Virus record (IMG/VR): IMGVR_UViG_3300021964_009390
Coordinates: 158,462 to 222,461 of that record
Direction: 5' to 3' (one strand)
Length of the DNA stretch: 64,000 bases
The notes under the pieces are model-generated. The model did no database searches and was not told where the DNA came from. It was given only the letters and a program-made list of their open reading frames with translations. Below are positions 1-64,000 of the stretch, in pieces (the first letter of the stretch is position 1; the number at the start of each line of letters is the position of its first letter). The position numbers and the translations under genes are program-made.

Positions 1-187
1 CTATCAAATCACCCTCGGTGAGTAACTGTTGGGTTTTAGATAAACGGTTTAGACGTGACGAATTCTTACCCCCAACAAAAGCACCACTATTAGGTACTCT
101 TTCAAAATTTAATTTAAAATAATCGGAAAGATACTTAGCAACTTCACGTTCACCTCGATTACCTTTTCCTTTACTTTTACTGGGCAT
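1..187 (-). CDS. Holliday-junction resolvase, Hjc-like PD-(D/E)XK family (partial; runs off the window start; not in the ORF track)
   Basis: Hand translation from ATG 187 (minus): MPSKSKGKGNRGEREVAKYLSDYFKLNFERVPNSGAFVGGKN...TEGDLI. This fits the KG..gERE / RVP.SGA / GD pattern of phage Hjc-like resolvases. TGTAAATA late motif 6 nt upstream. Confidence 0.7.
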   Translation of the reverse strand, partial: MPSKSKGKGNRGEREVAKYLSDYFKLNFERVPNSGAFVGGKNSSRLNRLSKTQQLLTEGDLI

Positions 188-195
188 TCATTTAT

Positions 196-420
196 TTACA
201 GTACATTTTTAAGATTTCTACGCAATATGGTCAATTGCTCCCTTTTAACCTTACGTTTACTACGTTTTTTACGCTTAGTTACAGGTTTAAAACCAATAAA
301 AGTAGGTATTCTCGCATCACCATCAGCATAACCACCACCAACATCACCAAATACACCCCCTGCACCGGCTACATTATCTTCATTGATAGTTTTAACGAAA
401 TAACTTTTAAATAGATTCAT
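196..420 (-). CDS. Small late protein, possible internal head protein
   Basis: 74 aa. N-terminus MNLFKSYFVKTINE, then a Gly-rich segment and a basic tail (KRKKRSKRKVKR). CATAAATA on minus at 452-459. Confidence 0.55.
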   Translation of the reverse strand: MNLFKSYFVKTINEDNVAGAGGVFGDVGGGYADGDARIPTFIGFKPVTKRKKRSKRKVKREQLTILRRNLKNVL

Positions 421-448
421 GGATTATGTGTGTAAAGTATACTATAAT
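420..448 (+). promoter_or_regulatory. Sigma70-like promoter of uvsY
   Basis: TGGATT(420-425)-N17-TATAAT(443-448); ATG 9 nt downstream. Confidence 0.55.
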
Positions 449-456
449 AAGTATTT

Positions 457-852
457 ATGGATGTAATAGAGCAATATATACTAGAACTTGAAAAAGATGT
501 TAAGTTGGACCAGTTCAACATACGGGATTGCCAAATGAAACTACCGGCATACAAGCATAAATGGGTAGGTCGTCTGATGAGACACAAGCACGAAGTAGTA
601 AAACTAAACCAAAAGAAACAATCTCTTAAAAAAACAGTCGTGAACAAGATACAAAGCGCTAGTACATACAAGGTATCAAAACCAGCTGCAGAAAAAGCGG
701 CTAGTACACATGATAGTATAGTGGATATAACCAATAAGATAGATGAACTCAACGTAATCATTGAATTTTTAGAAAAATCCGAGCGGATACTGAGCAGCAT
801 GACGTTTGATATAAAAAACCTTGTAGAAATCATGAAACTAGAAACAACATGA
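457..852 (+). CDS. uvsY: Recombination mediator UvsY
   Basis: 131-aa helical protein ending FDIKNLVEIMKLE (UvsY-type C-terminus); overlaps the uvsW start (ATGA). Confidence 0.75.
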   Translation: MDVIEQYILELEKDVKLDQFNIRDCQMKLPAYKHKWVGRLMRHKHEVVKLNQKKQSLKKTVVNKIQSASTYKVSKPAAEKAASTHDSIVDITNKIDELNVIIEFLEKSERILSSMTFDIKNLVEIMKLETT

Positions 853-2309
853 ACAAGTTGGTACAGCTGAGTTGGGATAATACTAAAAATGTTGCTATTA
901 TCAAGTGTGATCCAGATCTATTTGGTCACATCAGAGAACAATTCAGTATACCGAACAAGCAATACAGATTTCAGCGTCGTTTCTCCCGATACACCCCTAA
1001 GAGGTTGTATGCTATCACACCAACTGGTCGCTTTTTACCTGGAATATTTTATGAAATAAAGAAATTTATAAATGATACATACAACAACATATCATTTGGT
1101 TATAGTAATGTGTTTTTAAACAACATAAAACCCCGATATTTTATAGATGATCTAGCCAGTTTACGATTAGATTTAAGAGACTATCAACAAAATATAGTAA
1201 AAAAATGCCTGCAAATAGGTAGAGGTGTAGTAGTACTAGCCACTGCCGGTGGTAAAACCCTCACAACAGCATGCTTGGTAGAGTCTATATATAAAAAATG
1301 TGAAAAAACTAACGATTTTAAATGTTTAGTGATAGTACCCACTCTAAATCTAGTACATCAAACACATTCAGATTTTGAAGACTACAATGTATCATTCACA
1401 ACATGTAAATGGACCGGTGATGAACCGTTAGACCCGACATCCAATGTGATTGTAGCCAATGTAGGTATCTTACAAAGCTCAAAAACAGATATTGACTGGA
1501 TAAAATACATAGATCTATTAGTCGTTGATGAAGTACACATGCTAAGAAAAGGTAATAAAATAAACAAACTTGTGTCAAGTATCATAACCCCTAACAAATA
1601 CGGTCTGACTGGTACTTTACCAGAATGTAAGTTAGATCAATGGAATATATACGGCTTGATAGGACCTAAATTATACGAGAAATCGAGCAAAGATTTGAGA
1701 GATCAAGAATTTATAGGTAATGTACAGGCACAAGTACTCAAATTATCTTACAACCAATCACCGGAGCATTGCACCAACCCTAATGATAGATACAGAAAAG
1801 AAGTAGAATTTTTAACAAAAAATACATACAGAAATAAACTAATTGCACGACTATGTAAGAATTTTAAAAACAATTGTTTAATAATGGTAGATTATATAGA
1901 ACATGGTCAGTTAATCCATGACAACATAATAGAACAAAACCCAGACAAACAAGTATATTATATAAAAGGAGATGTAGAGATTGAAGAGCGAGAGAAGATA
2001 AGACAGTTGATGGAACAACATGATGATATAGCTATTGTAGCAATATCAAAAATATTCTCCACTGGAATCAATATTAAAAATTTACACTATATTGTTTTTG
2101 CTGGTGGTGGTAAAGCTAAAATAAAAATAATACAAAGTATAGGAAGAGGTTTAAGATTGCATAATGGTAAGAAAGATCTTATAATAGTAGATATTATGGA
2201 CCAACTAACATATGGGATCAAACATGGGCAAAAAAGACTCACTTTATATGACGATGAAAAAATCAAATACAACATCAAAACCGTTGAAGAAACGAAAACG
2301 AGCGAGTAG
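849..2309 (+). CDS. uvsW: SF2 DNA helicase UvsW
   Basis: LRDYQ Q-motif, Walker A ATAGGKT, DEVH, GLTGT, STGINI, QSIGRGLR. Confidence 0.95.
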   Translation: MNKLVQLSWDNTKNVAIIKCDPDLFGHIREQFSIPNKQYRFQRRFSRYTPKRLYAITPTGRFLPGIFYEIKKFINDTYNNISFGYSNVFLNNIKPRYFIDDLASLRLDLRDYQQNIVKKCLQIGRGVVVLATAGGKTLTTACLVESIYKKCEKTNDFKCLVIVPTLNLVHQTHSDFEDYNVSFTTCKWTGDEPLDPTSNVIVANVGILQSSKTDIDWIKYIDLLVVDEVHMLRKGNKINKLVSSIITPNKYGLTGTLPECKLDQWNIYGLIGPKLYEKSSKDLRDQEFIGNVQAQVLKLSYNQSPEHCTNPNDRYRKEVEFLTKNTYRNKLIARLCKNFKNNCLIMVDYIEHGQLIHDNIIEQNPDKQVYYIKGDVEIEEREKIRQLMEQHDDIAIVAISKIFSTGINIKNLHYIVFAGGGKAKIKIIQSIGRGLRLHNGKKDLIIVDIMDQLTYGIKHGQKRLTLYDDEKIKYNIKTVEETKTSE

Positions 2310-2727
2310 AAAAGACACAAACACTTACGTAAACCAGAAAGAGTTTATGGAAGCCCTCCGTGTGTATTACGATACTGATGAAATTAGCACCGAACTCGCT
2401 ACATACGTTAAGAAAATTGCTGAAGGGCTATCATATGCACCAAATTTTATAAATTATACTTATAAAGACGAGATGGTTGGTGACGCTATACTCAAAATGA
2501 TGCAGGCACTAGAGTATAAAAAATTTGACTTAGAGAACAGAGACAATCCTTTTGGTTATTTTACAACAATCGCGTTTCATGCTTTTATTAATCGAATTAA
2601 AAAAGAAAAAAAGCAACGCGAAACAATTAATGATTACCAGGAACAAGTGTATCAAGAGTTGATGAATGACGGTTCATCAGCGACAGGTGCGCATGTATAC
2701 ATAGCTGATAGTACAGACGACGAATAA
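2254..2727 (+). CDS. gp55: Late-transcription sigma factor gp55
   Basis: YVNQKEF...KIAEGLSYAPNFINYTYKDEMVGDA...NPFGYFTTIAFHAFINRIKKEKKQ is the gp55 signature. Start uncertain (track 2212; ATGs at 2248/2254). Confidence 0.92.
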   Translation: MKKSNTTSKPLKKRKRASRKDTNTYVNQKEFMEALRVYYDTDEISTELATYVKKIAEGLSYAPNFINYTYKDEMVGDAILKMMQALEYKKFDLENRDNPFGYFTTIAFHAFINRIKKEKKQRETINDYQEQVYQELMNDGSSATGAHVYIADSTDDE

Positions 2728-2743
2728 TCTTGATTGTATATTG

Positions 2744-3805
2744 ATGAATTTAAACAACTTTCAGTTTAAACATCATGAAGTATGTTGTATATCTGATATC
2801 CATATTGGAGTGCATCAGAATAGTCAGATGTGGTTGGATATATGTGATGAATGGGGAGATTGGTTACTAGATGAACTGAAATCTAAAAATATAAAAGATA
2901 TAATCATATGTGGTGATTTATTTCACTATAGAGATGAGATTGCTGTAAACACCATACACCACGTGACGGACTTTTTACATAAGTTTAATGAATTTAATAT
3001 AATAATGTTGGTGGGTAACCATGATGCATACTACAAGGATCGTTCAGATGTTAACAGTATGAGTATATTGTCCGGGTGGAACAATATATGTGTGGTTGAT
3101 AAGGATATATATGTACATGAGCATGGTTCTAACCGTCTGGCTTTTGCCCCATGGGGCGTTACCGCGGATCAAATTCCGAACTGTGATATATTGTTCGGTC
3201 ATTTTGAAATTGAGAACTTTAACTTGTCTCAACACTTTGTATGTAAGCATGGTATAAAATCGAAAAGTCTTCTGGATAAAACAGATCTAGTGATAACCGG
3301 ACATTTTCATACCAGAGAACAACGAGAGTATAGGAATGGGCAAATTGTATATCTAGGTAATCCGTATCAAATGGATTTTGGTGATTCTGGACAGACTAAA
3401 GGTTACTATATACTAGATATTAATAATAAAAAGTACAATTTCTGTGAAAATAAAATATCCCCTACACATGAAAAAATAACATTAAGCGGTCTAGTAGAGC
3501 ATGGAGATATTGACAATCATATTATAAATAAAATATCAAACAACATAGTACGTTTTGTTGTAGATAAGAACATATCACCTGATGAGATAGAACAGCTGTT
3601 AAGAATTTTAAGTTCATACAAGCCATTGATTCTCACTACAGATTACAACATAAATTTTGATAGATTTGGTTTATCTGACGAAGATACCGATTTAAGCGGA
3701 GTTAGCATAGAATCTGCAATAGATGAATTTGTAAATTTATTAGATATAAACAATAAAGAAAAAATAATACAATATACAACAAATTTATACAATCGTTGTA
3801 AATGA
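2744..3805 (+). CDS. gp47: Recombination nuclease subunit gp47 (Mre11/SbcD-like)
   Basis: Metallophosphoesterase motifs SDIHIG, GDLFH, GNHD, GHFE, GHFH; adjacent to gp46. Confidence 0.93.
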   Translation: MNLNNFQFKHHEVCCISDIHIGVHQNSQMWLDICDEWGDWLLDELKSKNIKDIIICGDLFHYRDEIAVNTIHHVTDFLHKFNEFNIIMLVGNHDAYYKDRSDVNSMSILSGWNNICVVDKDIYVHEHGSNRLAFAPWGVTADQIPNCDILFGHFEIENFNLSQHFVCKHGIKSKSLLDKTDLVITGHFHTREQREYRNGQIVYLGNPYQMDFGDSGQTKGYYILDINNKKYNFCENKISPTHEKITLSGLVEHGDIDNHIINKISNNIVRFVVDKNISPDEIEQLLRILSSYKPLILTTDYNINFDRFGLSDEDTDLSGVSIESAIDEFVNLLDINNKEKIIQYTTNLYNRCK

Positions 3806-3822
3806 ACTAGATAATATTTGAT

Positions 3823-5661
3823 ATGAAACATATACAGTTTAGAAAATTATCAATCAAAAATTTTTTATCGGTCGGAGATACACCAGTAGAAATAGACTTC
3901 CGGCCAGGTCTGCATATCATAACAGGTATAAATAAAGACAAGGTTGACCGCCGCAATGGTGTGGGTAAAAGTACTATCGCCGATGCTTTATATTTTGCAC
4001 TGTATGGTAGTACATTGAGGGAGTTAAAAAAAGAGTTTATATGTAATAATATATCCCCTGGTAGATGTGAAGTATCGTTGTCAATAGAGATACAAGACAA
4101 GCAAAAAAGTACAGAATATAGAATAACTAGACTATTAAATCCAACCAAGTGTTATATCTACAAGGATGGCGAAGACTGTACTCGAGACACAATATTACAT
4201 ACAACAGACTTTATCAACAACCTCATAAACACTTCTGAGGATGTGTTTCAAAACTGTATATTAATGACAGTAAACAACACAATACCTTTCATGGCAAAGA
4301 AACGCATAGATAAGCGAAAATTTATAGAAGGTATATTAAATTTAGAAGTTTTTAGCGGTATGATAACCATGTTGAGAAATGAATATAACGAAAAGCGCCG
4401 TGAATTAGAAACTGAATGTACCGTGTTTGATGAAGTTCAAAACTCTCTTAAAAATTATAATGAACAAAAAAACTTACATGACAATAGCAAGTATGAAAAA
4501 CTTAAAAAGTATAAGACAAGACAACAGGACAACATAGCAGAGTTACGAGATATAGAAAGTAAAATTAAAAATACAAAACTGCTAGACTCGACAGAATATA
4601 TAACTAAATCAGACATTCTAGAAAAAAGGCTAGCGGCATGCAAGAGTAAGACATCTAAAATAAACACTGAAATTATAGAGAAAAAAACAAACATCAATAT
4701 ATCATTAAAACAGCTAGAAACTCTGTCTGGTGTGAAATCAGAACCAATATGTCCTACATGCTTGAGAAAAATAGATCATGACGACATAACACATATTGAA
4801 CAAGAAAAAATAAATATAAAACAAAACATAAAAACATATAAACAAGCGGTAGATGATAGTACATGTGAGTATAATGATTTAATAAACGTAAAAACTGAAC
4901 TTGAAGACCGGATAGACAAAAATAACGATTCCATATCACAAGCTAAACTAGTCGAACAACAACTAGAGAGTTACAACACTCGTAAAGAACAACTGAACAA
5001 CTGGCAGACTGAGTTGAAACAAGACATACAAGAATTGAACAACCAATCCAATCAATTCGATACTTTAATAAAAGATACCGAGTCTAGAATAACTTCAATT
5101 AAAGATAACATTAATAATATAAAAGAAAATATAAAAGATTTAGATGTTGTGAAGTTTGTTGTATCGGAGGAAGGGGTAAAATCATACATTGTAAAAAAGA
5201 TATTGCAGTTGTTGAACAATAAACTATCATATTACTTGAAAAAAATGGATAGTAATTGTGTTTTATTTTTCAATGAGTATTTTGAAGAACAAATCGTAGA
5301 TGACAAAGGCAAAATATGTAGCTACTTCAATTTTAGTGGAGCTGAACGAAAAAATATAGATCTCGCATGCTTATTCACATTTATGGATATACGGAGACTG
5401 CAAGGAGATGTAGCATTCAACGTGAGTGTATATGACGAACTGTTTGATAGTAGCTTGGACGAGAAGGGTGTTGACCTTGTCATACAAATATTAAAAGAGA
5501 GACTAGAAAAATATAATGAATGTATGTATGTAATATCTCATCGAAAGGAAAGTGTTAATTTCACCACACAAGCCGAAATAAGAGATGGTGATATAATTTT
5601 CCTCAAAAAAGAGAACGGTATAACCACGAGGGTACCATTCACAAGAGACAAGTCTAACTAA
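3823..5661 (+). CDS. gp46: Recombination ATPase gp46 (Rad50/SbcC-like)
   Basis: Walker A NGVGKST, long coiled coil with CPTC zinc hook, FSGAE signature, DELFDSSLD Walker B/D-loop, SH motif. Confidence 0.95.
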   Translation: MKHIQFRKLSIKNFLSVGDTPVEIDFRPGLHIITGINKDKVDRRNGVGKSTIADALYFALYGSTLRELKKEFICNNISPGRCEVSLSIEIQDKQKSTEYRITRLLNPTKCYIYKDGEDCTRDTILHTTDFINNLINTSEDVFQNCILMTVNNTIPFMAKKRIDKRKFIEGILNLEVFSGMITMLRNEYNEKRRELETECTVFDEVQNSLKNYNEQKNLHDNSKYEKLKKYKTRQQDNIAELRDIESKIKNTKLLDSTEYITKSDILEKRLAACKSKTSKINTEIIEKKTNINISLKQLETLSGVKSEPICPTCLRKIDHDDITHIEQEKINIKQNIKTYKQAVDDSTCEYNDLINVKTELEDRIDKNNDSISQAKLVEQQLESYNTRKEQLNNWQTELKQDIQELNNQSNQFDTLIKDTESRITSIKDNINNIKENIKDLDVVKFVVSEEGVKSYIVKKILQLLNNKLSYYLKKMDSNCVLFFNEYFEEQIVDDKGKICSYFNFSGAERKNIDLACLFTFMDIRRLQGDVAFNVSVYDELFDSSLDEKGVDLVIQILKERLEKYNECMYVISHRKESVNFTTQAEIRDGDIIFLKKENGITTRVPFTRDKSN

Positions 5662-5662
5662 A

Positions 5663-6808
5663 ATGTTTGTAAATCCATTAAACCCTACCGGAAACACTTC
5701 ATTTCAGTTCAACAAACCGGCACCTACCACACCACCAACTTCAAAATTACCGGAAAATACACTGCCTAGATTTTTAAATTTCGTTGCTGATTACACCGGA
5801 TGTGGCCATTGGAGAATGTTGTGGCCGGAACAAATACTGAACAGTTACAGAATGTGTGTGATGCAAAGCTCTACCATGATGGTGACAGATCCCAAGCATT
5901 TTTCTGGTGTGAGAACTGTTAGAGTACAGAGACAAGCGAGCCCTACACAGGAAAAATACTTAAATTATTTGAAAAATAATCTCGGTATCCGATTGGTATA
6001 TGATATTGATGATGTATGTTTTGGAGAGGATATTCCACATTATAATCCGTTCCGGACTGCTTTTACAGACCCGGTCATAATTGACGGTATCAAACGTATG
6101 ATGGAACTTTGCGATGAGATGACAGTTACAACTCCAGCTCTTAAAAAATATTATCAAGACAATACAAATCAAAAAAACATAACAGTTATACCAAATTACC
6201 CACCAAGATTCTGGATAGGTAACATGTATAATACCAAGCAAAGAAGTAAAATTTATGACAAGCATGCGAAAAAACCTAGGATACTTTACGCCGGGAGTAG
6301 TTCACATTTTGATATAAAAAATAATAATCAACACATCGATGATTTGTCACATGTGAATAGTTATATAATAAAAACACTCAACAAATATCAATGGGTGTTT
6401 GTAGGAGGGATCCCATACCAATTGAAATCATACGTGAACAGTGGTAAGATTGAGTATCATAAATGGAACCATTTGTATGATTACCCATATGAAATATCTA
6501 AATTAGAAATAACTGCATCGATTGTACCTCTACAAGACAACCAATTCAATCGCGGTAAAAGTGATATAAAATTTTTAGAATGTGCAGCTTTGGGTATCCC
6601 GACTGTGTGTCAAGACATAGGAGTTTACAATAAATGTAAACATTTATTCAAGACAGTAGACTGTTTAGATGAACAGCTCAACACATTACTATCTACAAAG
6701 AAACATTACATGTCAACATGTGATAGAAATCACGCGCATGTGTGTAGTATGTGGTTAGAAAACGAAAACAATAGAAACAAATATTTAAAAATATATCAGG
6801 TTGATTAA
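5663..6808 (+). CDS. GT-B fold glycosyltransferase (GT4-like)
   Basis: GCGHWRM, YDIDD, TVTTPAL, VIPN, ILYAGS.SH, PLQDNQFNRGKSDIKFLECAALGIP donor-binding C-terminal motif. Confidence 0.8.
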   Translation: MFVNPLNPTGNTSFQFNKPAPTTPPTSKLPENTLPRFLNFVADYTGCGHWRMLWPEQILNSYRMCVMQSSTMMVTDPKHFSGVRTVRVQRQASPTQEKYLNYLKNNLGIRLVYDIDDVCFGEDIPHYNPFRTAFTDPVIIDGIKRMMELCDEMTVTTPALKKYYQDNTNQKNITVIPNYPPRFWIGNMYNTKQRSKIYDKHAKKPRILYAGSSSHFDIKNNNQHIDDLSHVNSYIIKTLNKYQWVFVGGIPYQLKSYVNSGKIEYHKWNHLYDYPYEISKLEITASIVPLQDNQFNRGKSDIKFLECAALGIPTVCQDIGVYNKCKHLFKTVDCLDEQLNTLLSTKKHYMSTCDRNHAHVCSMWLENENNRNKYLKIYQVD

Positions 6809-6820
6809 CAGATGTGGTAA

Positions 6821-6828
6821 TATAAATA
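6821..6828 (+). promoter_or_regulatory. T4-type late promoter
   Basis: Perfect TATAAATA, ATG 6 nt downstream. Confidence 0.7.
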
Positions 6829-6833
6829 GTAAC

Positions 6834-7052
6834 ATGCCAACAACTAAAAAAGCAAAAACTACAAAAACTTCAGCCCCAGACTACAAAATCGTACTTGAAG
6901 AAGTGTTAGATCTGAGCTCAGCTCTAGTTAGAGAGATTGACAACATTATGGAGTCACAATTACCACCGGCTCAAGTTGGTAAAGTTTTAGGTGATGTGGT
7001 TTCCGGATTTCAACAGAGACTAGAAGAATATAAAGTATCCGCGAAACTATAA
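6834..7052 (+). CDS. Small hypothetical late protein
   Basis: Track ORF 6801-7052; ATG 6834 lies 6 nt after a perfect TATAAATA (6821-6828). Confidence 0.6.
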   Translation: MPTTKKAKTTKTSAPDYKIVLEEVLDLSSALVREIDNIMESQLPPAQVGKVLGDVVSGFQQRLEEYKVSAKL

Positions 7053-7059
7053 ATTTATA

Positions 7060-7088
7060 TTGATATATTCACATATATACTCTATAAT
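7060..7088 (+). promoter_or_regulatory. Sigma70 promoter of gp43
   Basis: TTGATA-N17-TATAAT; GTG 7 nt downstream. Confidence 0.8.
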
Positions 7089-7094
7089 TAGAGT

Positions 7095-9701
7095 GTGTAT
7101 AGGAATATAATTTACGACGCTAAAAACGAAACGTGTAAACTCTTCACGTGGGACAACTCTGGAAACCGGGTGTGTTATGACACGAGTTTCAACCCGTATG
7201 TGTACTATGAAACTAATGGTAAATCTAACGGTAAGAGCATATTCAATACCGCGGTAAAAAAACGATCATTCCGGACACAATACGATCGATACAAATTTGT
7301 AAAAGACTGCGGTGTAAAAAGGGTATTTGAAAATATACCTAGTGAACAACAATTTTTAATAGATCAGTACTGGGAAAAAAACGAATCTCCGGAATTCACA
7401 GAAAATCCTTTGAAGGTATTATTTATAGACATTGAAACATACAGCCCAGATTCATTTCCAGATGTAGATAACCCCTCTCACCCAATCAATGTAGTAACCA
7501 TATACGATACATTACAAAATAAATTTTATTCTTGGGGTACCAAACAATACGATACTACAGATATTGAAACACCCGGTGGTAGCATTGTTAAAAAAGACAT
7601 ATTATACTATCATTGCAAAACAGAAGTTGAGATGCTACGTCGCTTCTTGGATTATATAAAAAATGATTACCCGGATATCATAACTGGTTGGAATAGTGAA
7701 TTATTTGACATACCATACATAATTTCACGAATGGGTCGTATCTTGGATGAGAATGAATATAAACAACTGAGCCCTGTAGGTGAAGTGTTCTGCCGTGAGA
7801 TCGCCGGTCAGTTTGGCAAGAGCCGTTTCCGGTGGTATATAAAAGGTGTTTCTAGTTTAGATTACCTAGATATATACAAGAAATTCAGCATGGGTCTCCG
7901 GGAGAATTACAAACTCGACACCATTGCACAGTTCGAACTAGGTGATAAAAAAATAGACTATGGCGGTATGAATCTAGCTCAATTAGCAGATGAAAATTGG
8001 AAAACATTCGTAGACTACAACATACAAGACGTAAACCTACTTGTCCGGATGGAAGAGAAGTTGCAGTACCTTAAACTGCTGAGAATGTTGGCGTATGTGG
8101 GACTATCACCACTAGAAAGCGCCATGGGGACATTAACTGTAATCACAGGTGCATCCGTCATACAAGCACGTAAAGACGGCTATGTAATACCAACATTTAT
8201 AAAAGAAAACACAAAAGATGGTAAATACGAAGGAGCGTATGTAGGAGAACCAGAGCGTGGTTTTCAACAAGACATTGTAAGTTTTGATGCTAACAGTCTA
8301 TATCCTAGTACCATGATAACACTGAATTTGTCACCGGAAACTAAAATAGGTTCTGTTGTAGAGAAAACCCCGGATCATATAACAGTGAAGCATGTGAACG
8401 GTAAGTTATTCAATTTATCACACGATAAATTCTTAAAATTCATCAAAAAAGAAAAAATAGCTATAACAAAAGCTAAAGCACTGTTTAGCCAAAAAACAAA
8501 AGGCATCATACCTAAAATTGTAGACAAGCTGTATGCGCAACGTGTTGAGTTCAAAAAGGAATTGGATAGAACACGCCGTGAGTTATCAAAACTTGATCCC
8601 GAAACATCAGAATATCAAAACAAAAAAAATGAATCTGAAACTTGGTGGGTAAAACAATATACAGTAAAAATATTGATCAACAGTATATACGGTTACTTCG
8701 GTAACAAATATGCACCTATGGGAGACAGTGACATCGCGCGAAGCATAACATTAACTGGCCAAGCTGTTATCAAGCAATCAAATAAAATACTGTATGATTA
8801 TATAAAACAAATGACAGGTAATGACAACTTACGTGTTGAAGATGTAGTCAAATATAATGATACGGACTCAAGCTACATTAGTATAAAATGTATAAATGAC
8901 AGCAAATCTCTTGAGCTGTGTGAATCCGGTAAAGTTGCTGATCATACATATAAAATAGTACAAGACATTGAGGATCATTTGAACGTGGAGATTACTAAAT
9001 GGGCTCAACGTAATTTAAATAGTCACGATCCCCGGTTCGTTTTCAAACGAGAGTGTATAGCAGATGTAGGTATGTTTCTAGAAAAAAAGAGATATGTTCT
9101 ACATGTGTTAGATGATGAAGGTATACCTGTTGATAAGTTCAAGTACACCGGTGTAGAGGTAGTGAGAACCACCATACCCGAACCTGTGAAGCCGTATATT
9201 AAGAAAATAATCGAAACAATGCTCACCACTCGAAACCTAGGTGAAACCAACAAGCTGTTGCATGAAACATACGATATATTCAAGAGTTTGGAAGTAGAAG
9301 ACATCGCTTTCGCGATGGGTTGTAAGGAATATGATAAATATGCCAGTAGATGTGATGAGTTTAACACGTGCAAAGGTATGCCGATCCATGTGAAAGCTAG
9401 TTATATACACAACAAAATCTTAGAAAAATTAAATATTGAGAACAAATATGAATCTATCGGTAATGGTGACAAGGTGAGATACTTGTATGTACAACAACCG
9501 AACAGATACGGGGTGAATGCCATAGGTTACAAGTACTATTATCCGGATGAATTCAAAGAAATATTCAAAGTGGATCGAGAATTAATGTTTGACAAGATTG
9601 TATATAGTATCATCGAAAGATTTTACGATTGTGTGAAATGGAAAGCAAAAAAACCTGGCATGGCAGTACAGACTGATTTATTTGAACTGTTCTCTACATG
9701 A
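7095..9701 (+). CDS. gp43: Family B DNA polymerase gp43
   Basis: ExoI FIDIETY, ExoII GWNSELFDIPY, ExoIII YNIQDV, SFDANSLYPS, KILINSIYG, NDTDS, KKRY. GTG start. Confidence 0.97.
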   Translation: MYRNIIYDAKNETCKLFTWDNSGNRVCYDTSFNPYVYYETNGKSNGKSIFNTAVKKRSFRTQYDRYKFVKDCGVKRVFENIPSEQQFLIDQYWEKNESPEFTENPLKVLFIDIETYSPDSFPDVDNPSHPINVVTIYDTLQNKFYSWGTKQYDTTDIETPGGSIVKKDILYYHCKTEVEMLRRFLDYIKNDYPDIITGWNSELFDIPYIISRMGRILDENEYKQLSPVGEVFCREIAGQFGKSRFRWYIKGVSSLDYLDIYKKFSMGLRENYKLDTIAQFELGDKKIDYGGMNLAQLADENWKTFVDYNIQDVNLLVRMEEKLQYLKLLRMLAYVGLSPLESAMGTLTVITGASVIQARKDGYVIPTFIKENTKDGKYEGAYVGEPERGFQQDIVSFDANSLYPSTMITLNLSPETKIGSVVEKTPDHITVKHVNGKLFNLSHDKFLKFIKKEKIAITKAKALFSQKTKGIIPKIVDKLYAQRVEFKKELDRTRRELSKLDPETSEYQNKKNESETWWVKQYTVKILINSIYGYFGNKYAPMGDSDIARSITLTGQAVIKQSNKILYDYIKQMTGNDNLRVEDVVKYNDTDSSYISIKCINDSKSLELCESGKVADHTYKIVQDIEDHLNVEITKWAQRNLNSHDPRFVFKRECIADVGMFLEKKRYVLHVLDDEGIPVDKFKYTGVEVVRTTIPEPVKPYIKKIIETMLTTRNLGETNKLLHETYDIFKSLEVEDIAFAMGCKEYDKYASRCDEFNTCKGMPIHVKASYIHNKILEKLNIENKYESIGNGDKVRYLYVQQPNRYGVNAIGYKYYYPDEFKEIFKVDRELMFDKIVYSIIERFYDCVKWKAKKPGMAVQTDLFELFST

Positions 9702-9728
9702 ACAAATTGTAAAAATATTGAATATATG

Positions 9729-9757
9729 TGGATTTTTGTCATATAATATTATATCAT
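9729..9757 (+). promoter_or_regulatory. Sigma70-like promoter of the 9764 ORF/uvsX
   Basis: TGGATT-N17-TATCAT with ATG 7 nt downstream; an alternative TTGAAT-N18-TATAAT lies at 9718-9747. Confidence 0.55.
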
Positions 9758-9763
9758 ATATAC

Positions 9764-10195
9764 ATGAGCTTAAATTTAAGAGTAATCGTTGACGCCGCCG
9801 GCAGAACCATCATTGGAGAACATGATAATGAAACAGATCAGTCTATTTCATTGAAAAATCCCGCGACTTTGTTTATACAACCTAATCAACAAACTGGACA
9901 ACTAGCAGTACAGTTGATACCTTTCTTTTTTAGAGAGTTTGTTGAAGAAGAGAAACGACCAGAAGGAGTCAGCTGGACATTCGACAAATCCTCGCTCGCA
10001 ACTTCAGAGCAGTTCGGTTTAGACAACAGATTGTTGGACCAATACGAAAAAATGATGACCAAAGAAGCCAATACAAACCCACCACCTATTGAAGATACTG
10101 AAGCTTTCGGCCCAGCTGCCGGAAAAGCAAAAGAAGTGAAATTGTTTGATGAAACTGCCGAAAAAGCAGAAACAGTTGAGCCAGTAGATGGGTAA
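9764..10195 (+). CDS. Hypothetical protein, possibly Sm-like/SH3 fold
   Basis: Pattern TIIGE...ISLKNPATLFIQP...GQLAVQLIPF...WTFDKS...LLDQYEKM resembles small Sm-like beta-barrel proteins of T4-like phages; acidic tail. ATG 9764 preferred over track 9728 because of promoter spacing. Confidence 0.5.
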   Translation: MSLNLRVIVDAAGRTIIGEHDNETDQSISLKNPATLFIQPNQQTGQLAVQLIPFFFREFVEEEKRPEGVSWTFDKSSLATSEQFGLDNRLLDQYEKMMTKEANTNPPPIEDTEAFGPAAGKAKEVKLFDETAEKAETVEPVDG

Positions 10196-11252
10196 AAAAT
10201 CAGACATTAGCGCTGATGCTCTCAAAGCATTAGATAGTATAGATAAAATGAACCCGTTAGCCGGGTTTTTAACTGAGAGTACGTTGAGTAATGTCAATGA
10301 CTGGCACGATACCGGCTGTCTTGTGCTAAACAGCATAATTAGTGGTAGTTTGTACAAAGGTGTACCAAAAGGTAGAGTTACTGGTTTCGCCGGTCCGAGT
10401 ATGGCAGGTAAGACATACATAATCAATAAGATATTAGCTGGAGCTCAACGCGAAGGTATGATTCCAGTGATTTTTGACACAGAAGCTGCAGTAGATGAAA
10501 ATAGTGTACGTGGAGTTGGTTTAGACCCGGAAAAAGTTAAATATGTCCCAGTGCAAACTGTAGAAGAGACCCGTAACCAAATTGTAAAATTTTTAGATCA
10601 TATCATTGAAAATAAACAACAAGGTAAATTTATCATAAGTATTGATAGTTTAGGTAACCTCGCTAGTCAAAAAGAGATGGAAGACATCACCAAGGACAAA
10701 ACCGCGGTAGATATGGGCACACGAGCCAAAGGGCTCAAGAGCATGATGAGGACTCTCACATTCAAAGCAGCAGAAGCTGACACTACCATATTGTTCAGTA
10801 ATCATACTTATGATGATCCGGCTGCTATGTTTCCATCTCTAGTAAAAAACCAAGCCGGTGGTAAAGGACCAGTGTATCTCGCCAGTGTGTTGGTGCAATT
10901 GGCCAAGAAAGATGAGCGTCATGACAAAAATAACGAGTCTGATCAAATGATCGCAGAGGCTAAAACATATAGTGGTACCACGTTACGTGCTCTGACTGTC
11001 AAAAACCGGTTTGTACCACCGTTTCTTGAGGCGGAAATGTATTTAAACTTTAAAACTGGGTTAGATAAATACTCCGGACTGTTAAACATTGCAGTAAATC
11101 ATGGTGCAATTGTACAAACCGGTAGTACATACCAATTACCTGATGGTACCAAGCTAGGTTATTACAAGCAGTGGAGAGATAATGACGAAATATGGGACAA
11201 GGTTCTTCCCGTCATTGAAGAAAAACTAAAAGAAGATTATCAGTACAATTAG
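10188..11252 (+). CDS. uvsX: RecA-like recombinase UvsX
   Basis: SGSLYKGVPKGRVTGFAGPSMAGKT, FDTE, IDSLGNL, DMGTRAK, NHTY, GGKGPVYLAS, KNRF. Confidence 0.95.
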   Translation: MGKKSDISADALKALDSIDKMNPLAGFLTESTLSNVNDWHDTGCLVLNSIISGSLYKGVPKGRVTGFAGPSMAGKTYIINKILAGAQREGMIPVIFDTEAAVDENSVRGVGLDPEKVKYVPVQTVEETRNQIVKFLDHIIENKQQGKFIISIDSLGNLASQKEMEDITKDKTAVDMGTRAKGLKSMMRTLTFKAAEADTTILFSNHTYDDPAAMFPSLVKNQAGGKGPVYLASVLVQLAKKDERHDKNNESDQMIAEAKTYSGTTLRALTVKNRFVPPFLEAEMYLNFKTGLDKYSGLLNIAVNHGAIVQTGSTYQLPDGTKLGYYKQWRDNDEIWDKVLPVIEEKLKEDYQYN

Positions 11253-12640
11253 TTGATAGGTCTGTTAGCCCATCCGGGTCTCCATAGTATATCTTCTTTG
11301 ATAGTAGGAGCACCGGCCATTTTCCATGACGGTGTAGCGTCTGGTATCCCATCCCCATTAACATCCCAGTTCATTTGAGGCTGTGCTGGTTGAGCAGGTG
11401 CTGTAGCACCGGGTTGAGCAGGTTGTGTAGCAGCATCTCCGCCACCACCAGCTCCACTCATCATTGAAGATACTTTGCTGATACCATCACCTAGAGCACC
11501 TAAACCAACACCTACAGCCCCACCGGTATGTCCTCGAGATAAAACATCCTTGTCTGTAGCCGTTTGTTTCAAAGCTTCCATTGGCTCTAGACCTTGAGCT
11601 CTAAGCTCTTTATATTTTTGAAAACCAGCTAAACCACCAGCAGCAGCAAAACCTGCCCCGTACCGGGCAATAATCATAGGTAAAGCAGCTCCCATCGCCA
11701 AGCTAGCTGCCCCTAATATACCGACAGCAGCTGTTTTAGTTAAGTTGGGATTTTCCTTAACCCATCCCATAATTTTCTTCATCATGCCTTGCTTTTCACC
11801 ACCGGCCGCGGCTGGTTGCTCTTCTTTGTTACCAAAAATTCTATCATGCCCCATCCGGTATTTTTCACTACTATCACCAGCTTGCTGCGAACCGTCTATT
11901 TTTTGGTTCTCATTATCATCATACTGTTGAAGCTCTGCATCAGTAGGATTATTCGGGTCTAATTGCCCCGCAGGCATCGGTTTGTTTGCCACATCCGGTG
12001 CTTGCGTCTGTTGTGCTTGTGCCTGTTGATCATTATAACCTTGTTTGAAACCACCTGCAGCATCTTTCGCGCCAGTGGCAATAGCTTGTCCAGCTTTTTT
12101 AGCTCCTTTACCAATTGCTGTACCAACTTTTCCGAGACCTTTGGCAATGTTACCGAGTAACCCTTCATTATGTAAATATAAAATATGCTCGCGAATCATC
12201 TCCTTGTATTCATCTACTCCCTCGTTGACTGTTTGCGGTTCCGGTGAATTAGCTATTTGATTCTCTACCTGACCAGCCCCCTCTTCATCTAGCGCTTGAT
12301 CTAACGCTTGGGGCCCTTCTTGAGCTGCTGTTGTGACTTTGACCAAAGTATCTGGATCATTTGCCTTCAACCATTCTATAGCCTTCTGTATAACTGGTTG
12401 TAACATCTTATCGTTAACTGTTTGAGCGATGTTTTGCACTCCGGTTTTAGCTGCTCCTACAGCTTTACCGGCCAGATTACCCAAGGTTCCCATGAGACCC
12501 TCTTCTATTAAAATTTGTTCCACCAGTTGTGCTGTCAATTCAGTATCATACTGGTAACCCTCAGCAAAAATGCGTCTGACACGCTGTGTCCTGGCACGTC
12601 TCTCAAAACTTTCGAAAATTAAATGATTGTCTCTGTTCAT
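11249..12640 (-). CDS. Late Gly/Ala/Gln-rich protein, candidate internal/ejected virion protein
   Basis: 463 aa, convergent on uvsX; CATAAATA 10 nt upstream; repeated xE-G sites, amphipathic helices and hydrophobic Gly-rich segments. Confidence 0.6.
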   Translation of the reverse strand: MNRDNHLIFESFERRARTQRVRRIFAEGYQYDTELTAQLVEQILIEEGLMGTLGNLAGKAVGAAKTGVQNIAQTVNDKMLQPVIQKAIEWLKANDPDTLVKVTTAAQEGPQALDQALDEEGAGQVENQIANSPEPQTVNEGVDEYKEMIREHILYLHNEGLLGNIAKGLGKVGTAIGKGAKKAGQAIATGAKDAAGGFKQGYNDQQAQAQQTQAPDVANKPMPAGQLDPNNPTDAELQQYDDNENQKIDGSQQAGDSSEKYRMGHDRIFGNKEEQPAAAGGEKQGMMKKIMGWVKENPNLTKTAAVGILGAASLAMGAALPMIIARYGAGFAAAGGLAGFQKYKELRAQGLEPMEALKQTATDKDVLSRGHTGGAVGVGLGALGDGISKVSSMMSGAGGGGDAATQPAQPGATAPAQPAQPQMNWDVNGDGIPDATPSWKMAGAPTIKEDILWRPGWANRPIN

Positions 12641-12643
12641 AGC

Positions 12644-12672
12644 TTGAATTATTTATGTTAGTATACTATAAT
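12644..12672 (+). promoter_or_regulatory. Sigma70 promoter of queC operon
   Basis: TTGAAT-N17-TATAAT; ATG 6 nt downstream; its spacer contains the opposite-strand late motif. Confidence 0.8.
12650..12657 (-). promoter_or_regulatory. T4-type late promoter of the 463-aa gene
   Basis: CATAAATA on minus, 10 nt before ATG 12640. Confidence 0.65.
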
Positions 12673-12677
12673 TATGT

Positions 12678-13388
12678 ATGAAAAAATGCATAATCCCGGT
12701 CAGCGGTGGTATAGACTCATCAACCATACTGTATTATACACACAAATCACGCAAGGATTTTGATGAAATACATACAGTCACTTTTGATTATGGTCAGAGG
12801 CATAGCAAAGAGATTGAACATGCCGAATTGATAACCAAAAATGTCAGCACCAGTCACAAAGTTTTAGATGTAACATTTTTAAAAAACATTATAACGTCTA
12901 GCTCATTGACCAATGATAGTATAGATGTAGCAAAAACTGCAGATGTACTAGGTGACCCACAAACCGTCAATTATGTACCTAACAGAAACATGATCTTACT
13001 ATCCATTTGTACTGGTTATGCGGAGAGTATCGGAGCCAGCGTTGTGTACCATGGCGCCGCACAAGTTGATAGTGAGGCTGGTTATTGGGATGGTACTCAA
13101 GAGTTTATTAGTTGCATGAACCTAGTGAACAGTTTGAACAGACGAGATCGGGTGACTATTGAAGCACCTCTGTTACAAATGTCAAAACAACAAATAATTA
13201 AACTAGGTGTAGATAGTGATTTGGATTTCAGTAAAACGTGGACCTGTTATGAAGGTGGTACTAAAGCATGTGGTAGATGCACCGCATGCAGTAGCAGAAT
13301 CAAAGGATTCGTAGATAATAAATTAATTGACCCAGTGGAGTATGAAATAGATATACCATGGGACAAATACAACTGCGAGAGACTGTAA
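12678..13388 (+). CDS. queC: 7-cyano-7-deazaguanine synthase QueC family
   Basis: PP-loop SGGIDS, FDYGQRH, YVPNRN, YWDG, and Zn site TWTCYEGGTKACGRCTACSSR. Confidence 0.93.
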   Translation: MKKCIIPVSGGIDSSTILYYTHKSRKDFDEIHTVTFDYGQRHSKEIEHAELITKNVSTSHKVLDVTFLKNIITSSSLTNDSIDVAKTADVLGDPQTVNYVPNRNMILLSICTGYAESIGASVVYHGAAQVDSEAGYWDGTQEFISCMNLVNSLNRRDRVTIEAPLLQMSKQQIIKLGVDSDLDFSKTWTCYEGGTKACGRCTACSSRIKGFVDNKLIDPVEYEIDIPWDKYNCERL

Positions 13389-13389
13389 T

Positions 13390-14061
13390 ATGTGTGGTGT
13401 ATACGGTTCTACTTGTTACAATAGATTTAAAGATCTATACAAATTAAACACAACAAGGGGCAATTTCGCAAACGGTCATGTTTTTGTGAGTGATTCTCAA
13501 GATGGTCGATCTCTACATATATCAAAATCTCCCGGGACTAAAAAATATACTGATGTAATAGATGAGAATATTAAAATACACTTAGGTCATACACAATCCC
13601 CGACCGGTAGTGTAAGAGACTATCATCCATCTACAACACACCCATTCGAGAGCAGAAATTGGATCGTTGGTCATAATGGTGTCATTAATAATTTTGAAAA
13701 ACTAAAACAACAGTATGCACCACATAGCAAATGCAATGTTGACACGAGTATAATACCCTATTTACTAGAGATGTATATAGCTACCCGACATACTGAGCAA
13801 GAAATAACAAATATCGTGAAAAGAGTGTTAGACATGATAAATGGTACGTACGGGTTGTTTATTTTTAATAAAAAATACAACCTCTTGTATGTAGCTAGAT
13901 CTGGAAGCACTCTGTTTTATGACCCTAAGGATGGTAGTTTCAGCTCTACACAGCATGGTAACATGGTGGATCTACCAGAACATACACTGTTTAAAGTCAA
14001 CGGTAACATATATGAACGAGTAGCTAGTCTATCTAATAACTCATCATTTTTAATATTATAA
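13390..14061 (+). CDS. Class II (Ntn) glutamine amidotransferase
   Basis: N-terminal MCG nucleophile, RG, GHT, HPF, HNGVINN, VDTS. Confidence 0.85.
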   Translation: MCGVYGSTCYNRFKDLYKLNTTRGNFANGHVFVSDSQDGRSLHISKSPGTKKYTDVIDENIKIHLGHTQSPTGSVRDYHPSTTHPFESRNWIVGHNGVINNFEKLKQQYAPHSKCNVDTSIIPYLLEMYIATRHTEQEITNIVKRVLDMINGTYGLFIFNKKYNLLYVARSGSTLFYDPKDGSFSSTQHGNMVDLPEHTLFKVNGNIYERVASLSNNSSFLIL

Positions 14062-14765
14062 TGAAAAATAAAAAAATTGAACTTAAACCTATACTCATTG
14101 TGAGCTGTACTCAAAATGAATCATGGAAAGATACAAGATTAGGATCATGTAAAGCCAGCTTGGAAAACCAAGCTAAATTCAAGTTTGTAACAAACAATAA
14201 ACAAGGACTACCTAAATGTTATAATAAATTTTTAACAAAAAAAATAGCAGAAAAACATGATATAATTGTATTTTGTCATGATGATTTATATATAGATGAT
14301 TTAAAATTGCGAGGAAAATTATACAAATCGCTATACGCCGACAAATATGATATTGTCGGCCTCGCCGGTGCTAGTACATGCAAAATAGAACATGGTAAAC
14401 CTACCCTGTGGCATTTGATGAGCGAGCGAGATACATGGAGCGGTACTGTTTTCCACCCGCGTGGTGTTGATACAAATCAAGTGATGTCTACAACGTTCGG
14501 ACCAACTCCATCTAGATGTCTCGTGTTAGATGGTGTGTTTCTTGCAGTGAACATACACCGTGCCCGGGAGAAAAAATGGAAATTTAATGATACATTTGAC
14601 TTTCATCATTATGACATAGCTAGCTGTATTGATGCAAATACCAAGCAATTGAAACTCGGTACATGTATGATACACGCTATTCACGACTCTCCCGGCTTAC
14701 ACTCTATAGAAGACCCAGACTGGCTGTCTAGCCAGGACAAATTTTTAAAGTTGTATGGTGAGTAA
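14061..14765 (+). CDS. GT-A glycosyltransferase (GT2-like)
   Basis: KCYNK, IIVFCHDD (DxD-like), DIVGLAG, VLDGVFLA, FDFHHYDIASC. Confidence 0.8.
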   Translation: MKNKKIELKPILIVSCTQNESWKDTRLGSCKASLENQAKFKFVTNNKQGLPKCYNKFLTKKIAEKHDIIVFCHDDLYIDDLKLRGKLYKSLYADKYDIVGLAGASTCKIEHGKPTLWHLMSERDTWSGTVFHPRGVDTNQVMSTTFGPTPSRCLVLDGVFLAVNIHRAREKKWKFNDTFDFHHYDIASCIDANTKQLKLGTCMIHAIHDSPGLHSIEDPDWLSSQDKFLKLYGE

Positions 14766-14779
14766 CAATACCTTATAAT
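14751..14779 (+). promoter_or_regulatory. Sigma70 promoter of gp41
   Basis: TTGTAT-N17-TATAAT; ATG 7 nt downstream. Confidence 0.75.
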
Positions 14780-14785
14780 ACTCAC

Positions 14786-16108
14786 ATGATAGGTATAGAC
14801 GAGCAGTTATTTGAGCACGTGCTCATATACAACTGTATGACAGATGAAAGGTATCTAGCTAGTGTGATAGATTATCTCAAACCGGAGCATATCAAAGACT
14901 CTAACATTAAGCAGACATACAATTTGTTAGTAGACTTTTACAATGATCACAGTGAGTTACCAAGCTCTACAGAAATTAAAACACGTTGTGATAATGACGA
15001 TTTAAAAGCCGCAGTCCGGATCACTGTGAGTTACATCAAGAATATCGATAAAAACTATAATAAAGATGAATTGTATAAAAACACAGAACAGTTCATTAAG
15101 GAACGTGCAGTGTATAGTACCTTGATGGAGGTTGTAGATCAAGGCTCTTCCGGGAGTTTAGAGCCGGCAGATCTATTAACTAAATTTGAATCTGCATGTA
15201 ACATTAATTTGAATGTTGATGTAGGTGTAAATTATTTTGAAGATATCGACCGGCATGTAGACGATATAAATAGAGAAGAGAAGTACGTGAGTACCGGTTG
15301 GCAATGGCTTGATAAAAAACTCAATGGGGGTTTTGTAGAAACTGGCCGGGCATTGTATGTTTTCGCTGGAGAGACTAATGTAGGTAAAAGTATATTGCTA
15401 GGTAATATAGCTACTAACTTATGTAAGCAGGGTAAAAATGTGTTGTTAGTTTCATTAGAAATGTCAGAGATGCTATACTCTAAGAGGTTGAGCTCAAACA
15501 TAGCACAGGTACCTATAAATGAGACTCATTTAAGTGTAGAATATTTGAAAGAATCTATTAAAAATTTTAAGAACACTCACAAAGATTGTTCTTTGATCGT
15601 CAAAGAGTTTCCTCCTAGTACCGTGACACCTCAACAACTAACAGCATATATTAATAAGTTATGCCAAACAGTGATGCGCCCAGACGCAATAGTACTAGAT
15701 TATATCAACCTGTTGAAAGGTCCACCTGGTACAAACAGTTATGAACAAATTAAAAAGGTAACTGAGAATGTAAGAGCCATGTCATATAAATTTGAATGCC
15801 CGGTCATCACCGCAACTCAGTTAAACCGTTCTGGTTACAACGAGACTGACCCGGGATTGGATACAGTCGGAGAAAGTTATGGTATGGGAGCAACAGCAGA
15901 TTGTGTGGTGAGTATATGGCAGCGAGATGAAGATGCTGAATTGAATGTAATCAATTTAGGTATGATGAAAAACCGGTTCGGTCCTAACTTCGGTACATGT
16001 GCGATGGATATAGACTATGGTACTTTGACAGTCACAGAACAAGAAAACGTGAACGAAACAGAACAGATGAATGAAACTATCGGTACCCTATCTATATTGA
16101 GCAATTAA
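14786..16108 (+). CDS. gp41: Replicative DnaB-like helicase gp41
   Basis: AGETNVGKS, SLEMSE, IVKEFP, IVLDYINL, TATQLNRSG, ESYG...TAD, KNRFG. Confidence 0.95.
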   Translation: MIGIDEQLFEHVLIYNCMTDERYLASVIDYLKPEHIKDSNIKQTYNLLVDFYNDHSELPSSTEIKTRCDNDDLKAAVRITVSYIKNIDKNYNKDELYKNTEQFIKERAVYSTLMEVVDQGSSGSLEPADLLTKFESACNINLNVDVGVNYFEDIDRHVDDINREEKYVSTGWQWLDKKLNGGFVETGRALYVFAGETNVGKSILLGNIATNLCKQGKNVLLVSLEMSEMLYSKRLSSNIAQVPINETHLSVEYLKESIKNFKNTHKDCSLIVKEFPPSTVTPQQLTAYINKLCQTVMRPDAIVLDYINLLKGPPGTNSYEQIKKVTENVRAMSYKFECPVITATQLNRSGYNETDPGLDTVGESYGMGATADCVVSIWQRDEDAELNVINLGMMKNRFGPNFGTCAMDIDYGTLTVTEQENVNETEQMNETIGTLSILSN

Positions 16109-16193
16109 TTTAAAACTAACAACCATTAAACAGACATCTGAAACAAAAGCAAAAGATTTAATAAATACACTAAAGAATGATTACAAATAACAA

Positions 16194-16850
16194 ATGAACC
16201 TGTATAGATTAGCAGATTTTATTAGATATAACATGCAAGAGGGTCTAGGTTTTAAAGGTAGTATTGCAGAAGAATACTTAAAACGTAATACAAAATACAA
16301 AAATGAAGGTGATGTAAACTTTGAACTGTTGAGAAGTATTGTGAATAGTAGAAAAAAACCTCCGGAACAAGACACTGTATCAATACATGCTAGATTAGGC
16401 GATATACTAAGTCCTCGGAATGCCAATTATATCTCAATGAACAATCTACCATCGTTCCCAGACATTATATTAAAACATAATTTACATAAAAAATATAAAA
16501 ACTGTTCTATATATTATGGTAATCATAAAATAGGAACACCAGGTGTAGCAAACGTTGATAAATCAAAGACCATTTTAAATAACATTGTGACTAATCTAAG
16601 CAATATGGGTCTAGATACAAAAATTATATCAAATTCTGCTGATGAAGATTTTATATCTTTATCAACATGTCTCTGCTACATTTCCGGTATCAGAGGTTTC
16701 GGATGGTTGTCTGCTTCAATAAACCCAAACACAGTTTATTGGGATAATCACAACATACCAAATTTTTCGTGGGAAAGATACCCTGAACAACAAATAAAAA
16801 AATCTCTAATGAAGGGATATAATTACCACCTATCAATTAAAACAACATAG
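16194..16850 (+). CDS. Putative GT11/NodZ-like (fucosyl-type) glycosyltransferase
   Basis: VSIHARLGD resembles the H.R.GD donor-binding motif; DEDFISLSTC..YISGIRGFGWLSASIN resembles the D...MS.C...I...S.FSW.AA.LN motif of GT11-type enzymes. Divergent and short. Confidence 0.45.
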   Translation: MNLYRLADFIRYNMQEGLGFKGSIAEEYLKRNTKYKNEGDVNFELLRSIVNSRKKPPEQDTVSIHARLGDILSPRNANYISMNNLPSFPDIILKHNLHKKYKNCSIYYGNHKIGTPGVANVDKSKTILNNIVTNLSNMGLDTKIISNSADEDFISLSTCLCYISGIRGFGWLSASINPNTVYWDNHNIPNFSWERYPEQQIKKSLMKGYNYHLSIKTT

Positions 16851-17740
16851 TGAAGAACATTGTATTTACAGATGCAGATTTAGACGGTAGCATGAGCTAC
16901 ATGTTACTAAACTGGTGCGCGAACAATAAGCTACCGTACAAAGTAACCACTGTTACTAAATTTCATGATGATTATACTGCATGGTCTAGAAAAAATGACC
17001 CAACTACATATAACAAGATTATAATTCTGGACCTAGACGTGAGTCAGCACTCTTTGGTTTTAGTAGATCAACCAAACGTGACCATTGTAGATCATCACCT
17101 GACCCATGTTGCAAACAAAGACAAATATAAACAGGCCCGAACATACATCCAAGAGTACCCTAGCTGCGCTAAATTGATATACAAATTGTACAAGCACACT
17201 CTAGATGATAAAATGAGCAATCATATGAAAAAATTGTTGTTACTTGTTGACGACTATGACAGCTGGACACATCAATACCCGCATAGTAAAAAATTAAATT
17301 ATGTATTCTGGAATTACCAAGGAGATCGGTTAGAGAAATTCATGAAAGATTTTGGAACCGGGTTCAAGGGATTTACTCCCGCACATGGAAAGACCATAGA
17401 GTTTTACGAAAAAAAATTGCAAAAAGTGACCAGTAACCTGGTATATCACCATGCGGATGTGAGTATACAAAAACAAAAATGTAAATGTATATGCACCTTC
17501 GCTAACAGTCTTATAAGTGATATTGGTAATCATTTAATTGATGATAAAGGCGCTGACATAGGATTTGTTGTAAATCCTGATTCAAACAGAGTAAGTATAC
17601 GTAAGAATAAAAATTGCAGTGTCGATGTAGGTAAATTGGCTAAACTATTAATAGATGGAGGTGGTCATGACGCAGCAGCAGGGGGTGTATGTACAGAGAC
17701 TTTTTTACAATTCAGCAAAAAGTTTCAACCAGTAGAATAA
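16850..17740 (+). CDS. DHH/DHHA1 phosphoesterase
   Basis: DADLDG, LDLD, VDHH, C-terminal GGGHDAAAGG. GTG start. Confidence 0.88.
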   Translation: MKNIVFTDADLDGSMSYMLLNWCANNKLPYKVTTVTKFHDDYTAWSRKNDPTTYNKIIILDLDVSQHSLVLVDQPNVTIVDHHLTHVANKDKYKQARTYIQEYPSCAKLIYKLYKHTLDDKMSNHMKKLLLLVDDYDSWTHQYPHSKKLNYVFWNYQGDRLEKFMKDFGTGFKGFTPAHGKTIEFYEKKLQKVTSNLVYHHADVSIQKQKCKCICTFANSLISDIGNHLIDDKGADIGFVVNPDSNRVSIRKNKNCSVDVGKLAKLLIDGGGHDAAAGGVCTETFLQFSKKFQPVE

Positions 17741-18036
17741 TGAACATGTATAGAGACAGTACAGTCGATCCGGTGCAGTCTCTGTATGATAAGGATTTAG
17801 AACATACATTTTATAGTTTTTGCAGTTTTGTATGTATGTCAACAAACAAAAAACAAAACATAGCTAATATATTTTTATATGTATTGGAGAATCAAGAAAT
17901 TTTAAACCTATACATGGAACTAGGAGACCACTCAACAAAGTATGACGCCATCCGGAGTTTTTTAACTATTGAACCATCTTTACAAAAAAGCAAATATATA
18001 AAAAGATATATAAACAAAAACGTTGAAACAAATTAA
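17740..18036 (+). CDS. Hypothetical protein
   Basis: Track ORF 17689-18036; ATG 17740 overlaps the DHH stop (TAATG). Confidence 0.6.
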   Translation: MNMYRDSTVDPVQSLYDKDLEHTFYSFCSFVCMSTNKKQNIANIFLYVLENQEILNLYMELGDHSTKYDAIRSFLTIEPSLQKSKYIKRYINKNVETN

Positions 18037-18051
18037 ACAATATACTATAAT
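18023..18051 (+). promoter_or_regulatory. Sigma70 promoter of gp32 operon
   Basis: TTGAAA-N17-TATAAT; ATG 15 nt downstream, A-rich leader without SD. Confidence 0.8.
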
Positions 18052-18065
18052 AAGAAAATAAAATT

Positions 18066-18953
18066 ATGAGCACATTCACAACAAGCATGTTCGATTCTAT
18101 CAAAGAATCACTTTCGAAAGCACCATCATCCGGATTCAAGGATGTTTTAAGATTCAAACCAGGTACCTCGTGTGAGTTGAGGCTGTTACCTAATGTAAAA
18201 AAACCTCAAAATACATTTTACCATTACTACACATATGGCTGGGAAAGCTTCGCAACTGGTCAATATATAAATGTGGTGTCACCGCAAACTGTAGGAGAAC
18301 GATGCCCAGTATCAGAGGCACGTTATCAACTCCGGCAACGAGGCGGTGCTGAAGAGCAAGAAAAATCCAGCAAGGTTTTGAGGAGAGAGCAATGGCTAGT
18401 CAACACATATGTTATAAGTCACAATGAAGAACCAGAAAACAATGACAGTGTAAAAATCTTAAGATACGGTAAACAATTACACAAGATTATAACTGATGCA
18501 ATTGAAGGAGAAGATGCAGACCAATTTGGTGCTAAAGTATTTGATCTGTCTGATGAAGGGTGTACTTTTCGAGTAAAATGCGACAAACAAGGTGATTTTC
18601 CAACATATGTCGCTAGTAAATTTTTGATTCCTGGATCAATCGCCGGACTGGCCCCAGCAGATCATGAAAAAATATATGAACAGGTACATGAACTTGACGA
18701 TGTGTTTCCTATAAAATCGTATGATGAAATACAAGAAATTGTAGATGAACATTTGTACTGCCGGAGTACAACTTCAGTCACTGTAGCGACAGAGTCAGTG
18801 TCAAAAACAACAAGTGATACAGACACTGACCTTGATGAAGATGTCCCTATGGACTTTCCGGAAAAAGAGACACCGAAACAGTCTAAAAAGAAAGAACCGG
18901 AAGTTGATATAGACATACCAGATGATTTGTTAGAAGGTTTGGATGATCTGTAA
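18066..18953 (+). CDS. gp32: Single-stranded DNA-binding protein gp32
   Basis: LRLLP, YYHYYTYGW, CPV, WLVNTYVI, ILRYGKQL, FDLSDEGCTF.VK, acidic C-terminal tail. Confidence 0.9.
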   Translation: MSTFTTSMFDSIKESLSKAPSSGFKDVLRFKPGTSCELRLLPNVKKPQNTFYHYYTYGWESFATGQYINVVSPQTVGERCPVSEARYQLRQRGGAEEQEKSSKVLRREQWLVNTYVISHNEEPENNDSVKILRYGKQLHKIITDAIEGEDADQFGAKVFDLSDEGCTFRVKCDKQGDFPTYVASKFLIPGSIAGLAPADHEKIYEQVHELDDVFPIKSYDEIQEIVDEHLYCRSTTSVTVATESVSKTTSDTDTDLDEDVPMDFPEKETPKQSKKKEPEVDIDIPDDLLEGLDDL

Positions 18954-19612
18954 TGGCTGAAAAAACTGATAAAAAACCACCGGTAGAATCTACACCACCG
19001 GAACCTAAGCTCCATCCAGAACCACCACCAGTAGGAGCTGCAGAGCAAAACGGGTACCGGAAAGCGAGGGAAAATATATCTACTCCAGAAGATGTACAGT
19101 TAATTGAAAATTTTATCGGTACAATTTATGGAGATGCAAAACGTATTGACAAAGCTAACATAGGTAGTAATCAGTTTACACAAGGTTTAAAGTTTGATGC
19201 TAAAAAACAAATTTTAGATGTACGTAACACAGTAAGTACTTCACCAAATCAAGCAAACCCACCCACCATGCCAAGCAATTCTACACCACCACCTGTACAA
19301 CCACAGCAAGCAATGCCCTTACCACTAGTCCCGGGTCAACAAATAGATTTCCCACCACAGCAATCTGTAGCATCTCCTGGTGACTCTTTGATACTCAAAC
19401 ACGAAATCGATCAGATCAAAGAACAAGTGAAAGAGATAAAAAAATTGTACGACGAATTTTTCAAATTGAAAGTGGTCAAAGGTAAATGGGTTATAAAAAC
19501 TAAAGAAAAAGAACAAACCGCGCCCAGTGTAGCCAAAGCGTGGAACATTATAAATAAACTGTTGCGTAACAAAACAACCGATATTAATATAGTTTATACA
19601 GAAAATGAATAA
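18953..19612 (+). CDS. Pro/Gln-rich hypothetical protein
   Basis: 219 aa, coupled to gp32 and gp45 by overlapping stop/start codons. Confidence 0.6.
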   Translation: MAEKTDKKPPVESTPPEPKLHPEPPPVGAAEQNGYRKARENISTPEDVQLIENFIGTIYGDAKRIDKANIGSNQFTQGLKFDAKKQILDVRNTVSTSPNQANPPTMPSNSTPPPVQPQQAMPLPLVPGQQIDFPPQQSVASPGDSLILKHEIDQIKEQVKEIKKLYDEFFKLKVVKGKWVIKTKEKEQTAPSVAKAWNIINKLLRNKTTDINIVYTENE

Positions 19613-20336
19613 ACTATTAATTGACGATACATCGTGTTTTGTAAACACGTTTTTGTCATCTATAACTAAAGTAACTGAAGATTGTATTTTAGATATAACA
19701 GATGACAAATTCACATGCTTGAGCGCCACATCTGACGGTACGCTAGTACAACTAGTTGAGATGCATAATGACAATAAATTCATACAGACATGCAACATTC
19801 CAGATATAAAGAGATTACATAAAATATTGGGGTGTGTACCACAGGAATTACCAACTGAACTCAAAGTCACACAAAACAGTATATCGTACAGTTCATCCGC
19901 CACTAGATTTAAATTTTATCTACTAGAGGATGGAATATTATCCACCCCTGCTGTAAGTGTAGAAAAAATAAAAAAACTAGAATATGATATAGAATTTACT
20001 GTACCATATGACAAATTGACAGAGCTAGTCAAAGGTAGTACATTTTCAAACGAAACTGAAAAGATGTACATATACACTGACGAGAACAATTCTGTGTATG
20101 GGGAGTTGACCGATCGAGAAAAGCCTAATGTAGACAGCTTTGCAGTACAATTACATCAAGGAATAGACAACTCCATATCCCCATTACCATTTAATTTTGA
20201 AAACATTCGAATATTGAGCAGCTCTAGATGTAATGAATATAAATTTTCAATAAACTCTCAATTAGGTGTAGTGAAAGTGGATATATCACGTAACAAGTGC
20301 TATATATCTTATATAATTTCAACACTATTAAAGTAA
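19605..20336 (+). CDS. gp45: Sliding clamp gp45
   Basis: 243 aa, two-domain beta-clamp-like pattern (CNIPDIKRL, FKFYLLEDGIL, ELTDR), replication context. Confidence 0.75.
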   Translation: MNKLLIDDTSCFVNTFLSSITKVTEDCILDITDDKFTCLSATSDGTLVQLVEMHNDNKFIQTCNIPDIKRLHKILGCVPQELPTELKVTQNSISYSSSATRFKFYLLEDGILSTPAVSVEKIKKLEYDIEFTVPYDKLTELVKGSTFSNETEKMYIYTDENNSVYGELTDREKPNVDSFAVQLHQGIDNSISPLPFNFENIRILSSSRCNEYKFSINSQLGVVKVDISRNKCYISYIISTLLK

Positions 20337-20339
20337 GCG

Positions 20340-20699
20340 ATGAAAGTAAGAAACAATTTGTACACCCCTAGTTATTTCATGAAACGTATGAAAGACAATG
20401 GTTATGGTATATGGAAAGTGTTTGACAAATACGGTCCACACGACAGCAGATACTGGACCATGTTGATCGACCCTGGAGGGTTCTCGGTATGGGTCACATG
20501 TTATTTTAATAAAGAGGAGTTGAATGATGTGTATTTTGAACTGGACGATGGTGGTAACCGAATACCTAAAAAATTGCTGATAAAAACCGCTAGTATTGAA
20601 ACAATAATATCCAATTTAATGAAATTTGGTATAGATAATGAGACAAAGTTTGATTCTTCTATTATGGATATAAATAATCTCAATGACGCGAGAAAATAA
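20340..20699 (+). CDS. Hypothetical protein
   Basis: 119-aa ORF in the coupled operon. Confidence 0.6.
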   Translation: MKVRNNLYTPSYFMKRMKDNGYGIWKVFDKYGPHDSRYWTMLIDPGGFSVWVTCYFNKEELNDVYFELDDGGNRIPKKLLIKTASIETIISNLMKFGIDNETKFDSSIMDINNLNDARK

Positions 20700-21021
20700 C
20701 AGAGGAGATGACAAAAAAAAGAGTACCCAACCGGACAAATCTGAAGAGTTATCTAAACAGTTTGACGACGCGTTGACCAATTTTTTAAAAAACCAAGCTA
20801 AAACCAAAAACAAATCTCTAAAAAATTACAAATCATTAGAAAATTTATTAAACCAATATTTAAACAGTTTCATATTGATAGGGTACACACAAGACACTAG
20901 ACAGTTTATAAGTTTAGTGAACGCTAAAAATGAGCAACATGCTGATTCGTTAAGTACCGCATTGAATAAATTTATTGTAAAAAACGCGCAAATTAAAAAT
21001 ATACCACCCGATATATACTGA
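20683..21021 (+). CDS. Hypothetical protein
   Basis: 112-aa ORF in the coupled operon. Confidence 0.55.
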   Translation: MTRENNRGDDKKKSTQPDKSEELSKQFDDALTNFLKNQAKTKNKSLKNYKSLENLLNQYLNSFILIGYTQDTRQFISLVNAKNEQHADSLSTALNKFIVKNAQIKNIPPDIY

Positions 21022-21995
21022 TGAAAAAAATTGCAATCTTCGGTCAAGGCTATGTAGGTACACAGCTAGAAGAATCCGCTCCACAACATGGTGCTCGAGC
21101 TTCTCATAATGATCTTGAAAATGTGTATGAAATAAAAACATATACTAAAAAAGAACACAAATACCACAAAGCTGAAAAATTTATAAAAATTTTAAACCAA
21201 TTCAAACCGGATTATGTAATCAATGCATGTGGATACACGGGTCGACCTAATGTAGATGCATGCGAAACCGACAAGCAAAATTGCTGGAACCTTAATGTGA
21301 ATTTACCGGTAACTATGTCTACTATATGCAGAACATATGATATACCCTTCATACACATAAGTAGCGGTTGTGTATATACAGGATACGATAAACATTATAC
21401 AGAAGAAGATCCCCCTAATTTTGGCATGGGCTCTACAGTAAGTAGTTGGTATAGTAAAACAAAGCATGCTGCAGAAATGCAGTTACAAGACGCTTATGTG
21501 TTTCGTATCCGCATGCCATTCTGTAACAATAACCATGAGAGGAATTTCCTCAACAAAGTATTGAAATATGACCGGTTGATTGAATATAAGAATTCCATGA
21601 CCTCTATTCCAGACTTCATGCGTTTTGTATGGAGATTTATTCACAGAATGGAGCTACAAAACACAGTAGACCTGCAACAATTACCCGGTGAAATGACTCC
21701 AGGTATTTACAACGTCTGCAACCCGGGAGCTATATCCATAAGCGATGTAGTTGAACTATTTAAACAGAACGGGATATCTAACTGCAACTGGTCATTTGTT
21801 GATATGGAATCTCTATCGTTAAAAGCGAATCGTTCCAACTGCTTATTAGATTGTTCTAAAATAGACAGACTGGGACTAGGATTACCTCCCGCGATTGATA
21901 GCTTAACGACATGTGTACAAGAGCTTTGCAAAAAATTATTATGGAAAACCGGATTGCAAGGACCTAAAACTGGTTTGGAGTGGCAAATAAGGTAA
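21021..21995 (+). CDS. NDP-sugar 3,5-epimerase/4-reductase (RmlD / NRS-ER-like SDR)
   Basis: IFGQGYVG Rossmann motif, NACGYTGRPNVDACE, HISSGCVY, catalytic YSKTK, RIRMPF. Confidence 0.85.
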   Translation: MKKIAIFGQGYVGTQLEESAPQHGARASHNDLENVYEIKTYTKKEHKYHKAEKFIKILNQFKPDYVINACGYTGRPNVDACETDKQNCWNLNVNLPVTMSTICRTYDIPFIHISSGCVYTGYDKHYTEEDPPNFGMGSTVSSWYSKTKHAAEMQLQDAYVFRIRMPFCNNNHERNFLNKVLKYDRLIEYKNSMTSIPDFMRFVWRFIHRMELQNTVDLQQLPGEMTPGIYNVCNPGAISISDVVELFKQNGISNCNWSFVDMESLSLKANRSNCLLDCSKIDRLGLGLPPAIDSLTTCVQELCKKLLWKTGLQGPKTGLEWQIR

Positions 21996-22240
21996 AAATT
22001 CACCCCGGTCAGCTGTATGCCGTAACCGCAGGTGACTATTTTGGTTGTAATATAGTGTGTATCAACGTACACAATAATAGTGTCATGTTTTTGGAGTTAA
22101 ACGAGATGAAAAACATGGATATAGACAAGTCAGATGTAACATCTGGAGTGGCTCACGGTGTTTTAGAGTTGCTAGATACACTACCAGACGATATAATGGA
22201 TACATGTATAAAGCAATATGAAAAAAACACTAATAATTGA
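21980..22240 (+). CDS. Hypothetical protein
   Basis: 86-aa ORF overlapping both neighbours. Confidence 0.5.
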   Translation: MANKVKIHPGQLYAVTAGDYFGCNIVCINVHNNSVMFLELNEMKNMDIDKSDVTSGVAHGVLELLDTLPDDIMDTCIKQYEKNTNN

Positions 22241-23129
22241 CAGTAATAATTTACTTTACAGAATATTTTACATGAACCGGGCCCGAGGTACCGATGTAAA
22301 CACCTTGCTTGTGTTTCTACGATGCTTGAAATCATATGTTGATTTAATTGATGGTGCAGACAATATCATCGCAGTGTGGGACAGCCGGTTATGTCGAGGT
22401 GAACCAAACTTTCGCCGCGTTTCCAAGCAAGCTGATTACAAAGGGAACCGAAACCATGACGGTCTAGAAGAAGCTCATGCATATGATGAGCAGATACAGC
22501 AATGTGTAGAGGCGTTGGGTGGAATCAACATGTTTCCTAGACGTATGGAAGCCGACGATGTTATAGCGTGGATAGCTCATAACAATCCGGACGAAAAAAT
22601 TACTATTGTGTCCGTAGACCAGGACATGTACCAACTCATAACAGACAATGTGTCAGTGTATACACCAATTAAAAAAGTTATTGTGAACAATAACAATTTT
22701 GAACAAATCACCGGTGTTACGAAAGATAATTTTATAAAATATAAGGCACTCATAGGAGACAAATCTGACAACATCCCTGGTGTCCCTAGAGTGGGTAAAA
22801 AAACCGCGCAAAAATTGATAACAGAAGGTATTGAAAACAAGCTATCTGAAGAGAATTTAAAGATATATCATAAAAATATAGAGTTGATGGATCTCGCGCA
22901 TGGTTACACAGTACATGATCACGAAATTGAAAGCTATCAAGAACAATTTTCACATATAAATGACAACCACCCGGATAAAACTAAATTCAAACAATTATGC
23001 ATACATAACGCGGTGTATGCGATATCTAACGACATTGACAATTGGTTTTCAACATTCTCTACACCACAAAACAATGTACCAAACGTCGTGAGCATGATCA
23101 ATAGCTTGAATCTACATAAAAATACATAA
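22218..23129 (+). CDS. rnh: T4 RNase H-like 5'-3' exonuclease
   Basis: IIDSNNL, WD, YKGNR, EADDVIA, SVDQDMYQL, GDKSDNIPGV..VGKKTA (H3TH). Confidence 0.92.
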   Translation: MKKTLIIDSNNLLYRIFYMNRARGTDVNTLLVFLRCLKSYVDLIDGADNIIAVWDSRLCRGEPNFRRVSKQADYKGNRNHDGLEEAHAYDEQIQQCVEALGGINMFPRRMEADDVIAWIAHNNPDEKITIVSVDQDMYQLITDNVSVYTPIKKVIVNNNNFEQITGVTKDNFIKYKALIGDKSDNIPGVPRVGKKTAQKLITEGIENKLSEENLKIYHKNIELMDLAHGYTVHDHEIESYQEQFSHINDNHPDKTKFKQLCIHNAVYAISNDIDNWFSTFSTPQNNVPNVVSMINSLNLHKNT

Positions 23130-23139
23130 ATAACTTTAC

Positions 23140-23337
23140 ATGAGCGACGAAATAAAATATACTGACAGGGTAGAACCTCGAATGATCGCGTCACCGTATG
23201 ATGGTAACACTGTGAAACCAAAATTGATCACTAAAGTGATGAATGGTTATCAAATTACAGAAGCCCATTGGCATTGCCCGACTACTGGTAGATTCATTCA
23301 AAAAGGCACTGTTGAGATTAAAAAAATAAAAAAATAA
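23140..23337 (+). CDS. Small hypothetical late protein
   Basis: 65 aa; CATAAATA 8 nt upstream. Confidence 0.55.
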   Translation: MSDEIKYTDRVEPRMIASPYDGNTVKPKLITKVMNGYQITEAHWHCPTTGRFIQKGTVEIKKIKK

Positions 23338-23345
23338 TTGTAGTG

Positions 23346-23374
23346 TTGCCAGGTAATATGTTGTAAGCTATAAT
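23346..23374 (+). promoter_or_regulatory. Sigma70 promoter of gp61
   Basis: TTGCCA-N17-TATAAT; ATG 7 nt downstream. Confidence 0.8.
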
Positions 23375-23380
23375 TCAACT

Positions 23381-24430
23381 ATGTTGAGTTTGTCTGATCA
23401 GTATGTTGTAGAGAAGTTTTGCCAATATGGTGGCTATCCATCATTCAACAAACGATCAAACGCATGGATGGCTGGGTGCCCTATGTGTAGGGAAGGGAAG
23501 AGCTGGGGTAAGAAGCGGAGGTTGTACTACAAAATTGACAAAAACTATTTATTTTGTTTCAATTGCGGGTGGAAAGGAGGGACAATCGAGTTTATAAAAC
23601 ATGTGACTGGTATGTCATTCAATGAGATAATGAATGAAAACAACAACTATGATACGTCTGATGTTGTAGAAGTAGATTCAAAGAAACCATCTATCACCAC
23701 CCCTAGCGAGACACTACCAGCTGATTCAATAAATTTATTCGACGATTCACAAACCAGCTGGTGGCTATCACAGCGGTCTGAAGATAGTAAAGTCATCCAC
23801 GATTGTATAGATTATATAAAGACGCGAAAACTAAATGTGGCCATAAACAAACCAATGTCAATATGGGTCAGCTTGAGCGATTATACACATAAAAACAGAC
23901 TGACATTGCCGTTCTATTCAACAGATGGAAAAATTATATTCTATCAAACCAGAGCCATGTATAAAGATGAATCCAAGCCCAAGTATTTGAGTAAATCCGG
24001 AAGCGAAAAGAGTATTTTTAATATAAACAATATCGTGTCAGATGTTGACAACATATATTTATTTGAAGGACCAATAGATAGCTGTTTTGTCAAAAATGGT
24101 GTAGCAGTTGCCGGTGTTACAAATGGCCCGAGCCAAGATTTGAACAGCTTGCAGCAGCAACAATTGAACGATTATAGATTGTATGGTAAAACTTGGGTGC
24201 TAGATTCACAATGGTTGGATGACACCAGTTTGCATAAGACAAAAATGTTAGCAGATCAAGGTGAGCATGTGTTCATATGGCCTGAATCTATTGGTAGATC
24301 GTATAAGGATTTAAATGATTTGTGTACGAACAAAAATTTACCAGGTATAGGTCACAAATTTGTAGACAGACACACCTACACGGGTATGAAAGCCAAGCTG
24401 ATGCTCAAGACGATCAGCTCTAGTCGTTAG
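23381..24430 (+). CDS. gp61: DNA primase gp61
   Basis: Zn finger CPMC...CFNCG, LPF, YQTRA, KYL, TOPRIM FEGPIDS, LDSQ, KDLND. Confidence 0.93.
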   Translation: MLSLSDQYVVEKFCQYGGYPSFNKRSNAWMAGCPMCREGKSWGKKRRLYYKIDKNYLFCFNCGWKGGTIEFIKHVTGMSFNEIMNENNNYDTSDVVEVDSKKPSITTPSETLPADSINLFDDSQTSWWLSQRSEDSKVIHDCIDYIKTRKLNVAINKPMSIWVSLSDYTHKNRLTLPFYSTDGKIIFYQTRAMYKDESKPKYLSKSGSEKSIFNINNIVSDVDNIYLFEGPIDSCFVKNGVAVAGVTNGPSQDLNSLQQQQLNDYRLYGKTWVLDSQWLDDTSLHKTKMLADQGEHVFIWPESIGRSYKDLNDLCTNKNLPGIGHKFVDRHTYTGMKAKLMLKTISSSR

Positions 24431-24842
24431 AAATTAAATAGCTTTTGAGACTCTCTGATAAGCTTCTCAAATCTTGAGCGATTCTACCAATTTTCTTAGT
24501 TTCACTCCGGGCAATATCGTCAAATATGGTGTCACATGGAGCATTGTTTATTTGAGAGTTGAGAGAACTCTCACCTAATCCGTTCAAATAATCTATAAAT
24601 TCTTCAATCTTAACAACCCATCCTTCGATTTGACCAGCGTATTCAGCGTTTTGTTGTTTTTGCAACTCCTCCGCAGGGTTACCTCCAGGACTTGCCATCG
24701 GCGCGCCTTCAGGTGCCGGCTCTACATCTAACATCGATGGGTCCGTACCAGGGTCCATTTGATTTTGTGCTGCATCTGCATCAGTCAATTCTTCCTGTTC
24801 TGTAACTAATGTTGTAAAAAATCGGTCAGTAAATGTTTTCAT
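24420..24842 (-). CDS. Acidic late protein, candidate internal head protein
   Basis: MKTFTDRFFTTLVTEQEE N-terminus; perfect TATAAATA 10 nt upstream. Confidence 0.6.
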   Translation of the reverse strand: MKTFTDRFFTTLVTEQEELTDADAAQNQMDPGTDPSMLDVEPAPEGAPMASPGGNPAEELQKQQNAEYAGQIEGWVVKIEEFIDYLNGLGESSLNSQINNAPCDTIFDDIARSETKKIGRIAQDLRSLSESLKSYLISND

Positions 24843-24851
24843 ATTGATAAT

Positions 24852-24873
24852 TATTTATACTCCGATATAAATA
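24852..24873. promoter_or_regulatory. Back-to-back T4-type late promoters
   Basis: TATAAATA on minus (24852-24859) and on plus (24866-24873), between divergent ORFs. Confidence 0.8.
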
Positions 24874-24880
24874 TAAACAG

Positions 24881-25276
24881 ATGAAACATTCAAAAAATAA
24901 CGATCAACAAGAAAAACAAACACTTTTCGAAGATTTAGTACAACAAGCAAACCAATATCAGGCCGGTGCTCATCCGATGGGGCGAGTACCAGGTAGTAAA
25001 AAATTGACCGTTCTTGATTTGTTGAGAGTGAACGACGAAGATGATGACAAAGCACCGCAAATATTACCATTCCAAATGAACACATTTGTAGAGGCTCTTG
25101 GTGATGTGTATGTACAACTAGTGGAAGTACAGAAAATGGTGGCTAGTGCATATAAATCGAGTGTTGTTAAGGACACAAACAAAATAAAAAATACACTCGT
25201 CACAATTAATAAAAACATACAGAAACAAAAACAAATGGTCAAAGAATGTGGTAAATTAATAGATAAAATAAATTAA
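24881..25276 (+). CDS. Hypothetical late protein
   Basis: 131 aa; perfect TATAAATA 8 nt upstream; C-terminal coiled coil. Confidence 0.6.
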   Translation: MKHSKNNDQQEKQTLFEDLVQQANQYQAGAHPMGRVPGSKKLTVLDLLRVNDEDDDKAPQILPFQMNTFVEALGDVYVQLVEVQKMVASAYKSSVVKDTNKIKNTLVTINKNIQKQKQMVKECGKLIDKIN

Positions 25277-25311
25277 GTTGCCACATTCGAGTATATATTT
25301 AAATATATTAT

Positions 25312-25761
25312 ATGCTTGATATATTAAAATCTTTGATGATAGTGTGTATTGTGTCATCTGCAATTGCATCTGTGTGCAATATGGTGTACGGTATATCACC
25401 GTACGGTGTGTTTGTCATAGCTACAATAATACAATTTGCTTCTAGCTGGTTCATGTCTACATACTTTACATACAAGGATAAACTGGCGAACACTCAGAGA
25501 CAAACCGCATTGATTTCTCAAATTGAGTCTGAAGCTACAGAAGCTCCTTGCGCTTACTGTGGTACAGTCAACTTAATACCCATCGCGCCAGACGGGGACA
25601 ATGATTTCAAATGCATCGGATGCGGGGAGACTAACGGTGTTTATGTAAATGTAACCGTGGCTCAAAAGTCAGTACCTCTGGATTCCCCCAGTTATTCTGT
25701 ATCCAATTTCGACTCACATTTGGAAACCGCCAAAAGATCGATACAAAACAGTGACTCATGA
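25312..25761 (+). CDS. Membrane protein with C-terminal zinc ribbon
   Basis: Two hydrophobic N-terminal segments; CAYC...CIGC. Confidence 0.6.
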   Translation: MLDILKSLMIVCIVSSAIASVCNMVYGISPYGVFVIATIIQFASSWFMSTYFTYKDKLANTQRQTALISQIESEATEAPCAYCGTVNLIPIAPDGDNDFKCIGCGETNGVYVNVTVAQKSVPLDSPSYSVSNFDSHLETAKRSIQNSDS

Positions 25762-26150
25762 AAAATATTGAAGCTGATGGAAAATCTAGTAGCAAGTTTC
25801 CACCCGTCGGTGAGAAACATAAAGTAACTACCACCCGAGATATACAAAATATAAACAATAATTTCTGGAATGAACAAAGTGTAGATTTACATTTGTGTTA
25901 CAAAAAAGGTACAGCATATGCCAACAACAGTAACAAAAAATCATCCATCAATTTAATTACAGAGTTGCTAGAATTGTTGAAACATCAATATAAGGAATCT
26001 ACAACACAACCGGATATAATAGACATTATTTTTAATAACATAAAAAACGACATGACTATATTGGAAAAAATCACCGACGATGTTGACAAAAATTGTATAT
26101 TGGCTACAATACAAGGATACACTTTGGGGTGTTTAAAAAAATATGAATAA
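25758..26150 (+). CDS. Hypothetical protein
   Basis: 130 aa, ATGA-coupled. Confidence 0.5.
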   Translation: MKNIEADGKSSSKFPPVGEKHKVTTTRDIQNINNNFWNEQSVDLHLCYKKGTAYANNSNKKSSINLITELLELLKHQYKESTTQPDIIDIIFNNIKNDMTILEKITDDVDKNCILATIQGYTLGCLKKYE

Positions 26151-26406
26151 AGAAAATTACGGAGACACGTTTGAATTAAAAAATGGTGAAGAAGTTGAAA
26201 TGAACCAAGATGAAGTGGCGAGATGGTGTTGTTTGATAGAGGCTATAGATGTGGTGAGCAAGAAAGGAACGCAAGTAGGGATGGACATGACTAAATCCTC
26301 ATGGATAAAGCCAATAGCTTTTCAGAAATACATAGACGAGAGAATGGATACTATGGTAGAAGAGATACAACGAGATAAAGATAATCACCAAATAAATATT
26401 TACTGA
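26143..26406 (+). CDS. Hypothetical protein
   Basis: 87 aa, overlapping neighbours. Confidence 0.55.
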   Translation: MNKENYGDTFELKNGEEVEMNQDEVARWCCLIEAIDVVSKKGTQVGMDMTKSSWIKPIAFQKYIDERMDTMVEEIQRDKDNHQINIY

Positions 26407-26765
26407 TGTTATACATAGTAGGTACACAAGTAGACACTAGAAATACACAACAACCAACTGGTCAGCTAGTGAACCGGAATGCGCGTCGAAAGGTGACGTG
26501 GCTTCCACCAGACGATATCTGGGAACTAGCCTCAATCCGCCGGTCTAGAGAAACAAACGATGTAGAGTATAGCTTCATGTCATGGAAAACAAAAGAATTC
26601 AAAACAGTACCATTCCCGGACTGTGGAGCTGCTGATCAGGCAATTGCATCCGCACGTAACGAGCAAATTGTTGATGACGATGATAGGTCCAAGGTGGATA
26701 TGGAAGAGAAGACTAGTCACTTAAATGATATTCTCAACCCAAAACCAAAACAAAGAGGTCAATAG
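26406..26765 (+). CDS. Hypothetical protein
   Basis: 119 aa; AATAAATA at 26391-26398. Confidence 0.55.
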   Translation: MLYIVGTQVDTRNTQQPTGQLVNRNARRKVTWLPPDDIWELASIRRSRETNDVEYSFMSWKTKEFKTVPFPDCGAADQAIASARNEQIVDDDDRSKVDMEEKTSHLNDILNPKPKQRGQ

Positions 26766-27547
26766 TAATCACCATATACTGCATCCCCTCCCCCGTAATC
26801 ACCGTAGTCAAATATATCATTAGATGTAATTGTAGACCAAGTGTCTGTGTTTTGTAGATACGGATCATATATACTATCTTCAGTCACTTGTGTACTACCA
26901 CCCTCCGGAGTGATATTATTCTCGAAACTAAAATCGAAACGTTTGGCTTTCAATAACCATATGTAATGCCCCATCAACGGGTTAATCTTTTGAATGTCTT
27001 GATCTAACCGTTCTGTTATTTCATATACACTACCATCTCGAGGAAACACTCGATCATTACCATATTCCGACAATCGAAAAATATCTCCGGATTTAGGCTC
27101 AATAACACCTTGCTTCGCGTCACCAGTACCACCCATATTAGAATAAAACGTGTCTATGTGTATATATGCAGTTACTTCATCATCACTATTGATACCAAAC
27201 TGACTCAACGTTAGAGCATTTTCATTCAACTCTATATACATAATCATTTTAATCGGGTCACCAAATGTTTGGTCTGAATCCTCACCGTACAATGGATCGT
27301 AATTGCCTAGATCATCACTAGCGGATTGATATAAAATTTCAGTACCATACATGCAAATCTGCTCTTTAAACCATTTGCTATAATTACCACGTTCATTGGC
27401 TGTGTTATTTTTATCTAGAAACCTGGCGCAACCGTTGTTAAATTTAAACACATTGTCTAAGGGAACCACTCCGGAACCTATGTCTATACAGTCCGGTTTT
27501 TTGGTTACAAACGGTTTGGGACAAAATTCATCTGGGTAGTTGCTCAT
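26759..27547 (-). CDS. gp14: Neck/head-closure protein gp14-like
   Basis: YGTEILY, DPLYGED...F, LSQFGI..DDE, EPKSGDIF, YEIT, YIWLLKAKRFDFSFE. Confidence 0.75.
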   Translation of the reverse strand: MSNYPDEFCPKPFVTKKPDCIDIGSGVVPLDNVFKFNNGCARFLDKNNTANERGNYSKWFKEQICMYGTEILYQSASDDLGNYDPLYGEDSDQTFGDPIKMIMYIELNENALTLSQFGINSDDEVTAYIHIDTFYSNMGGTGDAKQGVIEPKSGDIFRLSEYGNDRVFPRDGSVYEITERLDQDIQKINPLMGHYIWLLKAKRFDFSFENNITPEGGSTQVTEDSIYDPYLQNTDTWSTITSNDIFDYGDYGGGDAVYGDYY

Positions 27548-27897
27548 GCTCGCTGCAATACAAAATTATTAATGGTATCGTCCCAGTACATACGTATACC
27601 AGTTTTACCTAACATGCGTGGAGATTTTGTAGTGATGTTTCTGATATTATACTTGTTCTGGATGTATTTTAGGTCTTGTTCACCTACCGGTATTTTTTCA
27701 AAAGAATCTGAGTTTCTGAGCCGCTCGATTTTAGGGTTCAATGTAGGATCCACGCGATCTCTATCCGGCACTAGATTTTGACTACCTTGCCGCCATGGAG
27801 TGGCACCCATCCGCGCCGACTGTTGTCGGGTGGTGGTTTTACCAACAACCTGCTTCGCAGTGTTGAAATACGTTTCGAATAATGTGTCAAACTTCAC
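27544..27897 (-). CDS. Late hypothetical protein, candidate internal head protein
   Basis: (M)KFDTLFETYF N-terminus; TAAATA 8 nt upstream of the GTG start. Confidence 0.55.
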   Translation of the reverse strand: MKFDTLFETYFNTAKQVVGKTTTRQQSARMGATPWRQGSQNLVPDRDRVDPTLNPKIERLRNSDSFEKIPVGEQDLKYIQNKYNIRNITTKSPRMLGKTGIRMYWDDTINNFVLQRA

Positions 27898-27911
27898 TTA
27901 CTATTATTTAA

Positions 27912-29597
27912 TTACAATTGTTTCCATCCCTGAGATTCTAAATCAAATAGTTCAGAATCCATGCCAGTGGCTTGTCCAAACACCATAGGACTAGCGTCTA
28001 CATGCTCACCAGTACGTTGATTGGAGTATAGTCCGATCGGATTTACAAACTCCTTCACCCCATAGTCTAACTCTCGCAAAACTAAGGGACGTTCATTATC
28101 ATCATATTGTTCAATTTCAAAATATTTCTCAACAACTGTGTTCTCCAGAACAATCAATGCCCATAAAAAACTCATCACTCGGTCATCATAATAATTACCT
28201 TCTCGCGCTTTCCATGTACCGTTAGGATATCTCACAAAATTTTTCAATTCATGGACCAAAGCTTTGTCATACACACTGATACATTTCAACTGGGTGAGCC
28301 AGTATCTCATGTTCACAACACCCTTGTACTTGGTGTTGGTATGCGCGACAACACCTAGTCTCTCAACAGTACGTCCTTTGATTGTTGGTGCAAAACTAAC
28401 TATGTTCCTGTACCCCATCTCATTTGTTAGGTTGTCTACCACTTGAGCCCCGCAATTGTTTCTCTCTATAGCAACCAACGGGCTGCCCCAGTGTTGCAAT
28501 ATTTCATACAATTTTTTAGTGAAAAGGTAAGGACTGATTTCATTACTATGATATGTAGCCACTTGTTTGATGTTGCTCAAATGTGTGATGTCTAATATTT
28601 GTACACAGCTCGCATCTAGATTGACCCCTTCACTAACATCCACACCGACAGCATATATTTTGTCTTGTGATGGTTCTTCCCATAGAAGATACTTACCATC
28701 ATCAAAAATATACTCTGGATCATGACACGTGTTTTTCATCAACTCATGCAACTCGTCATCGATAGTGCTCTCCCCGGTCTGTAGAAATTGACATCCGAAT
28801 TCTTGGTCAAATGCCTCTTGACTACCCATGTTCCGGATTTGTTCTAGTTTCCATGCATCGTCTCTCCCCGGTACTTCCCACCAATCCACCCGTCCATGCG
28901 CCCATCCGTTAGTATTGTTGATCGCACCAGTGTAGAGTTTATGAAACAAATTTTCAGTACCGTTAGGTGTACTACTTATAAAAATTTTACTCTTCTTGAA
29001 ACTACTAATGATCGGATACACACTCTTCCAAAACTCATCAACTAGATGGTTATCAATAAAAGCTAGCTCGTCCAATATCAACACATTACAGCTCTGACCT
29101 CTTGCAGCGGTACCTGTGGTGGTACTGATACCAATAGTGGTACCATTACCCAGCGCCATGCTGGTTTTCCCATATTCTGTCACCCCTGGTTTCAACCAGT
29201 TGGGTAACTCTTCATAAGCCATCCGAACCCGCTTGAATATTTCAATAGCGGTACCTTCTTTGTTCGCAACTATGAGTATGCGTTGATCATCATTAAAACA
29301 TGCGTTCCAAAGTGCATACACTGTCATGAGTGTAGTTTTACCAACTTGTCGACTAGCTAACAATATAAAAAACCTATCGTCTCTCATTTTCCGGAGTATA
29401 CCTCGCTGATATTTGTGCAAAGTTATTGGATGCCGGCCTTTCTCGCTTATTATGTAGAAAAAATTCTCTGCAAAGTGCAATATATTCTTCTTACATTTCT
29501 TCATATGATACATCATCTCTGATGTCCATTCAAACTCCGCATCCGGTGTGGGTAAATTTTGGTTACCCAAGTAGTACTGTCCTTTTTTGCTGTTCAC
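27912..29597 (-). CDS. gp17: Terminase large subunit gp17
   Basis: YLGNQNL, YQ motif, ASRQVGKTT, LILDELAF, ISSTPNG, FDQEFGCQF, nuclease VGVDVSEG, DDRVM. Confidence 0.96.
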   Translation of the reverse strand: MNSKKGQYYLGNQNLPTPDAEFEWTSEMMYHMKKCKKNILHFAENFFYIISEKGRHPITLHKYQRGILRKMRDDRFFILLASRQVGKTTLMTVYALWNACFNDDQRILIVANKEGTAIEIFKRVRMAYEELPNWLKPGVTEYGKTSMALGNGTTIGISTTTGTAARGQSCNVLILDELAFIDNHLVDEFWKSVYPIISSFKKSKIFISSTPNGTENLFHKLYTGAINNTNGWAHGRVDWWEVPGRDDAWKLEQIRNMGSQEAFDQEFGCQFLQTGESTIDDELHELMKNTCHDPEYIFDDGKYLLWEEPSQDKIYAVGVDVSEGVNLDASCVQILDITHLSNIKQVATYHSNEISPYLFTKKLYEILQHWGSPLVAIERNNCGAQVVDNLTNEMGYRNIVSFAPTIKGRTVERLGVVAHTNTKYKGVVNMRYWLTQLKCISVYDKALVHELKNFVRYPNGTWKAREGNYYDDRVMSFLWALIVLENTVVEKYFEIEQYDDNERPLVLRELDYGVKEFVNPIGLYSNQRTGEHVDASPMVFGQATGMDSELFDLESQGWKQL

Positions 29598-29604
29598 TTA
29601 ATCT

Positions 29605-29644
29605 TATTTATATAAGGTCAATTGTATATAAAGAGCCATAAATA
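29605..29644. promoter_or_regulatory. Divergent late promoters (gp17 / 29664 ORF)
   Basis: TATAAATA on minus at 29605-29612 (8 nt before the gp17 GTG); CATAAATA on plus at 29637-29644. Confidence 0.75.
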
Positions 29645-29663
29645 ATATTGAAAGGATAACAGG

Positions 29664-29834
29664 ATGAACAAACACAGATTTGAAAGTCTGTACAAAGAGC
29701 TTGAAAACTCTATGATTGGTTACGAGGTGAATGGTAACCCCATGCAAAGAACATACACACTACGCAATATAGCGTACTACTTGCTAAAAAAACATACCAC
29801 CTCGATAGAAAATCAAACTACAGAGCATAAATAA
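29664..29834 (+). CDS. 56-aa late ORF not in the ORF track
   Basis: MNKHRFESLYKELENSMIGYEVNG...EHK*; CATAAATA at 29637-29644 and AGGA upstream. Confidence 0.5.
   Translation: MNKHRFESLYKELENSMIGYEVNGNPMQRTYTLRNIAYYLLKKHTTSIENQTTEHK
29827..29834 (+). promoter_or_regulatory. Late promoter of the 29839 gene
   Basis: CATAAATA, ATG 5 nt downstream. Confidence 0.65.
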
Positions 29835-29838
29835 CCGT

Positions 29839-30672
29839 ATGACACGTGTAAACACTCTAAACGAAATTGCAGACATTTATTTTAACAACAAAGTTATAGA
29901 AGAGAAACATCATGACCAGACTGTTGGTAATCATAAACCCGGTCAGGAATTAGAAGATGAAAAGAAAGCTAGCAAAGCTCCCGCAAAAGACACCGGACCA
30001 GAAGCAGCAGAAAATTATGACAGCAAAGTGAACGAAGCCGGTGGAGGTGGAGAAAGAGATGAAAAAAATCATTATTCAGCCGGGAAAACTGCAAATGAGA
30101 GTATAAATAATCGGGACATGAGCAAGAAAAAAAGCATTTTTGATAAATTATACGAGGACGTTCTCGGCGGAGACGATGACGAATTAGAAATGGGCGGGTT
30201 TGACGATTTCGGAGGGGATGATGAATCAGACGACGATTTCGGAGGTGATGACGAAGTTACATTGACATTACCCAAAGACCTGGCCGAAAAATTACACGAC
30301 ATGCTGAGCGACCAGCTAGGCGGAGACGACATCGAAGACATTGAAGATACAGAAGACATGGACGAGCTTGACGAGTATTCACACGGAGGTGATGATGAAG
30401 AGGAAGACGTGATGCAAGAAGCACCAGACGCTCAAGAAATTGGCCATGCAGTAGTATCAGATCTGGATCGCGGAAACTTGAAGGGTAAAAACAACAAAGT
30501 TTCTGGAAGTGGCCCAGCGCACAAAAGAGGTGGAGGATCTGGAGGAGATGGAAAACTCAAAGGAGGTAATCCAGAACCAACCGAACTCGGTGACCACACA
30601 GCAACTCTAACAGGGAAAAGCAACAAAGTTTCCGGTAAAGTCCATGGTAAAGGACAAGAGCTGATGGATTAA
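29839..30672 (+). CDS. Highly acidic late protein, prohead core/scaffold-like
   Basis: 277 aa, Asp/Glu/Gly-rich with many L/I/V-x-E sites; late motif 5 nt upstream; followed by a terminator. Confidence 0.55.
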   Translation: MTRVNTLNEIADIYFNNKVIEEKHHDQTVGNHKPGQELEDEKKASKAPAKDTGPEAAENYDSKVNEAGGGGERDEKNHYSAGKTANESINNRDMSKKKSIFDKLYEDVLGGDDDELEMGGFDDFGGDDESDDDFGGDDEVTLTLPKDLAEKLHDMLSDQLGGDDIEDIEDTEDMDELDEYSHGGDDEEEDVMQEAPDAQEIGHAVVSDLDRGNLKGKNNKVSGSGPAHKRGGGSGGDGKLKGGNPEPTELGDHTATLTGKSNKVSGKVHGKGQELMD

Positions 30673-30696
30673 ATTTAAACCAACCAAATTACAATT

Positions 30697-30726
30697 AAAA
30701 AGCTGTACAATTGTACAGCTTTTTTT
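30697..30726 (+). terminator. Intrinsic terminator (perfect 28-bp palindrome)
   Basis: AAAAAGCTGTACAATTGTACAGCTTTTT followed by further T, just after the 29839-30672 stop. Confidence 0.8.
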
Positions 30727-31676
30727 ATGGATGTTTTGGATATATACCAATAACTATAAATGTGACATTTCTACAAACACCTGATGCTAGAGATTTCTCG
30801 CTGGACCCTACATTTGTAGAATTCAGCAAAGATGATAATGTAGACGTAGCAGTTGTTGGGAACGGTGGTAGCATCACTGGGTTGAGTGAGACTGATATAA
30901 ACACAATAAACAATTGCCGTTTGTTCAGATGCAATTGGGCGTTCAAAGACCCAAGTAAAATTAAAAAGCAATACACATTATATTTCTCACAAGCATATGG
31001 TGCCGCCACTCATGGTATCAGCAGCGAATCGCACCTGGCAGAACAAGTGGACTCATGCATCAACGATGGTACGATGACCGTGTATCGTTACTGGATAGAC
31101 ATACTGTACAACGAGAACCCTTTATGTACATTTGTGAGTCCGAATGGAGTACCAGTGTGGCCCACCACCGGTATACAGATGTTAATGTTCGCAGCGTTTC
31201 AAGTAAACGCACCCGCGGTTCATATTGCTGGTATTGATTTATACTCACATGCTCGACCTGCGCATCAGATGTCCAAACAAGAAACAATGGAATATTTGAA
31301 AAAACATGGCAAACCGTTCAGTGACAGCCGTGATGGTAGCTGTGGTATAACATTACAACGAGTTAATTTAACCTACACAACACCAAGTGACTGGCTATCC
31401 CGGTTGAAACAGTCACACATGACATATCATTTTTTACATGTTGATATTATGTTAATGATGATATGCTTTTACCGTTTACACACCACAAAAACTCGTACAT
31501 ATATATATGAAAGCAAAGTCGTGGAGAAAATACAACAAATCGCCATGGACAATATCGACATGTTGCATGATTATGTGACGAGTTCTTCTAGTTTGGATCT
31601 GGACATAAACAAAAAAAATTGCTATCGTATGTGGAGACTGGTGAACCAAACAGCAAATGACATGTACAATGTATAA
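30711..31676 (+). CDS. Sialyltransferase-fold glycosyltransferase (GT42/GT29-like)
   Basis: VAVVGNGGS...LFRCN...PTTG...IAGIDLY matches the order and spacing of CstII-type motifs GNGPS / FRCN / TSG / SGIDFY. True start uncertain (GTG 30762 possible). Confidence 0.6.
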   Translation: MYSFFYGCFGYIPITINVTFLQTPDARDFSLDPTFVEFSKDDNVDVAVVGNGGSITGLSETDINTINNCRLFRCNWAFKDPSKIKKQYTLYFSQAYGAATHGISSESHLAEQVDSCINDGTMTVYRYWIDILYNENPLCTFVSPNGVPVWPTTGIQMLMFAAFQVNAPAVHIAGIDLYSHARPAHQMSKQETMEYLKKHGKPFSDSRDGSCGITLQRVNLTYTTPSDWLSRLKQSHMTYHFLHVDIMLMMICFYRLHTTKTRTYIYESKVVEKIQQIAMDNIDMLHDYVTSSSSLDLDINKKNCYRMWRLVNQTANDMYNV

Positions 31677-31679
31677 ATA
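31672..31679 (+). promoter_or_regulatory. Late promoter of gp3
   Basis: Perfect TATAAATA, ATG 6 nt downstream. Confidence 0.8.
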
Positions 31680-31684
31680 CTTAC

Positions 31685-32260
31685 ATGAGCGAATTGAAAA
31701 AAGAAGTGCGGCAGTCATTCTTAAACAAAGCACGTACAGACAAGTTTAGAGTAAACGTACCACTCCCCACAATATTACGTAATAAAGACACCAGAATAAC
31801 TAGATCCACAGAATTTGTAGACAAAGACTCTATAAATTTCAGCATATACGCGATCAACATACCTACAATAGCTGTGGAGTCGGTGGATGTGAAATTTGGA
31901 GGGCAAACTCCGCGAACAAGCTCATTCACCAGAACACCATTTGAACCGGTGGAAGTGAAATATGTTGTGGATAATTGGTACGCCAACTATTGGTTGTTGT
32001 ATACATGGTTGAACTTGATTCATGATGAAAAAACTGGTCTTGTGAATGTGGACCGTTTGTCTAGTCAATCGTTAGACGACTACACCAGTGACATCAGAGT
32101 TTCCGGTATTGACGAGTACAACAATAACAAGATCGAGTACGTTTTCACCAGCTGTGTACCAACAGAGCTGGGAGGTATCAATTATAATTATCAAGAAACA
32201 AACGAGGTGGAAAGCACATTCAAGTTTAGATTTCACCAAATGCAAATAAAAATAGTCTAA
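31685..32260 (+). CDS. gp3: Tail tube terminator/completion protein gp3-like
   Basis: NIPTI, F..V.V.YVVD..YANYWLLYTWL, SDI, F..C.PT.LGGI; tube-fold protein before the sheath gene. Confidence 0.65.
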   Translation: MSELKKEVRQSFLNKARTDKFRVNVPLPTILRNKDTRITRSTEFVDKDSINFSIYAINIPTIAVESVDVKFGGQTPRTSSFTRTPFEPVEVKYVVDNWYANYWLLYTWLNLIHDEKTGLVNVDRLSSQSLDDYTSDIRVSGIDEYNNNKIEYVFTSCVPTELGGINYNYQETNEVESTFKFRFHQMQIKIV

Positions 32261-32286
32261 TTTGCGAAAAAATTGATCCGAAACAG

Positions 32287-32314
32287 ACTAAATACTTAGG
32301 AAGGAAAATTTATT
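32287..32314 (+). promoter_or_regulatory. Late promoter plus Shine-Dalgarno leader of gp18
   Basis: ACTAAATA (32287-32294), then AGGAAGGA and a ~20-nt leader. Confidence 0.7.
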
Positions 32315-35005
32315 ATGGCAAGAACAATACAATCCCCTGGTGTAGAAATCAATGAAGTAGACTTAAGCTCACGTACTGTGTTCCCGGTAGGTACCAATGT
32401 ACATATACAAGGCTTTTCAGCCAATGGTCCCACGGACGAGACGTTGAGCGTAAGTACATTTGCAGAATTCGAGCTCATTTATGGTGCTCCAACAAATGCT
32501 GCAGAAAGATATTTTTATCATACCGTCAAATCGGCATTCAACAGTCCGGCTAACATAATGGTCAGCCGCTTACCTTATGGTAACGACCGTGGAGACGGGT
32601 TCGAAGACGAGCTTTACAGCGCGTTGGTGTTCCCGGTGAGTGGTGATGACTACTTAGCAGACCCGGTCAGCGGCTCCGCTCTAGTAGACAAAGACATCGA
32701 CACTGCTACTGATGCAGATGGTTATAAACTAGCTAGTGGTGCTACAAAAGCCGATGGCTTAACTCCATACGACGCCGGCAAAAACGTGTATGACAATGGA
32801 TATACAGACACAACAGCACCTGACGGTACAGTTACACAAACCGCTATGGAAGCTGCTATTGTTGCTGGTGCTTTTGAACTGGCCGGTGACACACTAGCAA
32901 GTGTGAGCGACAGCACACACTTGAAATTCGGAGCTCCGTTGAGAATCGATTTGTTACCTGTAGAGTATCAAGCGCTGAAGAACGGTGAGATCGAATTTGT
33001 AGACAACTGTCTGGTACCATTAGACTCAGAAGGTGCGATTGACACCGGTGCTGAAATCATGGGCAAAATAGCCCCAGGTGGCTCGGCTCCAACCGACACA
33101 TACGCAAACGAAGTGTTGAAGTTCGGTCCAACATACACCGGTACAACACCTCGTTCCACAACCACCAATTTGGATGACTTCAAAAAAGCCATCAAATACG
33201 CTGGTATGGTATTGGTGAACAAGGCACAGACAAGTGTCAACACATATTTCGAAGGCTATTACATCGCTTTCGGTGACAACGCGCAGTTCGCAATCGCGGA
33301 CGGATCCGCTGGAAACGACACATTTAGTGCGATCGAAGGGGTGAAAACTTTTGGTAAAACTGGTCAATACTTTGACATACCGGAAGCACGACTCAACTTC
33401 AGCACCACAGCACATACAGTGACTGGTGCCCAAGGTAGCATGAGTGAAGTGTTTGAGAACATTCCATCATTTGACATCGCTACAAACGAGAACAAAGACA
33501 CGTTGGGTATAGGTGTTTTCAAATTGCGTAAGAGTATATACGCTACAGACACAACCATGTTGGACTACACATTGGATGAAGCACATGTGGGTAGTCTTGA
33601 TGCGTATCGTCAAATCGCTAACATCAACGGTGGTAAACCTAAGAGTTTCTATTTGGAGACTCTAGAAACATCCAGCACGTTGTTGTCAGTGTATGTTAAC
33701 AAACAAATCTCTGAAAAGACCGGTACATTCTTGACTGACACGACCAATCCAAACATTCCAAACACGAAAATAAGCTTCCATTCTGAAGCTCAAAAATATG
33801 CTTGGGGTATCGGAACATATCAAGAAGAAACACCCGGTAGCAGCAAGAAAAGTATCGGTAGCATCGTTCAAAAGATAGAGCGTAATTTTGAAAAATTGCA
33901 AAATCTTGACGAGTATGACATCGATGTGACTCTTGATGCTGGATTGAGCACCATCAACACGTACGTGCAGTACAAGCAAGAGGAGCTCAAAAACACATCC
34001 GGTAGCGGATACACTAGAACTACTGAAGATTCACAAATCGCAGTGGCTTATGATGATGAGCTTGTGTTGGACATCAGTGGTCTGCAAAGCAACACAATTG
34101 GTGCAAGCACCGGTGATGCTTCAAGCTGGACATTGAGTGACGGTACTGCTGCATGGGGAGGTCAAGAAGCGATCAATGCATGGAAGGCAGTGACAAATTC
34201 ATTTATCGTATTCGCACAAAATCGTAGAAAAGATCACATGACGATCATCGATCCGTTGAGATACATATTTGTACAAGGTAAAAACGGTATAACCATGAAG
34301 GACAGTTCCAAGAACTTCAGTCAACATGTGTTCTATCCGTTGAAACACTTGTTAGGTACAACAAACACCAACTACGCTGCATGTTATGGAAACTGGGTCA
34401 AGCAATATGACGCTATGACAGACAAAGATTTCTGGGCACCAAACAGTGGTTTGATTGGAGCTGCATTCGCGAGAAACGATCAGCAGTATCAACCATGGTT
34501 TGCACCAGCTGGTTTCACTAGAGGTTTGATCACCAACGCGTTGGACATGGCGATACGCCCAAATCAGAAGCAACGTGATCAATTCTACAAGATCAGTCTG
34601 AACCCGATAGCGTTCTTCCCTGGGGATGGATTCGTGATCTTTGGTCAGAAAACATTGCAGTCCAAGCCCAGTGCGTTCGACAGAATCAATGTACGTAGAA
34701 TGTTCTTGTATTGTGAAAAAGCGGTACGTAGAACGGTCAAGTACCTGGTGTTTGAACCAAACGATTTCACGACTCGGACAACAGTGTTATCATTGTTGAA
34801 TCCAATATTCCAACGAGTCAAATCCACTCGAGGCCTGTTCGACTACTTGATAGTATGTGACGAGCGTAACAACCCTCCAGCTGTGATAGACGGTAACGAA
34901 CTGGTGGTTGATATATACATTAAACCCACACGAGCTGCAGAATTCATCTTGGTGAACTTCTTTGCGACTCGTACAGATCAAAACTTCTCAGAGTTGATTG
35001 GATAA
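32315..35005 (+). CDS. gp18: Tail sheath protein gp18
   Basis: SPGVEINEVDLS, WFAPAGFTRG, FGQKTL, FDRINVRRMFL, FEPND, IKPTRAAEFI.VNF. 896 aa, longer than T4 gp18. Confidence 0.96.
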   Translation: MARTIQSPGVEINEVDLSSRTVFPVGTNVHIQGFSANGPTDETLSVSTFAEFELIYGAPTNAAERYFYHTVKSAFNSPANIMVSRLPYGNDRGDGFEDELYSALVFPVSGDDYLADPVSGSALVDKDIDTATDADGYKLASGATKADGLTPYDAGKNVYDNGYTDTTAPDGTVTQTAMEAAIVAGAFELAGDTLASVSDSTHLKFGAPLRIDLLPVEYQALKNGEIEFVDNCLVPLDSEGAIDTGAEIMGKIAPGGSAPTDTYANEVLKFGPTYTGTTPRSTTTNLDDFKKAIKYAGMVLVNKAQTSVNTYFEGYYIAFGDNAQFAIADGSAGNDTFSAIEGVKTFGKTGQYFDIPEARLNFSTTAHTVTGAQGSMSEVFENIPSFDIATNENKDTLGIGVFKLRKSIYATDTTMLDYTLDEAHVGSLDAYRQIANINGGKPKSFYLETLETSSTLLSVYVNKQISEKTGTFLTDTTNPNIPNTKISFHSEAQKYAWGIGTYQEETPGSSKKSIGSIVQKIERNFEKLQNLDEYDIDVTLDAGLSTINTYVQYKQEELKNTSGSGYTRTTEDSQIAVAYDDELVLDISGLQSNTIGASTGDASSWTLSDGTAAWGGQEAINAWKAVTNSFIVFAQNRRKDHMTIIDPLRYIFVQGKNGITMKDSSKNFSQHVFYPLKHLLGTTNTNYAACYGNWVKQYDAMTDKDFWAPNSGLIGAAFARNDQQYQPWFAPAGFTRGLITNALDMAIRPNQKQRDQFYKISLNPIAFFPGDGFVIFGQKTLQSKPSAFDRINVRRMFLYCEKAVRRTVKYLVFEPNDFTTRTTVLSLLNPIFQRVKSTRGLFDYLIVCDERNNPPAVIDGNELVVDIYIKPTRAAEFILVNFFATRTDQNFSELIG

Positions 35006-35016
35006 TAGAGTATTAG

Positions 35017-35042
35017 ACTAAATATTTTAGGAGAAACAAATT
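35017..35042 (+). promoter_or_regulatory. Late promoter plus Shine-Dalgarno leader of gp19
   Basis: ACTAAATA (35017-35024), then AGGAG and an ~18-nt leader. Confidence 0.7.
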
Positions 35043-35714
35043 ATGGCAGATCTAGAAAATTATAACATAGAGAAATTCTACACGGCATTAATCAACCGTG
35101 AGATGGCGAGACAACATCAGTTTCGTATCACTCACATCGAGCCCGGCTTCGCCCCTGACGTGGTAGAAGGAATAGACGATATTGAAACCAAATTGTATGT
35201 ACAGAGCACCACATTACCTGGTCGTTCTATCACAAACAACGCGATCAATTATCATGGTATTGACTTCAACTTACCTGGCAACGCCAAGTACACAGGAAGT
35301 GACAGCTGGAGCGTGACATTCAGAATGGATCAGAACCTCAACATCCGCCGGATGTTTGAAGACTGGTCATTCGCGATATTCAACGACCGGAAAGCCAGTG
35401 GTAGTGTCACTCGTAGCAACGAGTCGTACATGACCATGACACAATTTGACCAACAAGGTGATTTCACCTCACAATACACATTCTGGGGCATCTACCCAGT
35501 CACAGTAGGTGAGTTGAGTTACGACATTGGAACAGATGGTGCACCAGTCACAATGGATGTAAGCTTTGCATATCATTACTGGAGCAGAGTCAACAGAACC
35601 AACCGTGAGATTACTGAGAGCCCAGCCAAAAACGCTGAAACATCATCAGATGATTCAGAAAAAGTGGTGGCTGACGGACTTGGTGGTCAAGCTGGAGGTT
35701 TTGACGCAGCGTAA
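35043..35714 (+). CDS. gp19: Tail tube protein gp19
   Basis: TTLPGR, LPGNAKY..W.VTF, FEDWS, GIYPVTVGELSYD, VSFAYHYW; follows the sheath gene. Confidence 0.88.
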   Translation: MADLENYNIEKFYTALINREMARQHQFRITHIEPGFAPDVVEGIDDIETKLYVQSTTLPGRSITNNAINYHGIDFNLPGNAKYTGSDSWSVTFRMDQNLNIRRMFEDWSFAIFNDRKASGSVTRSNESYMTMTQFDQQGDFTSQYTFWGIYPVTVGELSYDIGTDGAPVTMDVSFAYHYWSRVNRTNREITESPAKNAETSSDDSEKVVADGLGGQAGGFDAA

Positions 35715-35737
35715 GTTTCTCAACACACAAGTGTTAC

Positions 35738-35768
35738 AAAAAGACCGGACACCGTCCGGTCTTTTTTT
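35738..35768 (+). terminator. Intrinsic terminator after gp19
   Basis: AAAAAGACCGGAC-ACC-GTCCGGTCTTTTTTT. Confidence 0.9.
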
Positions 35769-35794
35769 GTGTTGTTGTGGAAACGGTACATATG

Positions 35795-35802
35795 AATAAA
35801 TA
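35795..35802 (+). promoter_or_regulatory. Late promoter of the 35808 gene
   Basis: AATAAATA, GTG 6 nt downstream. Confidence 0.6.
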
Positions 35803-35807
35803 TTATT

Positions 35808-36650
35808 GTGGCAGATCATATAAAATTTCCAGCTAGTCCTTCGTCAGAGGCGAGCGAAGGAGAACGTCGGTTTGATGAATTTGAAAAATACTTATTCTTC
35901 AATTGGAGCACCACATTGGCGCGTCCAAACATGTGGTATGTACTCATACAAGACATACCGTTTGGCTTAGAATTGATGAACGATCAAAACATAGTGAACA
36001 GAGAAGGCCCTAATCAATACACACAACTAGACGAAAATCAATTGAATTTGTTTAACGCTATGAAAGAGCGGGTAGGTTGCATGTTGATACATGGGGTAAC
36101 CTTACCAGAACTGAGCAATGATGCATCTAGAGAAGCCCCTAGAATGGGTGGTTATTACGGTGGTTTGTTGAGCAACTTAGTAAGTGAACAAGCACAGTTC
36201 ACATTAGAATTTAGAGAGACACAAAGCTCTGTTGTGGATTTTGTAATTCGACCATGGATTGAACTTGTGAGCCGGAGCGGGTTGATCGCCCGGAAGCGTG
36301 GTGATGAGAGAAATGTAAAATGTAAAATTACCATAGTAAAACTAGGTATCGCCGGGGCTGGTACAGATCCAATCCGGAGGAAAATATGGGAGTTTTACAA
36401 CGTGGTACCAACTAGTGTGGCTAACCATCGACTAACACACGAGGGTACATGGAGTGCAACTGACATGTACATGCCTACAAACTGGACGTATTCTCACTAC
36501 GATGTAACTGATGTAACTTTTGACAATGTGAGCGAGCTGTACAAGTCACACATACAAAGTGACGCGATGCCCCCAGGTTCAGCAGCTAAATTCGCGGATA
36601 GGGTCGGAGCACAAGGTGCCCCGGCTGCACCATGGAGCCAAAACATATAG
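35808..36650 (+). CDS. Second tube-fold protein (gp54/gp19-like tube initiator)
   Basis: VTLP, FTLEFRET, FV.RPW.E, W.FYNVVPTSV, WTYSHY. Confidence 0.6.
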   Translation: MADHIKFPASPSSEASEGERRFDEFEKYLFFNWSTTLARPNMWYVLIQDIPFGLELMNDQNIVNREGPNQYTQLDENQLNLFNAMKERVGCMLIHGVTLPELSNDASREAPRMGGYYGGLLSNLVSEQAQFTLEFRETQSSVVDFVIRPWIELVSRSGLIARKRGDERNVKCKITIVKLGIAGAGTDPIRRKIWEFYNVVPTSVANHRLTHEGTWSATDMYMPTNWTYSHYDVTDVTFDNVSELYKSHIQSDAMPPGSAAKFADRVGAQGAPAAPWSQNI

Positions 36651-36674
36651 TATTTGATTTAGACAACCCGCGCA

Positions 36675-36682
36675 TGTAAATA
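36675..36682 (+). promoter_or_regulatory. Late promoter of gp26-like gene
   Basis: TGTAAATA, GTG 6 nt downstream. Confidence 0.55.
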
Positions 36683-36687
36683 ATGGT

Positions 36688-37605
36688 GTGAATTGGTCTA
36701 TTCCAGTGTATGTCCCATATCTAGACAGTGTAGTAAAGTATCATCCGTATACCAACCGTAATCAGGAACATATAATAAAATACTGTGGCTCTGAAGATAA
36801 AATAGGGCTGTTACAATACTTCAAGCAGATGTTAAGAGAGTTGTGTGTAGATAAAAAACTTGAACCTGACACACTCCCGGTGATAGACCAGGTTATGATG
36901 TTGTTGCGGTTGAGATCCATGTGTTCCGGTCATGAATTAAAATTAATCATCCCAGATGAAGATAAAAAAGACACACAACAATTGCCACCAGAACCTGATA
37001 ATGACGATCCCCCACCTATAACAAGGGGAGATGATCCGGACCAACCGGAAAAACCGTTGGGTATCACTTACAATGTGTCATTATTGAAAATACAACAGTC
37101 AATACACGAGAACTACCACCCACCTGTGACTATAGGTGATCCAGCATCTGTTGAGATTGTACTACACTACCCCATTAGTTGGTCGACTGTAACGTTTGTA
37201 GATTATATACACAGTATTACTGTTAACAATAACACCATAAGCAATACAAAAACAACCAAACACGAAATAAACCAGTTGATAGATCATTTGCCTATAGATA
37301 TATTGAATGATTGTAAAAAGGTACAGCAACTCTTAGAAAAAAGTATAGGTAACATGGTGTTTGTAGAGACATTAGATGGTCAAGACAACATATACATGGA
37401 TCATGAATATTATATTGACATGCTGATGACCATCTACGGTGAAGAATACCCACATTTTGTCGAGATGATGTATGTTTTTGTAAAAATGATACACATGCCT
37501 TTGTCGGATGTGATGAGTTTGACCCCGATAGATACACAAATGTATTATAAAGCGTTTGAAAAAGAAAATGAAGAACGTGAAAGAGCACGAAAACGTAACA
37601 ATTAA
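36688..37605 (+). CDS. gp26: Baseplate hub gp26-like protein with C-terminal gp51-like segment
   Basis: V.YHPY, L...DQVMMLLRLRSMCSG (gp26-type); the C-terminus PLSDVMSLTPIDTQMYY...ENE resembles gp51. Confidence 0.6.
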   Translation: MNWSIPVYVPYLDSVVKYHPYTNRNQEHIIKYCGSEDKIGLLQYFKQMLRELCVDKKLEPDTLPVIDQVMMLLRLRSMCSGHELKLIIPDEDKKDTQQLPPEPDNDDPPPITRGDDPDQPEKPLGITYNVSLLKIQQSIHENYHPPVTIGDPASVEIVLHYPISWSTVTFVDYIHSITVNNNTISNTKTTKHEINQLIDHLPIDILNDCKKVQQLLEKSIGNMVFVETLDGQDNIYMDHEYYIDMLMTIYGEEYPHFVEMMYVFVKMIHMPLSDVMSLTPIDTQMYYKAFEKENEERERARKRNN

Positions 37606-37641
37606 GGTTGAAAAATATCAACACATGAATAAATTATATAG

Positions 37642-38454
37642 ATGAGTAATAACGAGAATTTCCAACAGGTCTTAAAAGACTTGCAACAAAAAAACAACGA
37701 GCGAGTTTTAAACATCTGGATACCGAGTCTCACTAGGGGTGTAAAATTTAAACACTTGACGTTGAGTCAGCAAAAACAATTAATAAAAAGCTCTGTTAGA
37801 GAGAACTTACTCAAACTAGATTTTTCTAGAAACATATACAGCATACTCAAAGACAATTTAATTGACAACGATGTAGATATTGATAATTTAAACATCATAG
37901 ACATGATATGTATAGGCCTCGCGTACCGCGCGGCAGATATAGGTAAAGATTACGGGTTTTACTTAGAAGATAATTTGTACCCGGTAGATTTAGATGAAAT
38001 AGTCAAGAAAACACGTACTATTGACTATAAACCGGTCTTGAAAACGGAAAAAATTGTAGCTGATAACTATCATGTCACAATAAATGTACCAACTATTGTT
38101 GTGGATAAGCAAATGAATGACTATCTTTTTGAAAAGTATAAAAATATACCAGATGACACAGAGTCTATAAAGGACATGTTAGCAGATGTGTATATATGTG
38201 AGGCAGCTAAATATATTACTGAGATGGACATAGTATCTCCCGGCGACGACCCAAATTCACCACCTGTTCATGTAGATTTTAAAGAATTTTCTGCCGCGCA
38301 ACGTTTGCAGATAATAGAACAAATACCATTGACGGTACTCAATCAATTGGTGAGTGTATCAGACCGTGTACAACAAATAGAATCGGAACTATTGGATGTA
38401 CCAGTAGGTGATGAGACGGCAACTATAGAGATCAACTCAGCCTTCTTTACATAA
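37642..38454 (+). CDS. Second gp26-like baseplate hub protein
   Basis: IPSL...VKFKHLT..QQKQL, NLNIIDM..I.L.YRA..IG. Confidence 0.6.
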   Translation: MSNNENFQQVLKDLQQKNNERVLNIWIPSLTRGVKFKHLTLSQQKQLIKSSVRENLLKLDFSRNIYSILKDNLIDNDVDIDNLNIIDMICIGLAYRAADIGKDYGFYLEDNLYPVDLDEIVKKTRTIDYKPVLKTEKIVADNYHVTINVPTIVVDKQMNDYLFEKYKNIPDDTESIKDMLADVYICEAAKYITEMDIVSPGDDPNSPPVHVDFKEFSAAQRLQIIEQIPLTVLNQLVSVSDRVQQIESELLDVPVGDETATIEINSAFFT

Positions 38455-38464
38455 CATGTATCGG

Positions 38465-38472
38465 CATAAATA
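38465..38472 (+). promoter_or_regulatory. Late promoter of the tape-measure-like gene
   Basis: CATAAATA, ATG 13 nt downstream. Confidence 0.65.
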
Positions 38473-38484
38473 ATAGTGTAATTT

Positions 38485-41400
38485 ATGCCGGATAACACTA
38501 CAGAACCAAACACCGAAGGTCAACCGGCCCCGGATTTTAATTTATTGCGCAAGTCATTGTCACGGCTCGCGAAAAATTTTGATCTATTAAACAAAGCTTC
38601 TTTAAAAACGACTAAATCTTTATCGAAAATAGCAGAAGTTAACGTTGACAAGCTACAAGAAACCTCTCAGCAAACCGACACCAGAGTCCCGGCAGTAGCT
38701 CCTTCTGATTACCCATCGTTACAAAAAAATAATAACACATCTAGTCCAGTAGTGACTACTGTACAGTCACAAACTACATCGAGCTCTGACGCCGCAGTCA
38801 CTGACAAAGCAAAAAACGACACGGAACCAAAAAAACCCTCGGCCAAGCCACCTACATTCATAACTAAAATGACCGAACGGTTGAGAGACACGTTTGAGAA
38901 CGTGACTAGCAAAGCCACAGTTTCTAAAGACTCGTTCATGTATAAAACAATGGAAAGGGTCGGTAATACAGTGACTAGTGTCAAGGAAAAGCTCAAAGAC
39001 CAACCTAAAATAAACAAAATATTAGAGAGTTCTTCCGGAGCATTAACTACTATAAAAGAAAAACTCAAGGATCAACCGACGATCAACAAAGTATTAGAAA
39101 AATCTAGCACAGCTTTAGGGAATATAAAAGACAATTTAAAAGAACAACCAAAAAAACTTGCTGAATCTGCTGTAAAGTTCGGTAAAGAAGGTTGGCAAGA
39201 ACAAAAAGAAATGAACACACCATTAATGAAGGTCATTGCTGGTGTGAAAGAGCTAGGCAAAGGTAATATCACTGGAGCTGCCAAGCAAGTGATGAGTGCC
39301 AAGGATTCATACAATAAAATACAAAAACCAGACTCTAAAAAAGAAAAAACAAACACATCCAACCCACCACAAACAAACAACAAACAAACACCAACAAAAA
39401 CAAACACATCTACAGATAACACTACACCAAACATCACCGGTATACAGCAATTCAACGAGAAGCTAGACGAGAGTAGTAAAAAATTAGACGAATGGTCATC
39501 TAAAATTTCCGATATATTAAACAACAACACACAAGATGATGTAAAAATAAAAACATCAAACGAACCAACAGAAAAACCTGACGAACAATCCAAACCAGCT
39601 CCAAACATGACTCAATCAACTGATGAGAAGGGTTTACGACGATTGGACAAACCTAAACCAGTCAGAATCACCAATGTTGACGAAATAGCCAAAGCTATAC
39701 AGGGTATAGCAGTCAAAACAACTGGTGAATCTAGCGGTAAAGGCTCTGGAGTCATGATGTCCCCCGGTGGCGAAGAATCATCCGGTGGAATGTTAGGATC
39801 AATATTAGGAGGTGCATTGAGCTTGGGTAAAGCTGGATTGAAAAAAGCCGGAGGTCTGGTCAAGAGTGGTGCGAAAGGTGTATGGAATTTAGGAAAAAAA
39901 GCTTTCGGTGCCGGGAAATCACTACTAGGTAAAGGAGTCAACATGGCGAAAAACTTGGGTGGGAAAGCTGGAAAACTCGTCTCCGGTGGAGTGTCAAAAG
40001 TAAAAAATCTAGCCGGAGGCGCTGCTAAAAAGGTAGGTGGCTTTTTCTCTAAAATGTGGGGCGGAGCAAAAAGCTTGGGTAGCAAAGCGATAGGTAAAGT
40101 CAAGAGTGTGGGTAGTTCAGCAATGAAACTAGGTGGTAAAGCTCTAGGCAAAGCCAAAAGCCTTGGTAAGTCAGCAATTTCCGGAGTGAAAAAAGTGGCT
40201 AGCAAGCTAAACCCGGTGAAAGCATTTAAATCTGCGTTAGGGAAAATACCTGTAGGGAAATTACTAGCAAAAGTTGTAAAACTACCGATAATAGGCTCCG
40301 TCATATCCGGGGTATTAGCTGCATCTGAAGTGAAAGATATACTAGCTGATCCTAGCAAGTCTGAAAAAGACAAGCGTAAAGAAGTAGGTAAAGTTGTAGG
40401 TAAATCGATCGCTGGTATTATGGGTGGAGCTATAGCTGCTGGTGCTGTACAGATATTGAATGCGTTCCCTGGGTTGGGTGTAGCAGCAGCACCACTAGCA
40501 TATCTAGGAGGGGATTTTATAGGAAGTTCTATCGCTGGGTTCGTTATGAACAACGTCTCAGGTATCGATGAAAAAATAGGAGATATCACCGGGAAGGTGT
40601 TCAAATTAGACTTTAAAAAAGGCAGTAAAACTGATAAAAAAACACCAGAATCTGCAAAAAAAGCGAAAACTGAATCTAAAAAAATTGCTGATGGAGCCAA
40701 GTCTGACTCACCTGACAGTAAAAAACAAGACATAAAGGTGGACCCACTAAAAGCTCCGGACACTAAAAGTGATAGTAAACAATCTACAGATAAACCAATA
40801 CCTGACACCTCCGGAGGTCCCGGTTTCGCTACTCCTGAATTATCAAAAAATGAACCGGTAGACAAAGAACAGCTGTTAGAACAAAATCCTCAAATGCAAT
40901 CTGAGGAGCCAGGTGACAACAAATACGAAACTGAGGTAATTGCAGCAGAGACTCCGGTAATAACAACTCCAAGTGTTGCTGCTGAAAGTACAGGTACCGA
41001 ACCTGTGGATACGAAGTCACCGACTATTGTACCTATACCTACGAATAACACCGCAATAACACCTGAGGAAGCTTCAAAAACAAACATTCCGGTCATTCAA
41101 GGTGTACCTTTATCAAAAAATCAACCGAATAAGTTGAAACCTAACAATGTTGTCCAAAAGACCACACAAAGCTCTGACAACAATATAGTAGATAATCAGA
41201 CCGGTACTACTACTGCTGCTGACCCTGTGAAGGTTGAAGAGACATCGACCGCTCCCGGTATACAAAAAACCGCACTTATGAGTGTGGATGAGAGTGTACC
41301 CAAACAAATAGGGACCGCAGTAGCAGAAGCTATTAAACCAGCTCAATCTACTGAAACAATCGAAGATGTACCCGAACCGGATACTGATAATACAGCTAGT

Positions 41401-43023
41401 ACACTAACCTCCCCACCTGGTACAACCGCGGTGGTCCCGGCAAAGAAAAAAATGTCACTCTTGGATCGGGTCAAAGCGAAAAACTTTAAAGGCGGGTCTG
41501 ATACCACATCAACTCAACCCCCTAATGTAGCTAGTACCGGGGCTACAGCTGCTACTGGGGGTGGGATACTGGCTAAAGGGTTGAGTAAAATGAAATCGGG
41601 TGGTGGTAAACTAAAAGACAAAACATTTAGTAAAATTGACAGCATGACACCATGGTATGTACCCAAAGCTAGTACCATGGTTAAAATGTCAAAATCTAAA
41701 CTCGGCCGCAAGGGACTTGCTCTGGCTGGTGGTTATGCTCTTAAAAAGGCAAAAAACAAAATAGGTGATACTGCATCTGCTGCGGTGAGTAAAGGAAAAG
41801 ATTTACTAGGTAAGGTTGGTGATACTGGTAAAGGTTTAATAAAAAAAGCTATACCAAAGCCCAGTGGTGGTTTCTTATCCAAGATTGGAGACTTTATATC
41901 TTCTCCCGGTAAAAGTATAAAAGGAGCAATGTCTGCTCTAGCTACCAAAGCGAAGAGTTTGAACCCATTCGGTCGATCTAAATCAAAACCAACTAAAGCT
42001 ACAATCGAAACGAAACCCGGTTCTAGTTTAATGTCTAGAGGTACTGAAGAGTCAATAAAACCGGGTGATACATCTCAAGACCGGTTAAATAATACAAAAA
42101 TAGATTACAGTTCAACAGATGCATTGCTAGGTATAGATGATAAAACACAAAAAACCGCGACCCCAGAAGATAAAGTTAATAAACCCAAACCCACCAGTAA
42201 CTCTTTCTCTGACCGATTGAAAAATGTAAAAATGGACTTTGGTTCAACAGACGCGTTAATGGGTATTACAGACAAAGCAAAAACCGGTGGTAAATCGTTA
42301 CTAAGTAAAGCCAAAGGCGTGGGTAAATCGCTAGGCACCAAAGCGAAAAGCTTGTTAGGTGGTGCTGGTAAAATAGGTAGTACTATCTCTGACCGATTGA
42401 AAAATGTAAAAATGGACTTTGGTTCAACAGACGCGTTAATGGGTATTACAGACAAAGCAAAAACCGGTGGTAAATCACTAGGCACCAAAGCGAAAAGCTT
42501 GTTAGGTGGTGCTGGTAAAATAGGTAGCGGATTGATTAAAAAAATACCGGGTGGTGAATCGTTACTAGGCAAAGCGGCAAAACTTGCTTCCGGTGGTATA
42601 TCGAAAATTAAATCTGGTATGAAAGGTATACCAACTAAATTAAAATCTACAAAAGGTAAAATATTGAAGAAATCCACCCCGGTGGATTCAGTTGAAAAAT
42701 CTAGCGAAAAGAAACCTGGGTTGTTAACTAAATTTAAAAAATCATCCGCAATGCTGGCTGGTAGTGCTGTCGCCGGCGCAACAGCTGCAAAAGAAAAAGC
42801 TAAATCAATGGCTCCGGGCTTGAAAGAAAAATGGAGGGAAGGTACTACACCTCAGAAAAGTGATGAAAAGGAACAAAAACCAGGAATTATTTCTAACAGC
42901 TCATCTAGCAGTAGTACAAACACTACAGTGATCAATCGTTACGATACAGACACTATAAGCCGGTGGAGGAGCAAATACATAGATGATCAACACAAGCCCG
43001 GTCACTACTCCTTATTTAGTTGA
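38485..43023 (+). CDS. Tape-measure-like protein (gp29 position)
   Basis: 1512 aa; 11/22-aa Gly/Lys amphipathic periodicity, central hydrophobic Gly/Ala segments; located between gp26-like and gp48/gp53 genes. Confidence 0.65.
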   Translation: MPDNTTEPNTEGQPAPDFNLLRKSLSRLAKNFDLLNKASLKTTKSLSKIAEVNVDKLQETSQQTDTRVPAVAPSDYPSLQKNNNTSSPVVTTVQSQTTSSSDAAVTDKAKNDTEPKKPSAKPPTFITKMTERLRDTFENVTSKATVSKDSFMYKTMERVGNTVTSVKEKLKDQPKINKILESSSGALTTIKEKLKDQPTINKVLEKSSTALGNIKDNLKEQPKKLAESAVKFGKEGWQEQKEMNTPLMKVIAGVKELGKGNITGAAKQVMSAKDSYNKIQKPDSKKEKTNTSNPPQTNNKQTPTKTNTSTDNTTPNITGIQQFNEKLDESSKKLDEWSSKISDILNNNTQDDVKIKTSNEPTEKPDEQSKPAPNMTQSTDEKGLRRLDKPKPVRITNVDEIAKAIQGIAVKTTGESSGKGSGVMMSPGGEESSGGMLGSILGGALSLGKAGLKKAGGLVKSGAKGVWNLGKKAFGAGKSLLGKGVNMAKNLGGKAGKLVSGGVSKVKNLAGGAAKKVGGFFSKMWGGAKSLGSKAIGKVKSVGSSAMKLGGKALGKAKSLGKSAISGVKKVASKLNPVKAFKSALGKIPVGKLLAKVVKLPIIGSVISGVLAASEVKDILADPSKSEKDKRKEVGKVVGKSIAGIMGGAIAAGAVQILNAFPGLGVAAAPLAYLGGDFIGSSIAGFVMNNVSGIDEKIGDITGKVFKLDFKKGSKTDKKTPESAKKAKTESKKIADGAKSDSPDSKKQDIKVDPLKAPDTKSDSKQSTDKPIPDTSGGPGFATPELSKNEPVDKEQLLEQNPQMQSEEPGDNKYETEVIAAETPVITTPSVAAESTGTEPVDTKSPTIVPIPTNNTAITPEEASKTNIPVIQGVPLSKNQPNKLKPNNVVQKTTQSSDNNIVDNQTGTTTAADPVKVEETSTAPGIQKTALMSVDESVPKQIGTAVAEAIKPAQSTETIEDVPEPDTDNTASTLTSPPGTTAVVPAKKKMSLLDRVKAKNFKGGSDTTSTQPPNVASTGATAATGGGILAKGLSKMKSGGGKLKDKTFSKIDSMTPWYVPKASTMVKMSKSKLGRKGLALAGGYALKKAKNKIGDTASAAVSKGKDLLGKVGDTGKGLIKKAIPKPSGGFLSKIGDFISSPGKSIKGAMSALATKAKSLNPFGRSKSKPTKATIETKPGSSLMSRGTEESIKPGDTSQDRLNNTKIDYSSTDALLGIDDKTQKTATPEDKVNKPKPTSNSFSDRLKNVKMDFGSTDALMGITDKAKTGGKSLLSKAKGVGKSLGTKAKSLLGGAGKIGSTISDRLKNVKMDFGSTDALMGITDKAKTGGKSLGTKAKSLLGGAGKIGSGLIKKIPGGESLLGKAAKLASGGISKIKSGMKGIPTKLKSTKGKILKKSTPVDSVEKSSEKKPGLLTKFKKSSAMLAGSAVAGATAAKEKAKSMAPGLKEKWREGTTPQKSDEKEQKPGIISNSSSSSSTNTTVINRYDTDTISRWRSKYIDDQHKPGHYSLFS
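42206..42527 (+). repeat. In-frame tandem duplication in the tape-measure-like gene
   Basis: Exact 91-bp match 42206-42296 = 42386-42476 and 50-bp match 42331-42380 = 42478-42527; the second copy lacks 33 bp. Confidence 0.9.
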
Positions 43024-43042
43024 TTGTAAACTAGAACACTAG

Positions 43043-43050
43043 ATTAAATA
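43043..43050 (+). promoter_or_regulatory. Late promoter of gp48-like operon
   Basis: ATTAAATA, ATG 8 nt downstream. Confidence 0.6.
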
Positions 43051-43057
43051 TAGATAT

Positions 43058-44134
43058 ATGGCCAAACCACCCTATACATACATATGGTACTTTGATGAAC
43101 GTAGCGGTTTCAGTGACGGGCAATCCGCTCCTAAGCTTGTTGGTGTAAATGGAACTGGTAGTAACGATGGTATAGGTGGGGCAGTCAAACCAGATATAGA
43201 AGGTTACACATACATAAATGTGAGTAAGCATTTTAGCTGGACGTTACAAGATGAACGTAACGAGGTACCTAGAGTAATATTGAAAGAGCTAGTACAGGAT
43301 CAAACTGCTTTGCTGACCCGCGCCAAATATTTTTTAGGACAATCTTCAGACATCGGTACTGCATTGGGTATAGCGTTCACAGACGTACTAGATTCGTACA
43401 CCGGGTTATACGCAACAAGTGACACCGGATTCTATTATGACTTACCCAGCTTGGATGGCGACTATTTAAAAACCGGTGGTAACAGCTTTTCTGCCGGTGC
43501 AGATGGTAAGGGTATGATCAAAGGTGCCGGTGATGTCGCCGCCGGTTTGATGGGTGGTGCAGACAGTAAATTTGGTAAAGCCGCTAGAGGAATCGCATCT
43601 GCATTAGCGGAAGGCCCGGACATGATAGGTAAATTTAGAGAGGCTTTCACCGCTGGTGGTGGTGGTTACTATACGGAACAGCCGCAATTTTACCAGCATG
43701 GACAAAACGCTAGACAGCACACGGTCAAATTCCCATTATACAATACAGGCGATTACGATGATATGATCCGTAATTTCCAACTAGCTTACATGTTAGTGTA
43801 TCAAAATTTACCTAACAGAAACAGTAAACAGATTATCATGCCACCTTGTATATATGAATTGACTATACCTGGTGTGACATATTGCCCGTATGTGTATATG
43901 AGTAGTGTGGATGTTACATTTATGGGTTCTCGTCATGAAATGACATTGAAATTACCATTTGAAAGTATGGACGATTACAAAGGTGTACGTGTCACAGTAC
44001 CAGAAGCATACGAAATAACTCTAAATATACAAGAATTGGTAGGCCATACTAAAAACTTTATGTATTTCAATGTTGACCGGCTAGTATCAACTGGGGTTGA
44101 GTCTATAGATTTAGGAGTGGAGGGTAACGAGTAA
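43058..44134 (+). CDS. gp48: Baseplate tail-tube cap gp48-like
   Basis: R.HTVKFPL, PPCIYEL.I, MSSVDV.F, VPEAYEITL.IQE. Confidence 0.6.
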   Translation: MAKPPYTYIWYFDERSGFSDGQSAPKLVGVNGTGSNDGIGGAVKPDIEGYTYINVSKHFSWTLQDERNEVPRVILKELVQDQTALLTRAKYFLGQSSDIGTALGIAFTDVLDSYTGLYATSDTGFYYDLPSLDGDYLKTGGNSFSAGADGKGMIKGAGDVAAGLMGGADSKFGKAARGIASALAEGPDMIGKFREAFTAGGGGYYTEQPQFYQHGQNARQHTVKFPLYNTGDYDDMIRNFQLAYMLVYQNLPNRNSKQIIMPPCIYELTIPGVTYCPYVYMSSVDVTFMGSRHEMTLKLPFESMDDYKGVRVTVPEAYEITLNIQELVGHTKNFMYFNVDRLVSTGVESIDLGVEGNE

Positions 44135-44135
44135 C

Positions 44136-44519
44136 ATGGACGCGACTGGTGCATTCCACAACCAAATTGAAGAGTTAGAAGCTATAGCGGATAGTCGATA
44201 TGAAAATATTTTCCGCATGTTCAGTAGAGACGAAAAATATTTCTACAATATACTGAGAAGAGTCAATATTGATATAGACAATGCGGATCCTCAAACATTC
44301 AATATAAGAAAAATAAAATACGACATGCCATGGACAGTCATAAGTTACAGAGCGTACGGTACAACCGATCTGTGGTGGATGGTGTACTTTGCAAATCAAG
44401 ACAAATTTAAATCTCCTCTAGAACTGGTACCTGGTGGTACTGAGTTGAACATAATAAAACCGGTACATCTCCGCGATATTGTAGATGAGATCAACCAAGA
44501 ACTTACACCTAAAGTATAA
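44136..44519 (+). CDS. gp53: Baseplate wedge gp53 (LysM-like)
   Basis: PWTVISYRAYGTTDLWWMVYFAN, L.IIKP. Confidence 0.8.
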   Translation: MDATGAFHNQIEELEAIADSRYENIFRMFSRDEKYFYNILRRVNIDIDNADPQTFNIRKIKYDMPWTVISYRAYGTTDLWWMVYFANQDKFKSPLELVPGGTELNIIKPVHLRDIVDEINQELTPKV

Positions 44520-46193
44520 ATGATAAATTTACCATCATTCGGTAATGCCAAACAATTGGACGAATTTGTAAACAATTATGCAAAACGTAACACCGTGTCT
44601 ATTGATAATCGTGACCTGTTTTTCGCCTGCGCATTAGATAATGGTAAACAGCGCAGCTTGTTTGTGAAGTCTGGAGTTGAGACCCTGGTGATTGAAGATG
44701 ATTTATTCAGCTGGTATACAAAAGGTTACATAACTTTTCGAGATGATGAAGATGCAATTGAACGGGCCCCGGGACCGGACAAGTTACTAGACATGCTCCG
44801 ATTGAGTACTGGTTATAAGATAAGAGGTGATGGTAGAGATATACTATCCATAAACATAACACCAAAAATAGACCATGTAAAGACTTTTATTGCCAAAATA
44901 TCCGGAATGGAAGCCCAACCAGACGATGATATATACAAATTAGCAAACGAATATGCCGTATATGATATAAAGCAAGACTATACAGATGATGGTCGCCAGT
45001 TAAAAACACTATATTTTTGGGACTTACGCTACCAATTGTTACTAGAAAGAAATGTACATTATTCAACCGCGCTAGTCAAGGGAAAAAAAGACCCGGCGTT
45101 TGGGAAAAAAATACGACAAGTTAACAACACAGATCGAGGTGTAAGCAGTGGTGAAGCCATACAGGAATATATCAAGCAATCGCTAGAAGACCAAAACCCG
45201 GAATTTGATGACGATTGGGACAAAGGTGGTACTGAAGTTTTTTATTCATCCCCATCACAGTATAAAGGTATAAACGATTTAGATTGGTTGATGGACTCCC
45301 ATGTAAGTGACAGTTCAGCTGACAATGACTTTGGTATACTGAAATATGACCATTTCACTAAAAAATGGACCTTACAAGGAGTAAGTAAATACTTCGAACA
45401 GGCGACCAAAGGAGATGAAGCTGGAGACTATCAGCTTGATAAATTTCAAATATCATACCACGCCGGAAGCTTACCTAGCTGGTTAAGTTTTTTCGGTGCT
45501 AAAAATAAAGCACCAAAATTTAAATTAAGTGATTTGAACAGTAAGAAAAAAAGCCTCAAGGTACCATTACCGAAGCTAGGTCAACTGTCTAGAAAAAACA
45601 TTATACTAGGTGAAGTCGCTGAAATCGAAAAAGATAAATGGAAGTTTAGCGACCTAGCGGGGGTTGATAATCAAACACTATTGACAACATACGCGGTACA
45701 TAGCTACAACATATCATCACATGAGTTCAATATAGACGTATATAACAATGAGATACAAACAGTCACAGAAAAATTTCAAAAACAATACATTGAGAAAAAC
45801 TTTTTAGGGGACGATAAACCATCTACAAGTTTCAACATAACACCTGGTAAGAAAAACCGTAAAGTTATAAACAATATGTATACACTGAGTAATGATGAAA
45901 AGGTCCGCGCAGTCAAGGGTAGAAATCAGCTCTATAAAAATTTAATTTTTTTAAATAATGCATGTAGTTTAGATTTAAAGGGTGAAACACACAGAAGATC
46001 CGGTAGGTTTTTCAGTTTAGATAGACAAGGGTTTTACTTCGATAATGAATTTGATGAAAAGGTATTAGGGCAGTATTTTATTGTCAATGTAAAACATATA
46101 TTTGATGGAGAAACATATAAAAACGAGGTACTAGGAGTGAAACCATATAGATATGCAGAACCGGCCTTTGAACTTAAAAAGATAATAGAATAA
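44520..46193 (+). CDS. Baseplate hub gp27-like protein
   Basis: IEDDLF...GYITF.D at the N-terminus, GQYFIVNVKHIF at the C-terminus; follows gp53. Confidence 0.6.
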   Translation: MINLPSFGNAKQLDEFVNNYAKRNTVSIDNRDLFFACALDNGKQRSLFVKSGVETLVIEDDLFSWYTKGYITFRDDEDAIERAPGPDKLLDMLRLSTGYKIRGDGRDILSINITPKIDHVKTFIAKISGMEAQPDDDIYKLANEYAVYDIKQDYTDDGRQLKTLYFWDLRYQLLLERNVHYSTALVKGKKDPAFGKKIRQVNNTDRGVSSGEAIQEYIKQSLEDQNPEFDDDWDKGGTEVFYSSPSQYKGINDLDWLMDSHVSDSSADNDFGILKYDHFTKKWTLQGVSKYFEQATKGDEAGDYQLDKFQISYHAGSLPSWLSFFGAKNKAPKFKLSDLNSKKKSLKVPLPKLGQLSRKNIILGEVAEIEKDKWKFSDLAGVDNQTLLTTYAVHSYNISSHEFNIDVYNNEIQTVTEKFQKQYIEKNFLGDDKPSTSFNITPGKKNRKVINNMYTLSNDEKVRAVKGRNQLYKNLIFLNNACSLDLKGETHRRSGRFFSLDRQGFYFDNEFDEKVLGQYFIVNVKHIFDGETYKNEVLGVKPYRYAEPAFELKKIIE

Positions 46194-47266
46194 TGGCCGA
46201 GCAAACCACTAATCCAGAAATGACTGATGTAAATCTGGCAAACACAGCCGATTTCCTCAAAGCATTTAGTGATTATAACGAGCACCTAGGTAAGTTTGCC
46301 AAACAAATCGCGTTGGCATCTGTATATCAGTATACCGACGTTACTGTAGATCCAATAACAGACAAGGCTAAGCTTTTTGAGTCTTTGACTAAAGGTACGT
46401 TAAAAATATCTACAGAAACTAGAGGTGCAAAGGATACAAAAGGTAAATCACCACCAGTTGTGACGGACACAGCATTGGGTTTCAACAACGATTCCGGTAC
46501 CGGTCTAGACGATGACTTTTTAGCATATTGGATAGAAAAATATCGTTTGTTACACCCGGTCATTCAACGTGAATGTGAAAAACTACTTCCAGGAGCAGCA
46601 AATGTATATTTTAAAGATATCAGTGAGAGTATAGGTTGTTTAACAGAAGCGGACTGGATTGATGATGACAAGGTGTTACCCATGTTTGATGTGACAGTGA
46701 CACAATACGACCCACCAGTTGTATACAATAGCAAATTACATAACAAATTGAGCACCAACACACAGTTAGTGAGTTTAAAAATGAGCAAATTGCTCAATGT
46801 GAACACTAGAAAAAATTTAATAAACATTATAAACGGTCCAAATAGCCATAAATTGGAAAAAGACAGTAGTACTGATTCTCATGGTAACAATCTCATAACA
46901 GATTTTGAGCATCGAACCAGAATGAACAAAATATTAACAGAACTAGTAAACATACTACAAAAGCAATACGAGGATTTGTGGAGATTGGTGGATTGGTTTA
47001 ACACCAAAGAGAATACTAGCAGTTTAAAATTTAAAAAGGTAAAACTAGACATTGAAGAAGTAAAAGTAGATGTAGATATACTAAAAAATAAATTGTACAA
47101 AACAAAAAAAGAGATGACAAACAATTGTGTGTTGAGTGTAGATTGTGAAGATAAACAAGCACGTGTAGCAAGACTAGCCAAGGAAAAAGCAGAAGATGCA
47201 GCACTTCAGGCCAAGAGGAAAGCTAGTTTGTTAGAAAAAATTAAAGGGATGATTGGTCTAGGTTAA
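46193..47266 (+). CDS. Hypothetical baseplate-region protein
   Basis: 357 aa, coupled to the hub gene; no gp5 OB-fold or lysozyme motifs seen. Confidence 0.5.
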   Translation: MAEQTTNPEMTDVNLANTADFLKAFSDYNEHLGKFAKQIALASVYQYTDVTVDPITDKAKLFESLTKGTLKISTETRGAKDTKGKSPPVVTDTALGFNNDSGTGLDDDFLAYWIEKYRLLHPVIQRECEKLLPGAANVYFKDISESIGCLTEADWIDDDKVLPMFDVTVTQYDPPVVYNSKLHNKLSTNTQLVSLKMSKLLNVNTRKNLINIINGPNSHKLEKDSSTDSHGNNLITDFEHRTRMNKILTELVNILQKQYEDLWRLVDWFNTKENTSSLKFKKVKLDIEEVKVDVDILKNKLYKTKKEMTNNCVLSVDCEDKQARVARLAKEKAEDAALQAKRKASLLEKIKGMIGLG

Positions 47267-47766
47267 TCCGCGACATCGTTATCTAAGTCATCTGTCACAC
47301 AATCCACGTCGATAACATCGCTTTTTTCCAAAAGCTTTTTAAAAATTTCTTCTCTAGTACCAATCAACTTAGTTTTATTATTATCATCATTTATTTGTTT
47401 TTTGGCCTCTATATCCATTTGCTTAATTTTTACTTGAGTATCTACGCGCTGGTTACTGGTATGTAGCTTGGTTAAATTATCTATTGCTGTACTAGTAGCT
47501 TTTAACAGTTCTGCAAAACTACCTATATCTTCTGCGTTTGGAGCAGCTGCAACATATTGCTTCATTATTTGCAACACATCAACACTATCCTTTATCAAAG
47601 TTCCTTGATTATCTAGTATAAACTGCTCTAGATCATGTTTATTTAAGTTCATTTTTTCAGCAGCAGCTACAAGCTCATCAGTATCCGACACACCACCTTG
47701 TAGTTGTTCTATTAAATCCTGAACACCATCAAATGGGTCTTCTTCTTGTTGGATTTGCTCCGTCAT
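47263..47766 (-). CDS. gp16: Terminase small subunit gp16-like
   Basis: APNAEDIGSFAELLKA...AIDNL.KL and NNKTKLIGTREEIFKKL parallel the gp16 PRAYEV..QL.K / NN.L.VGST.EL.K motifs. ATG 47766 lies 6 nt from CTAAATA (track start 47808). Confidence 0.65.
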   Translation of the reverse strand: MTEQIQQEEDPFDGVQDLIEQLQGGVSDTDELVAAAEKMNLNKHDLEQFILDNQGTLIKDSVDVLQIMKQYVAAAPNAEDIGSFAELLKATSTAIDNLTKLHTSNQRVDTQVKIKQMDIEAKKQINDDNNKTKLIGTREEIFKKLLEKSDVIDVDCVTDDLDNDVAD

Positions 47767-47786
47767 AATTATATTTAGACTGACAC

Positions 47787-47815
47787 TTGAAATATACAAT
47801 ACTATCATGTATAAT
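47787..47815 (+). promoter_or_regulatory. Sigma70 promoter of 49-aa ORF-dut-gp44
   Basis: TTGAAA-N17-TATAAT; ATG 7 nt downstream. Confidence 0.8.
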
Positions 47816-47821
47816 ATTGAA

Positions 47822-47971
47822 ATGATATCTATAACAGTAAACGGGGTGGATTATAAATTACCACCGGAGAAGTTTTCAGTATTGTTAAGTTGGTTACAAT
47901 CTAACGGCGCTATTAAAGTGTTAGAAGCATCAAATCCAGACCAAGACGGGAGGACATTAATAAATGAGTGA
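47822..47971 (+). CDS. 49-aa early ORF not in the ORF track
   Basis: MISITVNGVDYKLPPEKFSVLLSWLQSNGAIKVLEASNPDQDGRTLINE*; ATG 7 nt after TATAAT; overlaps the dut start. Confidence 0.6.
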   Translation: MISITVNGVDYKLPPEKFSVLLSWLQSNGAIKVLEASNPDQDGRTLINE

Positions 47972-48677
47972 AGCACCTGTACGCATAAGACCATTACGCG
48001 ATCCAGTAGTGAGATTGAAAAAAACTCACCCAGATGCCGTACTACCACAAGCAAATAACAAAGAACCGGGGGTAGGTGATACAGGTTTTGATCTTGTTGC
48101 TGTAGAGACAGTTGACATTAGCCGCGCTAGCAGTGAAGTTGTACCCGTAGGTCTGACATTGGCAGATATTGATCCGGGATATTGGATCCGAATCGAACCA
48201 CGTAGCGGTTTAGGATTTAAGCATTCTATACAACCACATTTAGGGGTCATCGACAACGGTTATCGTGGAGATTTAGCTGTGAAATTATATAATTTTAATA
48301 ACCACACATCATATAGAGTCAACAAAGGGGACAAAATCGCGCAACTCGTGGTGTATCCATTGATTCAACCAATGTTTGAATTGACTGACGAGGTAACTGA
48401 GACCGCCAGAGGGAACAGCGGATTTGGGTCATCTGACTGTAAAGACAATCTAGGACTTCCTCCGTATAGTCAACGCGTCCGAGATGTGTCTAATTATCCG
48501 GACGATGTAAAAACACAACAATGGATTGAAAAAAATTCATATCAAATAGACCAAGGTTCTAGAATCATGCCATCTTTCGAATCCGCGCAAGATCTAATTG
48601 ATTATGCGAAAGAATATGACATGCCGGATGATTTGTTTCATTATTATATGAGTATCCGTGTGTGGGATAAAAAATGA
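47964..48677 (+). CDS. dut: Trimeric dUTPase with ~79-aa C-terminal extension
   Basis: Motifs GFDL, PRSG, GVIDNGYRG, KIAQ, RGNSGFGSS. Confidence 0.92.
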   Translation: MSEAPVRIRPLRDPVVRLKKTHPDAVLPQANNKEPGVGDTGFDLVAVETVDISRASSEVVPVGLTLADIDPGYWIRIEPRSGLGFKHSIQPHLGVIDNGYRGDLAVKLYNFNNHTSYRVNKGDKIAQLVVYPLIQPMFELTDEVTETARGNSGFGSSDCKDNLGLPPYSQRVRDVSNYPDDVKTQQWIEKNSYQIDQGSRIMPSFESAQDLIDYAKEYDMPDDLFHYYMSIRVWDKK

Positions 48678-49600
48678 ATATATTTGATAGTTTATGGGTC
48701 GAAAAATATCGCCCGGGAACTTTAGATGACATCATGTTATCAGACCAAAACCGGGAAATATTTCAAGAATATAAAAACACTAAACAGGTGCCTAACATAT
48801 TGTTTGTAGGTACTGCCGGTATAGGTAAAACTAGTTTGGCTAAAATTATAGCTAAAGACATTATACCCGAGTCCCAATATTTGTACATAAATGCTAGTGA
48901 CGAGAATGGTATAGACACGATAAGGTTACAAGTAACTAGTTTCGCTAAAACCCGGTCAATAACAAACGAATTGAAAATTGTTATACTTGATGAGGTGGAT
49001 GGTTTAACTATTGACGCTCAACGCGCGTTACGGAACACCATGGAAGAATACAGTAACAACACTCGATTTATATTGACTGCAAACTATAAACATAGAGTGA
49101 TACAACCGCTACAATCTAGATCTCAATCATTTGATCTAACACCCACGATTAAGCAATGCGCAGCTCGGACAATACATATACTCAAGAACGAAAATGTGAA
49201 AGTTGAGGAAAGTCAAAAAAATTTGATTCCGGGTTTTATAAAGCAATACTACCCGGACCTACGTAAAACAATTAATGAGTTACAAAAATGCTGTGTAGAT
49301 GGTGTACTAAAAATAGTTACTAGTTCGCAGCACAGTGAATTAATTGTGAATATATTCAAATTGTTAGACCAGGATAGTCTCAAAGTACGGGAATATGTAA
49401 TAAAAAATGAACAGGTATTTAACAATGATTACCCAATGCTGTTAAAACAAATGTTTGATTACATTATATCAAATAAAGAATCAACTATGGTCAATAAGAG
49501 ACAATTATTAACAATATCAGAACACCTGTACCGATCTGCTATAGTATTAGACCAGGAAATAAATTTTTATAGCTGCTGTATCGCTCTTGAACAGCAATAA
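48674..49600 (+). CDS. gp44: Clamp-loader large subunit gp44 (RFC-like)
   Basis: WVEKYRP, GTAGIGKTS, INASDENGID, ILDEVDGL, Q.ALR, PDLRK, DQEIN. Confidence 0.93.
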   Translation: MNIFDSLWVEKYRPGTLDDIMLSDQNREIFQEYKNTKQVPNILFVGTAGIGKTSLAKIIAKDIIPESQYLYINASDENGIDTIRLQVTSFAKTRSITNELKIVILDEVDGLTIDAQRALRNTMEEYSNNTRFILTANYKHRVIQPLQSRSQSFDLTPTIKQCAARTIHILKNENVKVEESQKNLIPGFIKQYYPDLRKTINELQKCCVDGVLKIVTSSQHSELIVNIFKLLDQDSLKVREYVIKNEQVFNNDYPMLLKQMFDYIISNKESTMVNKRQLLTISEHLYRSAIVLDQEINFYSCCIALEQQ

Positions 49601-50191
49601 TTAAGACATATAATCCATAGTGTAATTACCGCCTTTTTTCCCGGGTGTATTTTTCTCCGGTAGTTTACCACCCACTTCATGTAACTTACCGGTACCATCA
49701 TCTGCTTTTCTTGTTTGATTCTCCGGGCTATCTGGTACTTCTTCTGTCGTTAAAGATACTGGTTCTGGTTTAATTGTTACACGTTCTGGTCCTCTCCAGC
49801 TATCCGGTATAGGAGCTCCAGCACGCTCTCCACCTGGTGCTAAAAATTCACACAAATTAGCTGGTAGTTCTATTTTAGAGTAAGGACATTGCATACCCGG
49901 GGCTAATTCCCTTGCGATCACCGCGCTAATATCATCATGCTCACCGGTAACACCGTCCACAAACAAGTTTAAATCTCCCTCATGCAACTCCTTTACAATA
50001 TCCTGTACAGAACTAGGTTGTTGCTTAAACCAATCGCTAGAAAGTATATTTTCAACAAATTTTACACGGTCACCCGGTGTCAAACCACCCGTTCTTTCTC
50101 GGTTATGAGGTATTCTAAATTGTGTAGATTCATCTACAATCTCAAACCGTTTCATTTCTCTAGCGAAGGATTCATTAAATTTACTGCTCAT
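49601..50191 (-). CDS. Late hypothetical protein, candidate internal head protein
   Basis: MSSKFNESFAREMKRFE N-terminus; tandem TAAATAAATA immediately upstream. Confidence 0.6.
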   Translation of the reverse strand: MSSKFNESFAREMKRFEIVDESTQFRIPHNRERTGGLTPGDRVKFVENILSSDWFKQQPSSVQDIVKELHEGDLNLFVDGVTGEHDDISAVIARELAPGMQCPYSKIELPANLCEFLAPGGERAGAPIPDSWRGPERVTIKPEPVSLTTEEVPDSPENQTRKADDGTGKLHEVGGKLPEKNTPGKKGGNYTMDYMS

Positions 50192-50195
50192 ACTA

Positions 50196-50266
50196 TATTT
50201 ATTTAGTCAATCACTAGTAATTTAAAAGCTAACAAACAATTGTTAATTGAACTCGCGTAATAAATA
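50196..50266. promoter_or_regulatory. Divergent late promoters (50191 ORF / gp25)
   Basis: TAAATAAATA on minus at 50196-50205; AATAAATA on plus at 50259-50266, 6 nt before the gp25 ATG. Confidence 0.65.
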
Positions 50267-50271
50267 ATAGT

Positions 50272-50793
50272 ATGGCGTTGAACATATCCACATTAAAACC
50301 AAAAAAACTAGGCACAACACTAACTGATGGTAAATCAACATACAAGGACATCTCAGATGTATTTGAACTCAAATCAGATTCATCTGGATCACAACTGTAT
50401 GGTGAAAGTCTATCCAAGGACCTAGCTACGGATGTAGATTATAAAGCTATAAGCAACAGCTTACAAAATATATTCAACACGTCACCTGGTGAAAAAATTT
50501 TAAACCCAGCATTTGGGGCAGATTTGAAGAGATATTTGTTTGAACCTATAGATGAAACAACCGCGGAAGTGATAGGTAATGTTATTGTCAAAGCTATAAA
50601 ACTGTATGAACCGCGTGTGACTATAAAAAATGTACAAGTCATCGCTCGCCCGGATGAAAATGAATATATCTTAAATATATTTTTAGAAATACCGGCAATT
50701 AAAACAAGGGATAAAGAGTTTAAATTTAACGGTAAACTAACTGACAGAGGTGTAATGACACAAAGCAACGCATCCGGCCGGTCCGAAATATAA
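50272..50793 (+). CDS. gp25: Baseplate wedge gp25
   Basis: AISNSLQNIF.T.PGEKILNPAFGADL..YLFEP, AI..YEPRV. Confidence 0.9.
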   Translation: MALNISTLKPKKLGTTLTDGKSTYKDISDVFELKSDSSGSQLYGESLSKDLATDVDYKAISNSLQNIFNTSPGEKILNPAFGADLKRYLFEPIDETTAEVIGNVIVKAIKLYEPRVTIKNVQVIARPDENEYILNIFLEIPAIKTRDKEFKFNGKLTDRGVMTQSNASGRSEI

Positions 50794-50800
50794 TATATAT

Positions 50801-52771
50801 ATGAGCACATTTAGAACAAACAGCGACCTAGTAGATTTTACATTACCTAAACAAGGTTATGCAGCTTTTGACGCCGCCGGGCTCAAAAGTTTAATAATTG
50901 AACGTTTAAACACAAACAATGTATTTACAGACCAAAATTTCGAAGGTAGTAATATAAATGCGTTTATAGATGTTATAAGTTATGCCTACCATGTGTTGCT
51001 ATTCTATTTGAATAACACTAGTAATGAGACACTATTTTCTGAAGCTCAGATATACGAGAATATAAACAGAATAGTCAAGAGTATAGATTACAAACCTGTA
51101 GGAACACAATCCCCGGCGTTGACTATTGATGCACTTGCTTCTAGCGCACTTACCCCCGGGACATACACTGTTCCTCGATATTCAAATATAATTACTAGAG
51201 GTGTCAAATACTGCTTCAAAAATGATGTAACTTTTGTCAAAACTAACACTGTAGATGAAGAAATATCTAGTATATCCGGAAAAGAATTATTGTACCAGGG
51301 TACATATCACCAATATCCGGAATATACATCATCCGGGGAACCTAACGAAATATTGACATTAGTCCCGGAAGAAGGAGCTAGCATTGACCATTTTAGCATA
51401 GATGTATATGTGTTAGAAGGTGGTACCGGTGGGCAATACCATCAGTATAATGTATCGACATCACTATTTTTCGAAAGACCTAACAACCGCGCATGTGAAA
51501 TCCGGTTAAATGAAAACAAAAGGTATGAAATCCGGTTCGGTAACGATATAAATGGTAGGCAACTACAAGCTGGTGACGTGGTGTATGTATACTATTTAGT
51601 AACCGATGGAGAAGCCGGGGAGATAGAAGCAAATGCCGCGGTATCAAGATCTGTAACACTGTACTCGTCAAACCAATTGAGCACGTTGTTGGCAAGCGAC
51701 AATATCAAGGGTGAAGGTATAGTGTACATGTCGCAATCTGAAGCAGATAATTTATTAATAAGCAACACCGAACCTAGTTCAAAATACTACACTGGTGAAA
51801 CCGTTGAAGATATACGTACAAACGCTCCGAAAACATTTACAGCTCAATACCGACTAGTGAGTATAAGTGATTATGAATCTTACGTGATATCTAACTATAG
51901 CAATTTTGTAGCAGACGTCAAAGGTATCGACAATGATACATATTTAGACACACATATAAAATATTACTATGATTTAGGATTGAAATCACCAAACTTAGAA
52001 AGTCGTATACTGTATAACCAAGTACAATTTAGTACTAGCTGTAATTTTAACAATTTATATTTGTATTGCGTACCTCGCTTAGAAAAAACCTCTAGTATAA
52101 CTAAAAGAGCTAATTATTTAACATCTGCTCAAAAAGAATTGATAATAAATCAAATGTCTAGGACAAAAACTATTGCATGTGACCCTATAGTAATGGATCC
52201 CGTATATGTGTCAGTGGATATAGGGGTCAGAGGTACTAACGAAACGCTATCATATACTCAACCGCAATCAACTCGGTTAATGATAGTACAGGACGACAAT
52301 AGCCGAGTCAATAGTAACGACATCATACAAAAAGTAGTTAATATATTTAAAACATATTTTAACCCAGTGACTGCAAAAATAGGTATGACAATAGATTTAA
52401 CATCTATAAGTAACGATATATTATCTATACAAGGTGTTAACACATTTTACGTGTACCGTCCGGATCTAGGCGGTACATATGTTGAAGGTTTATCGTTATA
52501 TGTTTGGAATTCAGTATATACTAGTGACACGATCCAAACTACGCAAAACATTACTCTACCCGTGTTCAAATTTCCATTTTTTGAAAATGTAGACACCCTA
52601 GGTGATAAAATAGTAGTAAACCGACAGAGTGACGCGATAAGTGTGTTGAACGCAGCAGGTACAAGCCAGACTGGGGTTATAGATGTAGTAACTACACCTG
52701 TAACAGATTCTACATCTGCAGATTCTACATCTGCTTCTAGCTCAATTTCTCCAGGATCATCTCAATATTAA
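50801..52771 (+). CDS. gp6: Baseplate wedge gp6
   Basis: FTDQNFEGSN, SNE, Y.V.DG..G, IR.NAP..F.AQYRLVS..DY. Confidence 0.88.
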   Translation: MSTFRTNSDLVDFTLPKQGYAAFDAAGLKSLIIERLNTNNVFTDQNFEGSNINAFIDVISYAYHVLLFYLNNTSNETLFSEAQIYENINRIVKSIDYKPVGTQSPALTIDALASSALTPGTYTVPRYSNIITRGVKYCFKNDVTFVKTNTVDEEISSISGKELLYQGTYHQYPEYTSSGEPNEILTLVPEEGASIDHFSIDVYVLEGGTGGQYHQYNVSTSLFFERPNNRACEIRLNENKRYEIRFGNDINGRQLQAGDVVYVYYLVTDGEAGEIEANAAVSRSVTLYSSNQLSTLLASDNIKGEGIVYMSQSEADNLLISNTEPSSKYYTGETVEDIRTNAPKTFTAQYRLVSISDYESYVISNYSNFVADVKGIDNDTYLDTHIKYYYDLGLKSPNLESRILYNQVQFSTSCNFNNLYLYCVPRLEKTSSITKRANYLTSAQKELIINQMSRTKTIACDPIVMDPVYVSVDIGVRGTNETLSYTQPQSTRLMIVQDDNSRVNSNDIIQKVVNIFKTYFNPVTAKIGMTIDLTSISNDILSIQGVNTFYVYRPDLGGTYVEGLSLYVWNSVYTSDTIQTTQNITLPVFKFPFFENVDTLGDKIVVNRQSDAISVLNAAGTSQTGVIDVVTTPVTDSTSADSTSASSSISPGSSQY

Positions 52772-52772
52772 A

Positions 52773-55700
52773 ATGAGTTTACAAGCTGATATACAATACA
52801 CAGTATTGAAAGCTGACCAAGTGTATACATCAGCCCTCACCCCGGTATCCGCTGTACCATGGAACCAACGAGGAGATCCACGCACATTTCCAATAATCCC
52901 GGTTGATTATGACCGGAGCAGTGTTGTATGGGACTTTGGTGACGGTACAACATACACTGGTGTGTCTGCCCAACATATATACACTTGGCCTGGTACATAT
53001 GAAATCTCAATGTATATTATAAACTCAAGCGGTGAACCAGTCAAATCTACTGTGACTGACACTGTTACAGTTTTAGATTTTGTATCAACACAATTCGAAT
53101 ATACAACTGTCAAGGATATAATCGATATACCATCCGGTTCTGTAGTCAATCCGATACAATTAAATTTTGTGTTAAGTTGGCAAAATTACACGATACCCGC
53201 TAGACAAGCACCGTTGTGTGATAGTGGTAAGCAGCATTGGATGAACGGTGGTACATCTCCCGGTTACTGGATGTGCGGTGACACTCATACCGGTGCAGAG
53301 AACCCACCGGTATACACATTTAGCTTGTACGCTAGTGGATCCAATGCACAACCTGTGGACACACGAGCATATCAAAAAGACAAATATGCGCACTTGACCC
53401 CGTCGTGGTATTTCACCAGCGCACAACCAACATTGACATCTACTCCAATTACGTCCCTAGACGTAACAATGCTAGACACACTTACTGGCACTACTGGTGA
53501 TTATAATACATACGAACCCTTGTATTACAGTTATATAGACAACGAGTTTCAACAAGTAACGGCAGATACACCTGGGTCTGTATTCGTAGGTGTGTCCGGT
53601 AATGCCACATTTTATTACGTAGATGATAAACCTAAAGCTAAAACTAGTAATGATACATCTGTCATAATAAATACCCAGTTAGATAGTATCAAGTTACACG
53701 ATAGTCAAACCATTAGAGGGGAAAACCTACCTCTAGTAAAACATAACAATGTAAAAAATAACACACTAGCCAACATCAAGCCTAGGATAAACCTCCCGGC
53801 AAAACTAGGTGTAACCTGCAATGGATTAAATGACTTTCAAATAGGCAAAAACAAATGGGTGAACGGGGAGACCCTTTTCACCATCACAGTACAAGATTCC
53901 ACCGGATTCAACATACTAGACAGCACAGTGATTAACGATACGAACATGAGCCTGTCATTGAAAGACCAATTTGGTAATGACGTGGCTTCAGATCTATATG
54001 ATATAACACATATACAAGATGCAGCCATGGGTTACTACCAAGGATCTATAAACATTAACACACCTATGGATGATGTGAGTGTACATGGTACATTGACATA
54101 CACACCCGCCAGCGGATACACAAGTGATGCTATAGTGGCTTGGTACAACAGCTACAGTGCAACTGATACATACGGGGAAACACATCGAGTATACTATGCT
54201 GAAAATTATGAATATGACAACAGCAAGCTAACAAACAATATAACAACCAGTTTCACTAAAAGTTCTACTAACATTAAAACATCCGGTATTGTGTCTGACA
54301 TAACGTTAACTGACGGAGGATCTAGTATGTTGGCGAGACCCAACGCGGAAATGACCGGGCCCGGAGAAGGTGCAGTACTAGAATGTGTGTATGATGACAC
54401 AGTTAAAAATATAACTGCTGTTAACGTGTTGTCTGGTGGTGTAGGATATGACTCAACATCAACAGTGGATTTCGAAGTGTTTCCTGTTGCTGCTACCAAA
54501 CCGACGGTCAACACTATAACATTGGAAAATAACTACCAAACCACTTTGGCAGCTGTAGCATTAGAAGACCCAAACGTATCTCAACATGCATGGTTACTAG
54601 AAACAGGTCTGAGCCCTAGATTGGTACGAGCTGACACTAGGAATATTGTGAACACCACTGACATAACCGATTATGATGCTAGTTCCACCGGTGCAAATTC
54701 AATCATGCTGGATAGTACCAAGAATGTTTGGATTTTAACAGATAATCGATTGTTAAACATCAACCATGCAGATGCTTCACTGTTAAACAGTTACAACATT
54801 ACTGGTACATGTTTAGAAATAGATACAGAAAATGTATATGTAGGTCACACCACGTCTATAACAAAAAGTCTCATATCCACACCAGACGTACCAGCAGATA
54901 CATACAATGCTTCTAGTAATATTGTATCTATACTATACACGAACACACAGACACTGTATGTATTGAAAAGCAACAACGAAATTGACATAGTGGATGCAAC
55001 CACCATGAGTAGAGTCAGTACTGTAACGCTCCCCTCAGGTTCATACACACAATTGACCACTACTATAGACAATAATGTATATACAAGTTCCAGTACCGGT
55101 ATATTATACAGAATCACCCCCGGTTCATCCATGGAAATTTTGTACGATAACAGTGTAAGTGCACCAAATATAGCAAGTATCTGTGGTGATTCACGCGGAT
55201 ATTTGTGGATGTCCGATACCGCTAACAAGAGAATATGGATAATTGATGGGGAGAACACAACTTCTAGTGATTTGCAAGTGAACAATGATATAACCACTCT
55301 CAAGAAATCTAATATTAACTATACAAATTATCCGAGCGGATTTTCCGGTGACCATCAACTTGTATCAGTTGGAGATCACACCGGTTTCCATTGGTTACAA
55401 AAATATGGTTATCAAAAACAGATCCCAGTCACATTGACTGGTGCTAGCGCTACTTTTAATGTGCATTCCGCATCCGGGAAATATCAAATACGTAAACAAA
55501 ATGAGGAACATGATCATAAAAACATGTTAAAATCTTATGCATTACAACCATGGTTACAAGACAATTACAATTTGTGGGAAAATACAGTATCATACGCTCT
55601 GGGGGATTCTGATTCACTTCCTACCCAAATAGGTAAATTGTATCACGAAAAAATCGCGAATTTTGTGAATAACAACAGTGATATTGACGATTCTAATATC

Positions 55701-56339
55701 GATTCTATACATAGCGATACATTATTGTACCAAGTACCGATTCAAACATATACATTAGATTTTCCACCGTCATTCGCTCGATTGTTCAATATTATATCTA
55801 TAAAACACAAACGATTGTATGGAGAGTTTGACCAGCTCACGGACAATTTTGACCAATTCACTGATTACACCAACCCGTTGAGGGAAAATTTAGGTGAAGA
55901 AATTGATGTTGAAAATTATACATTAACTGTAGGAGAAACCATTGTAGCGTTAGAAAAATTTTCTAAGAAATATACAAAAATTGAAATACCCTTACCTACA
56001 ACAGGTACAACTGACAATTACAACAACATTGTTGGATTAACTACAGACATGAGTATATTGACCGGTAATACATATGATTTCAAACATTACAACGTGTATT
56101 GGAACTGGGGTCTTGTGGCACCGGCCACAACAACAGGCACGGATATTACTAATTACTATGGTTTTTATAAATACAACCCTACTGTTAATCTACCACAAGC
56201 TGAAGGAGTCATCAACTGGAACGATCCACAAAATACATTAGACTCTACCGACCAAACCTATGCATCATGGTCAGATGACACTGGGGTGATGGACAACATG
56301 ATAGAGCACCAGCTTCGCACCGGTTTAGGTATAATATAA
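52773..56339 (+). CDS. Large baseplate/structural protein with PKD domain and probable beta-propeller
   Basis: WDFGDG...HIYTWPGTY (PKD); GxGY repeats; repeated D..GxxW propeller-like motifs; follows gp6. Confidence 0.6.
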   Translation: MSLQADIQYTVLKADQVYTSALTPVSAVPWNQRGDPRTFPIIPVDYDRSSVVWDFGDGTTYTGVSAQHIYTWPGTYEISMYIINSSGEPVKSTVTDTVTVLDFVSTQFEYTTVKDIIDIPSGSVVNPIQLNFVLSWQNYTIPARQAPLCDSGKQHWMNGGTSPGYWMCGDTHTGAENPPVYTFSLYASGSNAQPVDTRAYQKDKYAHLTPSWYFTSAQPTLTSTPITSLDVTMLDTLTGTTGDYNTYEPLYYSYIDNEFQQVTADTPGSVFVGVSGNATFYYVDDKPKAKTSNDTSVIINTQLDSIKLHDSQTIRGENLPLVKHNNVKNNTLANIKPRINLPAKLGVTCNGLNDFQIGKNKWVNGETLFTITVQDSTGFNILDSTVINDTNMSLSLKDQFGNDVASDLYDITHIQDAAMGYYQGSININTPMDDVSVHGTLTYTPASGYTSDAIVAWYNSYSATDTYGETHRVYYAENYEYDNSKLTNNITTSFTKSSTNIKTSGIVSDITLTDGGSSMLARPNAEMTGPGEGAVLECVYDDTVKNITAVNVLSGGVGYDSTSTVDFEVFPVAATKPTVNTITLENNYQTTLAAVALEDPNVSQHAWLLETGLSPRLVRADTRNIVNTTDITDYDASSTGANSIMLDSTKNVWILTDNRLLNINHADASLLNSYNITGTCLEIDTENVYVGHTTSITKSLISTPDVPADTYNASSNIVSILYTNTQTLYVLKSNNEIDIVDATTMSRVSTVTLPSGSYTQLTTTIDNNVYTSSSTGILYRITPGSSMEILYDNSVSAPNIASICGDSRGYLWMSDTANKRIWIIDGENTTSSDLQVNNDITTLKKSNINYTNYPSGFSGDHQLVSVGDHTGFHWLQKYGYQKQIPVTLTGASATFNVHSASGKYQIRKQNEEHDHKNMLKSYALQPWLQDNYNLWENTVSYALGDSDSLPTQIGKLYHEKIANFVNNNSDIDDSNIDSIHSDTLLYQVPIQTYTLDFPPSFARLFNIISIKHKRLYGEFDQLTDNFDQFTDYTNPLRENLGEEIDVENYTLTVGETIVALEKFSKKYTKIEIPLPTTGTTDNYNNIVGLTTDMSILTGNTYDFKHYNVYWNWGLVAPATTTGTDITNYYGFYKYNPTVNLPQAEGVINWNDPQNTLDSTDQTYASWSDDTGVMDNMIEHQLRTGLGII

Positions 56340-56342
56340 ACT

Positions 56343-57119
56343 GTGAAAAATATAACAGTAGTTATACCAATATACAAATTGGACACTCACCGGTATAAAA
56401 ATTTAATGTTCATACTGAATAAACTGTACAGGAAACATAAAATTGTGATTGTGGAACAGATCACCGACTTTTCACACCTTTCATTGCCAGAGATATACAA
56501 TATTAAAAATATAAACCATGTGAAACTTTACAGCGAATGCAAAAACATTAAAAAATGTTGGTTGATAAACATGTCATGCAATTTTGTCAAAACCTCGTTC
56601 ATATGGATAATCGATTGCGATTTTTACATGAACTTTGACACTGTAAAACTCAGTGACGATATGTTAAACAAATATAATTTTATACAACCGTTTGTATACG
56701 CTAGGAATTTGAGTGAATTAGAAACAAAAACGCTACATGACACTGGTCATATTGAAATAAAATATTATGACGGGTTGGAATCCGAGCATCGCCATGTAAA
56801 TGTATACGGTGCGTTAAGTTTTATATTCAATATTAATAAATTCAAACAAATAGGTGGTATGGACGAACAGTATCAGGGATGGGGGTACGAAGATTACGAT
56901 ATATTTCTGAGAATACATGAACAACTCCCTAATGAAAACATATATATCAACAAACAACAGACTGGTATGCATCAGTGGCACCCGGTCATGGAAAACATAG
57001 AAAATCAAGCCAGTAACAACTTAGAAATTTTCCAACAAAAAGACTTCAATTTAACTAAAGTAAATAAAATACTGAAAGCAAAATATTACCAAGATTGGGA
57101 TTTTGGTGATGTGGATTGA
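56343..57119 (+). CDS. GT-A glycosyltransferase (GT2/GT7 galactosyltransferase-like)
   Basis: VVIP, IVIVEQ, IIDCD (DxD), F.QIGGMDEQYQGWGYEDYD, HQWHP. GTG start. Confidence 0.85.
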   Translation: MKNITVVIPIYKLDTHRYKNLMFILNKLYRKHKIVIVEQITDFSHLSLPEIYNIKNINHVKLYSECKNIKKCWLINMSCNFVKTSFIWIIDCDFYMNFDTVKLSDDMLNKYNFIQPFVYARNLSELETKTLHDTGHIEIKYYDGLESEHRHVNVYGALSFIFNINKFKQIGGMDEQYQGWGYEDYDIFLRIHEQLPNENIYINKQQTGMHQWHPVMENIENQASNNLEIFQQKDFNLTKVNKILKAKYYQDWDFGDVD

Positions 57120-57134
57120 AACTCTACATAGTTT

Positions 57135-57142
57135 ATTAAATA
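57135..57142 (+). promoter_or_regulatory. Late promoter of the 57150 gene
   Basis: ATTAAATA, ATG 8 nt downstream. Confidence 0.6.
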
Positions 57143-57149
57143 TAAATGT

Positions 57150-60100
57150 ATGCCTAACCAACGAACATACTACTCTAGTAACAAAGATATAGACGAGGTA
57201 TCTACTATAAACCCCCTGTCGTATGTGGAGTGGTTAAAATATGAAAATAGTTTTGACAAAAACACAGCTTTTGAACTGTATACTGTATATTTAAACAATT
57301 GGTACACTACTAATACCAAGGTTACAGCAGAACAGCAACAACAATATGTAAGAAACCAATATATTCAATTGTTAAAGCAGATCACACTAGAATATACAAC
57401 TGCTGATGAAAAAAGATTTTTGTCAAACTTAGATTATACAGACAACAAAGATTTAGACGTAGCGTTACCGTTCTTCAGCAAAAAAATCAAACAAATAGCA
57501 ATATACTACGCTAGTCAACGTGAAGAGATAAAGTATTCAAAAATTAAAAACAATCTGAAGGGTAGTGATTTTGGTATGAGTCAAATAATATACAAGCAAT
57601 TTGCTGACACTATCGCTAATGACACACAAATTGTGGAACAACTACAAGACTTAAACTTGACTTTGAACGATGTTTTGTTAAATCTGGAAATATCTGTAGA
57701 AGAGCTGTACGATACAGAGCAAAATTATTATAATATTTCGCCCGGAAGCGACAAAAAAGAATACACAACATTCAACAACTCACCACGTTACAATTATTTT
57801 GACATGTCCATACTACCTACAAGTTCGCGGATGTTCATACAAGAGTTGTACACCCAGGCAGTTATTGATTTGATAAAAGAAGTCCCAGTGATGCTATTAT
57901 CAACCAAAGGTGATGATGCTAATTACGAAAATGAAACACTAGTGTACGCTACCGGTGAGGCAATAGCCATATCCGAAACTGTGACCGGTACCGAACTAGA
58001 TCGGTTGGATGCTAGTGCGTTTATCAACTACACAGACACTGGAGCTTTAAATATAAGTTACGAACAATTAGCATTTCAAAAATATTCCGGGACTGACTAT
58101 TTTTATCTCAGCACTGGTGACAGTTTGACAGACACTATAACCGGTCAATTGTTCACGGCCACTGCTGCGCATAAGAACATTCTCAACAGACATCACCCAA
58201 CAATAGCCAGTGTCACTGGGGAGAATTTGTATAAATTAGAATATTTAGGGGGATTTTTCTTAGGTACCGGTATAGGTCTCGCCAGCTTTGCATCATTTGA
58301 TTTTGAATACAAGTTCAAGCCAGAATTAAACACGGTAATGTATTTTCCAGATCCCCAGGTAGGATCAACCGGTTATTTTGGCGCGTATGAAAAGTTCAAA
58401 GCCCCGGTGCAATACTATGAAAACGTAAATTGGAACAAACAATCTGTAGTAACCACATACAATTATGGCTTGCAATCACAGTTGGATAACATGCCTAGGT
58501 TCACTGCTTACCAGTCATCAGAGCACATACTCAACGAACCTACCGGAGTGTTCCGGTACAATGATGTATATGATTTTTGGACACCTACAGGGCAAAATGT
58601 GTGGCTCAACGAAGATATATATGATAAGCAGCAACAGCAATCGGACATAGACGATAGACAATTACAACTTCACACTGGTCAAAAAATAGTATACAAATGG
58701 AAGACGGATATTTACGGTAACAACTATGCACTAGTGAAAAACAATATCTCTCCAGAAAAAACACCACCGGTTAATACAGCCAGTAATATAACTGAGAGTG
58801 AATATGTTACAAGCACATCTACTAACAAAAGCGCCAACATATCTAAATATGAATGGCATAATAAAACCGAAGGGACCACTCATGGACGAAAAAATTTGTC
58901 AGAACAAAAAGAATCTCCCGGGGAATTGTACATCAGAAACAACACGTTTACTGGTATACATTTAGTAACCGATACAATATTTTCAGATGTGTATCAAAAA
59001 TACGTTATATCCGGGACTGTAGAATATAAAGAACGGACAATAACAATTAGCGATATTGGTGCCGAGATTGTAAGCAATTTAATAGACATTGACATAATAC
59101 AGGACATAATTATATTAGAAACTGATTCATACATAATTTTTGAAAAATTGTCATATGATTACGACACTGGTCGGATATATAGTGACAATAAAAATTATAC
59201 GTTCATTGTAAAAAGGTATTACGGTAACAGTTACAACATGACAGGTAATTGGTGGTTTGATGAAGACAAGCAACGGATCTTAGTATGTCAGACCAATGTA
59301 CACCCGACGTATCAAAACACAAACGACAAAATGATATACATTATTTTATATAATTTTGATATTAATACTTTGAAATTGAGGCAAGCGTACCCGGACCCAG
59401 ACTACACTGCCGCTCAATTGGTATACGAAACAAGTCAGTATTCATTGAGTGCTATACCTAGTGAACACAACATCGTGAAAGTAAAGCCACCCATGTTGAC
59501 ATTCAATAAAGATTCTGAACGTTACAGTGTATCACAATTGCAATTTGATTCCACCCGGAACCCATATTATCTCAAAACAGATTTCCGAATGTACATGGAA
59601 ACAATCGAGCTGATAAGAACTAACTTTTTTAAACACAATTACTTCAGTTACTCGTTAAACAGTTACAACGAGTCTGTTGAGGATTATTTTTACGAGACAA
59701 ACACAAGTATAACTACACCAACATGGTACCATGGAACCTCTGATGATGTAGTGTATATGGGTGCAACTGAAGCCGCAGGAGCACCAGTAGCTATTCCAGG
59801 CTACAGCAACAGCGTGTGGACATACGGTATAGACTCGGACAGCTACGAGTCTGAACGTGATATAATATTATCATTCGATTATTGTATGTTTGGCAATGCC
59901 GCGCCGTTTGGGTTAAGTGTATTGTTTTACAATTCAAGAAACAGTACAAACACTGGGTATGAAACAGTCGCATCAGGCGGTCTTGGCCCGGCTTTCAATT
60001 ATTTGAACGATACAACTACCGGTTCCGGAACTCAAGCTAGTTCGACCGGTTTGCAACACGGTCATGCTTGTGTGGCATTGGATGCAACCGGTAATTACGG

Positions 60101-60587
60101 TAATTCGTCGCTCACCAGCGGAGAGACACCAATTGCTGATAGTGTAGTAGTGTCCGGTCCATATGAATCTGCTATGACACAACGTGATGTGACTGTGTTA
60201 CCAACAAAATTTAAATTGTATGACTCATCAATAGATCAAGACAGTTTAAAATTCACCAGATGCCGGGTGACTCTAACGGACCTGGGTCGACGCGTGTTTG
60301 TAGACATGATGAACCCGGAATCAGACTCCCGCTACACCAGAATAAGTGACACCCAAATAAGTGATTACTACCCGACCGGTCCAGCTGGTACCACAACCAC
60401 AACCACAACCACAACCACAACCAGTAGCGGTGGTGGTACAATCGTACCGTATTACACCATACCAACCAAATTGAATGTATCATTAGCTTTCAACAATAGC
60501 AACCCAATCGGTGGGATATGTGCCATCCGGGACATCACAATCACCGGTAGTAACGCTTCACGTGCCGGTCTCGCAGTAACTGTCTAA
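57150..60587 (+). CDS. Large virion structural protein with probable C-terminal lectin-like domain and poly-Thr tract
   Basis: 1145 aa; late motif upstream; C-terminal beta-sandwich (FGLSVLFY...GGLG...VALDATGNYG) resembles ConA/L-type lectins; 11 consecutive Thr. Confidence 0.55.
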   Translation: MPNQRTYYSSNKDIDEVSTINPLSYVEWLKYENSFDKNTAFELYTVYLNNWYTTNTKVTAEQQQQYVRNQYIQLLKQITLEYTTADEKRFLSNLDYTDNKDLDVALPFFSKKIKQIAIYYASQREEIKYSKIKNNLKGSDFGMSQIIYKQFADTIANDTQIVEQLQDLNLTLNDVLLNLEISVEELYDTEQNYYNISPGSDKKEYTTFNNSPRYNYFDMSILPTSSRMFIQELYTQAVIDLIKEVPVMLLSTKGDDANYENETLVYATGEAIAISETVTGTELDRLDASAFINYTDTGALNISYEQLAFQKYSGTDYFYLSTGDSLTDTITGQLFTATAAHKNILNRHHPTIASVTGENLYKLEYLGGFFLGTGIGLASFASFDFEYKFKPELNTVMYFPDPQVGSTGYFGAYEKFKAPVQYYENVNWNKQSVVTTYNYGLQSQLDNMPRFTAYQSSEHILNEPTGVFRYNDVYDFWTPTGQNVWLNEDIYDKQQQQSDIDDRQLQLHTGQKIVYKWKTDIYGNNYALVKNNISPEKTPPVNTASNITESEYVTSTSTNKSANISKYEWHNKTEGTTHGRKNLSEQKESPGELYIRNNTFTGIHLVTDTIFSDVYQKYVISGTVEYKERTITISDIGAEIVSNLIDIDIIQDIIILETDSYIIFEKLSYDYDTGRIYSDNKNYTFIVKRYYGNSYNMTGNWWFDEDKQRILVCQTNVHPTYQNTNDKMIYIILYNFDINTLKLRQAYPDPDYTAAQLVYETSQYSLSAIPSEHNIVKVKPPMLTFNKDSERYSVSQLQFDSTRNPYYLKTDFRMYMETIELIRTNFFKHNYFSYSLNSYNESVEDYFYETNTSITTPTWYHGTSDDVVYMGATEAAGAPVAIPGYSNSVWTYGIDSDSYESERDIILSFDYCMFGNAAPFGLSVLFYNSRNSTNTGYETVASGGLGPAFNYLNDTTTGSGTQASSTGLQHGHACVALDATGNYGNSSLTSGETPIADSVVVSGPYESAMTQRDVTVLPTKFKLYDSSIDQDSLKFTRCRVTLTDLGRRVFVDMMNPESDSRYTRISDTQISDYYPTGPAGTTTTTTTTTTTSSGGGTIVPYYTIPTKLNVSLAFNNSNPIGGICAIRDITITGSNASRAGLAVTV
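60390..60422 (+). repeat. (ACCACA)n hexamer encoding poly-Thr
   Basis: 5.5 perfect copies, 11 Thr. Confidence 0.9.
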
Positions 60588-60588
60588 T

Positions 60589-63174
60589 ATGAACGATAAA
60601 AAATTAAAGTTACCAGAATATACAATCAATTTGTTACACGACAAAAATCCACCTAGTGGAACACAGGTGTATAGTGATGCGTTCGTACTCAAAGGACCAC
60701 ACGATGTAAAATTTCAACTCACAGGAGACAACAATTTTACAAAAATAATATACAATTTCGATTATGTACAGCAATGCGAAACATCCACTTTACCAGCTAG
60801 CGGTCAGCATGTCATAGAAGCTTCAAGACACAACAACACTAATTTTTTATTAGACCCGAGTCAACAGACAATCGAGACTAGATTGTACCCTGACAAATAT
60901 CAATATAAAAAGACATACTACCCAGGTCTGACTACAATAGATGAAGATTTTAACACGGTGGTGCACCAATTGAGTGTGACCATCGCCCAACCCTCGTTCC
61001 ATGAATTTGTAGACGATGTCAATTTAGCCGGTGTCCGTGCTTTCACTAACGTTGACAACGAGCGAGGAAAAGCCATTATATTGTTAGAAGATGTACGCAA
61101 CGAATGGATTGTACCAGTAACGCTGTACGGTGAAGGAGAATTCACCGGTGTGTTGGATCTGGGTAACGCCATATACGGGCAGATAAAGTTTGATATATGT
61201 TTGAGACGTGCTCCCTATGATAATATCAATCCAGAGGGTGTAGAGGTAATAGGTGGTGGTATATTGGAGCAAGATGCATTTTTAGGCAGTGTAAAATACG
61301 GTACATATCAAAACGCGATAGAAGGGTTAGATTTGAGCGGCGCGGTCAAAGACGAGTTTACATTGACCAACACCGGACAATACATATTGCACGTAACCGA
61401 CGTGACATCCCCCGGTATACCGTTCTTCATGGACACTGAGTCGTTGATAGGTCCATACTCACCACTGGACAGTGGCTGCGAAAACGAACGAACCGCGGAT
61501 GTGTACTATGTGGTACCCGAGATTGTTGATCTAATGGATGCAATCAACGGAACTGGCAAATACTCCGGTGGTTTACCCACCACGACTATAGATGATGCGG
61601 ACCAAATAACCATCACCAACACCAGCGCCAACAACCCAAATTTAAAAGTTGATCTAGTAGCATCCACCAAAATAGCGCAACTCGAGGTTGTGTCAGGATA
61701 CGGAGATTTGAATGCAACACCAGTGACATTCACACCAACGTTGATGGGTACACAGAGCACACAGCCGGTGAAACTGGTGAATAATGGTACCTGCCCGGTG
61801 AAAGTATTTGATATTGTACCATACACAACAAACGCTGCCGGTGACAAATTATCAGTAGCAACATCCCCAGAAATAGTACCGGACAGTTTCAGACTACCGT
61901 TCGTGATGTTACCAGGTGAGACTCGTACAATAGATGCTATTTTCAACCCACAGACATATGTTGATACTGTGGACGGTGGTAGTGAAGATGTTGTGTCACA
62001 TTCTGATTACAGTGGTCTCAAAGTGGATAAAAAAGTGGTATGGGAGATAGTTAGTAACGGTTTCAACGCTGTTAGACATAATGTGTTCTTGGAAGGTGAT
62101 GTGTACACCACAACAACAACTACTACAACCACAACAACAACTACTACAACAACAACCACAACTACTACAACAACAACCACAACTAACACCGGTACAACTA
62201 CCACAACCACTAGTACTACAACCACTACCACAACCACTTGCCCGGCCATCCGCGAAGAAGTGTATGTACGATGGCAGTACGAACCGGTGTATGTAGTGGA
62301 AGGTCAAAACGCCATAGTGCATGTGATCAGAGACCCTCGAAGCGATTACACTGGTGCTTTCTCCGTGGACTATGCTACATCTGATCTGACAGCAATATCT
62401 ACTGGCCCCAACAGAGACTATTTGAGCCTCACCGGGACTTTGAATTTCTCGGCAGGTGAAATGTCCAAGAGTTTAAACATACCAACATATTATATGGGTG
62501 GTAGTACATTAACCGGGATTGATGCGAAAATAACCAAACTAGAAACTGCGGAAGCTTTCAATATCACGTTGAGTAACGTGGTTGCTGCAGATTCATGCAC
62601 CAACAAGTATTTTATCGACCCGGCCAACCCAGTGGGATATGATGCAGCAAGCGTGACACCCACACACCAGGTGGTTATACTAGACCGTTTCACATATTCA
62701 GTCAGTAGCGTTGGCCTAGGAGGTGGAGGAGGAGCATCTCCATGTACATTCACTTCGGTTGTTGCAACACTAGACATGTCCGCTTTGACGCTCACAGTGG
62801 ATAGCGCATCTAGCAACACAGACAAAATTATCAAGGTGTACAACAGCGACACTGGTGTGTTACTAGGTATAATCCCGGCCCAGTCTTCCGGGGTGCTAGA
62901 CGTGTCCGGTCAGTCTGTAAGTGGCAGCAACACTTTGAACATAACATACGAGAGCTGCGGCTGTTGTGTGGTGGAGAGCTACGCATATCCATGTTCTTGG
63001 GTGAGTGTAACAGGAGACATTGAATGCTGTAACATAACCAATGTAACAGGAGCTATGTCATGTTGCAGTATATCTCATGTGTCTGGTGACATGTCATGTT
63101 GCAGCATAAGCGGTGTTGCCGGCTCCATGTCATGTTGCAGCATAAGCGGCGTTGCCGGTTCCATGTCATGTTAA
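60589..63174 (+). CDS. Adhesin-like tail protein: Ig-like domain, Thr linker, Calx-beta domain, Cys-pair repeats
   Basis: VKLVNNGTCPVKV...LPGETRTI..IFNP (ASH/Ig-like); ~44-residue Thr tract; V.EG...V.V.R...SVDYATSD.TA...DY....GTL.F.AGE.SK (Calx-beta). Confidence 0.65.
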   Translation: MNDKKLKLPEYTINLLHDKNPPSGTQVYSDAFVLKGPHDVKFQLTGDNNFTKIIYNFDYVQQCETSTLPASGQHVIEASRHNNTNFLLDPSQQTIETRLYPDKYQYKKTYYPGLTTIDEDFNTVVHQLSVTIAQPSFHEFVDDVNLAGVRAFTNVDNERGKAIILLEDVRNEWIVPVTLYGEGEFTGVLDLGNAIYGQIKFDICLRRAPYDNINPEGVEVIGGGILEQDAFLGSVKYGTYQNAIEGLDLSGAVKDEFTLTNTGQYILHVTDVTSPGIPFFMDTESLIGPYSPLDSGCENERTADVYYVVPEIVDLMDAINGTGKYSGGLPTTTIDDADQITITNTSANNPNLKVDLVASTKIAQLEVVSGYGDLNATPVTFTPTLMGTQSTQPVKLVNNGTCPVKVFDIVPYTTNAAGDKLSVATSPEIVPDSFRLPFVMLPGETRTIDAIFNPQTYVDTVDGGSEDVVSHSDYSGLKVDKKVVWEIVSNGFNAVRHNVFLEGDVYTTTTTTTTTTTTTTTTTTTTTTTTTTNTGTTTTTTSTTTTTTTTCPAIREEVYVRWQYEPVYVVEGQNAIVHVIRDPRSDYTGAFSVDYATSDLTAISTGPNRDYLSLTGTLNFSAGEMSKSLNIPTYYMGGSTLTGIDAKITKLETAEAFNITLSNVVAADSCTNKYFIDPANPVGYDAASVTPTHQVVILDRFTYSVSSVGLGGGGGASPCTFTSVVATLDMSALTLTVDSASSNTDKIIKVYNSDTGVLLGIIPAQSSGVLDVSGQSVSGSNTLNITYESCGCCVVESYAYPCSWVSVTGDIECCNITNVTGAMSCCSISHVSGDMSCCSISGVAGSMSCCSISGVAGSMSC
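62107..62238 (+). repeat. Degenerate ACN repeat encoding a Thr linker
   Basis: ~44 codons, nearly all Thr. Confidence 0.9.
63019..63174 (+). repeat. 36-bp repeats encoding 12-aa Cys-Cys units
   Basis: ATGTCATGTT recurs at 63055, 63091, 63127, 63163; diverged unit at 63019. Confidence 0.9.
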
Positions 63175-63205
63175 AAGCAAACTAATCATGTTAAAAGCAA
63201 ACTAA
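63166..63205 (+). repeat. 20-bp direct tandem repeat spanning the stop codon
   Basis: TCATGTTAAAAGCAAACTAA x2. Confidence 0.9.
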
Positions 63206-63229
63206 ACACGTTTAAAATGAAGAAATCGT

Positions 63230-63237
63230 AATAAATA
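63230..63237 (+). promoter_or_regulatory. Late promoter of the 63264 gene
   Basis: AATAAATA upstream of the Thr/Ser-rich ORF. Confidence 0.5.
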
Positions 63238-63263
63238 ATTGTTATAGATTCTATACCACCACT

Positions 63264-64000
63264 ATGAGCTGTACAAATTGTCAAGTTACGATAACATCTG
63301 TGACCGGAACCCCGGAAAAATACGACCTTCGCAAAGTTAATGCAGATGGAAGTACCGGTGACCCGTTTACCATTGTAGGATCCGGGTTGAACGCAGTGGA
63401 TTTTGAATTGACCGAGCTACCATGGACCATTTACGTAGGGGATTCAGGGGATGCTCATTGGGTTCGCGACTTGGGTGGTGTGAATACAGACAGTGGGTCG
63501 TGGGGACCTGGTGATGGTCTGACAGTCACTGTACGTGTACAGAACCATGATGATGCAAATTGCTACTACGATGTGGAATACACATGTGTATCAGTCACCA
63601 CTACAACAACCACGACCAGTACTACAACCAGCACCACAACTTCAACTTCGACCAGTACTTCAACTTCGACCAGTACTACAACTAGCACCACGACCAGTAC
63701 TACAACCAGCACCACGACGTCGACTACGACCAGTACTTCAACTTCGACCAGTACCACAACTTCAACTTCGACCAGTACCACAACTTCAACTTCGACAACA
63801 ACCAGTACCACAACTTCAACTTCGACCAGTACCACAACTTCAACTTCGACAACAACCAGTACTACAACTAGCACCACGACCAGTACCACAACTTCAACTT
63901 CGACAACAACTTCGACAACAACTTCGACAACAACTTCGACAACAACTTCGACAACAACTTCGACAACAACTTCGACAACAACTTCGACAACAACTTCGAC
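63264..64000 (+). CDS. Mucin-like Thr/Ser-rich late protein (partial; runs off the window end; not in the ORF track)
   Basis: Hand translation MSCTNCQVTITSVTGTPEKYDLRK...VEYTCVSV followed by >130 Thr/Ser codons with no stop; AATAAATA at 63230-63237. Confidence 0.75.
   Translation, partial: MSCTNCQVTITSVTGTPEKYDLRKVNADGSTGDPFTIVGSGLNAVDFELTELPWTIYVGDSGDAHWVRDLGGVNTDSGSWGPGDGLTVTVRVQNHDDANCYYDVEYTCVSVTTTTTTTSTTTSTTTSTSTSTSTSTSTTTSTTTSTTTSTTTSTTTSTSTSTSTTTSTSTSTTTSTSTTTSTTTSTSTSTTTSTSTTTSTTTSTTTSTTTSTSTTTSTTTSTTTSTTTSTTTSTTTSTTTSTTTS
63595..64000 (+). repeat. Thr/Ser-coding repeats ending in a perfect 12-bp array
   Basis: Mixed ACN/TCN/AGY codons; (ACTTCGACAACA) x8 plus a partial copy from 63897 to the window end (TSTT units). 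Confidence 0.9.

Follow-up and report, generated by a model that had tools for sequence, protein, structure and literature searches.

CCGG is the most over-represented tetranucleotide in the genome of an uncultured marine T4-like phage, where it occurs at about three times the frequency predicted by base composition, and the enrichment is a heritable trait of the phage's clade. Phages usually avoid such sites, but here codon choice is bent in every reading frame to make the motif, and neither the enzyme families we searched for nor the sampled genomes of the likely host lineage, Verrucomicrobia, explain it. We analysed a 64,000-nucleotide stretch (the window; positions 158,462 to 222,461 of IMG/VR record IMGVR_UViG_3300021964_009390) and the whole 222,461-bp genome. 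The window has 330 copies of CCGG, against 85 expected from a mononucleotide model, 77 from a first-order Markov model and 189 from a maximal-order Markov model (z = 14.8, the highest of all 256 tetramers). The whole genome has 1016 copies against 330 (mononucleotide) and 559 (Markov; z = 26.5). Features referred to below are listed in Table 1.

Table 1 Coordinates within the window of the features examined.
Position	Strand	Feature	Observations
1..64000	.	Whole window	About 1 CCGG per 194 bp, spread over all genes and intergenic DNA; 3-20 sites per 2-kb bin
7095..9701	+	gp43 DNA polymerase	15 CCGG and 1 GGCC (mononucleotide expectation 2.8); about 31% identity to cyanophage polymerases; 7 CCGG differences from a strain about 3% diverged within 7337-8600, against 1.9 expected
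48875..60418	+	Baseplate and tail-fibre region, used for strain comparison	75 CCGG against 61 in a contig 96.2% identical; 22 sites only in the window and 8 only in the variant; most differences are CCGG versus CTGG or CCAG
43066..47119	+	Second strain-comparison region	20 CCGG against 17 in contigs 96.5% identical
5663..6805	+	Predicted GT-B fold glycosyltransferase between gp46 and gp43 (context, not shown to be part of the cause)	PHROG glycosyltransferase; AlphaFold2 mean pLDDT 76.5; Foldseek GT4 hits at about E=1e-8; present in all relatives
12678..14762	+	QueC (12678-13385), class-II glutamine amidotransferase (13390-14058) and predicted GT-A fold glycosyltransferase (14061-14762) (context)	PF06508 E=2e-59 (QueC); GATase_6; also present in the CCGG-neutral outgroups
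1..24427	+	T4-type recombination and replication module (context)	UvsY, a UvsW-like helicase, gp47, gp46, gp43, UvsX, gp41, gp32, gp45, an RNase H-like exonuclease and gp61 primase

The observation made in the initial annotation, that CCGG is over-represented independently of frame, is confirmed, and each of its hand counts is exact: those for gp43, 8 CCGG in 5641-6660 and 12 in 57901-59040. Its six example positions also lie in the frames it gave (NCC-GGN at 7804, CCG-GAN at 7389, and a CGG codon after C at 7271, 7829, 7898 and 8045). To test whether codon usage or base composition could account for the excess, as the two conditions set beforehand for refuting it would require, we compared coding CCGG with shuffled sequences and with other G+C-only tetramers. 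Coding CCGG is 972 against 544 under within-gene synonymous codon shuffling (z about 25) and 972 against 732 under a third-position shuffle that keeps dinucleotides (z about 19), even though the latter fixes the CCG-G frame by construction, and CCGG is the top word under both nulls. Across the genome the other palindromic GC-only tetramers lie at 0.72-1.15 of the mononucleotide expectation (GGCC 0.72), and in the window the full set of other GC-only tetramers lies at 0.45-1.62. Neither refuting condition is fulfilled, and codon usage and amino-acid composition were rejected as the cause by the two shuffles and by the codon-context counts given below.

To determine whether the bias acts on the DNA word, we examined its frames and flanks. 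The three frames hold 388, 394 and 190 sites, and non-coding DNA, defined here as that left outside a crude set of ORF calls, holds 44 against 16-19.5 expected. The effect is specific to the tetramer: a third-position C before GG is enriched 2.2-3.1-fold only when the second codon base is C, and is depleted or neutral (0.54-1.1) in the GTN, CTN, GGN and CGN families. NNY codons end in C 59-94% of the time before CGG, against 31-49% elsewhere. Enrichment of 5-mers is strand-symmetric (ACCGG 1.74 against CCGGT 1.80; TCCGG 1.71 against CCGGA 1.80), and all 16 flanking pairs are enriched 1.3-2.8-fold. A hidden longer repeat or motif was rejected, as all flanks are enriched and no 8-mer context exceeds 10 of the 330 sites in the window. 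Selection at the level of translation (codon pairs) or mRNA, for example for a target of an RNA-binding protein or nuclease, is very unlikely: the three frames involve unrelated tRNA pairs yet show the same bias, the excess persists in non-coding DNA, flank enrichment is symmetric between a 5-mer and its reverse complement on the coding strand, and gp23, the most highly expressed gene, uses CCGG least (7 against 14.6 expected). However, nearly all of a T4-type genome is transcribed and a palindrome reads the same on both strands, so an RNA-level role cannot be formally excluded from sequence alone.

To survey for the trait among relatives, we compared loci grouped by polymerase identity. CCGG is the top tetramer in each of the six relative loci profiled in full (polymerase 58-82% identical). 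The ratio of CCGG to the Markov expectation is 1.6-2.1 in all twelve distinct relative loci with polymerase at least 58% identical, and 0.85-1.55 (no more than 1.33 in loci over 6 kb) in sister groups at 45-54%.

Phage tetranucleotide usage often tracks that of the host, and the phage might simply have drifted towards a CCGG-rich host genome. The closest cellular homologues of the phage's DUF1501 and DUF1549/1553 genes are in an order of Verrucomicrobia. In 120 kb of a Verrucomicrobia single-cell genome (G007) we saw no CCGG excess (z -0.35), and 30 loci from 30 genomes of its order had a median observed/expected of 0.87 (maximum 1.48), with CTAG strongly depleted, the opposite of the phage; the host is inferred from these two gene families only, and a CCGG-rich host cannot be excluded. 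Sister phage clades with the same gene order also lack the trait, and we consider host mimicry improbable. A metagenome-assembled genome (MAG), G006, was considered as host and dropped: its matching 4.7-kb contig carries two phage-like genes, and the MAG's family lacks homologues. The G006 contig closest to the phage's DUF1549 gene is probably phage-derived and is not CCGG-rich. The phage tmRNA gave no host link, as no tmRNA was recovered in G006 or G007.

We next asked how sites are distributed and how fast they turn over. Per-gene use of possible sites fits a binomial across 177 genes (SD of z 1.07), with no correlation with G+C. Spacing is random given the possible sites; a deficit of pairs closer than 20 bp (76 against 103) is probably an artefact of mutually exclusive overlapping sites, and no selection on spacing was seen. 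Positional sharing between relatives is 0.41-0.45 against 0.29, no more than the residual similarity at synonymous sites. The trait is labile, with strains 96% identical differing at 37 CCGG sites in 15.6 kb, and with an asymmetry of 20:6 in the C_GG context against 200:192 elsewhere (p = 0.014). An attempt to polarise these differences with a lineage 77% identical gave outgroup states of C 5, T 4 and A 5, synonymous sites being too saturated.

Density maintained without positional conservation, uniform use and random spacing are what a drive predicts. In such a scenario, biased mismatch repair or gene conversion of the very-short-patch type, CCGG cytosines would be methylated by a host or an unrecognised phage enzyme (methylation being hypothetical here, as the available data are assembled contigs of short-read runs), and mismatches arising in near-CCGG sequences during the heavy recombination-dependent replication of a T4-type phage would be resolved preferentially towards CCGG, so that the word accumulates without benefit to the phage. 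There is a precedent: Dcm/Vsr raises CCWGG and lowers CTAG in E. coli, and the HpaII methylase system carries a vsr homologue. Consistent with this, 26 of the 37 strain-level differences are C/T changes at the inner cytosine, giving CTGG or CCAG, and synonymous transition-capable positions inside CCGG differ twice as often as other C/G positions (19/84 against 177/1569, p = 0.005). However, outer positions vary as much as inner ones (4/20 against 19/84), and the dominance of inner changes is what the codon structure allows anyway. The expected victims of such repair are not depleted against the synonymous null (CTGG 1.12, CCAG 0.97), the transversion neighbours being depleted instead (CAGG 0.68, CCGT 0.73, CCGA 0.69), and CTAG is enriched (1.72). 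No Vsr (PF03852) or cytosine methyltransferase was found in the phage, and sampled genomes of the candidate host lineage, which would be exposed to the same host enzymes, show no excess. We regard this explanation as possible but doubtful.

The initial annotation had inferred that CCGG may be the target of a phage or host modification, repair or recombination system; this interpretation is only partly supported. Its claims that the motif acts at the DNA level and that no methyltransferase lies in the window hold, but that CCGG is the target of such a system is not shown. Profile searches of the whole genome for C5, N4 and N6 methyltransferases (PF00145, PF01555 and PF02086), for Vsr, for a thymidylate-synthase-like hydroxymethylase and for DpdA/TGT (PF01702) were all empty, whereas control genomes matched; a novel methyltransferase fold cannot be excluded. 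The annotation missed that the window holds DNA-modification-type genes within the replication module, namely QueC, a glutamine amidotransferase, two predicted glycosyltransferases and an RmlD-like enzyme. The genome also encodes FolE (PF01227, E=3e-46), QueD (PF01242) and QueE (PHROG E=5e-42; TIGR03963), which with QueC are the genes for preQ0 (7-deazaguanine) synthesis. This pathway was rejected as the correlate of the trait by its distribution: FolE, QueC and the amidotransferase also occur in CCGG-neutral relatives (five loci), and FolE was not found in two CCGG-rich genome fragments of 98 and 88 kb, although these records are only 41-46% complete. The glycosyltransferase genes, too, are shared with CCGG-neutral relatives, and the modification-type genes therefore do not explain the trait.

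To search for a hidden DpdA or methyltransferase, we examined four orphan ORFs in the Que cluster (352, 190, 551 and 137 aa). None had a match in Pfam, PHROGs, NCBIfam or PADLOC or by sequence in the PDB; ESM Atlas models of the 352- and 551-aa ORFs are poor (pLDDT 0.36-0.38), and these two have no relatives in IMG/VR. The conserved 381-aa and 234-aa unknowns beside the polymerase and QueC were rejected as DpdA because their predicted folds are those of GT-B and GT-A glycosyltransferases, not a TIM-barrel TGT. A divergent DpdA3/4-like protein remains possible. Phage DpdA, the signature protein of 7-deazaguanine DNA modification (PMC10516641), writes at short motifs (GA and GGC in CAjan, PMC7544227; GA in iggy, PMC10484667), and the DpdA3 and DpdA4 subfamilies first escaped detection (PMC10516641). 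In the passages and abstracts of these papers that we consulted, no enrichment of a DpdA target motif is mentioned.

Our preferred reading, to which we give a probability of only about 0.35, is that CCGG is kept at its density by a weak, genome-wide pressure acting on the double-stranded DNA word itself and belonging to this phage lineage, not to its host. About 35% of the places where a synonymous codon choice can spell CCGG do so in the CCG-G and NCC-GG frames, roughly twice the use expected from codon frequencies alone; the odds are the same in early, replication and structural genes and in intergenic DNA, and individual sites come and go quickly while the density is held. The most likely cause would be that CCGG is the recognition sequence of a phage-directed DNA transaction in which the number of sites matters and their positions do not. 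Candidates are a sequence-specific writer of the DNA hypermodification that the genome is equipped to make (preQ0/7-deazaguanine pathway, amidotransferase, glycosyltransferases) or a site-specific binding or nicking protein. What the analysis establishes is the excess, its DNA-level nature, clade distribution, uniformity and turnover, and its absence from sampled genomes of the candidate host lineage; that the pressure is selection for site density, and that the agent is phage-encoded, we infer, no CCGG-recognising protein having been identified. Nothing in the sequence separates selection for density from a biased repair or conversion drive. A simple model in which only CCGG is favoured also does not predict that CTGG and CCAG are kept while CAGG and CCTG fall to 0.68 and 0.75, and a single CCGG reader does not explain why CTAG and, more weakly, most 4-bp palindromes are enriched too.

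More speculatively, and unlikely on present evidence, this clade, probably infecting Verrucomicrobia or other PVC bacteria, may have evolved a viral iterated palindrome. CCGG would be the target of an unrecognised phage-encoded, sequence-specific DNA writer or reader, perhaps a new transglycosylase or glycosyltransferase tied to the 7-deazaguanine and sugar genes in the replication module, and site density would be under positive selection because it sets how densely the genome is protected or processed. That would be the first case of a virus enriching, not avoiding, a restriction-type palindrome for its own use. Full-text literature searches found no description of CCGG or CTAG enrichment in phages. 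The signal, the strongest tetranucleotide signal in a genome in which no methyltransferase was found, points to an undescribed sequence-specific DNA transaction or repair bias in an almost unstudied group of marine phages, gives a simple compositional marker for binning this clade, and further suggests that hypermodification genes sit within the replication module of T4-like phages far from the cultured ones.

Among the closest known systems are HIP1 (GCGATCGC) and other highly iterated palindromes of cyanobacteria, likewise short palindromes far above expectation, spread through coding DNA in all frames by synonymous choices, heritable at clade level and of debated function. HIP1, however, is an octamer in cellular genomes, is quasi-periodic and is recognised by methylases encoded in the same genome (DmtA and DmtC; PMC13756078), whereas here the word is a randomly spaced tetramer in a lytic-type phage in which no methyltransferase was found. 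The comparison made in the initial annotation with HIP1 and its methyltransferases thus remains an analogy.

Finally, we considered whether CCGG is the extreme case of a general palindrome-forming mutation process, such as template switching of the Ripley quasi-palindrome type known from T4. Of the 16 four-base palindromes, 14 have positive z in the genome (mean +6.6 against -0.4 for other words), the mean z of palindromes is positive in all clade members and negative in all outgroups, and CCGG, CTAG and CATG are the top three words under the synonymous shuffle. However, 6-bp palindromes are barely enriched (mean z 0.24), the equally self-complementary GGCC, GCGC and GATC are little or not enriched, and no mechanism is known that acts on 4-bp words without a loop, making this process unlikely. 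Restriction-site avoidance in phages (for example PMC6286503) likewise concerns 4-6-bp palindromes and acts through synonymous sites, but with the opposite sign: this clade accumulates a classical type II site (HpaII/MspI) and shows no net palindrome avoidance, whereas the outgroup phages show avoidance of GATC and TGCA.

The virus record is a single contig of 222,461 bp, rated 100% complete, with 39% G+C, and the window is its last 64 kb. It represents a distant T4-like myovirus whose gp43 polymerase is only about 31% identical to those of the nearest cultured phages, which are cyanomyoviruses, although gp23 is recognisable. The window carries a T4-type recombination and replication module comprising UvsY, a UvsW-like helicase, gp47, gp46, gp43, UvsX, gp41, gp32, gp45, an RNase H-like exonuclease and gp61. 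The DNA occurs in estuary and marine metagenomes.

To test whether CCGG is truly over-represented, we recounted the motif and compared it with composition and Markov models. In the window, CCGG occurs 330 times, against expectations of 85 from base composition, 77 from a first-order Markov model and 189 from the maximal-order Markov model (z = 14.8, the highest of all 256 tetramers). In the whole genome there are 1016 copies against 330 and 559 (z = 26.5). Across the genome GGCC, which has the same composition, is at 0.72 of expectation, and CGCG and GCGC are at 1.15 and 0.98; in the window the full set of other G+C-only tetramers lies between 0.45 and 1.62. With a crude set of 279 ORF calls, coding CCGG numbers 972, whereas within-gene shuffling of synonymous codons gave 544 (z about 25). 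A third-position shuffle that also preserves dinucleotides gave 732 (z about 19), although it fixes one of the three frames by construction. CCGG is the top word under both nulls. The initial annotation had proposed that CCGG is over-represented in a frame-independent way; this observation held, and every number it gave was exact. It had named two outcomes that would overturn the claim, namely a count no higher than codon-shuffled and dinucleotide-corrected nulls, or similar enrichment of all G+C-only tetramers, and neither was found.

The three frames hold 388 (CCG-G), 394 (NCC-GGN) and 190 (NNC-CGG) sites, and DNA outside the ORF calls holds 44 against 16–19.5 expected. All 16 NCCGGN hexamers are enriched (1.3–2.8-fold), each 5-mer is enriched about as much as its reverse complement, and no longer motif lies behind the signal. 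The bias is specific to the four-letter word: a third-position C before GG rises 2.2–3.1-fold only when the preceding base is C, and falls or stays flat in the GTN, CTN, GGN and CGN codon families. Two-fold NNY codons end in C 59–94% of the time before CGG, against 31–49% otherwise and 26–49% before other CGN codons. The claim of the initial annotation that the effect is at the DNA level therefore stands, and we consider an effect at the level of RNA or translation very unlikely.

About 36%, 34% and 8% of the positions where a synonymous choice could spell CCGG do so in frames 0, 1 and 2, respectively. Across 177 genes the deviation from these rates has an s.d. of 1.07 z-units, which is binomial, and there is no correlation with gene G+C. 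The lowest user is the gp23 major capsid gene (7 sites against 14.6 expected), which has 49% G+C; this low use fits competition with translational codon selection. Given the possible sites, the spacing of used sites is random. Between relatives whose synonymous sites are nearly saturated (39% identity at four-fold sites), a CCGG in one genome predicts a CCGG at the same place in the other only weakly (0.41–0.45 against 0.29). The density is held, but the sites are not.

To determine how the trait is distributed, we examined the 22 loci in IMG/VR that encode related polymerases. All twelve distinct loci with polymerase at least 58% identical show the excess (observed over Markov expectation 1.6–2.1; the locus labels L012 and L021 denote the same sequence). 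In each of the six such loci profiled in full, CCGG is the top tetramer, and CTAG is the second word in five of them (L003, L005, L006, L012 and L022). The groups at 45–54% identity show neither, and instead show ordinary avoidance of GATC and TGCA. A lineage 77% identical at the nucleotide level, and several strains at 96–97%, are also CCGG-rich. In the whole genome CTAG is likewise the second most over-represented tetramer, with 877 copies against 542 (Markov) and 844 against 491 (synonymous shuffle), and it is second only in the CCGG-rich clade. The mean z of the sixteen 4-bp palindromes is positive in the clade (14 of 16 have positive z in the genome) and negative in every outgroup; outgroup phages and sampled candidate-host genomes show the usual depletion. 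A general palindrome-forming mutation process, with CCGG as its extreme case, is possible, but we regard that explanation as unlikely. At the other extreme, TAAG and CTTA are at 0.31 of their compositional expectation, the strongest depletion in the genome, and CAGG and CCTG are avoided in a tetramer-specific way, A before GG being avoided after C but preferred after T.

To assess strain-level dynamics, we first compared part of gp43 with a strain about 3% diverged, which differs from the window at 40 positions. It lacks 4 of the window's 9 CCGG and has 3 others, one pair being a 3-bp relocation made by three adjacent changes; random synonymous changes of the same kind give 1.9 such events (P about 0.001). 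Over 15.6 kb compared with Logan contigs 96.2–96.6% identical, the window strain has 95 CCGG and the variant 78, with 27 sites unique to the window and ten to the variant. Of these 37, 26 are C/T differences at an inner position (CTGG or CCAG). In an 11.5-kb part of this stretch, the 22 window-only and 8 variant-only sites compare with 14.4 and 3.5 expected under a class-matched null (total P = 0.004). The two strains are asymmetric: in the C_GG context the split is 20 (window C, variant T) to 6, whereas in all other contexts it is 200 to 192 (Fisher P = 0.014). Synonymous transition-capable positions inside CCGG differ about twice as often as other C/G positions, equally for inner (19/84) and outer (4/20) positions, against 177/1569 elsewhere. 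The dominance of inner-position changes is therefore what the codon structure allows, and is not evidence for one chemically special cytosine. The outgroup 77% identical is too saturated to polarise the changes. These data do not show whether gains or losses are accelerated, but they do show that the CCGG load is evolving now, and differently in sister strains.

We next searched for an agent in the phage. Whole-genome family searches found no C5 methyltransferase, N4/N6 methyltransferase, Dam-class methyltransferase, Vsr, thymidylate-synthase-like hydroxymethylase or TGT/DpdA, whereas the control genomes matched. The interpretation of the initial annotation, that CCGG may be the target of a phage or host modification, repair or recombination system, was thus only partly supported: the bias acts on DNA, but none of these enzymes was found. 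The genome does encode a full preQ0 (7-deazaguanine) pathway in two places, with FolE, QueD and QueE lying among four orphan ORFs and QueC followed by a class-II glutamine amidotransferase. Two conserved unknowns in the replication module were modelled with AlphaFold2 (mean pLDDT 76–78) and are predicted to be a GT-B and a GT-A glycosyltransferase, not transglycosylases. An RmlD-like enzyme, a cytidylyltransferase-like protein and a HAD phosphatase are also present. The phage therefore probably hypermodifies something, possibly its DNA, and the gene set suggests an undescribed hypermodification shared with the sister clades.

However, these genes do not track the CCGG trait. QueC, the amidotransferase, both predicted glycosyltransferases and FolE occur in the CCGG-neutral outgroups, and FolE was not found in 98-kb and 88-kb fragments of CCGG-rich relatives, although those records are only 41–46% complete. 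Every phage with 7-deazaguanine in its DNA is stated to have a DpdA, and the DpdA3 and DpdA4 families first escaped detection (PMC10516641). A hidden DpdA therefore remains possible, but nothing here points to one.

Coordinates of the compared regions and of features in the window and the rest of the genome
Feature	Window position	Genome position	Locus position	Strand
T4-type recombination and replication module	1-24,427			
PD-(D/E)XK endonuclease gene	1-187	158151-158648		minus
gp43 region compared with strain about 3% diverged	7337-8600			
Contig join skipping 396 bp inside gp43	8351-8748			
Insertions in unknown 463-aa gene	11429-11438			minus
QueC	12,678-13,385			
Split preQ0 pathway, glutamine amidotransferase, predicted GT-B and GT-A glycosyltransferases, RmlD-like enzyme, cytidylyltransferase-like protein and HAD phosphatase, in or near the replication module	5663-6805, 12678-14762 and 21021-21992	142-155 kb		
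FolE, QueD and QueE among four orphan ORFs		147-153 kb		
11.5-kb part of the strain comparison	48,875-60,418			
gp23 major capsid gene		4150-5706	L023	
tmRNA (outside the window)		32277-32660	L024:12277-12660	
DUF1549/DUF1553 protein		49004-51052	L025:9004-11049	
DUF1501 protein		58513-59781	L025:18513-19778	
tRNA-Met and tRNA-Thr		78.9 and 80.3 kb		

To test whether the signal could be a host signature, we used two phage proteins, one DUF1549/DUF1553 and one DUF1501, a pair of families typical of Planctomycetes and Verrucomicrobia. Their cellular homologues lie side by side in a Verrucomicrobia single-cell genome (G007) at 38% and 50% identity, respectively, and DUF1501 homologues reach 55% identity, with many paralogues, in that genome's order. 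Their presence in a T4-like phage hints at a PVC host, for which few phages are known. In 120 kb of G007, CCGG has a z of −0.35, and thirty loci from thirty genomes of the order have a median observed/expected of 0.87 (maximum 1.48), with CTAG strongly depleted. As far as the host can be guessed, the phage's signal runs opposite to it, and host mimicry appears unlikely. A further copy of the DUF1549 gene, 57% identical, lies on a 4.7-kb contig (C149, locus L033) binned into a bacterial MAG (G006). This contig carries two genes shared with the phage (57% and 64% identity) that the rest of the MAG's family lacks, and is probably a mis-binned phage fragment.

Together, the data fit a weak, uniform pressure on the DNA duplex that is intrinsic to the phage lineage and favours CCGG. 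The excess, its DNA-level nature, its restriction to one clade among the relatives sampled and its turnover between strains are direct results of the sequence comparisons, whereas selection, a phage-directed agent and any modification of the phage DNA are inferred. Two mechanisms of this kind cannot be separated from sequence alone. We tentatively favour selection for the number of sites (probability roughly 0.35), in which CCGG would be the target of a phage-directed writer, binder or nickase, as the pressure is clade-specific, unlike the candidate host, and coexists with a conspicuous set of putative hypermodification genes. A conversion or repair drive of the Vsr type is possible but more doubtful: there is no Vsr or methyltransferase among the families searched, and the expected victims, CTGG and CCAG, are not depleted, while the transversion neighbours are (CAGG 0.68, CCGT 0.73, CCGA 0.69). 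In addition, CTAG is enriched, where a Vsr-type process would deplete it. No single-site model explains the co-enrichment of CTAG, the milder excess of most 4-bp palindromes, the tetramer-specific avoidance of CAGG and CCTG, or the asymmetry between sister strains.

The nearest known phenomena are the cyanobacterial HIP1 palindrome with its methylases, the Dcm/Vsr bias for CCWGG in E. coli, and motif-specific DpdA modification, each of which shares one aspect with the present case and fails at least one defining test. Compositional enrichment of a short palindrome is already known, but full-text literature searches found no report of a phage clade enriched in CCGG or CTAG. The enrichment is real, strong and so far unexplained.

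Beyond the motif, the phage encodes a full-length one-piece tmRNA (Rfam RF00023, 90 bits), for which ARAGORN gives an unusually long tag ending in ALLAA, as well as tRNA-Met and tRNA-Thr. A 166-aa phage PD-(D/E)XK endonuclease (PF24608, E = 1e-23) lies just upstream of uvsY, and no homologue was seen in the relatives' loci that cover this region. Contigs of two runs skip part of gp43, but only 23 letters lie on the shorter side, so the join is doubtful. A variant strain has 9-bp and 3-bp insertions in the unknown 463-aa gene.

What the first reader, a model, noticed from the sequence alone, without database searches (positions are those of the whole stretch)
420..57150. Genome-wide leaderless or near-leaderless mRNA design, with SD leaders kept for sheath and tube
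Seen: sigma70 -10 boxes end 6-9 nt before the start codons of uvsY, gp43, the 9764 ORF, queC, gp41, gp61 and the 47822 ORF. Late (N)TAAATA boxes end 5-10 nt before the starts at 187, 6834, 12640, 23140, 24842, 24881, 27897, 29597, 29839, 31685, 35808, 36688, 43058, 47766, 50191, 50272 and 57150. Transcription should therefore begin at or next to the start codon, with no room for an SD. The high-copy gp18 and gp19 genes instead have ~20-nt leaders with AGGAAGGA/AGGAG. Downstream genes are mostly coupled by ATGA/TAATG overlaps. Inference: a two-tier translation strategy, and a clue to a host that translates leaderless mRNA efficiently and uses canonical -35/-10 promoters (which argues against Bacteroidota).
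Basis: partly seen in the sequence, partly recalled or inferred. Interest (0 to 1): 0.62.

Follow-up and report, generated by a model that had tools for sequence, protein, structure and literature searches.

The report
Promoters abutting start codons, phage-wide
In this uncultured marine T4-like phage most operons have their promoter placed so that transcription should start on the first base of the start codon, giving messages with no leader and no ribosome-binding site, while the capsid, sheath and tube genes keep short leaders with a classical binding site.

Summary
In the whole 222-kb phage (the window is its last 64 kb), TAAATA is followed exactly 5 nt later by an ATG/GTG opening a long ORF 38 times (background about 2 per offset, P~1e-33). 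TATAAT, and TTGNNN-N16-18-TANNNT, peak at exactly 6 nt. These are the spacings that put +1 on the start codon for a T4 late box and a sigma70 -10 box. Independent support: the base before these start codons is a pyrimidine in 38/40 late cases (54/119 in coupled genes), and only ATG or GTG occur. Box and spacing are kept at orthologous genes in 29 related contigs while the flanks diverge. A gp55 late sigma is encoded, and strong terminators sit just upstream. SD motifs are at background genome-wide. The 15 genes with a 5-nt SD include major capsid, sheath and tube. About 109 of 284 genes head such units, and 67 more follow by tight or overlapping coupling. No TSS data exist, so "leaderless" remains an inference from geometry. 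Eight other T4-like phages lack the pattern; pelagimyophages HTVC008M and Mosig show the late part (Melnitz weak). A SAR11 contig shows no such signature, so the host inference is weak. Precedent: Thermus phages YS40 and Lalka27a.

The parts
2254..2727 (+). gp55-type late sigma factor gene, the predicted reader of the TAAATA boxes
   Evidence: PHROG 234 'late sigma transcription factor' E 1.9e-31. tblastn with cyanophage and HTVC008M gp55 gives E 3e-20 and 1e-20.
443..459 (+). TATAAT box, 8 nt, ATG of uvsY (457-852)
   Evidence: UvsY by PHROG 231
6823..6836 (+). late box TAAATA, 5 nt, ATG 6834 (72-aa ORF)
7054..7097 (+). TTGATA-N17-TATAAT, 6 nt, GTG of DNA polymerase gp43 (7095-9701)
   Evidence: The PHROG 262 profile aligns from residue 6.
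12638..12680 (.). Back-to-back promoters: late box at N9 for the 12640(-) gene, and TATAAT at N5 for queC (12678+)
   Evidence: QueC by PHROG 1550
14745..14788 (+). TTGTAT-N17-TATAAT, 6 nt, ATG of gp41 helicase (14786)
   Evidence: PHROG 19
20671..20685 (+). late box, 6 nt, ATG 20683
23127..23142 (+). late box, 7 nt, ATG 23140
   Evidence: A late box is kept in the relatives.
23346..23383 (+). TTGCCA-N17-TATAAT, 6 nt, ATG of primase gp61 (23381)
   Evidence: The -35, the 17-nt spacer, the -10 and the 6-nt distance are all kept in relatives L006, L010 and L026.
24840..24883 (.). Divergent pair of late boxes in a 38-bp intergenic region, serving 24842(-) at N9 and 24881(+) at N7
   Evidence: There is no room for any other promoter.
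25300..25314 (+). TAAATA, 6 nt, ATG 25312, with TTGCCA upstream (hybrid -35 plus box)
26393..26408 (+). late box, 7 nt, ATG 26406
   Evidence: The box is not kept in the relatives, so this one is the least secure.
27895..27910 (-). late box, 7 nt, GTG 27897. Relatives have the box at 5 nt with GTG kept.
29595..29610 (-). late box, 7 nt, GTG of the large terminase (29597)
29828..29841 (+). late box, 5 nt, ATG 29839
   Evidence: The box, the spacing and the first 12 coding bases are kept in 7 relatives.
31674..31687 (+). late box, 5 nt, ATG 31685 (tube-like paralogue)
32289..32317 (+). Sheath gp18: late box, then 20 nt holding AGGAAGGA, then ATG 32315. The predicted leader is about 15 nt and starts at the SD.
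   Evidence: The leader is almost invariant in 12 of 14 relatives whose sheath is 60-84% identical.
35019..35045 (+). Tube gp19: late box, then 18 nt holding AGGAG, then ATG 35043
   Evidence: The SD leader is kept in more than 20 relatives.
35738..35776 (+). Strong intrinsic terminator after gp19 (13-bp stem plus T run)
   Evidence: A hairpin and T run are kept at this place in relatives. It isolates the next unit.
35797..35810 (+). late box, 5 nt, GTG 35808
   Evidence: The N5 spacing and GTG are kept in 7 relatives.
36677..36690 (+). late box, 5 nt, GTG 36688 (baseplate hub-like)
37608..37644 (+). TTGAAA-N16-TAAATT, 6 nt, ATG 37642
43045..43060 (+). late box, 7 nt, ATG 43058. Relatives have it at 5 nt.
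47764..47824 (.). Divergent pair: late box at N5 for 47766(-), and TATAAT at N6 for ATG 47822(+)
50189..50274 (.). Divergent pair of late boxes: 50191(-) at N8/N4 and 50272(+) at N5 (baseplate wedge)
57137..57152 (+). late box, 7 nt, ATG 57150 (1145-aa protein)
185..198 (-). late box, 5 nt, ATG 187 (gene runs off the window's left end)

Best explanation
The phage places both of its promoter types at a fixed distance from the first gene of each transcription unit, so that RNA polymerase should start on the A or G of the start codon.

Early units use host sigma70-type promoters ((a)aagTTGACA, 17 bp, TATAAT) ending 6 nt before the start codon. Late units use the T4-type box (nATAAATA), read by the phage's own gp55 sigma, ending 5 nt before it. 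A minority end 6-9 nt before, which would leave 1-4-nt leaders.

The resulting mRNAs have no 5' UTR and no Shine-Dalgarno sequence. They would be bound through their 5'-terminal AUG or GUG (inferred: the 70S / initiator-tRNA / IF2 route known for leaderless mRNAs). Downstream cistrons also lack an SD. They are reached by termination-reinitiation across ATGA or TAATG overlaps, or across gaps of a few nt.

A small set of genes instead has a minimal 13-15-nt leader that begins at an SD (gp18, gp19) or an internal SD (major capsid protein). This most likely raises their translation above the leaderless baseline, to match the high copy number of these proteins in the virion.

Shown: motif positions, statistics, conservation, the near-absence of SD, and the presence of gp55. 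Inferred: the actual TSS, the route of initiation, and the quantitative effect.
For: 1. Spacing peaks. TAAATA has 38 starts at N5 against about 2.2 background. TATAAT has 16 at N6, and the composite -35/-10 pattern has 26 at N6. Control motifs are flat.

2. N5 is the T4 geometry. The 8-bp late box starts at -13, so it ends at -6 (PMC2988020). N6 after a -10 hexamer that spans -12 to -7 is the standard sigma70 geometry (my own knowledge).

3. TSS-like dinucleotide. The -1 base is a pyrimidine in 38/40 late N5 heads and 35/45 early heads, against 54/119 in coupled genes (Fisher 6e-9). The +1 base is always A or G, and there are no TTG starts.

4. gp55 is encoded in the window.

5. Relatives. In 182 kb from 29 related contigs TAAATA-N5 occurs 46 times. 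Orthologous genes keep the box, the spacing and even GTG, while sequence upstream of the box diverges. Several N7/N9 sites in the window are N5 in relatives.

6. No alternative promoter space. There are divergent pairs in 38-80-bp spacers, and a 13-bp-stem terminator lies 30 nt upstream of the box of gene 35808.

7. SD is nearly absent. 4-mers occur upstream of 27/284 genes against 6.8% background, and the SD-to-start histogram is flat where T4's is peaked.

8. An SD of 5 nt or more is found at only 15 genes, including capsid, sheath and tube.

9. Marine metatranscriptome contigs covered only gp18 and gp19 within 31620-37600. This fits these being the most abundant messages.

10. Census. 109 heads plus 67 coupled followers make 176 of 284 genes.
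Against: - No transcript 5' ends were available. The only RNA data were assembled contigs, which cannot show starts.
- The TSS distance is extrapolated from T4 in E. coli and from sigma70 in general. A shift of 1-3 nt would give short leaders, or would destroy the codon.
- About 30 late sites have N6-N9 spacing, so they are not strictly leaderless.
- 18 of the 90 exact-hexamer heads needed a start codon other than the one first called, mostly one further downstream.
- 51 genes fit no class.
- gp33 and gp45 homologues were not found by tblastn.
- The scaffold gene, also high-copy, has no SD.
- GUG-initiated leaderless mRNAs are translated very poorly in E. coli (PMC4633059). The 9 GTG heads therefore need a host that tolerates them.
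Confidence: 0.78

Rival explanations
1. The boxes are promoters, but transcription starts 1-4 nt upstream of the start codon at most sites. The messages would then carry very short leaders rather than none, and would be translated by a somewhat different SD-independent route.
For: 32 late sites have N6-N10 spacing. TSS choice by RNA polymerase commonly varies by 1-2 nt (general knowledge).
Against: The peaks are sharp and single-offset, at N5 and at N6. The Y(-1)/R(+1) signature sits exactly at the start codon in the N5 class and is absent at the start codon in the N6-N9 classes. Relatives convert N7/N9 sites to N5.
Confidence: 0.12
2. TAAATA-N5-ATG is not a promoter but an AU-rich translation enhancer (S1-binding or Kozak-like) inside longer transcripts that come from unseen upstream promoters.
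For: The genome is AT-rich and SD-poor, so some SD-independent signal is needed for leadered genes. A-rich contexts enhance initiation in some SD-poor bacteria (general knowledge).
Against: The same box stands about 20 nt upstream of gp18 and gp19, with an SD between box and start. The early class has a full -35 / 17-bp / -10 architecture, which has no translational meaning. Divergent gene pairs and terminators leave no room for other promoters. Tightly coupled internal genes, which also need initiation, lack the box. gp55 is encoded.
Confidence: 0.05
3. The pattern is an artefact of choosing start codons to fit the motif, or of AT-rich composition.
For: 18 heads required moving the called start. 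TAAATA and TATAAT are common words in a 39% GC genome.
Against: The histograms are motif-centred and use any ATG/GTG that opens an ORF of 60 aa or more. Permuted and reverse-complement hexamers give flat profiles. Orthologous N-termini align from codon 1. AT-rich T4, XG4 and P-SSM2 show no peak.
Confidence: 0.02

Closest known systems
Thermus phages phiYS40 and Lalka27a (experimentally mapped leaderless phage transcriptomes)
   Same: Most phage transcripts begin with the A or G of the initiation codon, and a phage-specific late promoter class is involved (bioRxiv 10.64898/2026.04.20.719267).
   Different: - Those phages infect Thermus (I recall the phylum as rich in leaderless mRNAs).
- Their late box is TAGGGT, not the T4 box.
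- They are not T4-like.
- Their case is shown by RNA 5'-end mapping, whereas here it is only predicted.
- Here an SD tier for top structural proteins is added.
T4 late transcription (gp55/gp33/gp45 acting on a TATAAATA box at -13 to -6)
   Same: The box consensus is the same (nATAAATA), there is no -35, the spacer is AT-rich, a gp55 homologue is encoded, and the boxes stand before structural genes on both strands (PMC2988020).
   Different: In T4 the box-to-start distances are spread out with no N5 peak, and genes carry SDs. Here the box abuts the start codon. gp33 and gp45 were not detected by simple similarity.
Pelagimyophages HTVC008M and Mosig (SAR11) and Melnitz (OM43)
   Same: TAAATA-N5-ATG is enriched. 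HTVC008M has 11 cases in 100 kb by the ORF test, and 14 against 4 control genome-wide. Mosig has 11 against 3. These are also marine myophages, and I noted a tmRNA gene in this phage as well.
   Different: - HTVC008M keeps clear SD peaks, has no sigma70 N6 peak, and SD-leads many genes.
- Melnitz is weak (5 against 3).
- Core proteins of the present phage are at most 35% identical to any cultured phage.
- The literature reports that late promoters could not be found in pelagimyophages (PMC7029224).
Leaderless mRNAs of mycobacteria
   Same: A 5'-terminal ATG or GTG, but not TTG, is necessary and sufficient there (PMC4633059). The same codon rule is seen at the N5 heads here.
   Different: That is a host chromosomal feature shown by Ribo-seq and reporters. 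Here the pattern is a phage genome design, and the host is unknown.

Membership tests
Leaderless mRNA (5' UTR of 0 to about 5 nt) | The primary 5' end coincides with the first base of the start codon | not testable with these tools
   Only assembled metatranscriptome contigs were available. The geometry (N5 and N6) and the Y(-1)/R(+1) signature predict it.
Leaderless mRNA (5' UTR of 0 to about 5 nt) | No Shine-Dalgarno sequence, and no room for one, between promoter and start | tested here: met
   There are 5-9 nt between box and start. An SD 4-mer is present in 4 of the 90 exact-hexamer heads, which is background level.
Leaderless mRNA (5' UTR of 0 to about 5 nt) | The start codon at the 5' end is ATG or GTG | tested here: met
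   The N5 class has 31 ATG and 9 GTG. The only TTG hits lie inside long ORFs.
T4-type late promoter | A TATAAATA-like box with no -35 element, upstream of late (structural) genes | tested here: met
   The position matrix shows an invariant TAAATA (by construction), A at the preceding position in 27/40, and no conserved upstream positions. The genes served are terminase, baseplate, tube-like and tail genes.
T4-type late promoter | A phage-encoded gp55 late sigma factor | tested here: met
   Window 2254-2727, PHROG 234, E 1.9e-31.
T4-type late promoter | gp33 co-activator and gp45 sliding-clamp activator | tested here: inconclusive
   tblastn with Syn9 gp33 and HTVC008M gp45 found nothing. Both are small or fast-evolving proteins. 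The clamp loader gp44 is present at window 48674-49600.
Sigma70 -35/-10 promoter | TTGACA-like hexamer, 16-18 bp spacer, TATAAT-like hexamer | tested here: met
   The peak appears only with the correct spacer: 19 of the 26 N6 cases have N17, and an 11-13 nt spacer control is flat. The architecture is conserved at the primase gene in relatives.
Translational coupling (termination-reinitiation) | Stop and start overlap or lie within a few nt on the same strand, without an SD | tested here: met
   There are 31 overlaps of 4 nt and 16 of 1 nt, and 119 genes have gaps of 15 nt or less, of which 106 lack an SD 4-mer. Function was not tested.

The most novel reading that the evidence does not exclude
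A whole uncultured marine T4-like lineage, and in part the SAR11/OM43 myophages, has rewired T4-style early and late transcription so that nearly all transcription units are leaderless and more than 60% of genes are expressed with no SD at all. This would imply one of two things. Either abundant marine hosts translate 5'-AUG and 5'-GUG mRNAs far better than E. coli, without showing it in their own gene architecture, or the phage actively biases ribosomes toward leaderless initiation during infection.
Probability: 0.3. Interest if true: 0.75.

Novelty: new variant of a known kind. Interest (0 to 1): 0.58.

Why it matters
- **Translation without an SD.** If confirmed, this would be, as far as my literature searches show, the first T4-like phage whose gp55 late promoters and host-type early promoters are both set to give leaderless messages. 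It would show that a large (222-kb) lytic phage can run almost entirely without Shine-Dalgarno initiation.
- **Annotation.** The rule (box + 5 nt, or -10 + 6 nt, = start codon) fixes gene starts and operon heads in this clade. It also explains why published searches failed to find late promoters in pelagimyophages.
- **A testable model of dosage.** The design suggests how virion stoichiometry could be set at the level of translation initiation: leaderless baseline, SD boost.
- **Host biology.** It bears on how abundant marine bacteria initiate translation.

Tried and rejected
- **RNA evidence.** Four marine metatranscriptome runs hold only 7-9% of the words of the stretch searched. They are kept as contigs, which lie only on gp18 and gp19 and cannot show 5' ends. 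The contig ends at 32312-32325 and at 35099 are not evidence of a TSS.
- **Host search.**
  - The sheath search in genome contigs found no relative.
  - 'relatives' cannot be drawn for a virus record.
  - The best cultured relatives are cyanophages at 31-35% identity, which is uninformative.
- **Phage-encoded translation factors.** No ribosomal protein S21 or S1 domain was found. The phage tRNA-Met(CAT) has a paired G1-C72 and A31-U39, so it is not a bacterial initiator tRNA.
- **Host mirroring.** Three Pelagibacteraceae genomes show only a slight excess of TATAAT-N6-ATG over the reversed control. A 294-kb contig shows no -10-to-start peak. The idea that the phage pattern copies a SAR11-type host pattern was therefore dropped.
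- **5' structure.** Leaderless heads are less folded than internal windows, but no less than coupled gene starts. This is not diagnostic.
- **Literature.** Searches for 'leaderless' together with T4-like, late promoter or Pelagibacter found no prior description.

Full report
**What the window is.** The 64-kb window is the last part (158462-222461) of a 222,461-bp IMG/VR virus record rated complete. It is a T4-like myophage. PHROG scans identify UvsY, DNA polymerase gp43, QueC, helicase gp41, primase gp61, large terminase, sheath gp18, tube gp19 and baseplate proteins. Pfam adds UvsX/RecA, gp32 and a 5'-3' exonuclease. Its polymerase, terminase and capsid proteins are at most 31-35% identical to those of any cultured phage; the nearest are cyanomyophages. 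Related contigs and RNA runs are marine.

**Check of the observation.** The late box TAAATA ends 5 nt before eight of the listed starts, 7 nt before six, and 8 or 9 nt before three. TATAAT ends 6 nt before gp43, gp41, gp61 and the 47822 ORF, 8 nt before uvsY and 5 nt before queC. At 9764 the box at 6 nt is TATCAT.

To avoid circular start-codon choice I used motif-centred histograms over the whole genome. For each motif occurrence I recorded the distance to any ATG or GTG that opens an ORF of 60 aa or more.

| Motif | Occurrences | Peak | Background per offset | Poisson P |
|---|---|---|---|---|
| TAAATA | 307 | 38 at N5; then 9, 11, 9, 5 at N6-N9 | about 2.2 | 1e-33 |
| TATAAT | 381 | 16 at N6, 8 at N7 | 2.2 | 2e-9 |
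| TTGNNN-N16-18-TANNNT | 799 | 26 at N6 | 4.4 | 2e-12 |

Nineteen of the 26 composite cases have a 17-bp spacer. Permuted hexamers, reverse complements, a wrong -35 and a wrong spacer are all flat.

**Why these distances mean 'leaderless'.** The T4 late box is an 8-bp element whose first base is -13 (PMC2988020). It therefore ends at -6, and five bases separate it from +1. A sigma70 -10 hexamer spans -12 to -7, leaving six bases (my own knowledge). The two sharp peaks, N5 and N6, are exactly the spacings that put +1 on the first base of the start codon.

A second, independent signature agrees. In the 40 late N5 heads the base before the start codon is a pyrimidine in 38, and the first base is always A or G (31 ATG, 9 GTG, no TTG). 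In 119 tightly coupled internal genes the -1 base is a pyrimidine in only 54 (Fisher 6e-9). Early heads give 35 of 45. Pyrimidine at -1 and purine at +1 is the usual preference of bacterial RNA polymerase at start sites (my own knowledge). The N6-N9 classes do not show the bias at the start codon.

**Are the boxes promoters?**
- A gp55-type late sigma factor lies in the window at 2254-2727 (PHROG 234, E 2e-31; tblastn).
- The same box stands about 20 nt before gp18 and gp19, with an SD in between, so it is not tied to the start codon as such.
- Divergent gene pairs (24842/24881, 47766/47822, 50191/50272) share spacers of 38-80 bp that hold only two back-to-back boxes.
- The strongest terminator of the region (13-bp stem, 35738-35766) sits between gp19 and the box of the GTG gene at 35808.
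- The early class has the full -35 / 17 bp / -10 architecture, which has no translational meaning.

**Comparative evidence.** Twenty-nine related contigs (sheath 60-84% identical) were fetched.
- In their 182 kb, TAAATA-N5 occurs 46 times.
- At orthologous genes the box, the 5-nt spacing and even GTG start codons are kept, while the sequence upstream of the box is free to vary.
- Several window sites with N7 or N9 are N5 in the relatives.
- The primase promoter keeps TTGACA-like, 17 bp, TATAAT and 6 nt.
- The gp18 leader is almost invariant, and the gp19 SD leader is kept in more than 20 contigs.

**SD usage.** SD 4-mers lie in -20..-4 of only 27 of 284 genes (9.5%), against 6.8% in random windows. 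The SD-to-start histogram is flat in this genome, whereas T4 gives clear peaks.

Only 15 genes have a 5-nt SD core. They include the major capsid protein (genome 4150, AGGAG), sheath and tube. They also include a late-promoter gene with a 23-nt leader and AGGAGGT, and an Hsp20 gene with AAGGAGGTGA. The predicted gp18 and gp19 leaders are only about 13-15 nt and begin at the SD.

The two-tier idea therefore holds, and extends to the capsid gene, but it is not perfect: the scaffold gene has no SD.

**Census.**

| Class | Genes |
|---|---|
| Late box abutting the start | 64 |
| Early-type promoter abutting the start | 45 |
| Coupled (gap 15 nt or less) | 109, of which 67 follow a leaderless head directly |
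| SD of 5 nt or more | 15 |
| Unclassified | 51 |

Many of the unclassified genes lie in a gene-poor stretch at 66-94 kb. Overlaps of 4 nt (31) and 1 nt (16) dominate the coupled class.

**RNA data.** Four marine metatranscriptome runs hold a small share of the stretch. Their contigs lie only on gp18 and gp19 within 31620-37600. This fits these being the most abundant messages, but it says nothing about 5' ends. 'Leaderless' therefore remains a well-supported prediction.

**How special is it?**

| Phage | Result |
|---|---|
| T4 (50 kb), cyanophage S-WAM1, Pseudoalteromonas phage XG4 | no peak in the ORF-based test |
| T4 (genome-wide count, 10 against 5 in the reversed control) | no clear excess |
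| S-WAM1, XG4, Syn9, P-SSM2, phiM12, RM378, KVP40 | TAAATA-N5-ATG count equals the reversed control |
| A 91-kb relative (G001) | 16 against 3 |
| Pelagibacter phage HTVC008M | 11 in 100 kb by the ORF test; 14 against 4 |
| Mosig | 11 against 3 |
| Melnitz | 5 against 3 |

HTVC008M keeps strong SD peaks and has no sigma70 N6 peak, so it has only the late half of the design. A published study states that late promoters could not be detected in pelagimyophages (PMC7029224), and the Melnitz paper does not mention leaderless messages.

The known precedent for a mostly leaderless phage transcriptome is Thermus phage YS40 and Lalka27a. In mycobacteria a 5' ATG or GTG suffices for leaderless translation, whereas in E. 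coli it is weak and GTG is nearly inactive (PMC4633059).

**Host.** Canonical -35/-10 boxes and extended SDs argue for a host with ordinary sigma70 and a usable anti-SD. The conserved GTG heads suggest a host that accepts 5'-GUG.

The host genome need not look leaderless, however. Pelagibacteraceae genomes show at most a slight excess of TATAAT-N6-ATG, and a 294-kb contig shows no peak. No host could be named.

**Verdict.** The feature is real, conserved and genome-wide. It is a new variant of a known kind (phage leaderless expression), here built on T4-type promoters and awaiting TSS mapping.

Noticed in passing
outside the window: genome 32277-32660 (L035:778-1161): The phage carries a full one-piece tmRNA gene (Rfam RF00023, 90 bits, E 3e-35; also found by ARAGORN). 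Phage tmRNAs are reported mainly from marine myophages (PMC9004378).
   Followed up: partly
L002, L003, L009, L012, L015, L020, L021, L023, L025 (relatives' contigs): Many short related contigs (2.3-3.9 kb) hold only sheath plus tube and end 3-32 nt after the tube stop codon, at or before the 5' arm of the terminator seen in longer contigs. They look like assemblies of the gp18-gp19 transcript rather than of DNA.
   Followed up: partly
L034/L038 (Pelagibacter phage HTVC008M, NC_020484): There are 11-14 TAAATA(G)-N5-ATG sites before structural genes such as gp3, baseplate and head-closure genes. These are apparently the late promoters that PMC7029224 reported as undetectable in pelagimyophages.
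   Followed up: partly
window 30697-30724 and 35738-35766: Two long, perfect, A/T-flanked hairpins could act as bidirectional terminators, one after gene 29839-30672 and one after gp19. The first overlaps the TTG that opens the longest reading of the next ORF, whose true start (GTG 30762?) is unclear.
   Followed up: no
window 18023-18068 (gp32 gene 18066-18953): gp32 has a perfect TTGAAA-N17-TATAAT promoter, but 14 AU-rich nucleotides without an SD lie before its ATG. It is one of the few early genes with a short leader, which recalls gp32 autoregulation on its own leader in T4.
   Followed up: no
window 27912-29597 (-), large terminase: The terminase starts with GTG here, and apparently with TTG 8 nt after the late box in six related contigs. 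A weak start is thus conserved for a low-copy enzyme.
   Followed up: no
window 12678-14765: QueC (PHROG 1550) is followed by a glutamine amidotransferase-domain protein. This is probably a 7-deazaguanine DNA-modification module.
   Followed up: no
outside the window: genome 73968-74420 (-): An Hsp20 small heat-shock gene carries the best SD of the genome (AAGGAGGTGA, 7 nt before the ATG). It may be a host-derived gene that kept its native ribosome-binding site.
   Followed up: no
outside the window: genome 78905-78980 and 80307-80382: tRNA-Met(CAT), not initiator-like (G1-C72 paired), and tRNA-Thr(TGT) lie in a gene-poor stretch (66-94 kb). There, small ORFs have AAGGA-type SDs and no abutting promoters.
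   Followed up: no
outside the window: genome about 80-128: A 25-nt unit is repeated in tandem at the very start of the contig (seen in the upstream context of the first ORF). It may be a terminal repeat or an assembly edge.
   Followed up: no

What the first reader, a model, noticed from the sequence alone, without database searches (positions are those of the whole stretch)
5663..64000. Candidate virion O-glycosylation system: dispersed glycosyltransferases plus mucin-like Thr/Ser tracts on tail proteins
Seen: up to five GTs of different folds (GT-B 5663; GT2-like 14061; GT11-like 16194; sialyltransferase-fold 30711; GT2/GT7 56343) and an NDP-deoxysugar epimerase/reductase (21021). Two GTs are embedded among structural genes, one directly between the large baseplate proteins. 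The three following late proteins carry pure Thr/Ser tracts: 11 Thr (60390), ~44 Thr (62107) and >130 Thr/Ser (63595 to the window end). Established: Thr/Ser-rich linkers are typical O-glycan acceptors; some mycobacteriophages and giant viruses glycosylate virion proteins with their own GTs; none of these GTs resembles T4 alpha/beta-glucosyltransferases for hmC DNA. Inference: the phage may build a glycan-coated, mucin-like tail appendage for stiffening, protease shielding or adhesion. DNA or host-surface modification remain alternatives.
Basis: inference. Interest (0 to 1): 0.78.

Follow-up and report, generated by a model that had tools for sequence, protein, structure and literature searches.

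The report
Sugar-adding enzyme beside threonine-tract tail proteins
An uncultured marine T4-like phage keeps a sugar-transferring enzyme inside its tail-baseplate operon next to tail proteins with pure threonine stretches, so it may sugar-coat its own tail, but no chemistry has tested this.

Summary
The window is the last 64 kb of a 222-kb estuarine T4-like phage contig. It carries five glycosyltransferase-like genes of different folds and an NDP-6-deoxyhexose epimerase/reductase. Three consecutive late genes have Thr or Thr/Ser tracts at the stated coordinates.

The "one dispersed system" reading is only partly supported. The solid core is GT-A gene 56343.
- It is fixed between two large baseplate genes in every relative of one clade (16 distinct sequences, down to 29% identity, catalytic motifs invariant).
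- The next-but-one protein always has a 43–49-residue, almost pure Thr linker between an Ig-like domain and a Calx-beta domain.
- 49 more distant relatives lack the GT and the 60589-like protein; none of their loci shows a Thr/Ser run of 8 or more.
- On the tree this is a single evolutionary event, so the association is compatible with a link, not proof of one.

A CstII-like GT is likewise fixed beside tube and sheath genes. The GT2_5-like gene belongs to a QueC–amidotransferase block in the replication module. The GT11-like gene is accessory.

Virion O-glycosylation is the best explanation (about 0.4). Host-surface modification, the usual reading for marine myophage GTs, remains a live rival.

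The parts
56343..57119 (+). Soluble GT-A glycosyltransferase (258 aa) inside the baseplate operon. This is the core candidate enzyme.
   Evidence: Pfam Glyco_tranf_2_2 (1.6e-9) and Glyco_transf_7C (2.5e-9), both above cut-off. The AF2 model has pLDDT 81.5 and a GT-A fold, with top matches K4CP chondroitin polymerase, TarP, ppGalNAc-Ts and b4GalT7 at TM about 0.5-0.57. The D91-x-D93, GWGxED183-184 and H210/H213 motifs are invariant. The gaps to the flanking genes are 3 nt and 30 nt.
60589..63174 (+). 861-aa tail protein: N-terminal beta-rich region, PapD/ASH-like Ig domain, poly-Thr linker, Calx-beta domain, Cys-rich 12-residue repeats. This is the most likely acceptor.
   Evidence: Translation. 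Calx-beta at residues 569-632. Residues about 364-508 match PapD/ASH-like Ig domains at Z 10-11 in a low-confidence model. Homologs occur only in the GT-positive clade.
62107..62238 (+). Poly-Thr linker (44 residues, 41 Thr) of the 60589 protein.
   Evidence: In 7 lineages the linker is 43-49 residues with 35-41 Thr. It is encoded by mixed ACA/ACC/ACT codons that differ between lineages, and it is always bounded by '..G..Y' and 'CP..V..WQ'.
57150..60587 (+). 1145-aa baseplate or tail protein, used here as the 'anchor' family. It has a T11SS tract at nt 60390-60428 near the C-terminus.
   Evidence: Translation. The family was found in 80 or more loci. The tract is present only in the window and its closest relative L003.
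63264..64000 (+). Partial ORF: a 111-aa N-terminal domain followed by at least 134 residues of (TTTS/TS)n from nt 63597. It is cut by the contig end.
   Evidence: Homologs in L007 and L008 are complete (281 and 248 aa) with only TTT(T) at the tract site. The tract is expanded in the window and L003. L005 has a separate TS-rich ORF at its contig end.
50272..56339 (+). Upstream baseplate genes: gp25-like (50272-50793), gp6-like wedge (50801-52771) and a 1188-aa PKD-domain protein (52773-56339).
   Evidence: PHROG 219 baseplate wedge, 4e-42. PKD domains. GPW_gp25 in syntenic loci.
30711..31676 (+). CstI/CstII-like (GT42-like) transferase fixed upstream of a tube paralog and the sheath gene. The likely true start is at 30762.
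   Evidence: The family profile hits PDB Cst-I/Cst-II at E 9e-7 to 2e-6 over about 155 residues. 3 of 16 family members hit Pfam CST-I. Synteny terminase(-)/unknown/[methyltransferase]/this gene/Phage_TTP_2/sheath is kept in L086-L089.
21021..21995 (+). NDP-4-keto-6-deoxyhexose 3,5-epimerase/4-reductase-like enzyme (probable NDP-L-rhamnose synthase).
   Evidence: Pfam RmlD_sub_bind, 3.7e-19. PDB 4qqr at 2e-28 and 7jid at 4.5e-22. Below the bacterial rmlD equivalog cut-off. Conserved in L091 and L093.
14061..14765 (+). Glyco_tranf_2_5-like GT-A. It forms a block with QueC (12678-13388) and a class-II amidotransferase (13390-14061). It probably does not belong to the virion module.
   Evidence: homologs carry PF13712. 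(QueC 2.4e-59, GATase). (block conserved in L091-L093).
16194..16850 (+). GT11-like (fucosyltransferase-like) accessory gene between the gp41-like helicase and a DHH protein.
   Evidence: Present in the window and L095, absent in L091-L093.
5663..6808 (+). GT-B-like glycosyltransferase between the gp46-like gene and the DNA polymerase.
   Evidence: PHROG 7162, 6.6e-28. Weak Pfam Glyco_trans_1_2 and 1_4 hits. Distant homologs are annotated as GTs in phi92-like coliphages and Streptomyces phages.

Best explanation
One clade of marine and estuarine T4-like phages has acquired a tail module. It consists of a small soluble GT-A glycosyltransferase gene fixed between two large baseplate genes and, two genes downstream, a multi-Ig-domain tail protein. 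In that protein an Ig-like domain and a Calx-beta domain are joined by a nearly pure threonine linker of about 44 residues.

The most likely mechanism is as follows. The GT is made with the late tail proteins and O-glycosylates the Thr linker in the host cytoplasm before or during baseplate assembly. In this phage it would also act on the newer T11 and >130-residue Thr/Ser tracts of the neighbouring proteins. Elongation of the glycan may come from the CstII-like transferase that is fixed next to the tube and sheath genes, using phage-made NDP-6-deoxyhexose. The result would be an extended, stiff, protease-resistant, mucin-like stalk that holds the distal domains away from the baseplate.

Shown: gene content, folds, synteny, tract conservation and the co-distribution. 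Inferred: that the GT acts on protein, that the Thr tracts are its acceptor, and the role of any other GT.
For: (1) The GT is a bona fide GT-A with invariant DxD, GWGxED and His motifs in 16 distinct sequences down to 29% identity. It is therefore a maintained, active enzyme.
(2) It lies 3 nt after and 30 nt before large baseplate genes. It keeps exactly this position in all 19 clade loci that have upstream sequence.
(3) In all 9 loci that cover the site, the 60589-like protein has the Thr linker at the same domain boundary. In a tenth, L002, the tract starts at the same position but is cut by the contig end. In the 7 distinct lineages whose codons were read, the linker is 43-49 residues with 35-41 Thr, in mixed codons that differ between lineages. 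That pattern means selection on Thr identity and on length, not slippage.
(4) 49 more distant relatives that share the anchor gene lack the GT and the 60589-like protein. None of their fetched loci (up to 10 kb each side; 32 have at least 2.5 kb downstream) has any [TS] run of 8 or more.
(5) The GT and the tract protein sit on opposite sides of an ancestral gene, so they are not one hitch-hiking cassette.
(6) In the window, [TS] runs longer than 7 occur only in the three genes after the GT.
(7) A second GT (CstII-like) is also fixed in a late structural cluster. In L088 and L089 a Methyltransf_24 gene lies directly upstream of it.
(8) Precedent: mycobacteriophages glycosylate capsid and tail-tube proteins with their own GTs (Freeman et al. 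2023, as summarised in PMC12363180).
(9) Next to poly-Thr genes in unrelated IMG/VR contigs, 6 of 61 nearest ORFs are Glycos_transf_2, against 1 of 40 farther ORFs. This is suggestive only.
Against: There is no chemical evidence at all. The GT/tract association is a single event on the tree (one clade, 100/100), so shared ancestry alone explains it.

The GT fold is generic. Its best matches are polysaccharide synthases and teichoic-acid or lipid-linked-glycan GTs. ppGalNAc-Ts appear only among many equal hits, and the protein has no lectin or peptide-binding domain.

Poly-Thr coding tracts are common in viral and marine contigs, and most have no GT next door.

The survey enrichment is not significant (one-sided p=0.15) and has no proper background control.

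GTs inside tail-fibre regions of marine myophages have been explained as host O-chain modifiers (PMC7029224).

The model of the candidate acceptor protein is poor (pLDDT 48.9).
Confidence: 0.4

Rival explanations
1. Host-envelope modification. The GTs, including 56343, together with the deoxysugar enzyme remodel host LPS, capsule or S-layer glycans during infection, for superinfection exclusion or to prevent adsorption of progeny to debris. The Thr tracts are then plain unglycosylated spacers.
For: This is the standard reading for multi-GT marine myophages. Pelagimyophage host-recognition clusters hold GTs next to tail-fibre genes, and cyanomyophages carry up to 13 GTs plus NDP-sugar epimerases (PMC7029224, PMC12801897). 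The nearest folds of GT 56343 are polysaccharide or teichoic-acid GTs. The GT11-like gene behaves as an accessory 'moron'.
Against: A host-surface modifier would be expected early and in variable regions. GT 56343 is instead wedged at 3 nt and 30 nt between baseplate genes, and it has been held there across 29-61% sequence identity. This reading does not explain why the GT and the Thr-linker protein appear together, or why the linker stays nearly pure Thr at a fixed length. No flippase, polymerase or lipid-carrier GT was found in the window.
Confidence: 0.28
2. Mixed functions with no single system. The replication-module GTs (GT-B 5663; GT2_5-like 14061 with QueC and the amidotransferase; perhaps GT11-like 16194) act on DNA or nucleotide-derived substrates. 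Only the late-cluster GTs concern the virion or the cell surface.
For: The QueC-GATase-GT2_5 block is tight and conserved (ATGA overlap at 14061). GT-B 5663 lies between the gp46/47-like genes and the DNA polymerase. A dUTPase/dCTP-deaminase-like gene is present. Phage GTs that hypermodify DNA are diverse (bioRxiv 10.1101/2023.12.21.572611, listed).
Against: No hit to T4 alpha/beta-GT families and no hydroxymethylase, TET-like or DpdA-like gene was found among the window ORFs scanned; about 158 kb of the genome was not examined. Glycosylated 7-deazaguanine is not a known modification (my knowledge). The GT2_5 family is very widespread on long viral contigs (622 homologs), and its link to QueC outside this lineage was not tested.
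Confidence: 0.35
3. The Thr tracts are functional on their own and never glycosylated, acting as a rigid or elastic spacer, a beta-rich self-association strip or a hinge. GT 56343 has some unrelated late function, for example as a virion-borne enzyme acting on the host surface at adsorption.
For: Linker length is conserved at 43-49 residues, which suits a ruler. Poly-Thr tracts are frequent in viral ORFs with no adjacent GT. AF2 predicts the tract as unstructured.
Against: Ordinary spacers drift in composition (P, G, S, A). Here Thr is held at 35-41 of 43-49 positions across about 41-47% identical proteins. Long unmodified Ser/Thr-rich tracts in other systems are usually O-glycan acceptors (established knowledge; for example streptococcal Ser/Thr-rich disordered regions, PMC11092751).
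Confidence: 0.2

Closest known systems
Mycobacteriophage virion glycosylation (Che8, Corndog, Myrna; Freeman et al. 2023, Cell Host Microbe 31:1216, as summarised in PMC12363180 and cited in PMC12582341)
   Same: Phage-encoded cytoplasmic GTs are proposed to modify the phage's own structural proteins. GT genes are associated with the structural genome. A glycan coat on exposed virion parts is the outcome.
   Different: In mycobacteriophages the glycosylation was shown by mass spectrometry, on capsid and tail-tube proteins of siphophages and myophages of Actinobacteria. Here nothing has been shown chemically. The host is presumably a Gram-negative marine bacterium. The candidate acceptors are long internal homopolymeric Thr linkers in baseplate-peripheral proteins. 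GT 56343 found no relative in the deposited-phage collection by tblastn, so it shows no detectable sequence relation to any mycobacteriophage GT there.
Giant-virus autonomous glycosylation (Mimivirus fibrils, chlorovirus capsid; review PMC4691112)
   Same: Several virus-encoded GTs of different folds occur together with virus-encoded NDP-sugar synthesis, including a UDP-L-rhamnose-synthase-type enzyme. The nearest solved relatives of 21021 are of this type. The nearest viral structural neighbours of GT 56343 include giant-virus GT-A proteins.
   Different: Giant viruses infect eukaryotes, and their glycans and acceptor proteins are experimentally known. Here the virus is a tailed phage and the acceptor is inferred.
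GTs in the 'host recognition cluster' of pelagimyophages and cyanomyophages (PMC7029224; PMC12801897)
   Same: These are marine T4-like phages with several GTs and deoxysugar enzymes, some placed among tail-fibre genes.
   Different: Those GTs lie in hypervariable regions, are mostly GT8/GT2/GT11/GT25, and were read as LPS O-chain or DNA modifiers. No link to Ser/Thr tracts was reported; the term 'threonine' does not occur in PMC7029224. GT 56343 is instead positionally fixed within the conserved gp25-gp6 baseplate operon of one clade.
Mucin-type O-glycosylation by polypeptide GalNAc-transferases (GT27), and bacterial Ser/Thr-rich-region O-glycosylation
   Same: The catalytic domain is GT-A with a Gal/GalNAc-T (Glyco_transf_7C) motif. 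Dense Ser/Thr tracts are the substrate. An extended, protease-resistant rod is the product.
   Different: GT 56343 has DxD rather than DxH and no ricin lectin domain. It is only one of many equally distant GT-A matches (TM about 0.5). The tracts lack proline.
Cytoplasmic flagellin O-glycosylation by Maf/FlmG-type and CstII-like nonulosonate transferases (e.g. PMC7591256)
   Same: A soluble transferase related to the sialyltransferase/MptE-like fold modifies Ser/Thr of a structural filament protein in the cytoplasm before assembly. The 30711 family shows the GNG(G/P)S and RCN motifs aligned to Cst-I/II.
   Different: No CMP-nonulosonate synthesis genes were seen in the window. The match covers only the N-terminal nucleotide-binding half. 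The acceptor is unknown.

Membership tests
GT-A fold glycosyltransferase (Pfam Glyco_tranf_2_2 / Glyco_transf_7C), for 56343 | Family HMM score above the curated threshold | tested here: met
   38.1 bits against a cut-off of 27.3, and 37.1 bits against 23.
GT-A fold glycosyltransferase, for 56343 | Rossmann-like GT-A fold with a DxD metal/nucleotide-sugar motif | tested here: met
   AF2 model with pLDDT 81.5 and pTM 0.83. At least 500 PDB GT-A matches at E<=1e-3. D91-x-D93 is invariant in the clade.
GT27 polypeptide GalNAc-transferase (mucin-type initiator), for 56343 | DxH Mn-binding motif plus a C-terminal ricin-type lectin domain | tested here: not met
   The motif is D-C-D. The protein is 258 aa with no extra domain. 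ppGalNAc-T1/T2/T10 match only at TM 0.49-0.57, no better than polysaccharide GTs.
GT27 / protein O-GT in general, for 56343 | Transfers sugar to Ser/Thr of a polypeptide | not testable with these tools
   Needs an enzyme assay or co-expression with mass spectrometry.
GT42 CstI/CstII-type sialyltransferase, for 30711 | Sequence-profile relation to solved Cst-I/Cst-II, including the N-terminal GNG-x-S and RCN motifs | tested here: met
   Profile A2 against PDB: 2p2v at 9e-7 and 1ro7/2x62/2drj at about 1.5e-6 over about 145-155 profile positions, with the motifs aligned.
GT42 CstI/CstII-type sialyltransferase, for 30711 | The protein itself reaches the Pfam CST-I model. A catalytic His and a CMP-nonulosonate donor are present. 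| tested here: inconclusive
   No Pfam hit for the window protein; 3 of 16 family members hit CST-I and 2 hit GT29. An invariant His223 exists, but its equivalence to the Cst catalytic His was not aligned. No CMP-sugar synthesis genes were found in the window.
GT11 alpha-1,2-fucosyltransferase, for 16194 | Pfam PF01531 above threshold | tested here: not met
   14.3 bits against a cut-off of 23.9, E=0.025, C-terminal motif only. The profile of 10 homologs finds no solved GT.
GT11-like fold, for 16194 | HxRRGD-type motif and a GT-B-variant fold as in GT11/23/65/68 | tested here: inconclusive
   H65, R67 and D70 are invariant. The ESM-atlas model has TM 0.61-0.62 to GT11 clusters and a feature score of 0.96. 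Both are leads, not tests.
Glyco_tranf_2_5 (PF13712), for 14061 | Membership by homology to proteins that carry the family | tested here: met
   622 homologs in all. Nearly all of the 120 listed (44-84% identity) carry PF13712. The window protein alone gives no hit.
Phage virion-glycosylation system (mycobacteriophage type) | Phage-encoded GT gene(s) associated with structural genes | tested here: met
   GT 56343 lies inside the baseplate operon. The Cst-like 30711 lies beside the tube and sheath genes. Both positions are conserved.
Phage virion-glycosylation system (mycobacteriophage type) | Glycan demonstrated on virion proteins and dependent on the phage GT | not testable with these tools
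   The phage is uncultured, and no proteomic or staining data are available.
Mucin-like domain | Long Ser/Thr-dominated, low-complexity, disordered tract | tested here: met
   41 of 44 residues are Thr. The third tract is at least 134 residues of pure T/S. The tract is predicted as coil with pLDDT about 30. There is no Pro, unlike classic PTS domains.
Mucin-like domain | Dense O-glycosylation of the tract | not testable with these tools
   Requires glycoproteomics.
T4 alpha/beta-glucosyltransferase (DNA hmC glucosylation) | Sequence match to the T4 AGT/BGT families and an hmC pathway | tested here: not met
   Neither family appears among the Pfam hits of any of the five GTs, at E up to 0.01 for 56343 and up to 5 for the other four. 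No hydroxymethylase was found among the window ORFs scanned. The rest of the genome was not examined.
NDP-4-keto-6-deoxyhexose 3,5-epimerase/4-reductase (UDP/dTDP-L-rhamnose synthase type), for 21021 | SDR RmlD-type domain over its full length, and closest solved relatives of that activity | tested here: met
   PF04321 at 3.7e-19 over residues 4-300. 4qqr at 2.2e-28 and 7jid at 4.5e-22. Below the bacterial rmlD equivalog cut-off, 67 against 224 bits. The sugar nucleotide used is unknown.

The most novel reading that the evidence does not exclude
A clade of marine T4-like phages builds mucin-like, O-glycosylated stalks on baseplate-peripheral proteins. The dedicated glycosyltransferase is inherited together with its poly-Thr acceptor. 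This would be the first virion glycosylation outside actinobacteriophages and giant viruses. It would also mean that at least some of the many glycosyltransferases found beside tail-fibre genes in oceanic myophages decorate the virion rather than the host's LPS.
Probability: 0.33. Interest if true: 0.8.

Novelty: new variant of a known kind. Interest (0 to 1): 0.6.

Why it matters
Glycosyltransferases are among the commonest 'auxiliary' genes of oceanic myophages. They are routinely filed as host-LPS or DNA modifiers without any test. A GT fixed in a baseplate operon, and always accompanied by a conserved Thr-only linker, gives a concrete and cheap test case. It needs two genes and one co-expression experiment to ask whether tailed phages of Gram-negative marine hosts glycosylate their own tails.

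If they do, several things follow:
- how host-recognition modules are annotated would change;
- it would explain why assemblies of these phages break at (ACN)n repeats;
- phage adsorption, resistance to proteases and grazers, and particle stickiness in seawater would all be affected;
- a new soluble protein O-glycosyltransferase with a simple homopolymer acceptor would become available as a tool.

Tried and rejected
- DNA and tblastn searches of the baseplate region, GT 56343, the 57150 protein and GT 14061 against deposited phages found nothing. Only the sheath (36-41% to Vibrio and Synechococcus myophages) and GT-B 5663 (about 25-29% to phi92-like and Streptomyces phages) had matches. There is therefore no cultured close relative to consult.
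- Single-sequence PDB searches of 14061, 16194 and 30711 gave only noise. The profile of the GT11-like family also found no solved GT.
- The fold searches of GT 56343 (PDB, Swiss-Prot AFDB, BFVD) did not single out any acceptor class. I therefore dropped the idea that it is specifically ppGalNAc-T-like.
- The model of the 60589 protein was poor (pLDDT 48.9). Only the Ig-like domain before the linker could be named.
- I tried to recover the rest of the 63264 gene by searching IMG/VR for its 12-bp repeat. Only the same contig end came back.
- Laying Logan contigs on the region showed only that all assemblies break at the three tracts and that (ACN)n is hugely abundant.
- TATAAATA late-promoter-like sites are not enriched: 13 against 7.8 expected, and 3 of 100 shuffles reach 13. 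I did not use them.
- A survey of unrelated poly-Thr genes in IMG/VR for neighbouring GTs gave a non-significant trend (6/61 against 1/40, p=0.15). I could not tell which ORFs were the GTs with in-sandbox HMM or hhalign runs.
- The co-occurrence test is perfect but collapses to one event on the tree.

Full report
**What the window is.** GT 56343 and the 57150 protein retrieve, at 100% identity, IMG/VR contig IMGVR_UViG_3300021964_009390 (222,461 bp) and metagenome contig Ga0222718_10000012 (228,717 bp). In both, the match lies at the contig end, so window position 64000 is the end of the assembly. The gene content is that of a T4-like myophage:
- UvsW-like helicase, gp47/gp46-like nuclease pair, family-B DNA polymerase, UvsX/RecA, gp41-like DnaB helicase, gp32, RNaseH, primase and clamp loader;
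- large terminase, neck protein, sheath, tube, and gp25-like and gp6-like baseplate proteins.

No cultured phage is close. The sheath is 36-41% identical to Vibrio and Synechococcus myophages over its C-terminal third, and the baseplate region has no match at all. The same sequence occurs in several estuary and marine metagenomes.

**Checking the observation.** All three tracts are real and at the stated coordinates:
- T11SS at residues 1081-1093 of the 57150 product;
- a 44-residue tract with 41 Thr at residues 507-550 of the 60589 product;
- at least 134 residues of pure Thr/Ser from nt 63597 to the contig end in the ORF starting at 63264.

No other ORF in the window has a [TS] run longer than 7.

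The enzyme assignments hold, with graded confidence:
- **56343** is a clear GT-A. Two Pfam families score above threshold, the model has pLDDT 81.5, and there are hundreds of GT-A structural matches.
- **5663** is a probable GT-B (PHROG 7162 at 6.6e-28).
- **14061** gives no Pfam hit itself, but nearly all of its 120 listed homologs (622 in all) carry Glyco_tranf_2_5.
- **30711** gives no hit itself, but its family profile finds the Campylobacter Cst-I/Cst-II structures at about 1e-6 with the GNG-x-S and RCN motifs aligned.
- **16194** is the weakest. It has a sub-threshold GT11 hit, an invariant H-x-R-x-x-D motif and language-model/structure similarity to GT11 clusters, but no solved-structure hit.
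- **21021** is an RmlD-type SDR. Its nearest solved relatives are a 3,5-epimerase/4-reductase and a UDP-L-rhamnose synthase.

**The core: a GT fixed in the baseplate operon.** The order of genes is gp25-like, gp6-like, a 1188-aa PKD protein, GT 56343, the 1145-aa 'anchor' protein, the 861-aa protein and the Thr/Ser ORF. The intergenic gaps are 7, 1, 3, 30, 1 and 89 nt.

Homologs of the GT (42-56% identical) were found on four public contigs. In each, the GT sits in the same slot. Scans of IMG/VR and of JGI metagenomes with the anchor family brought in about 80 loci. An HMM of the GT family finds a GT directly upstream of the anchor in all 19 loci of one clade that have upstream sequence. It finds none in the other clades. 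Across 16 distinct GT sequences, down to 29% identity to the alignment's reference sequence, the DxD, GWGxED and two His positions are invariant. The enzyme is therefore under selection as an enzyme.

**The acceptor candidate.** Homologs of the 60589 protein occur only in the GT-positive clade. In all nine loci that cover the site they carry a Thr tract at the same domain boundary, and in L002 the tract begins there but the contig ends. In the seven distinct lineages whose codons were read:
- the tract is 43-49 residues long with 35-41 Thr and a few Ser;
- it is encoded by mixtures of ACA, ACC and ACT that differ from lineage to lineage;
- it is flanked by the conserved '..G..Y' end of the preceding domain and the 'CP..V..WQ' start of a Calx-beta domain.

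These proteins are only about 41-47% identical overall. Composition and length are thus held by selection at the protein level. Replication slippage would give uniform codons and variable length.

The low-confidence model shows a PapD/ASH-like Ig sandwich just before the linker (Z 10-11). It predicts the tract itself as coil.

The other two tracts are young. The T11 tract exists only in the window and its nearest relative L003. The 63264 homologs of L007 and L008 are complete proteins of 281 and 248 aa with just TTT(T) at the tract site.

**The co-occurrence test and its limit.** The outcome is perfect:
- GT-positive loci with data are all tract-positive;
- the 49 GT-negative loci have no [TS] run of 8 or more in any ORF of the fetched locus, and 32 of them have at least 2.5 kb downstream.

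However, a maximum-likelihood tree of the anchor N-terminus puts all GT-positive loci in one clade (100/100), which needs only one change. The association is therefore a single evolutionary event. It fails to refute the link but does not prove it.

Two points add some weight. First, the GT and the tract protein lie on opposite sides of an ancestral gene, so they did not arrive as one cassette. Second, both have been retained throughout a deep clade.

To look for independent replicates I scanned IMG/VR for (ACN)24. At least 120 contigs matched, and 65 have an ORF that reads the stretch as poly-Thr. Among the nearest ORFs, 6 of 61 are Glycos_transf_2. One more is polysialyltransferase-like and one is a sugar O-methyltransferase. 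Among farther ORFs, 1 of 40 is Glycos_transf_2. The trend points the right way but is not significant (one-sided p=0.15), and it lacks a genome-wide background.

**The other GTs.**
- *Cst-like gene 30711.* This is the only other GT with conserved structural synteny: terminase on the opposite strand, an unknown gene, in some relatives a Methyltransf_24 gene, then this gene, a tube paralog and the sheath. It could extend or cap a glycan. Alternatively, like Maf/FlmG enzymes, it could act directly on Ser/Thr. No CMP-sugar pathway was seen in the window.
- *GT2_5-like gene 14061.* It overlaps the stop codon of a class-II amidotransferase that follows QueC. The QueC-GATase-GT-helicase block is conserved in three relatives. 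This points to the replication and DNA-modification module, not the virion.
- *GT11-like gene 16194.* It is present in the window and one relative but absent from three others at the same site, so it is an accessory gene.
- *GT-B 5663.* It sits between the gp46-like gene and the DNA polymerase.

The picture of one five-enzyme virion system is therefore not supported. At most two GTs plus the deoxysugar enzyme can reasonably be tied to the virion.

**Comparison with what is known.** Virion glycosylation by phage-encoded GTs has been shown for mycobacteriophages, on capsid and tail-tube proteins (Freeman et al. 2023, as summarised in PMC12363180 and cited in PMC12582341), and for giant viruses (PMC4691112). 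Marine T4-like phages are known to carry many GTs. In pelagimyophages some lie among tail-fibre genes, but they were interpreted as modifiers of host O-chains (PMC7029224) or of DNA and the cell wall (PMC12801897). In my full-text searches I found no report that links such GTs to Ser/Thr tracts in tail proteins.

GT 56343 is not a member of the mucin-initiating GT27 family. It has DxD rather than DxH, no lectin domain, and no privileged structural similarity to that family.

**Verdict.** The best-supported mechanism is that GT 56343 O-glycosylates the conserved Thr linker of the 60589 protein, and in this phage also the expanded neighbouring tracts, during late assembly. The product would be a mucin-like stalk on a peripheral tail protein (confidence about 0.4). 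Host-surface modification (about 0.28) and an unglycosylated ruler-type linker with an unrelated GT (about 0.2) remain open. DNA or nucleotide-linked roles are likely for the replication-module GTs.

The finding is a new variant of a known kind, resting on inference. It is directly testable with two cloned genes.

Noticed in passing
window 12678-14765: QueC (7-cyano-7-deazaguanine synthase), a stand-alone class-II glutamine amidotransferase and the GT2_5-like gene form a tight block with an ATGA overlap at 14061. The block is conserved in relatives L091-L093. This suggests a 7-deazaguanine DNA-modification pathway with an attached GT of unknown role. No DpdA-like gene was seen among the window ORFs scanned.
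   Followed up: partly
window about 62990-63174 (C-terminus of the 60589 product) and 63264: The protein ends in Cys-rich 12-residue repeats (CCxIxxVxGxxx). The copy number varies from 1 to 4 among homologs. The next gene begins with a similar MSC.NC motif. The function is unknown; metal or disulfide knots, or an assembly interface, are possibilities.
   Followed up: partly
window 60383-60437, 62107-62238 and 63597-64000; L002, L003, L005, L015: Every assembly of this lineage breaks at the poly-Thr/TS coding DNA. (ACN)n attracts thousands-fold summed contig depth in estuary metagenomes. The true length and C-terminal domain of the 63264 product are therefore unknown, and such genes are probably under-assembled in general.
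   Followed up: partly
window 21021-21995: The SDR is closer to a 3,5-epimerase/4-reductase (4qqr) and a UDP-L-rhamnose synthase (7jid) than to the bacterial RmlD equivalog model. From memory these entries are a plant and a mimivirus enzyme. No partner 4,6-dehydratase is present in the window.
   Followed up: partly
window 47964-48677: A dUTPase/dCTP-deaminase-like gene (237 aa) sits between the tail and clamp-loader genes. It may bear on nucleotide-pool editing for modified DNA.
   Followed up: no
window 16194-16850 compared with L091-L093 and L095: The GT11-like gene shows presence/absence polymorphism at one site, between the gp41-like helicase and a DHH protein, among phages whose flanking genes are 70-80% identical.
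   Followed up: yes
L005 5231-8112 and 8154-8543: In this relative the 60589 homolog is split shortly after the Thr tract into a 609-aa ORF and a 334-aa Calx-beta ORF. A further ORF that is Thr/Ser-rich from its first residues runs into the contig end.
   Followed up: no
They occur in large ORFs of phages and giant viruses. Nearest neighbours include Glycos_transf_2 (6 of 61) and 2OG-Fe(II)/TauD oxygenases (4 of 61). The oxygenases hint at other tract modifications.
   Followed up: partly
window 31685-32260, 35043-35714, 35808-36650: There are three tube-like genes. Two match PHROG 45 (tail tube). The homolog of the third is Phage_TTP_2 in relatives, and that gene directly follows the Cst-like GT.
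   Followed up: no
window 38485-43023: A 1512-aa ORF in the tail module has no Pfam or PHROG match at all.
   Followed up: no
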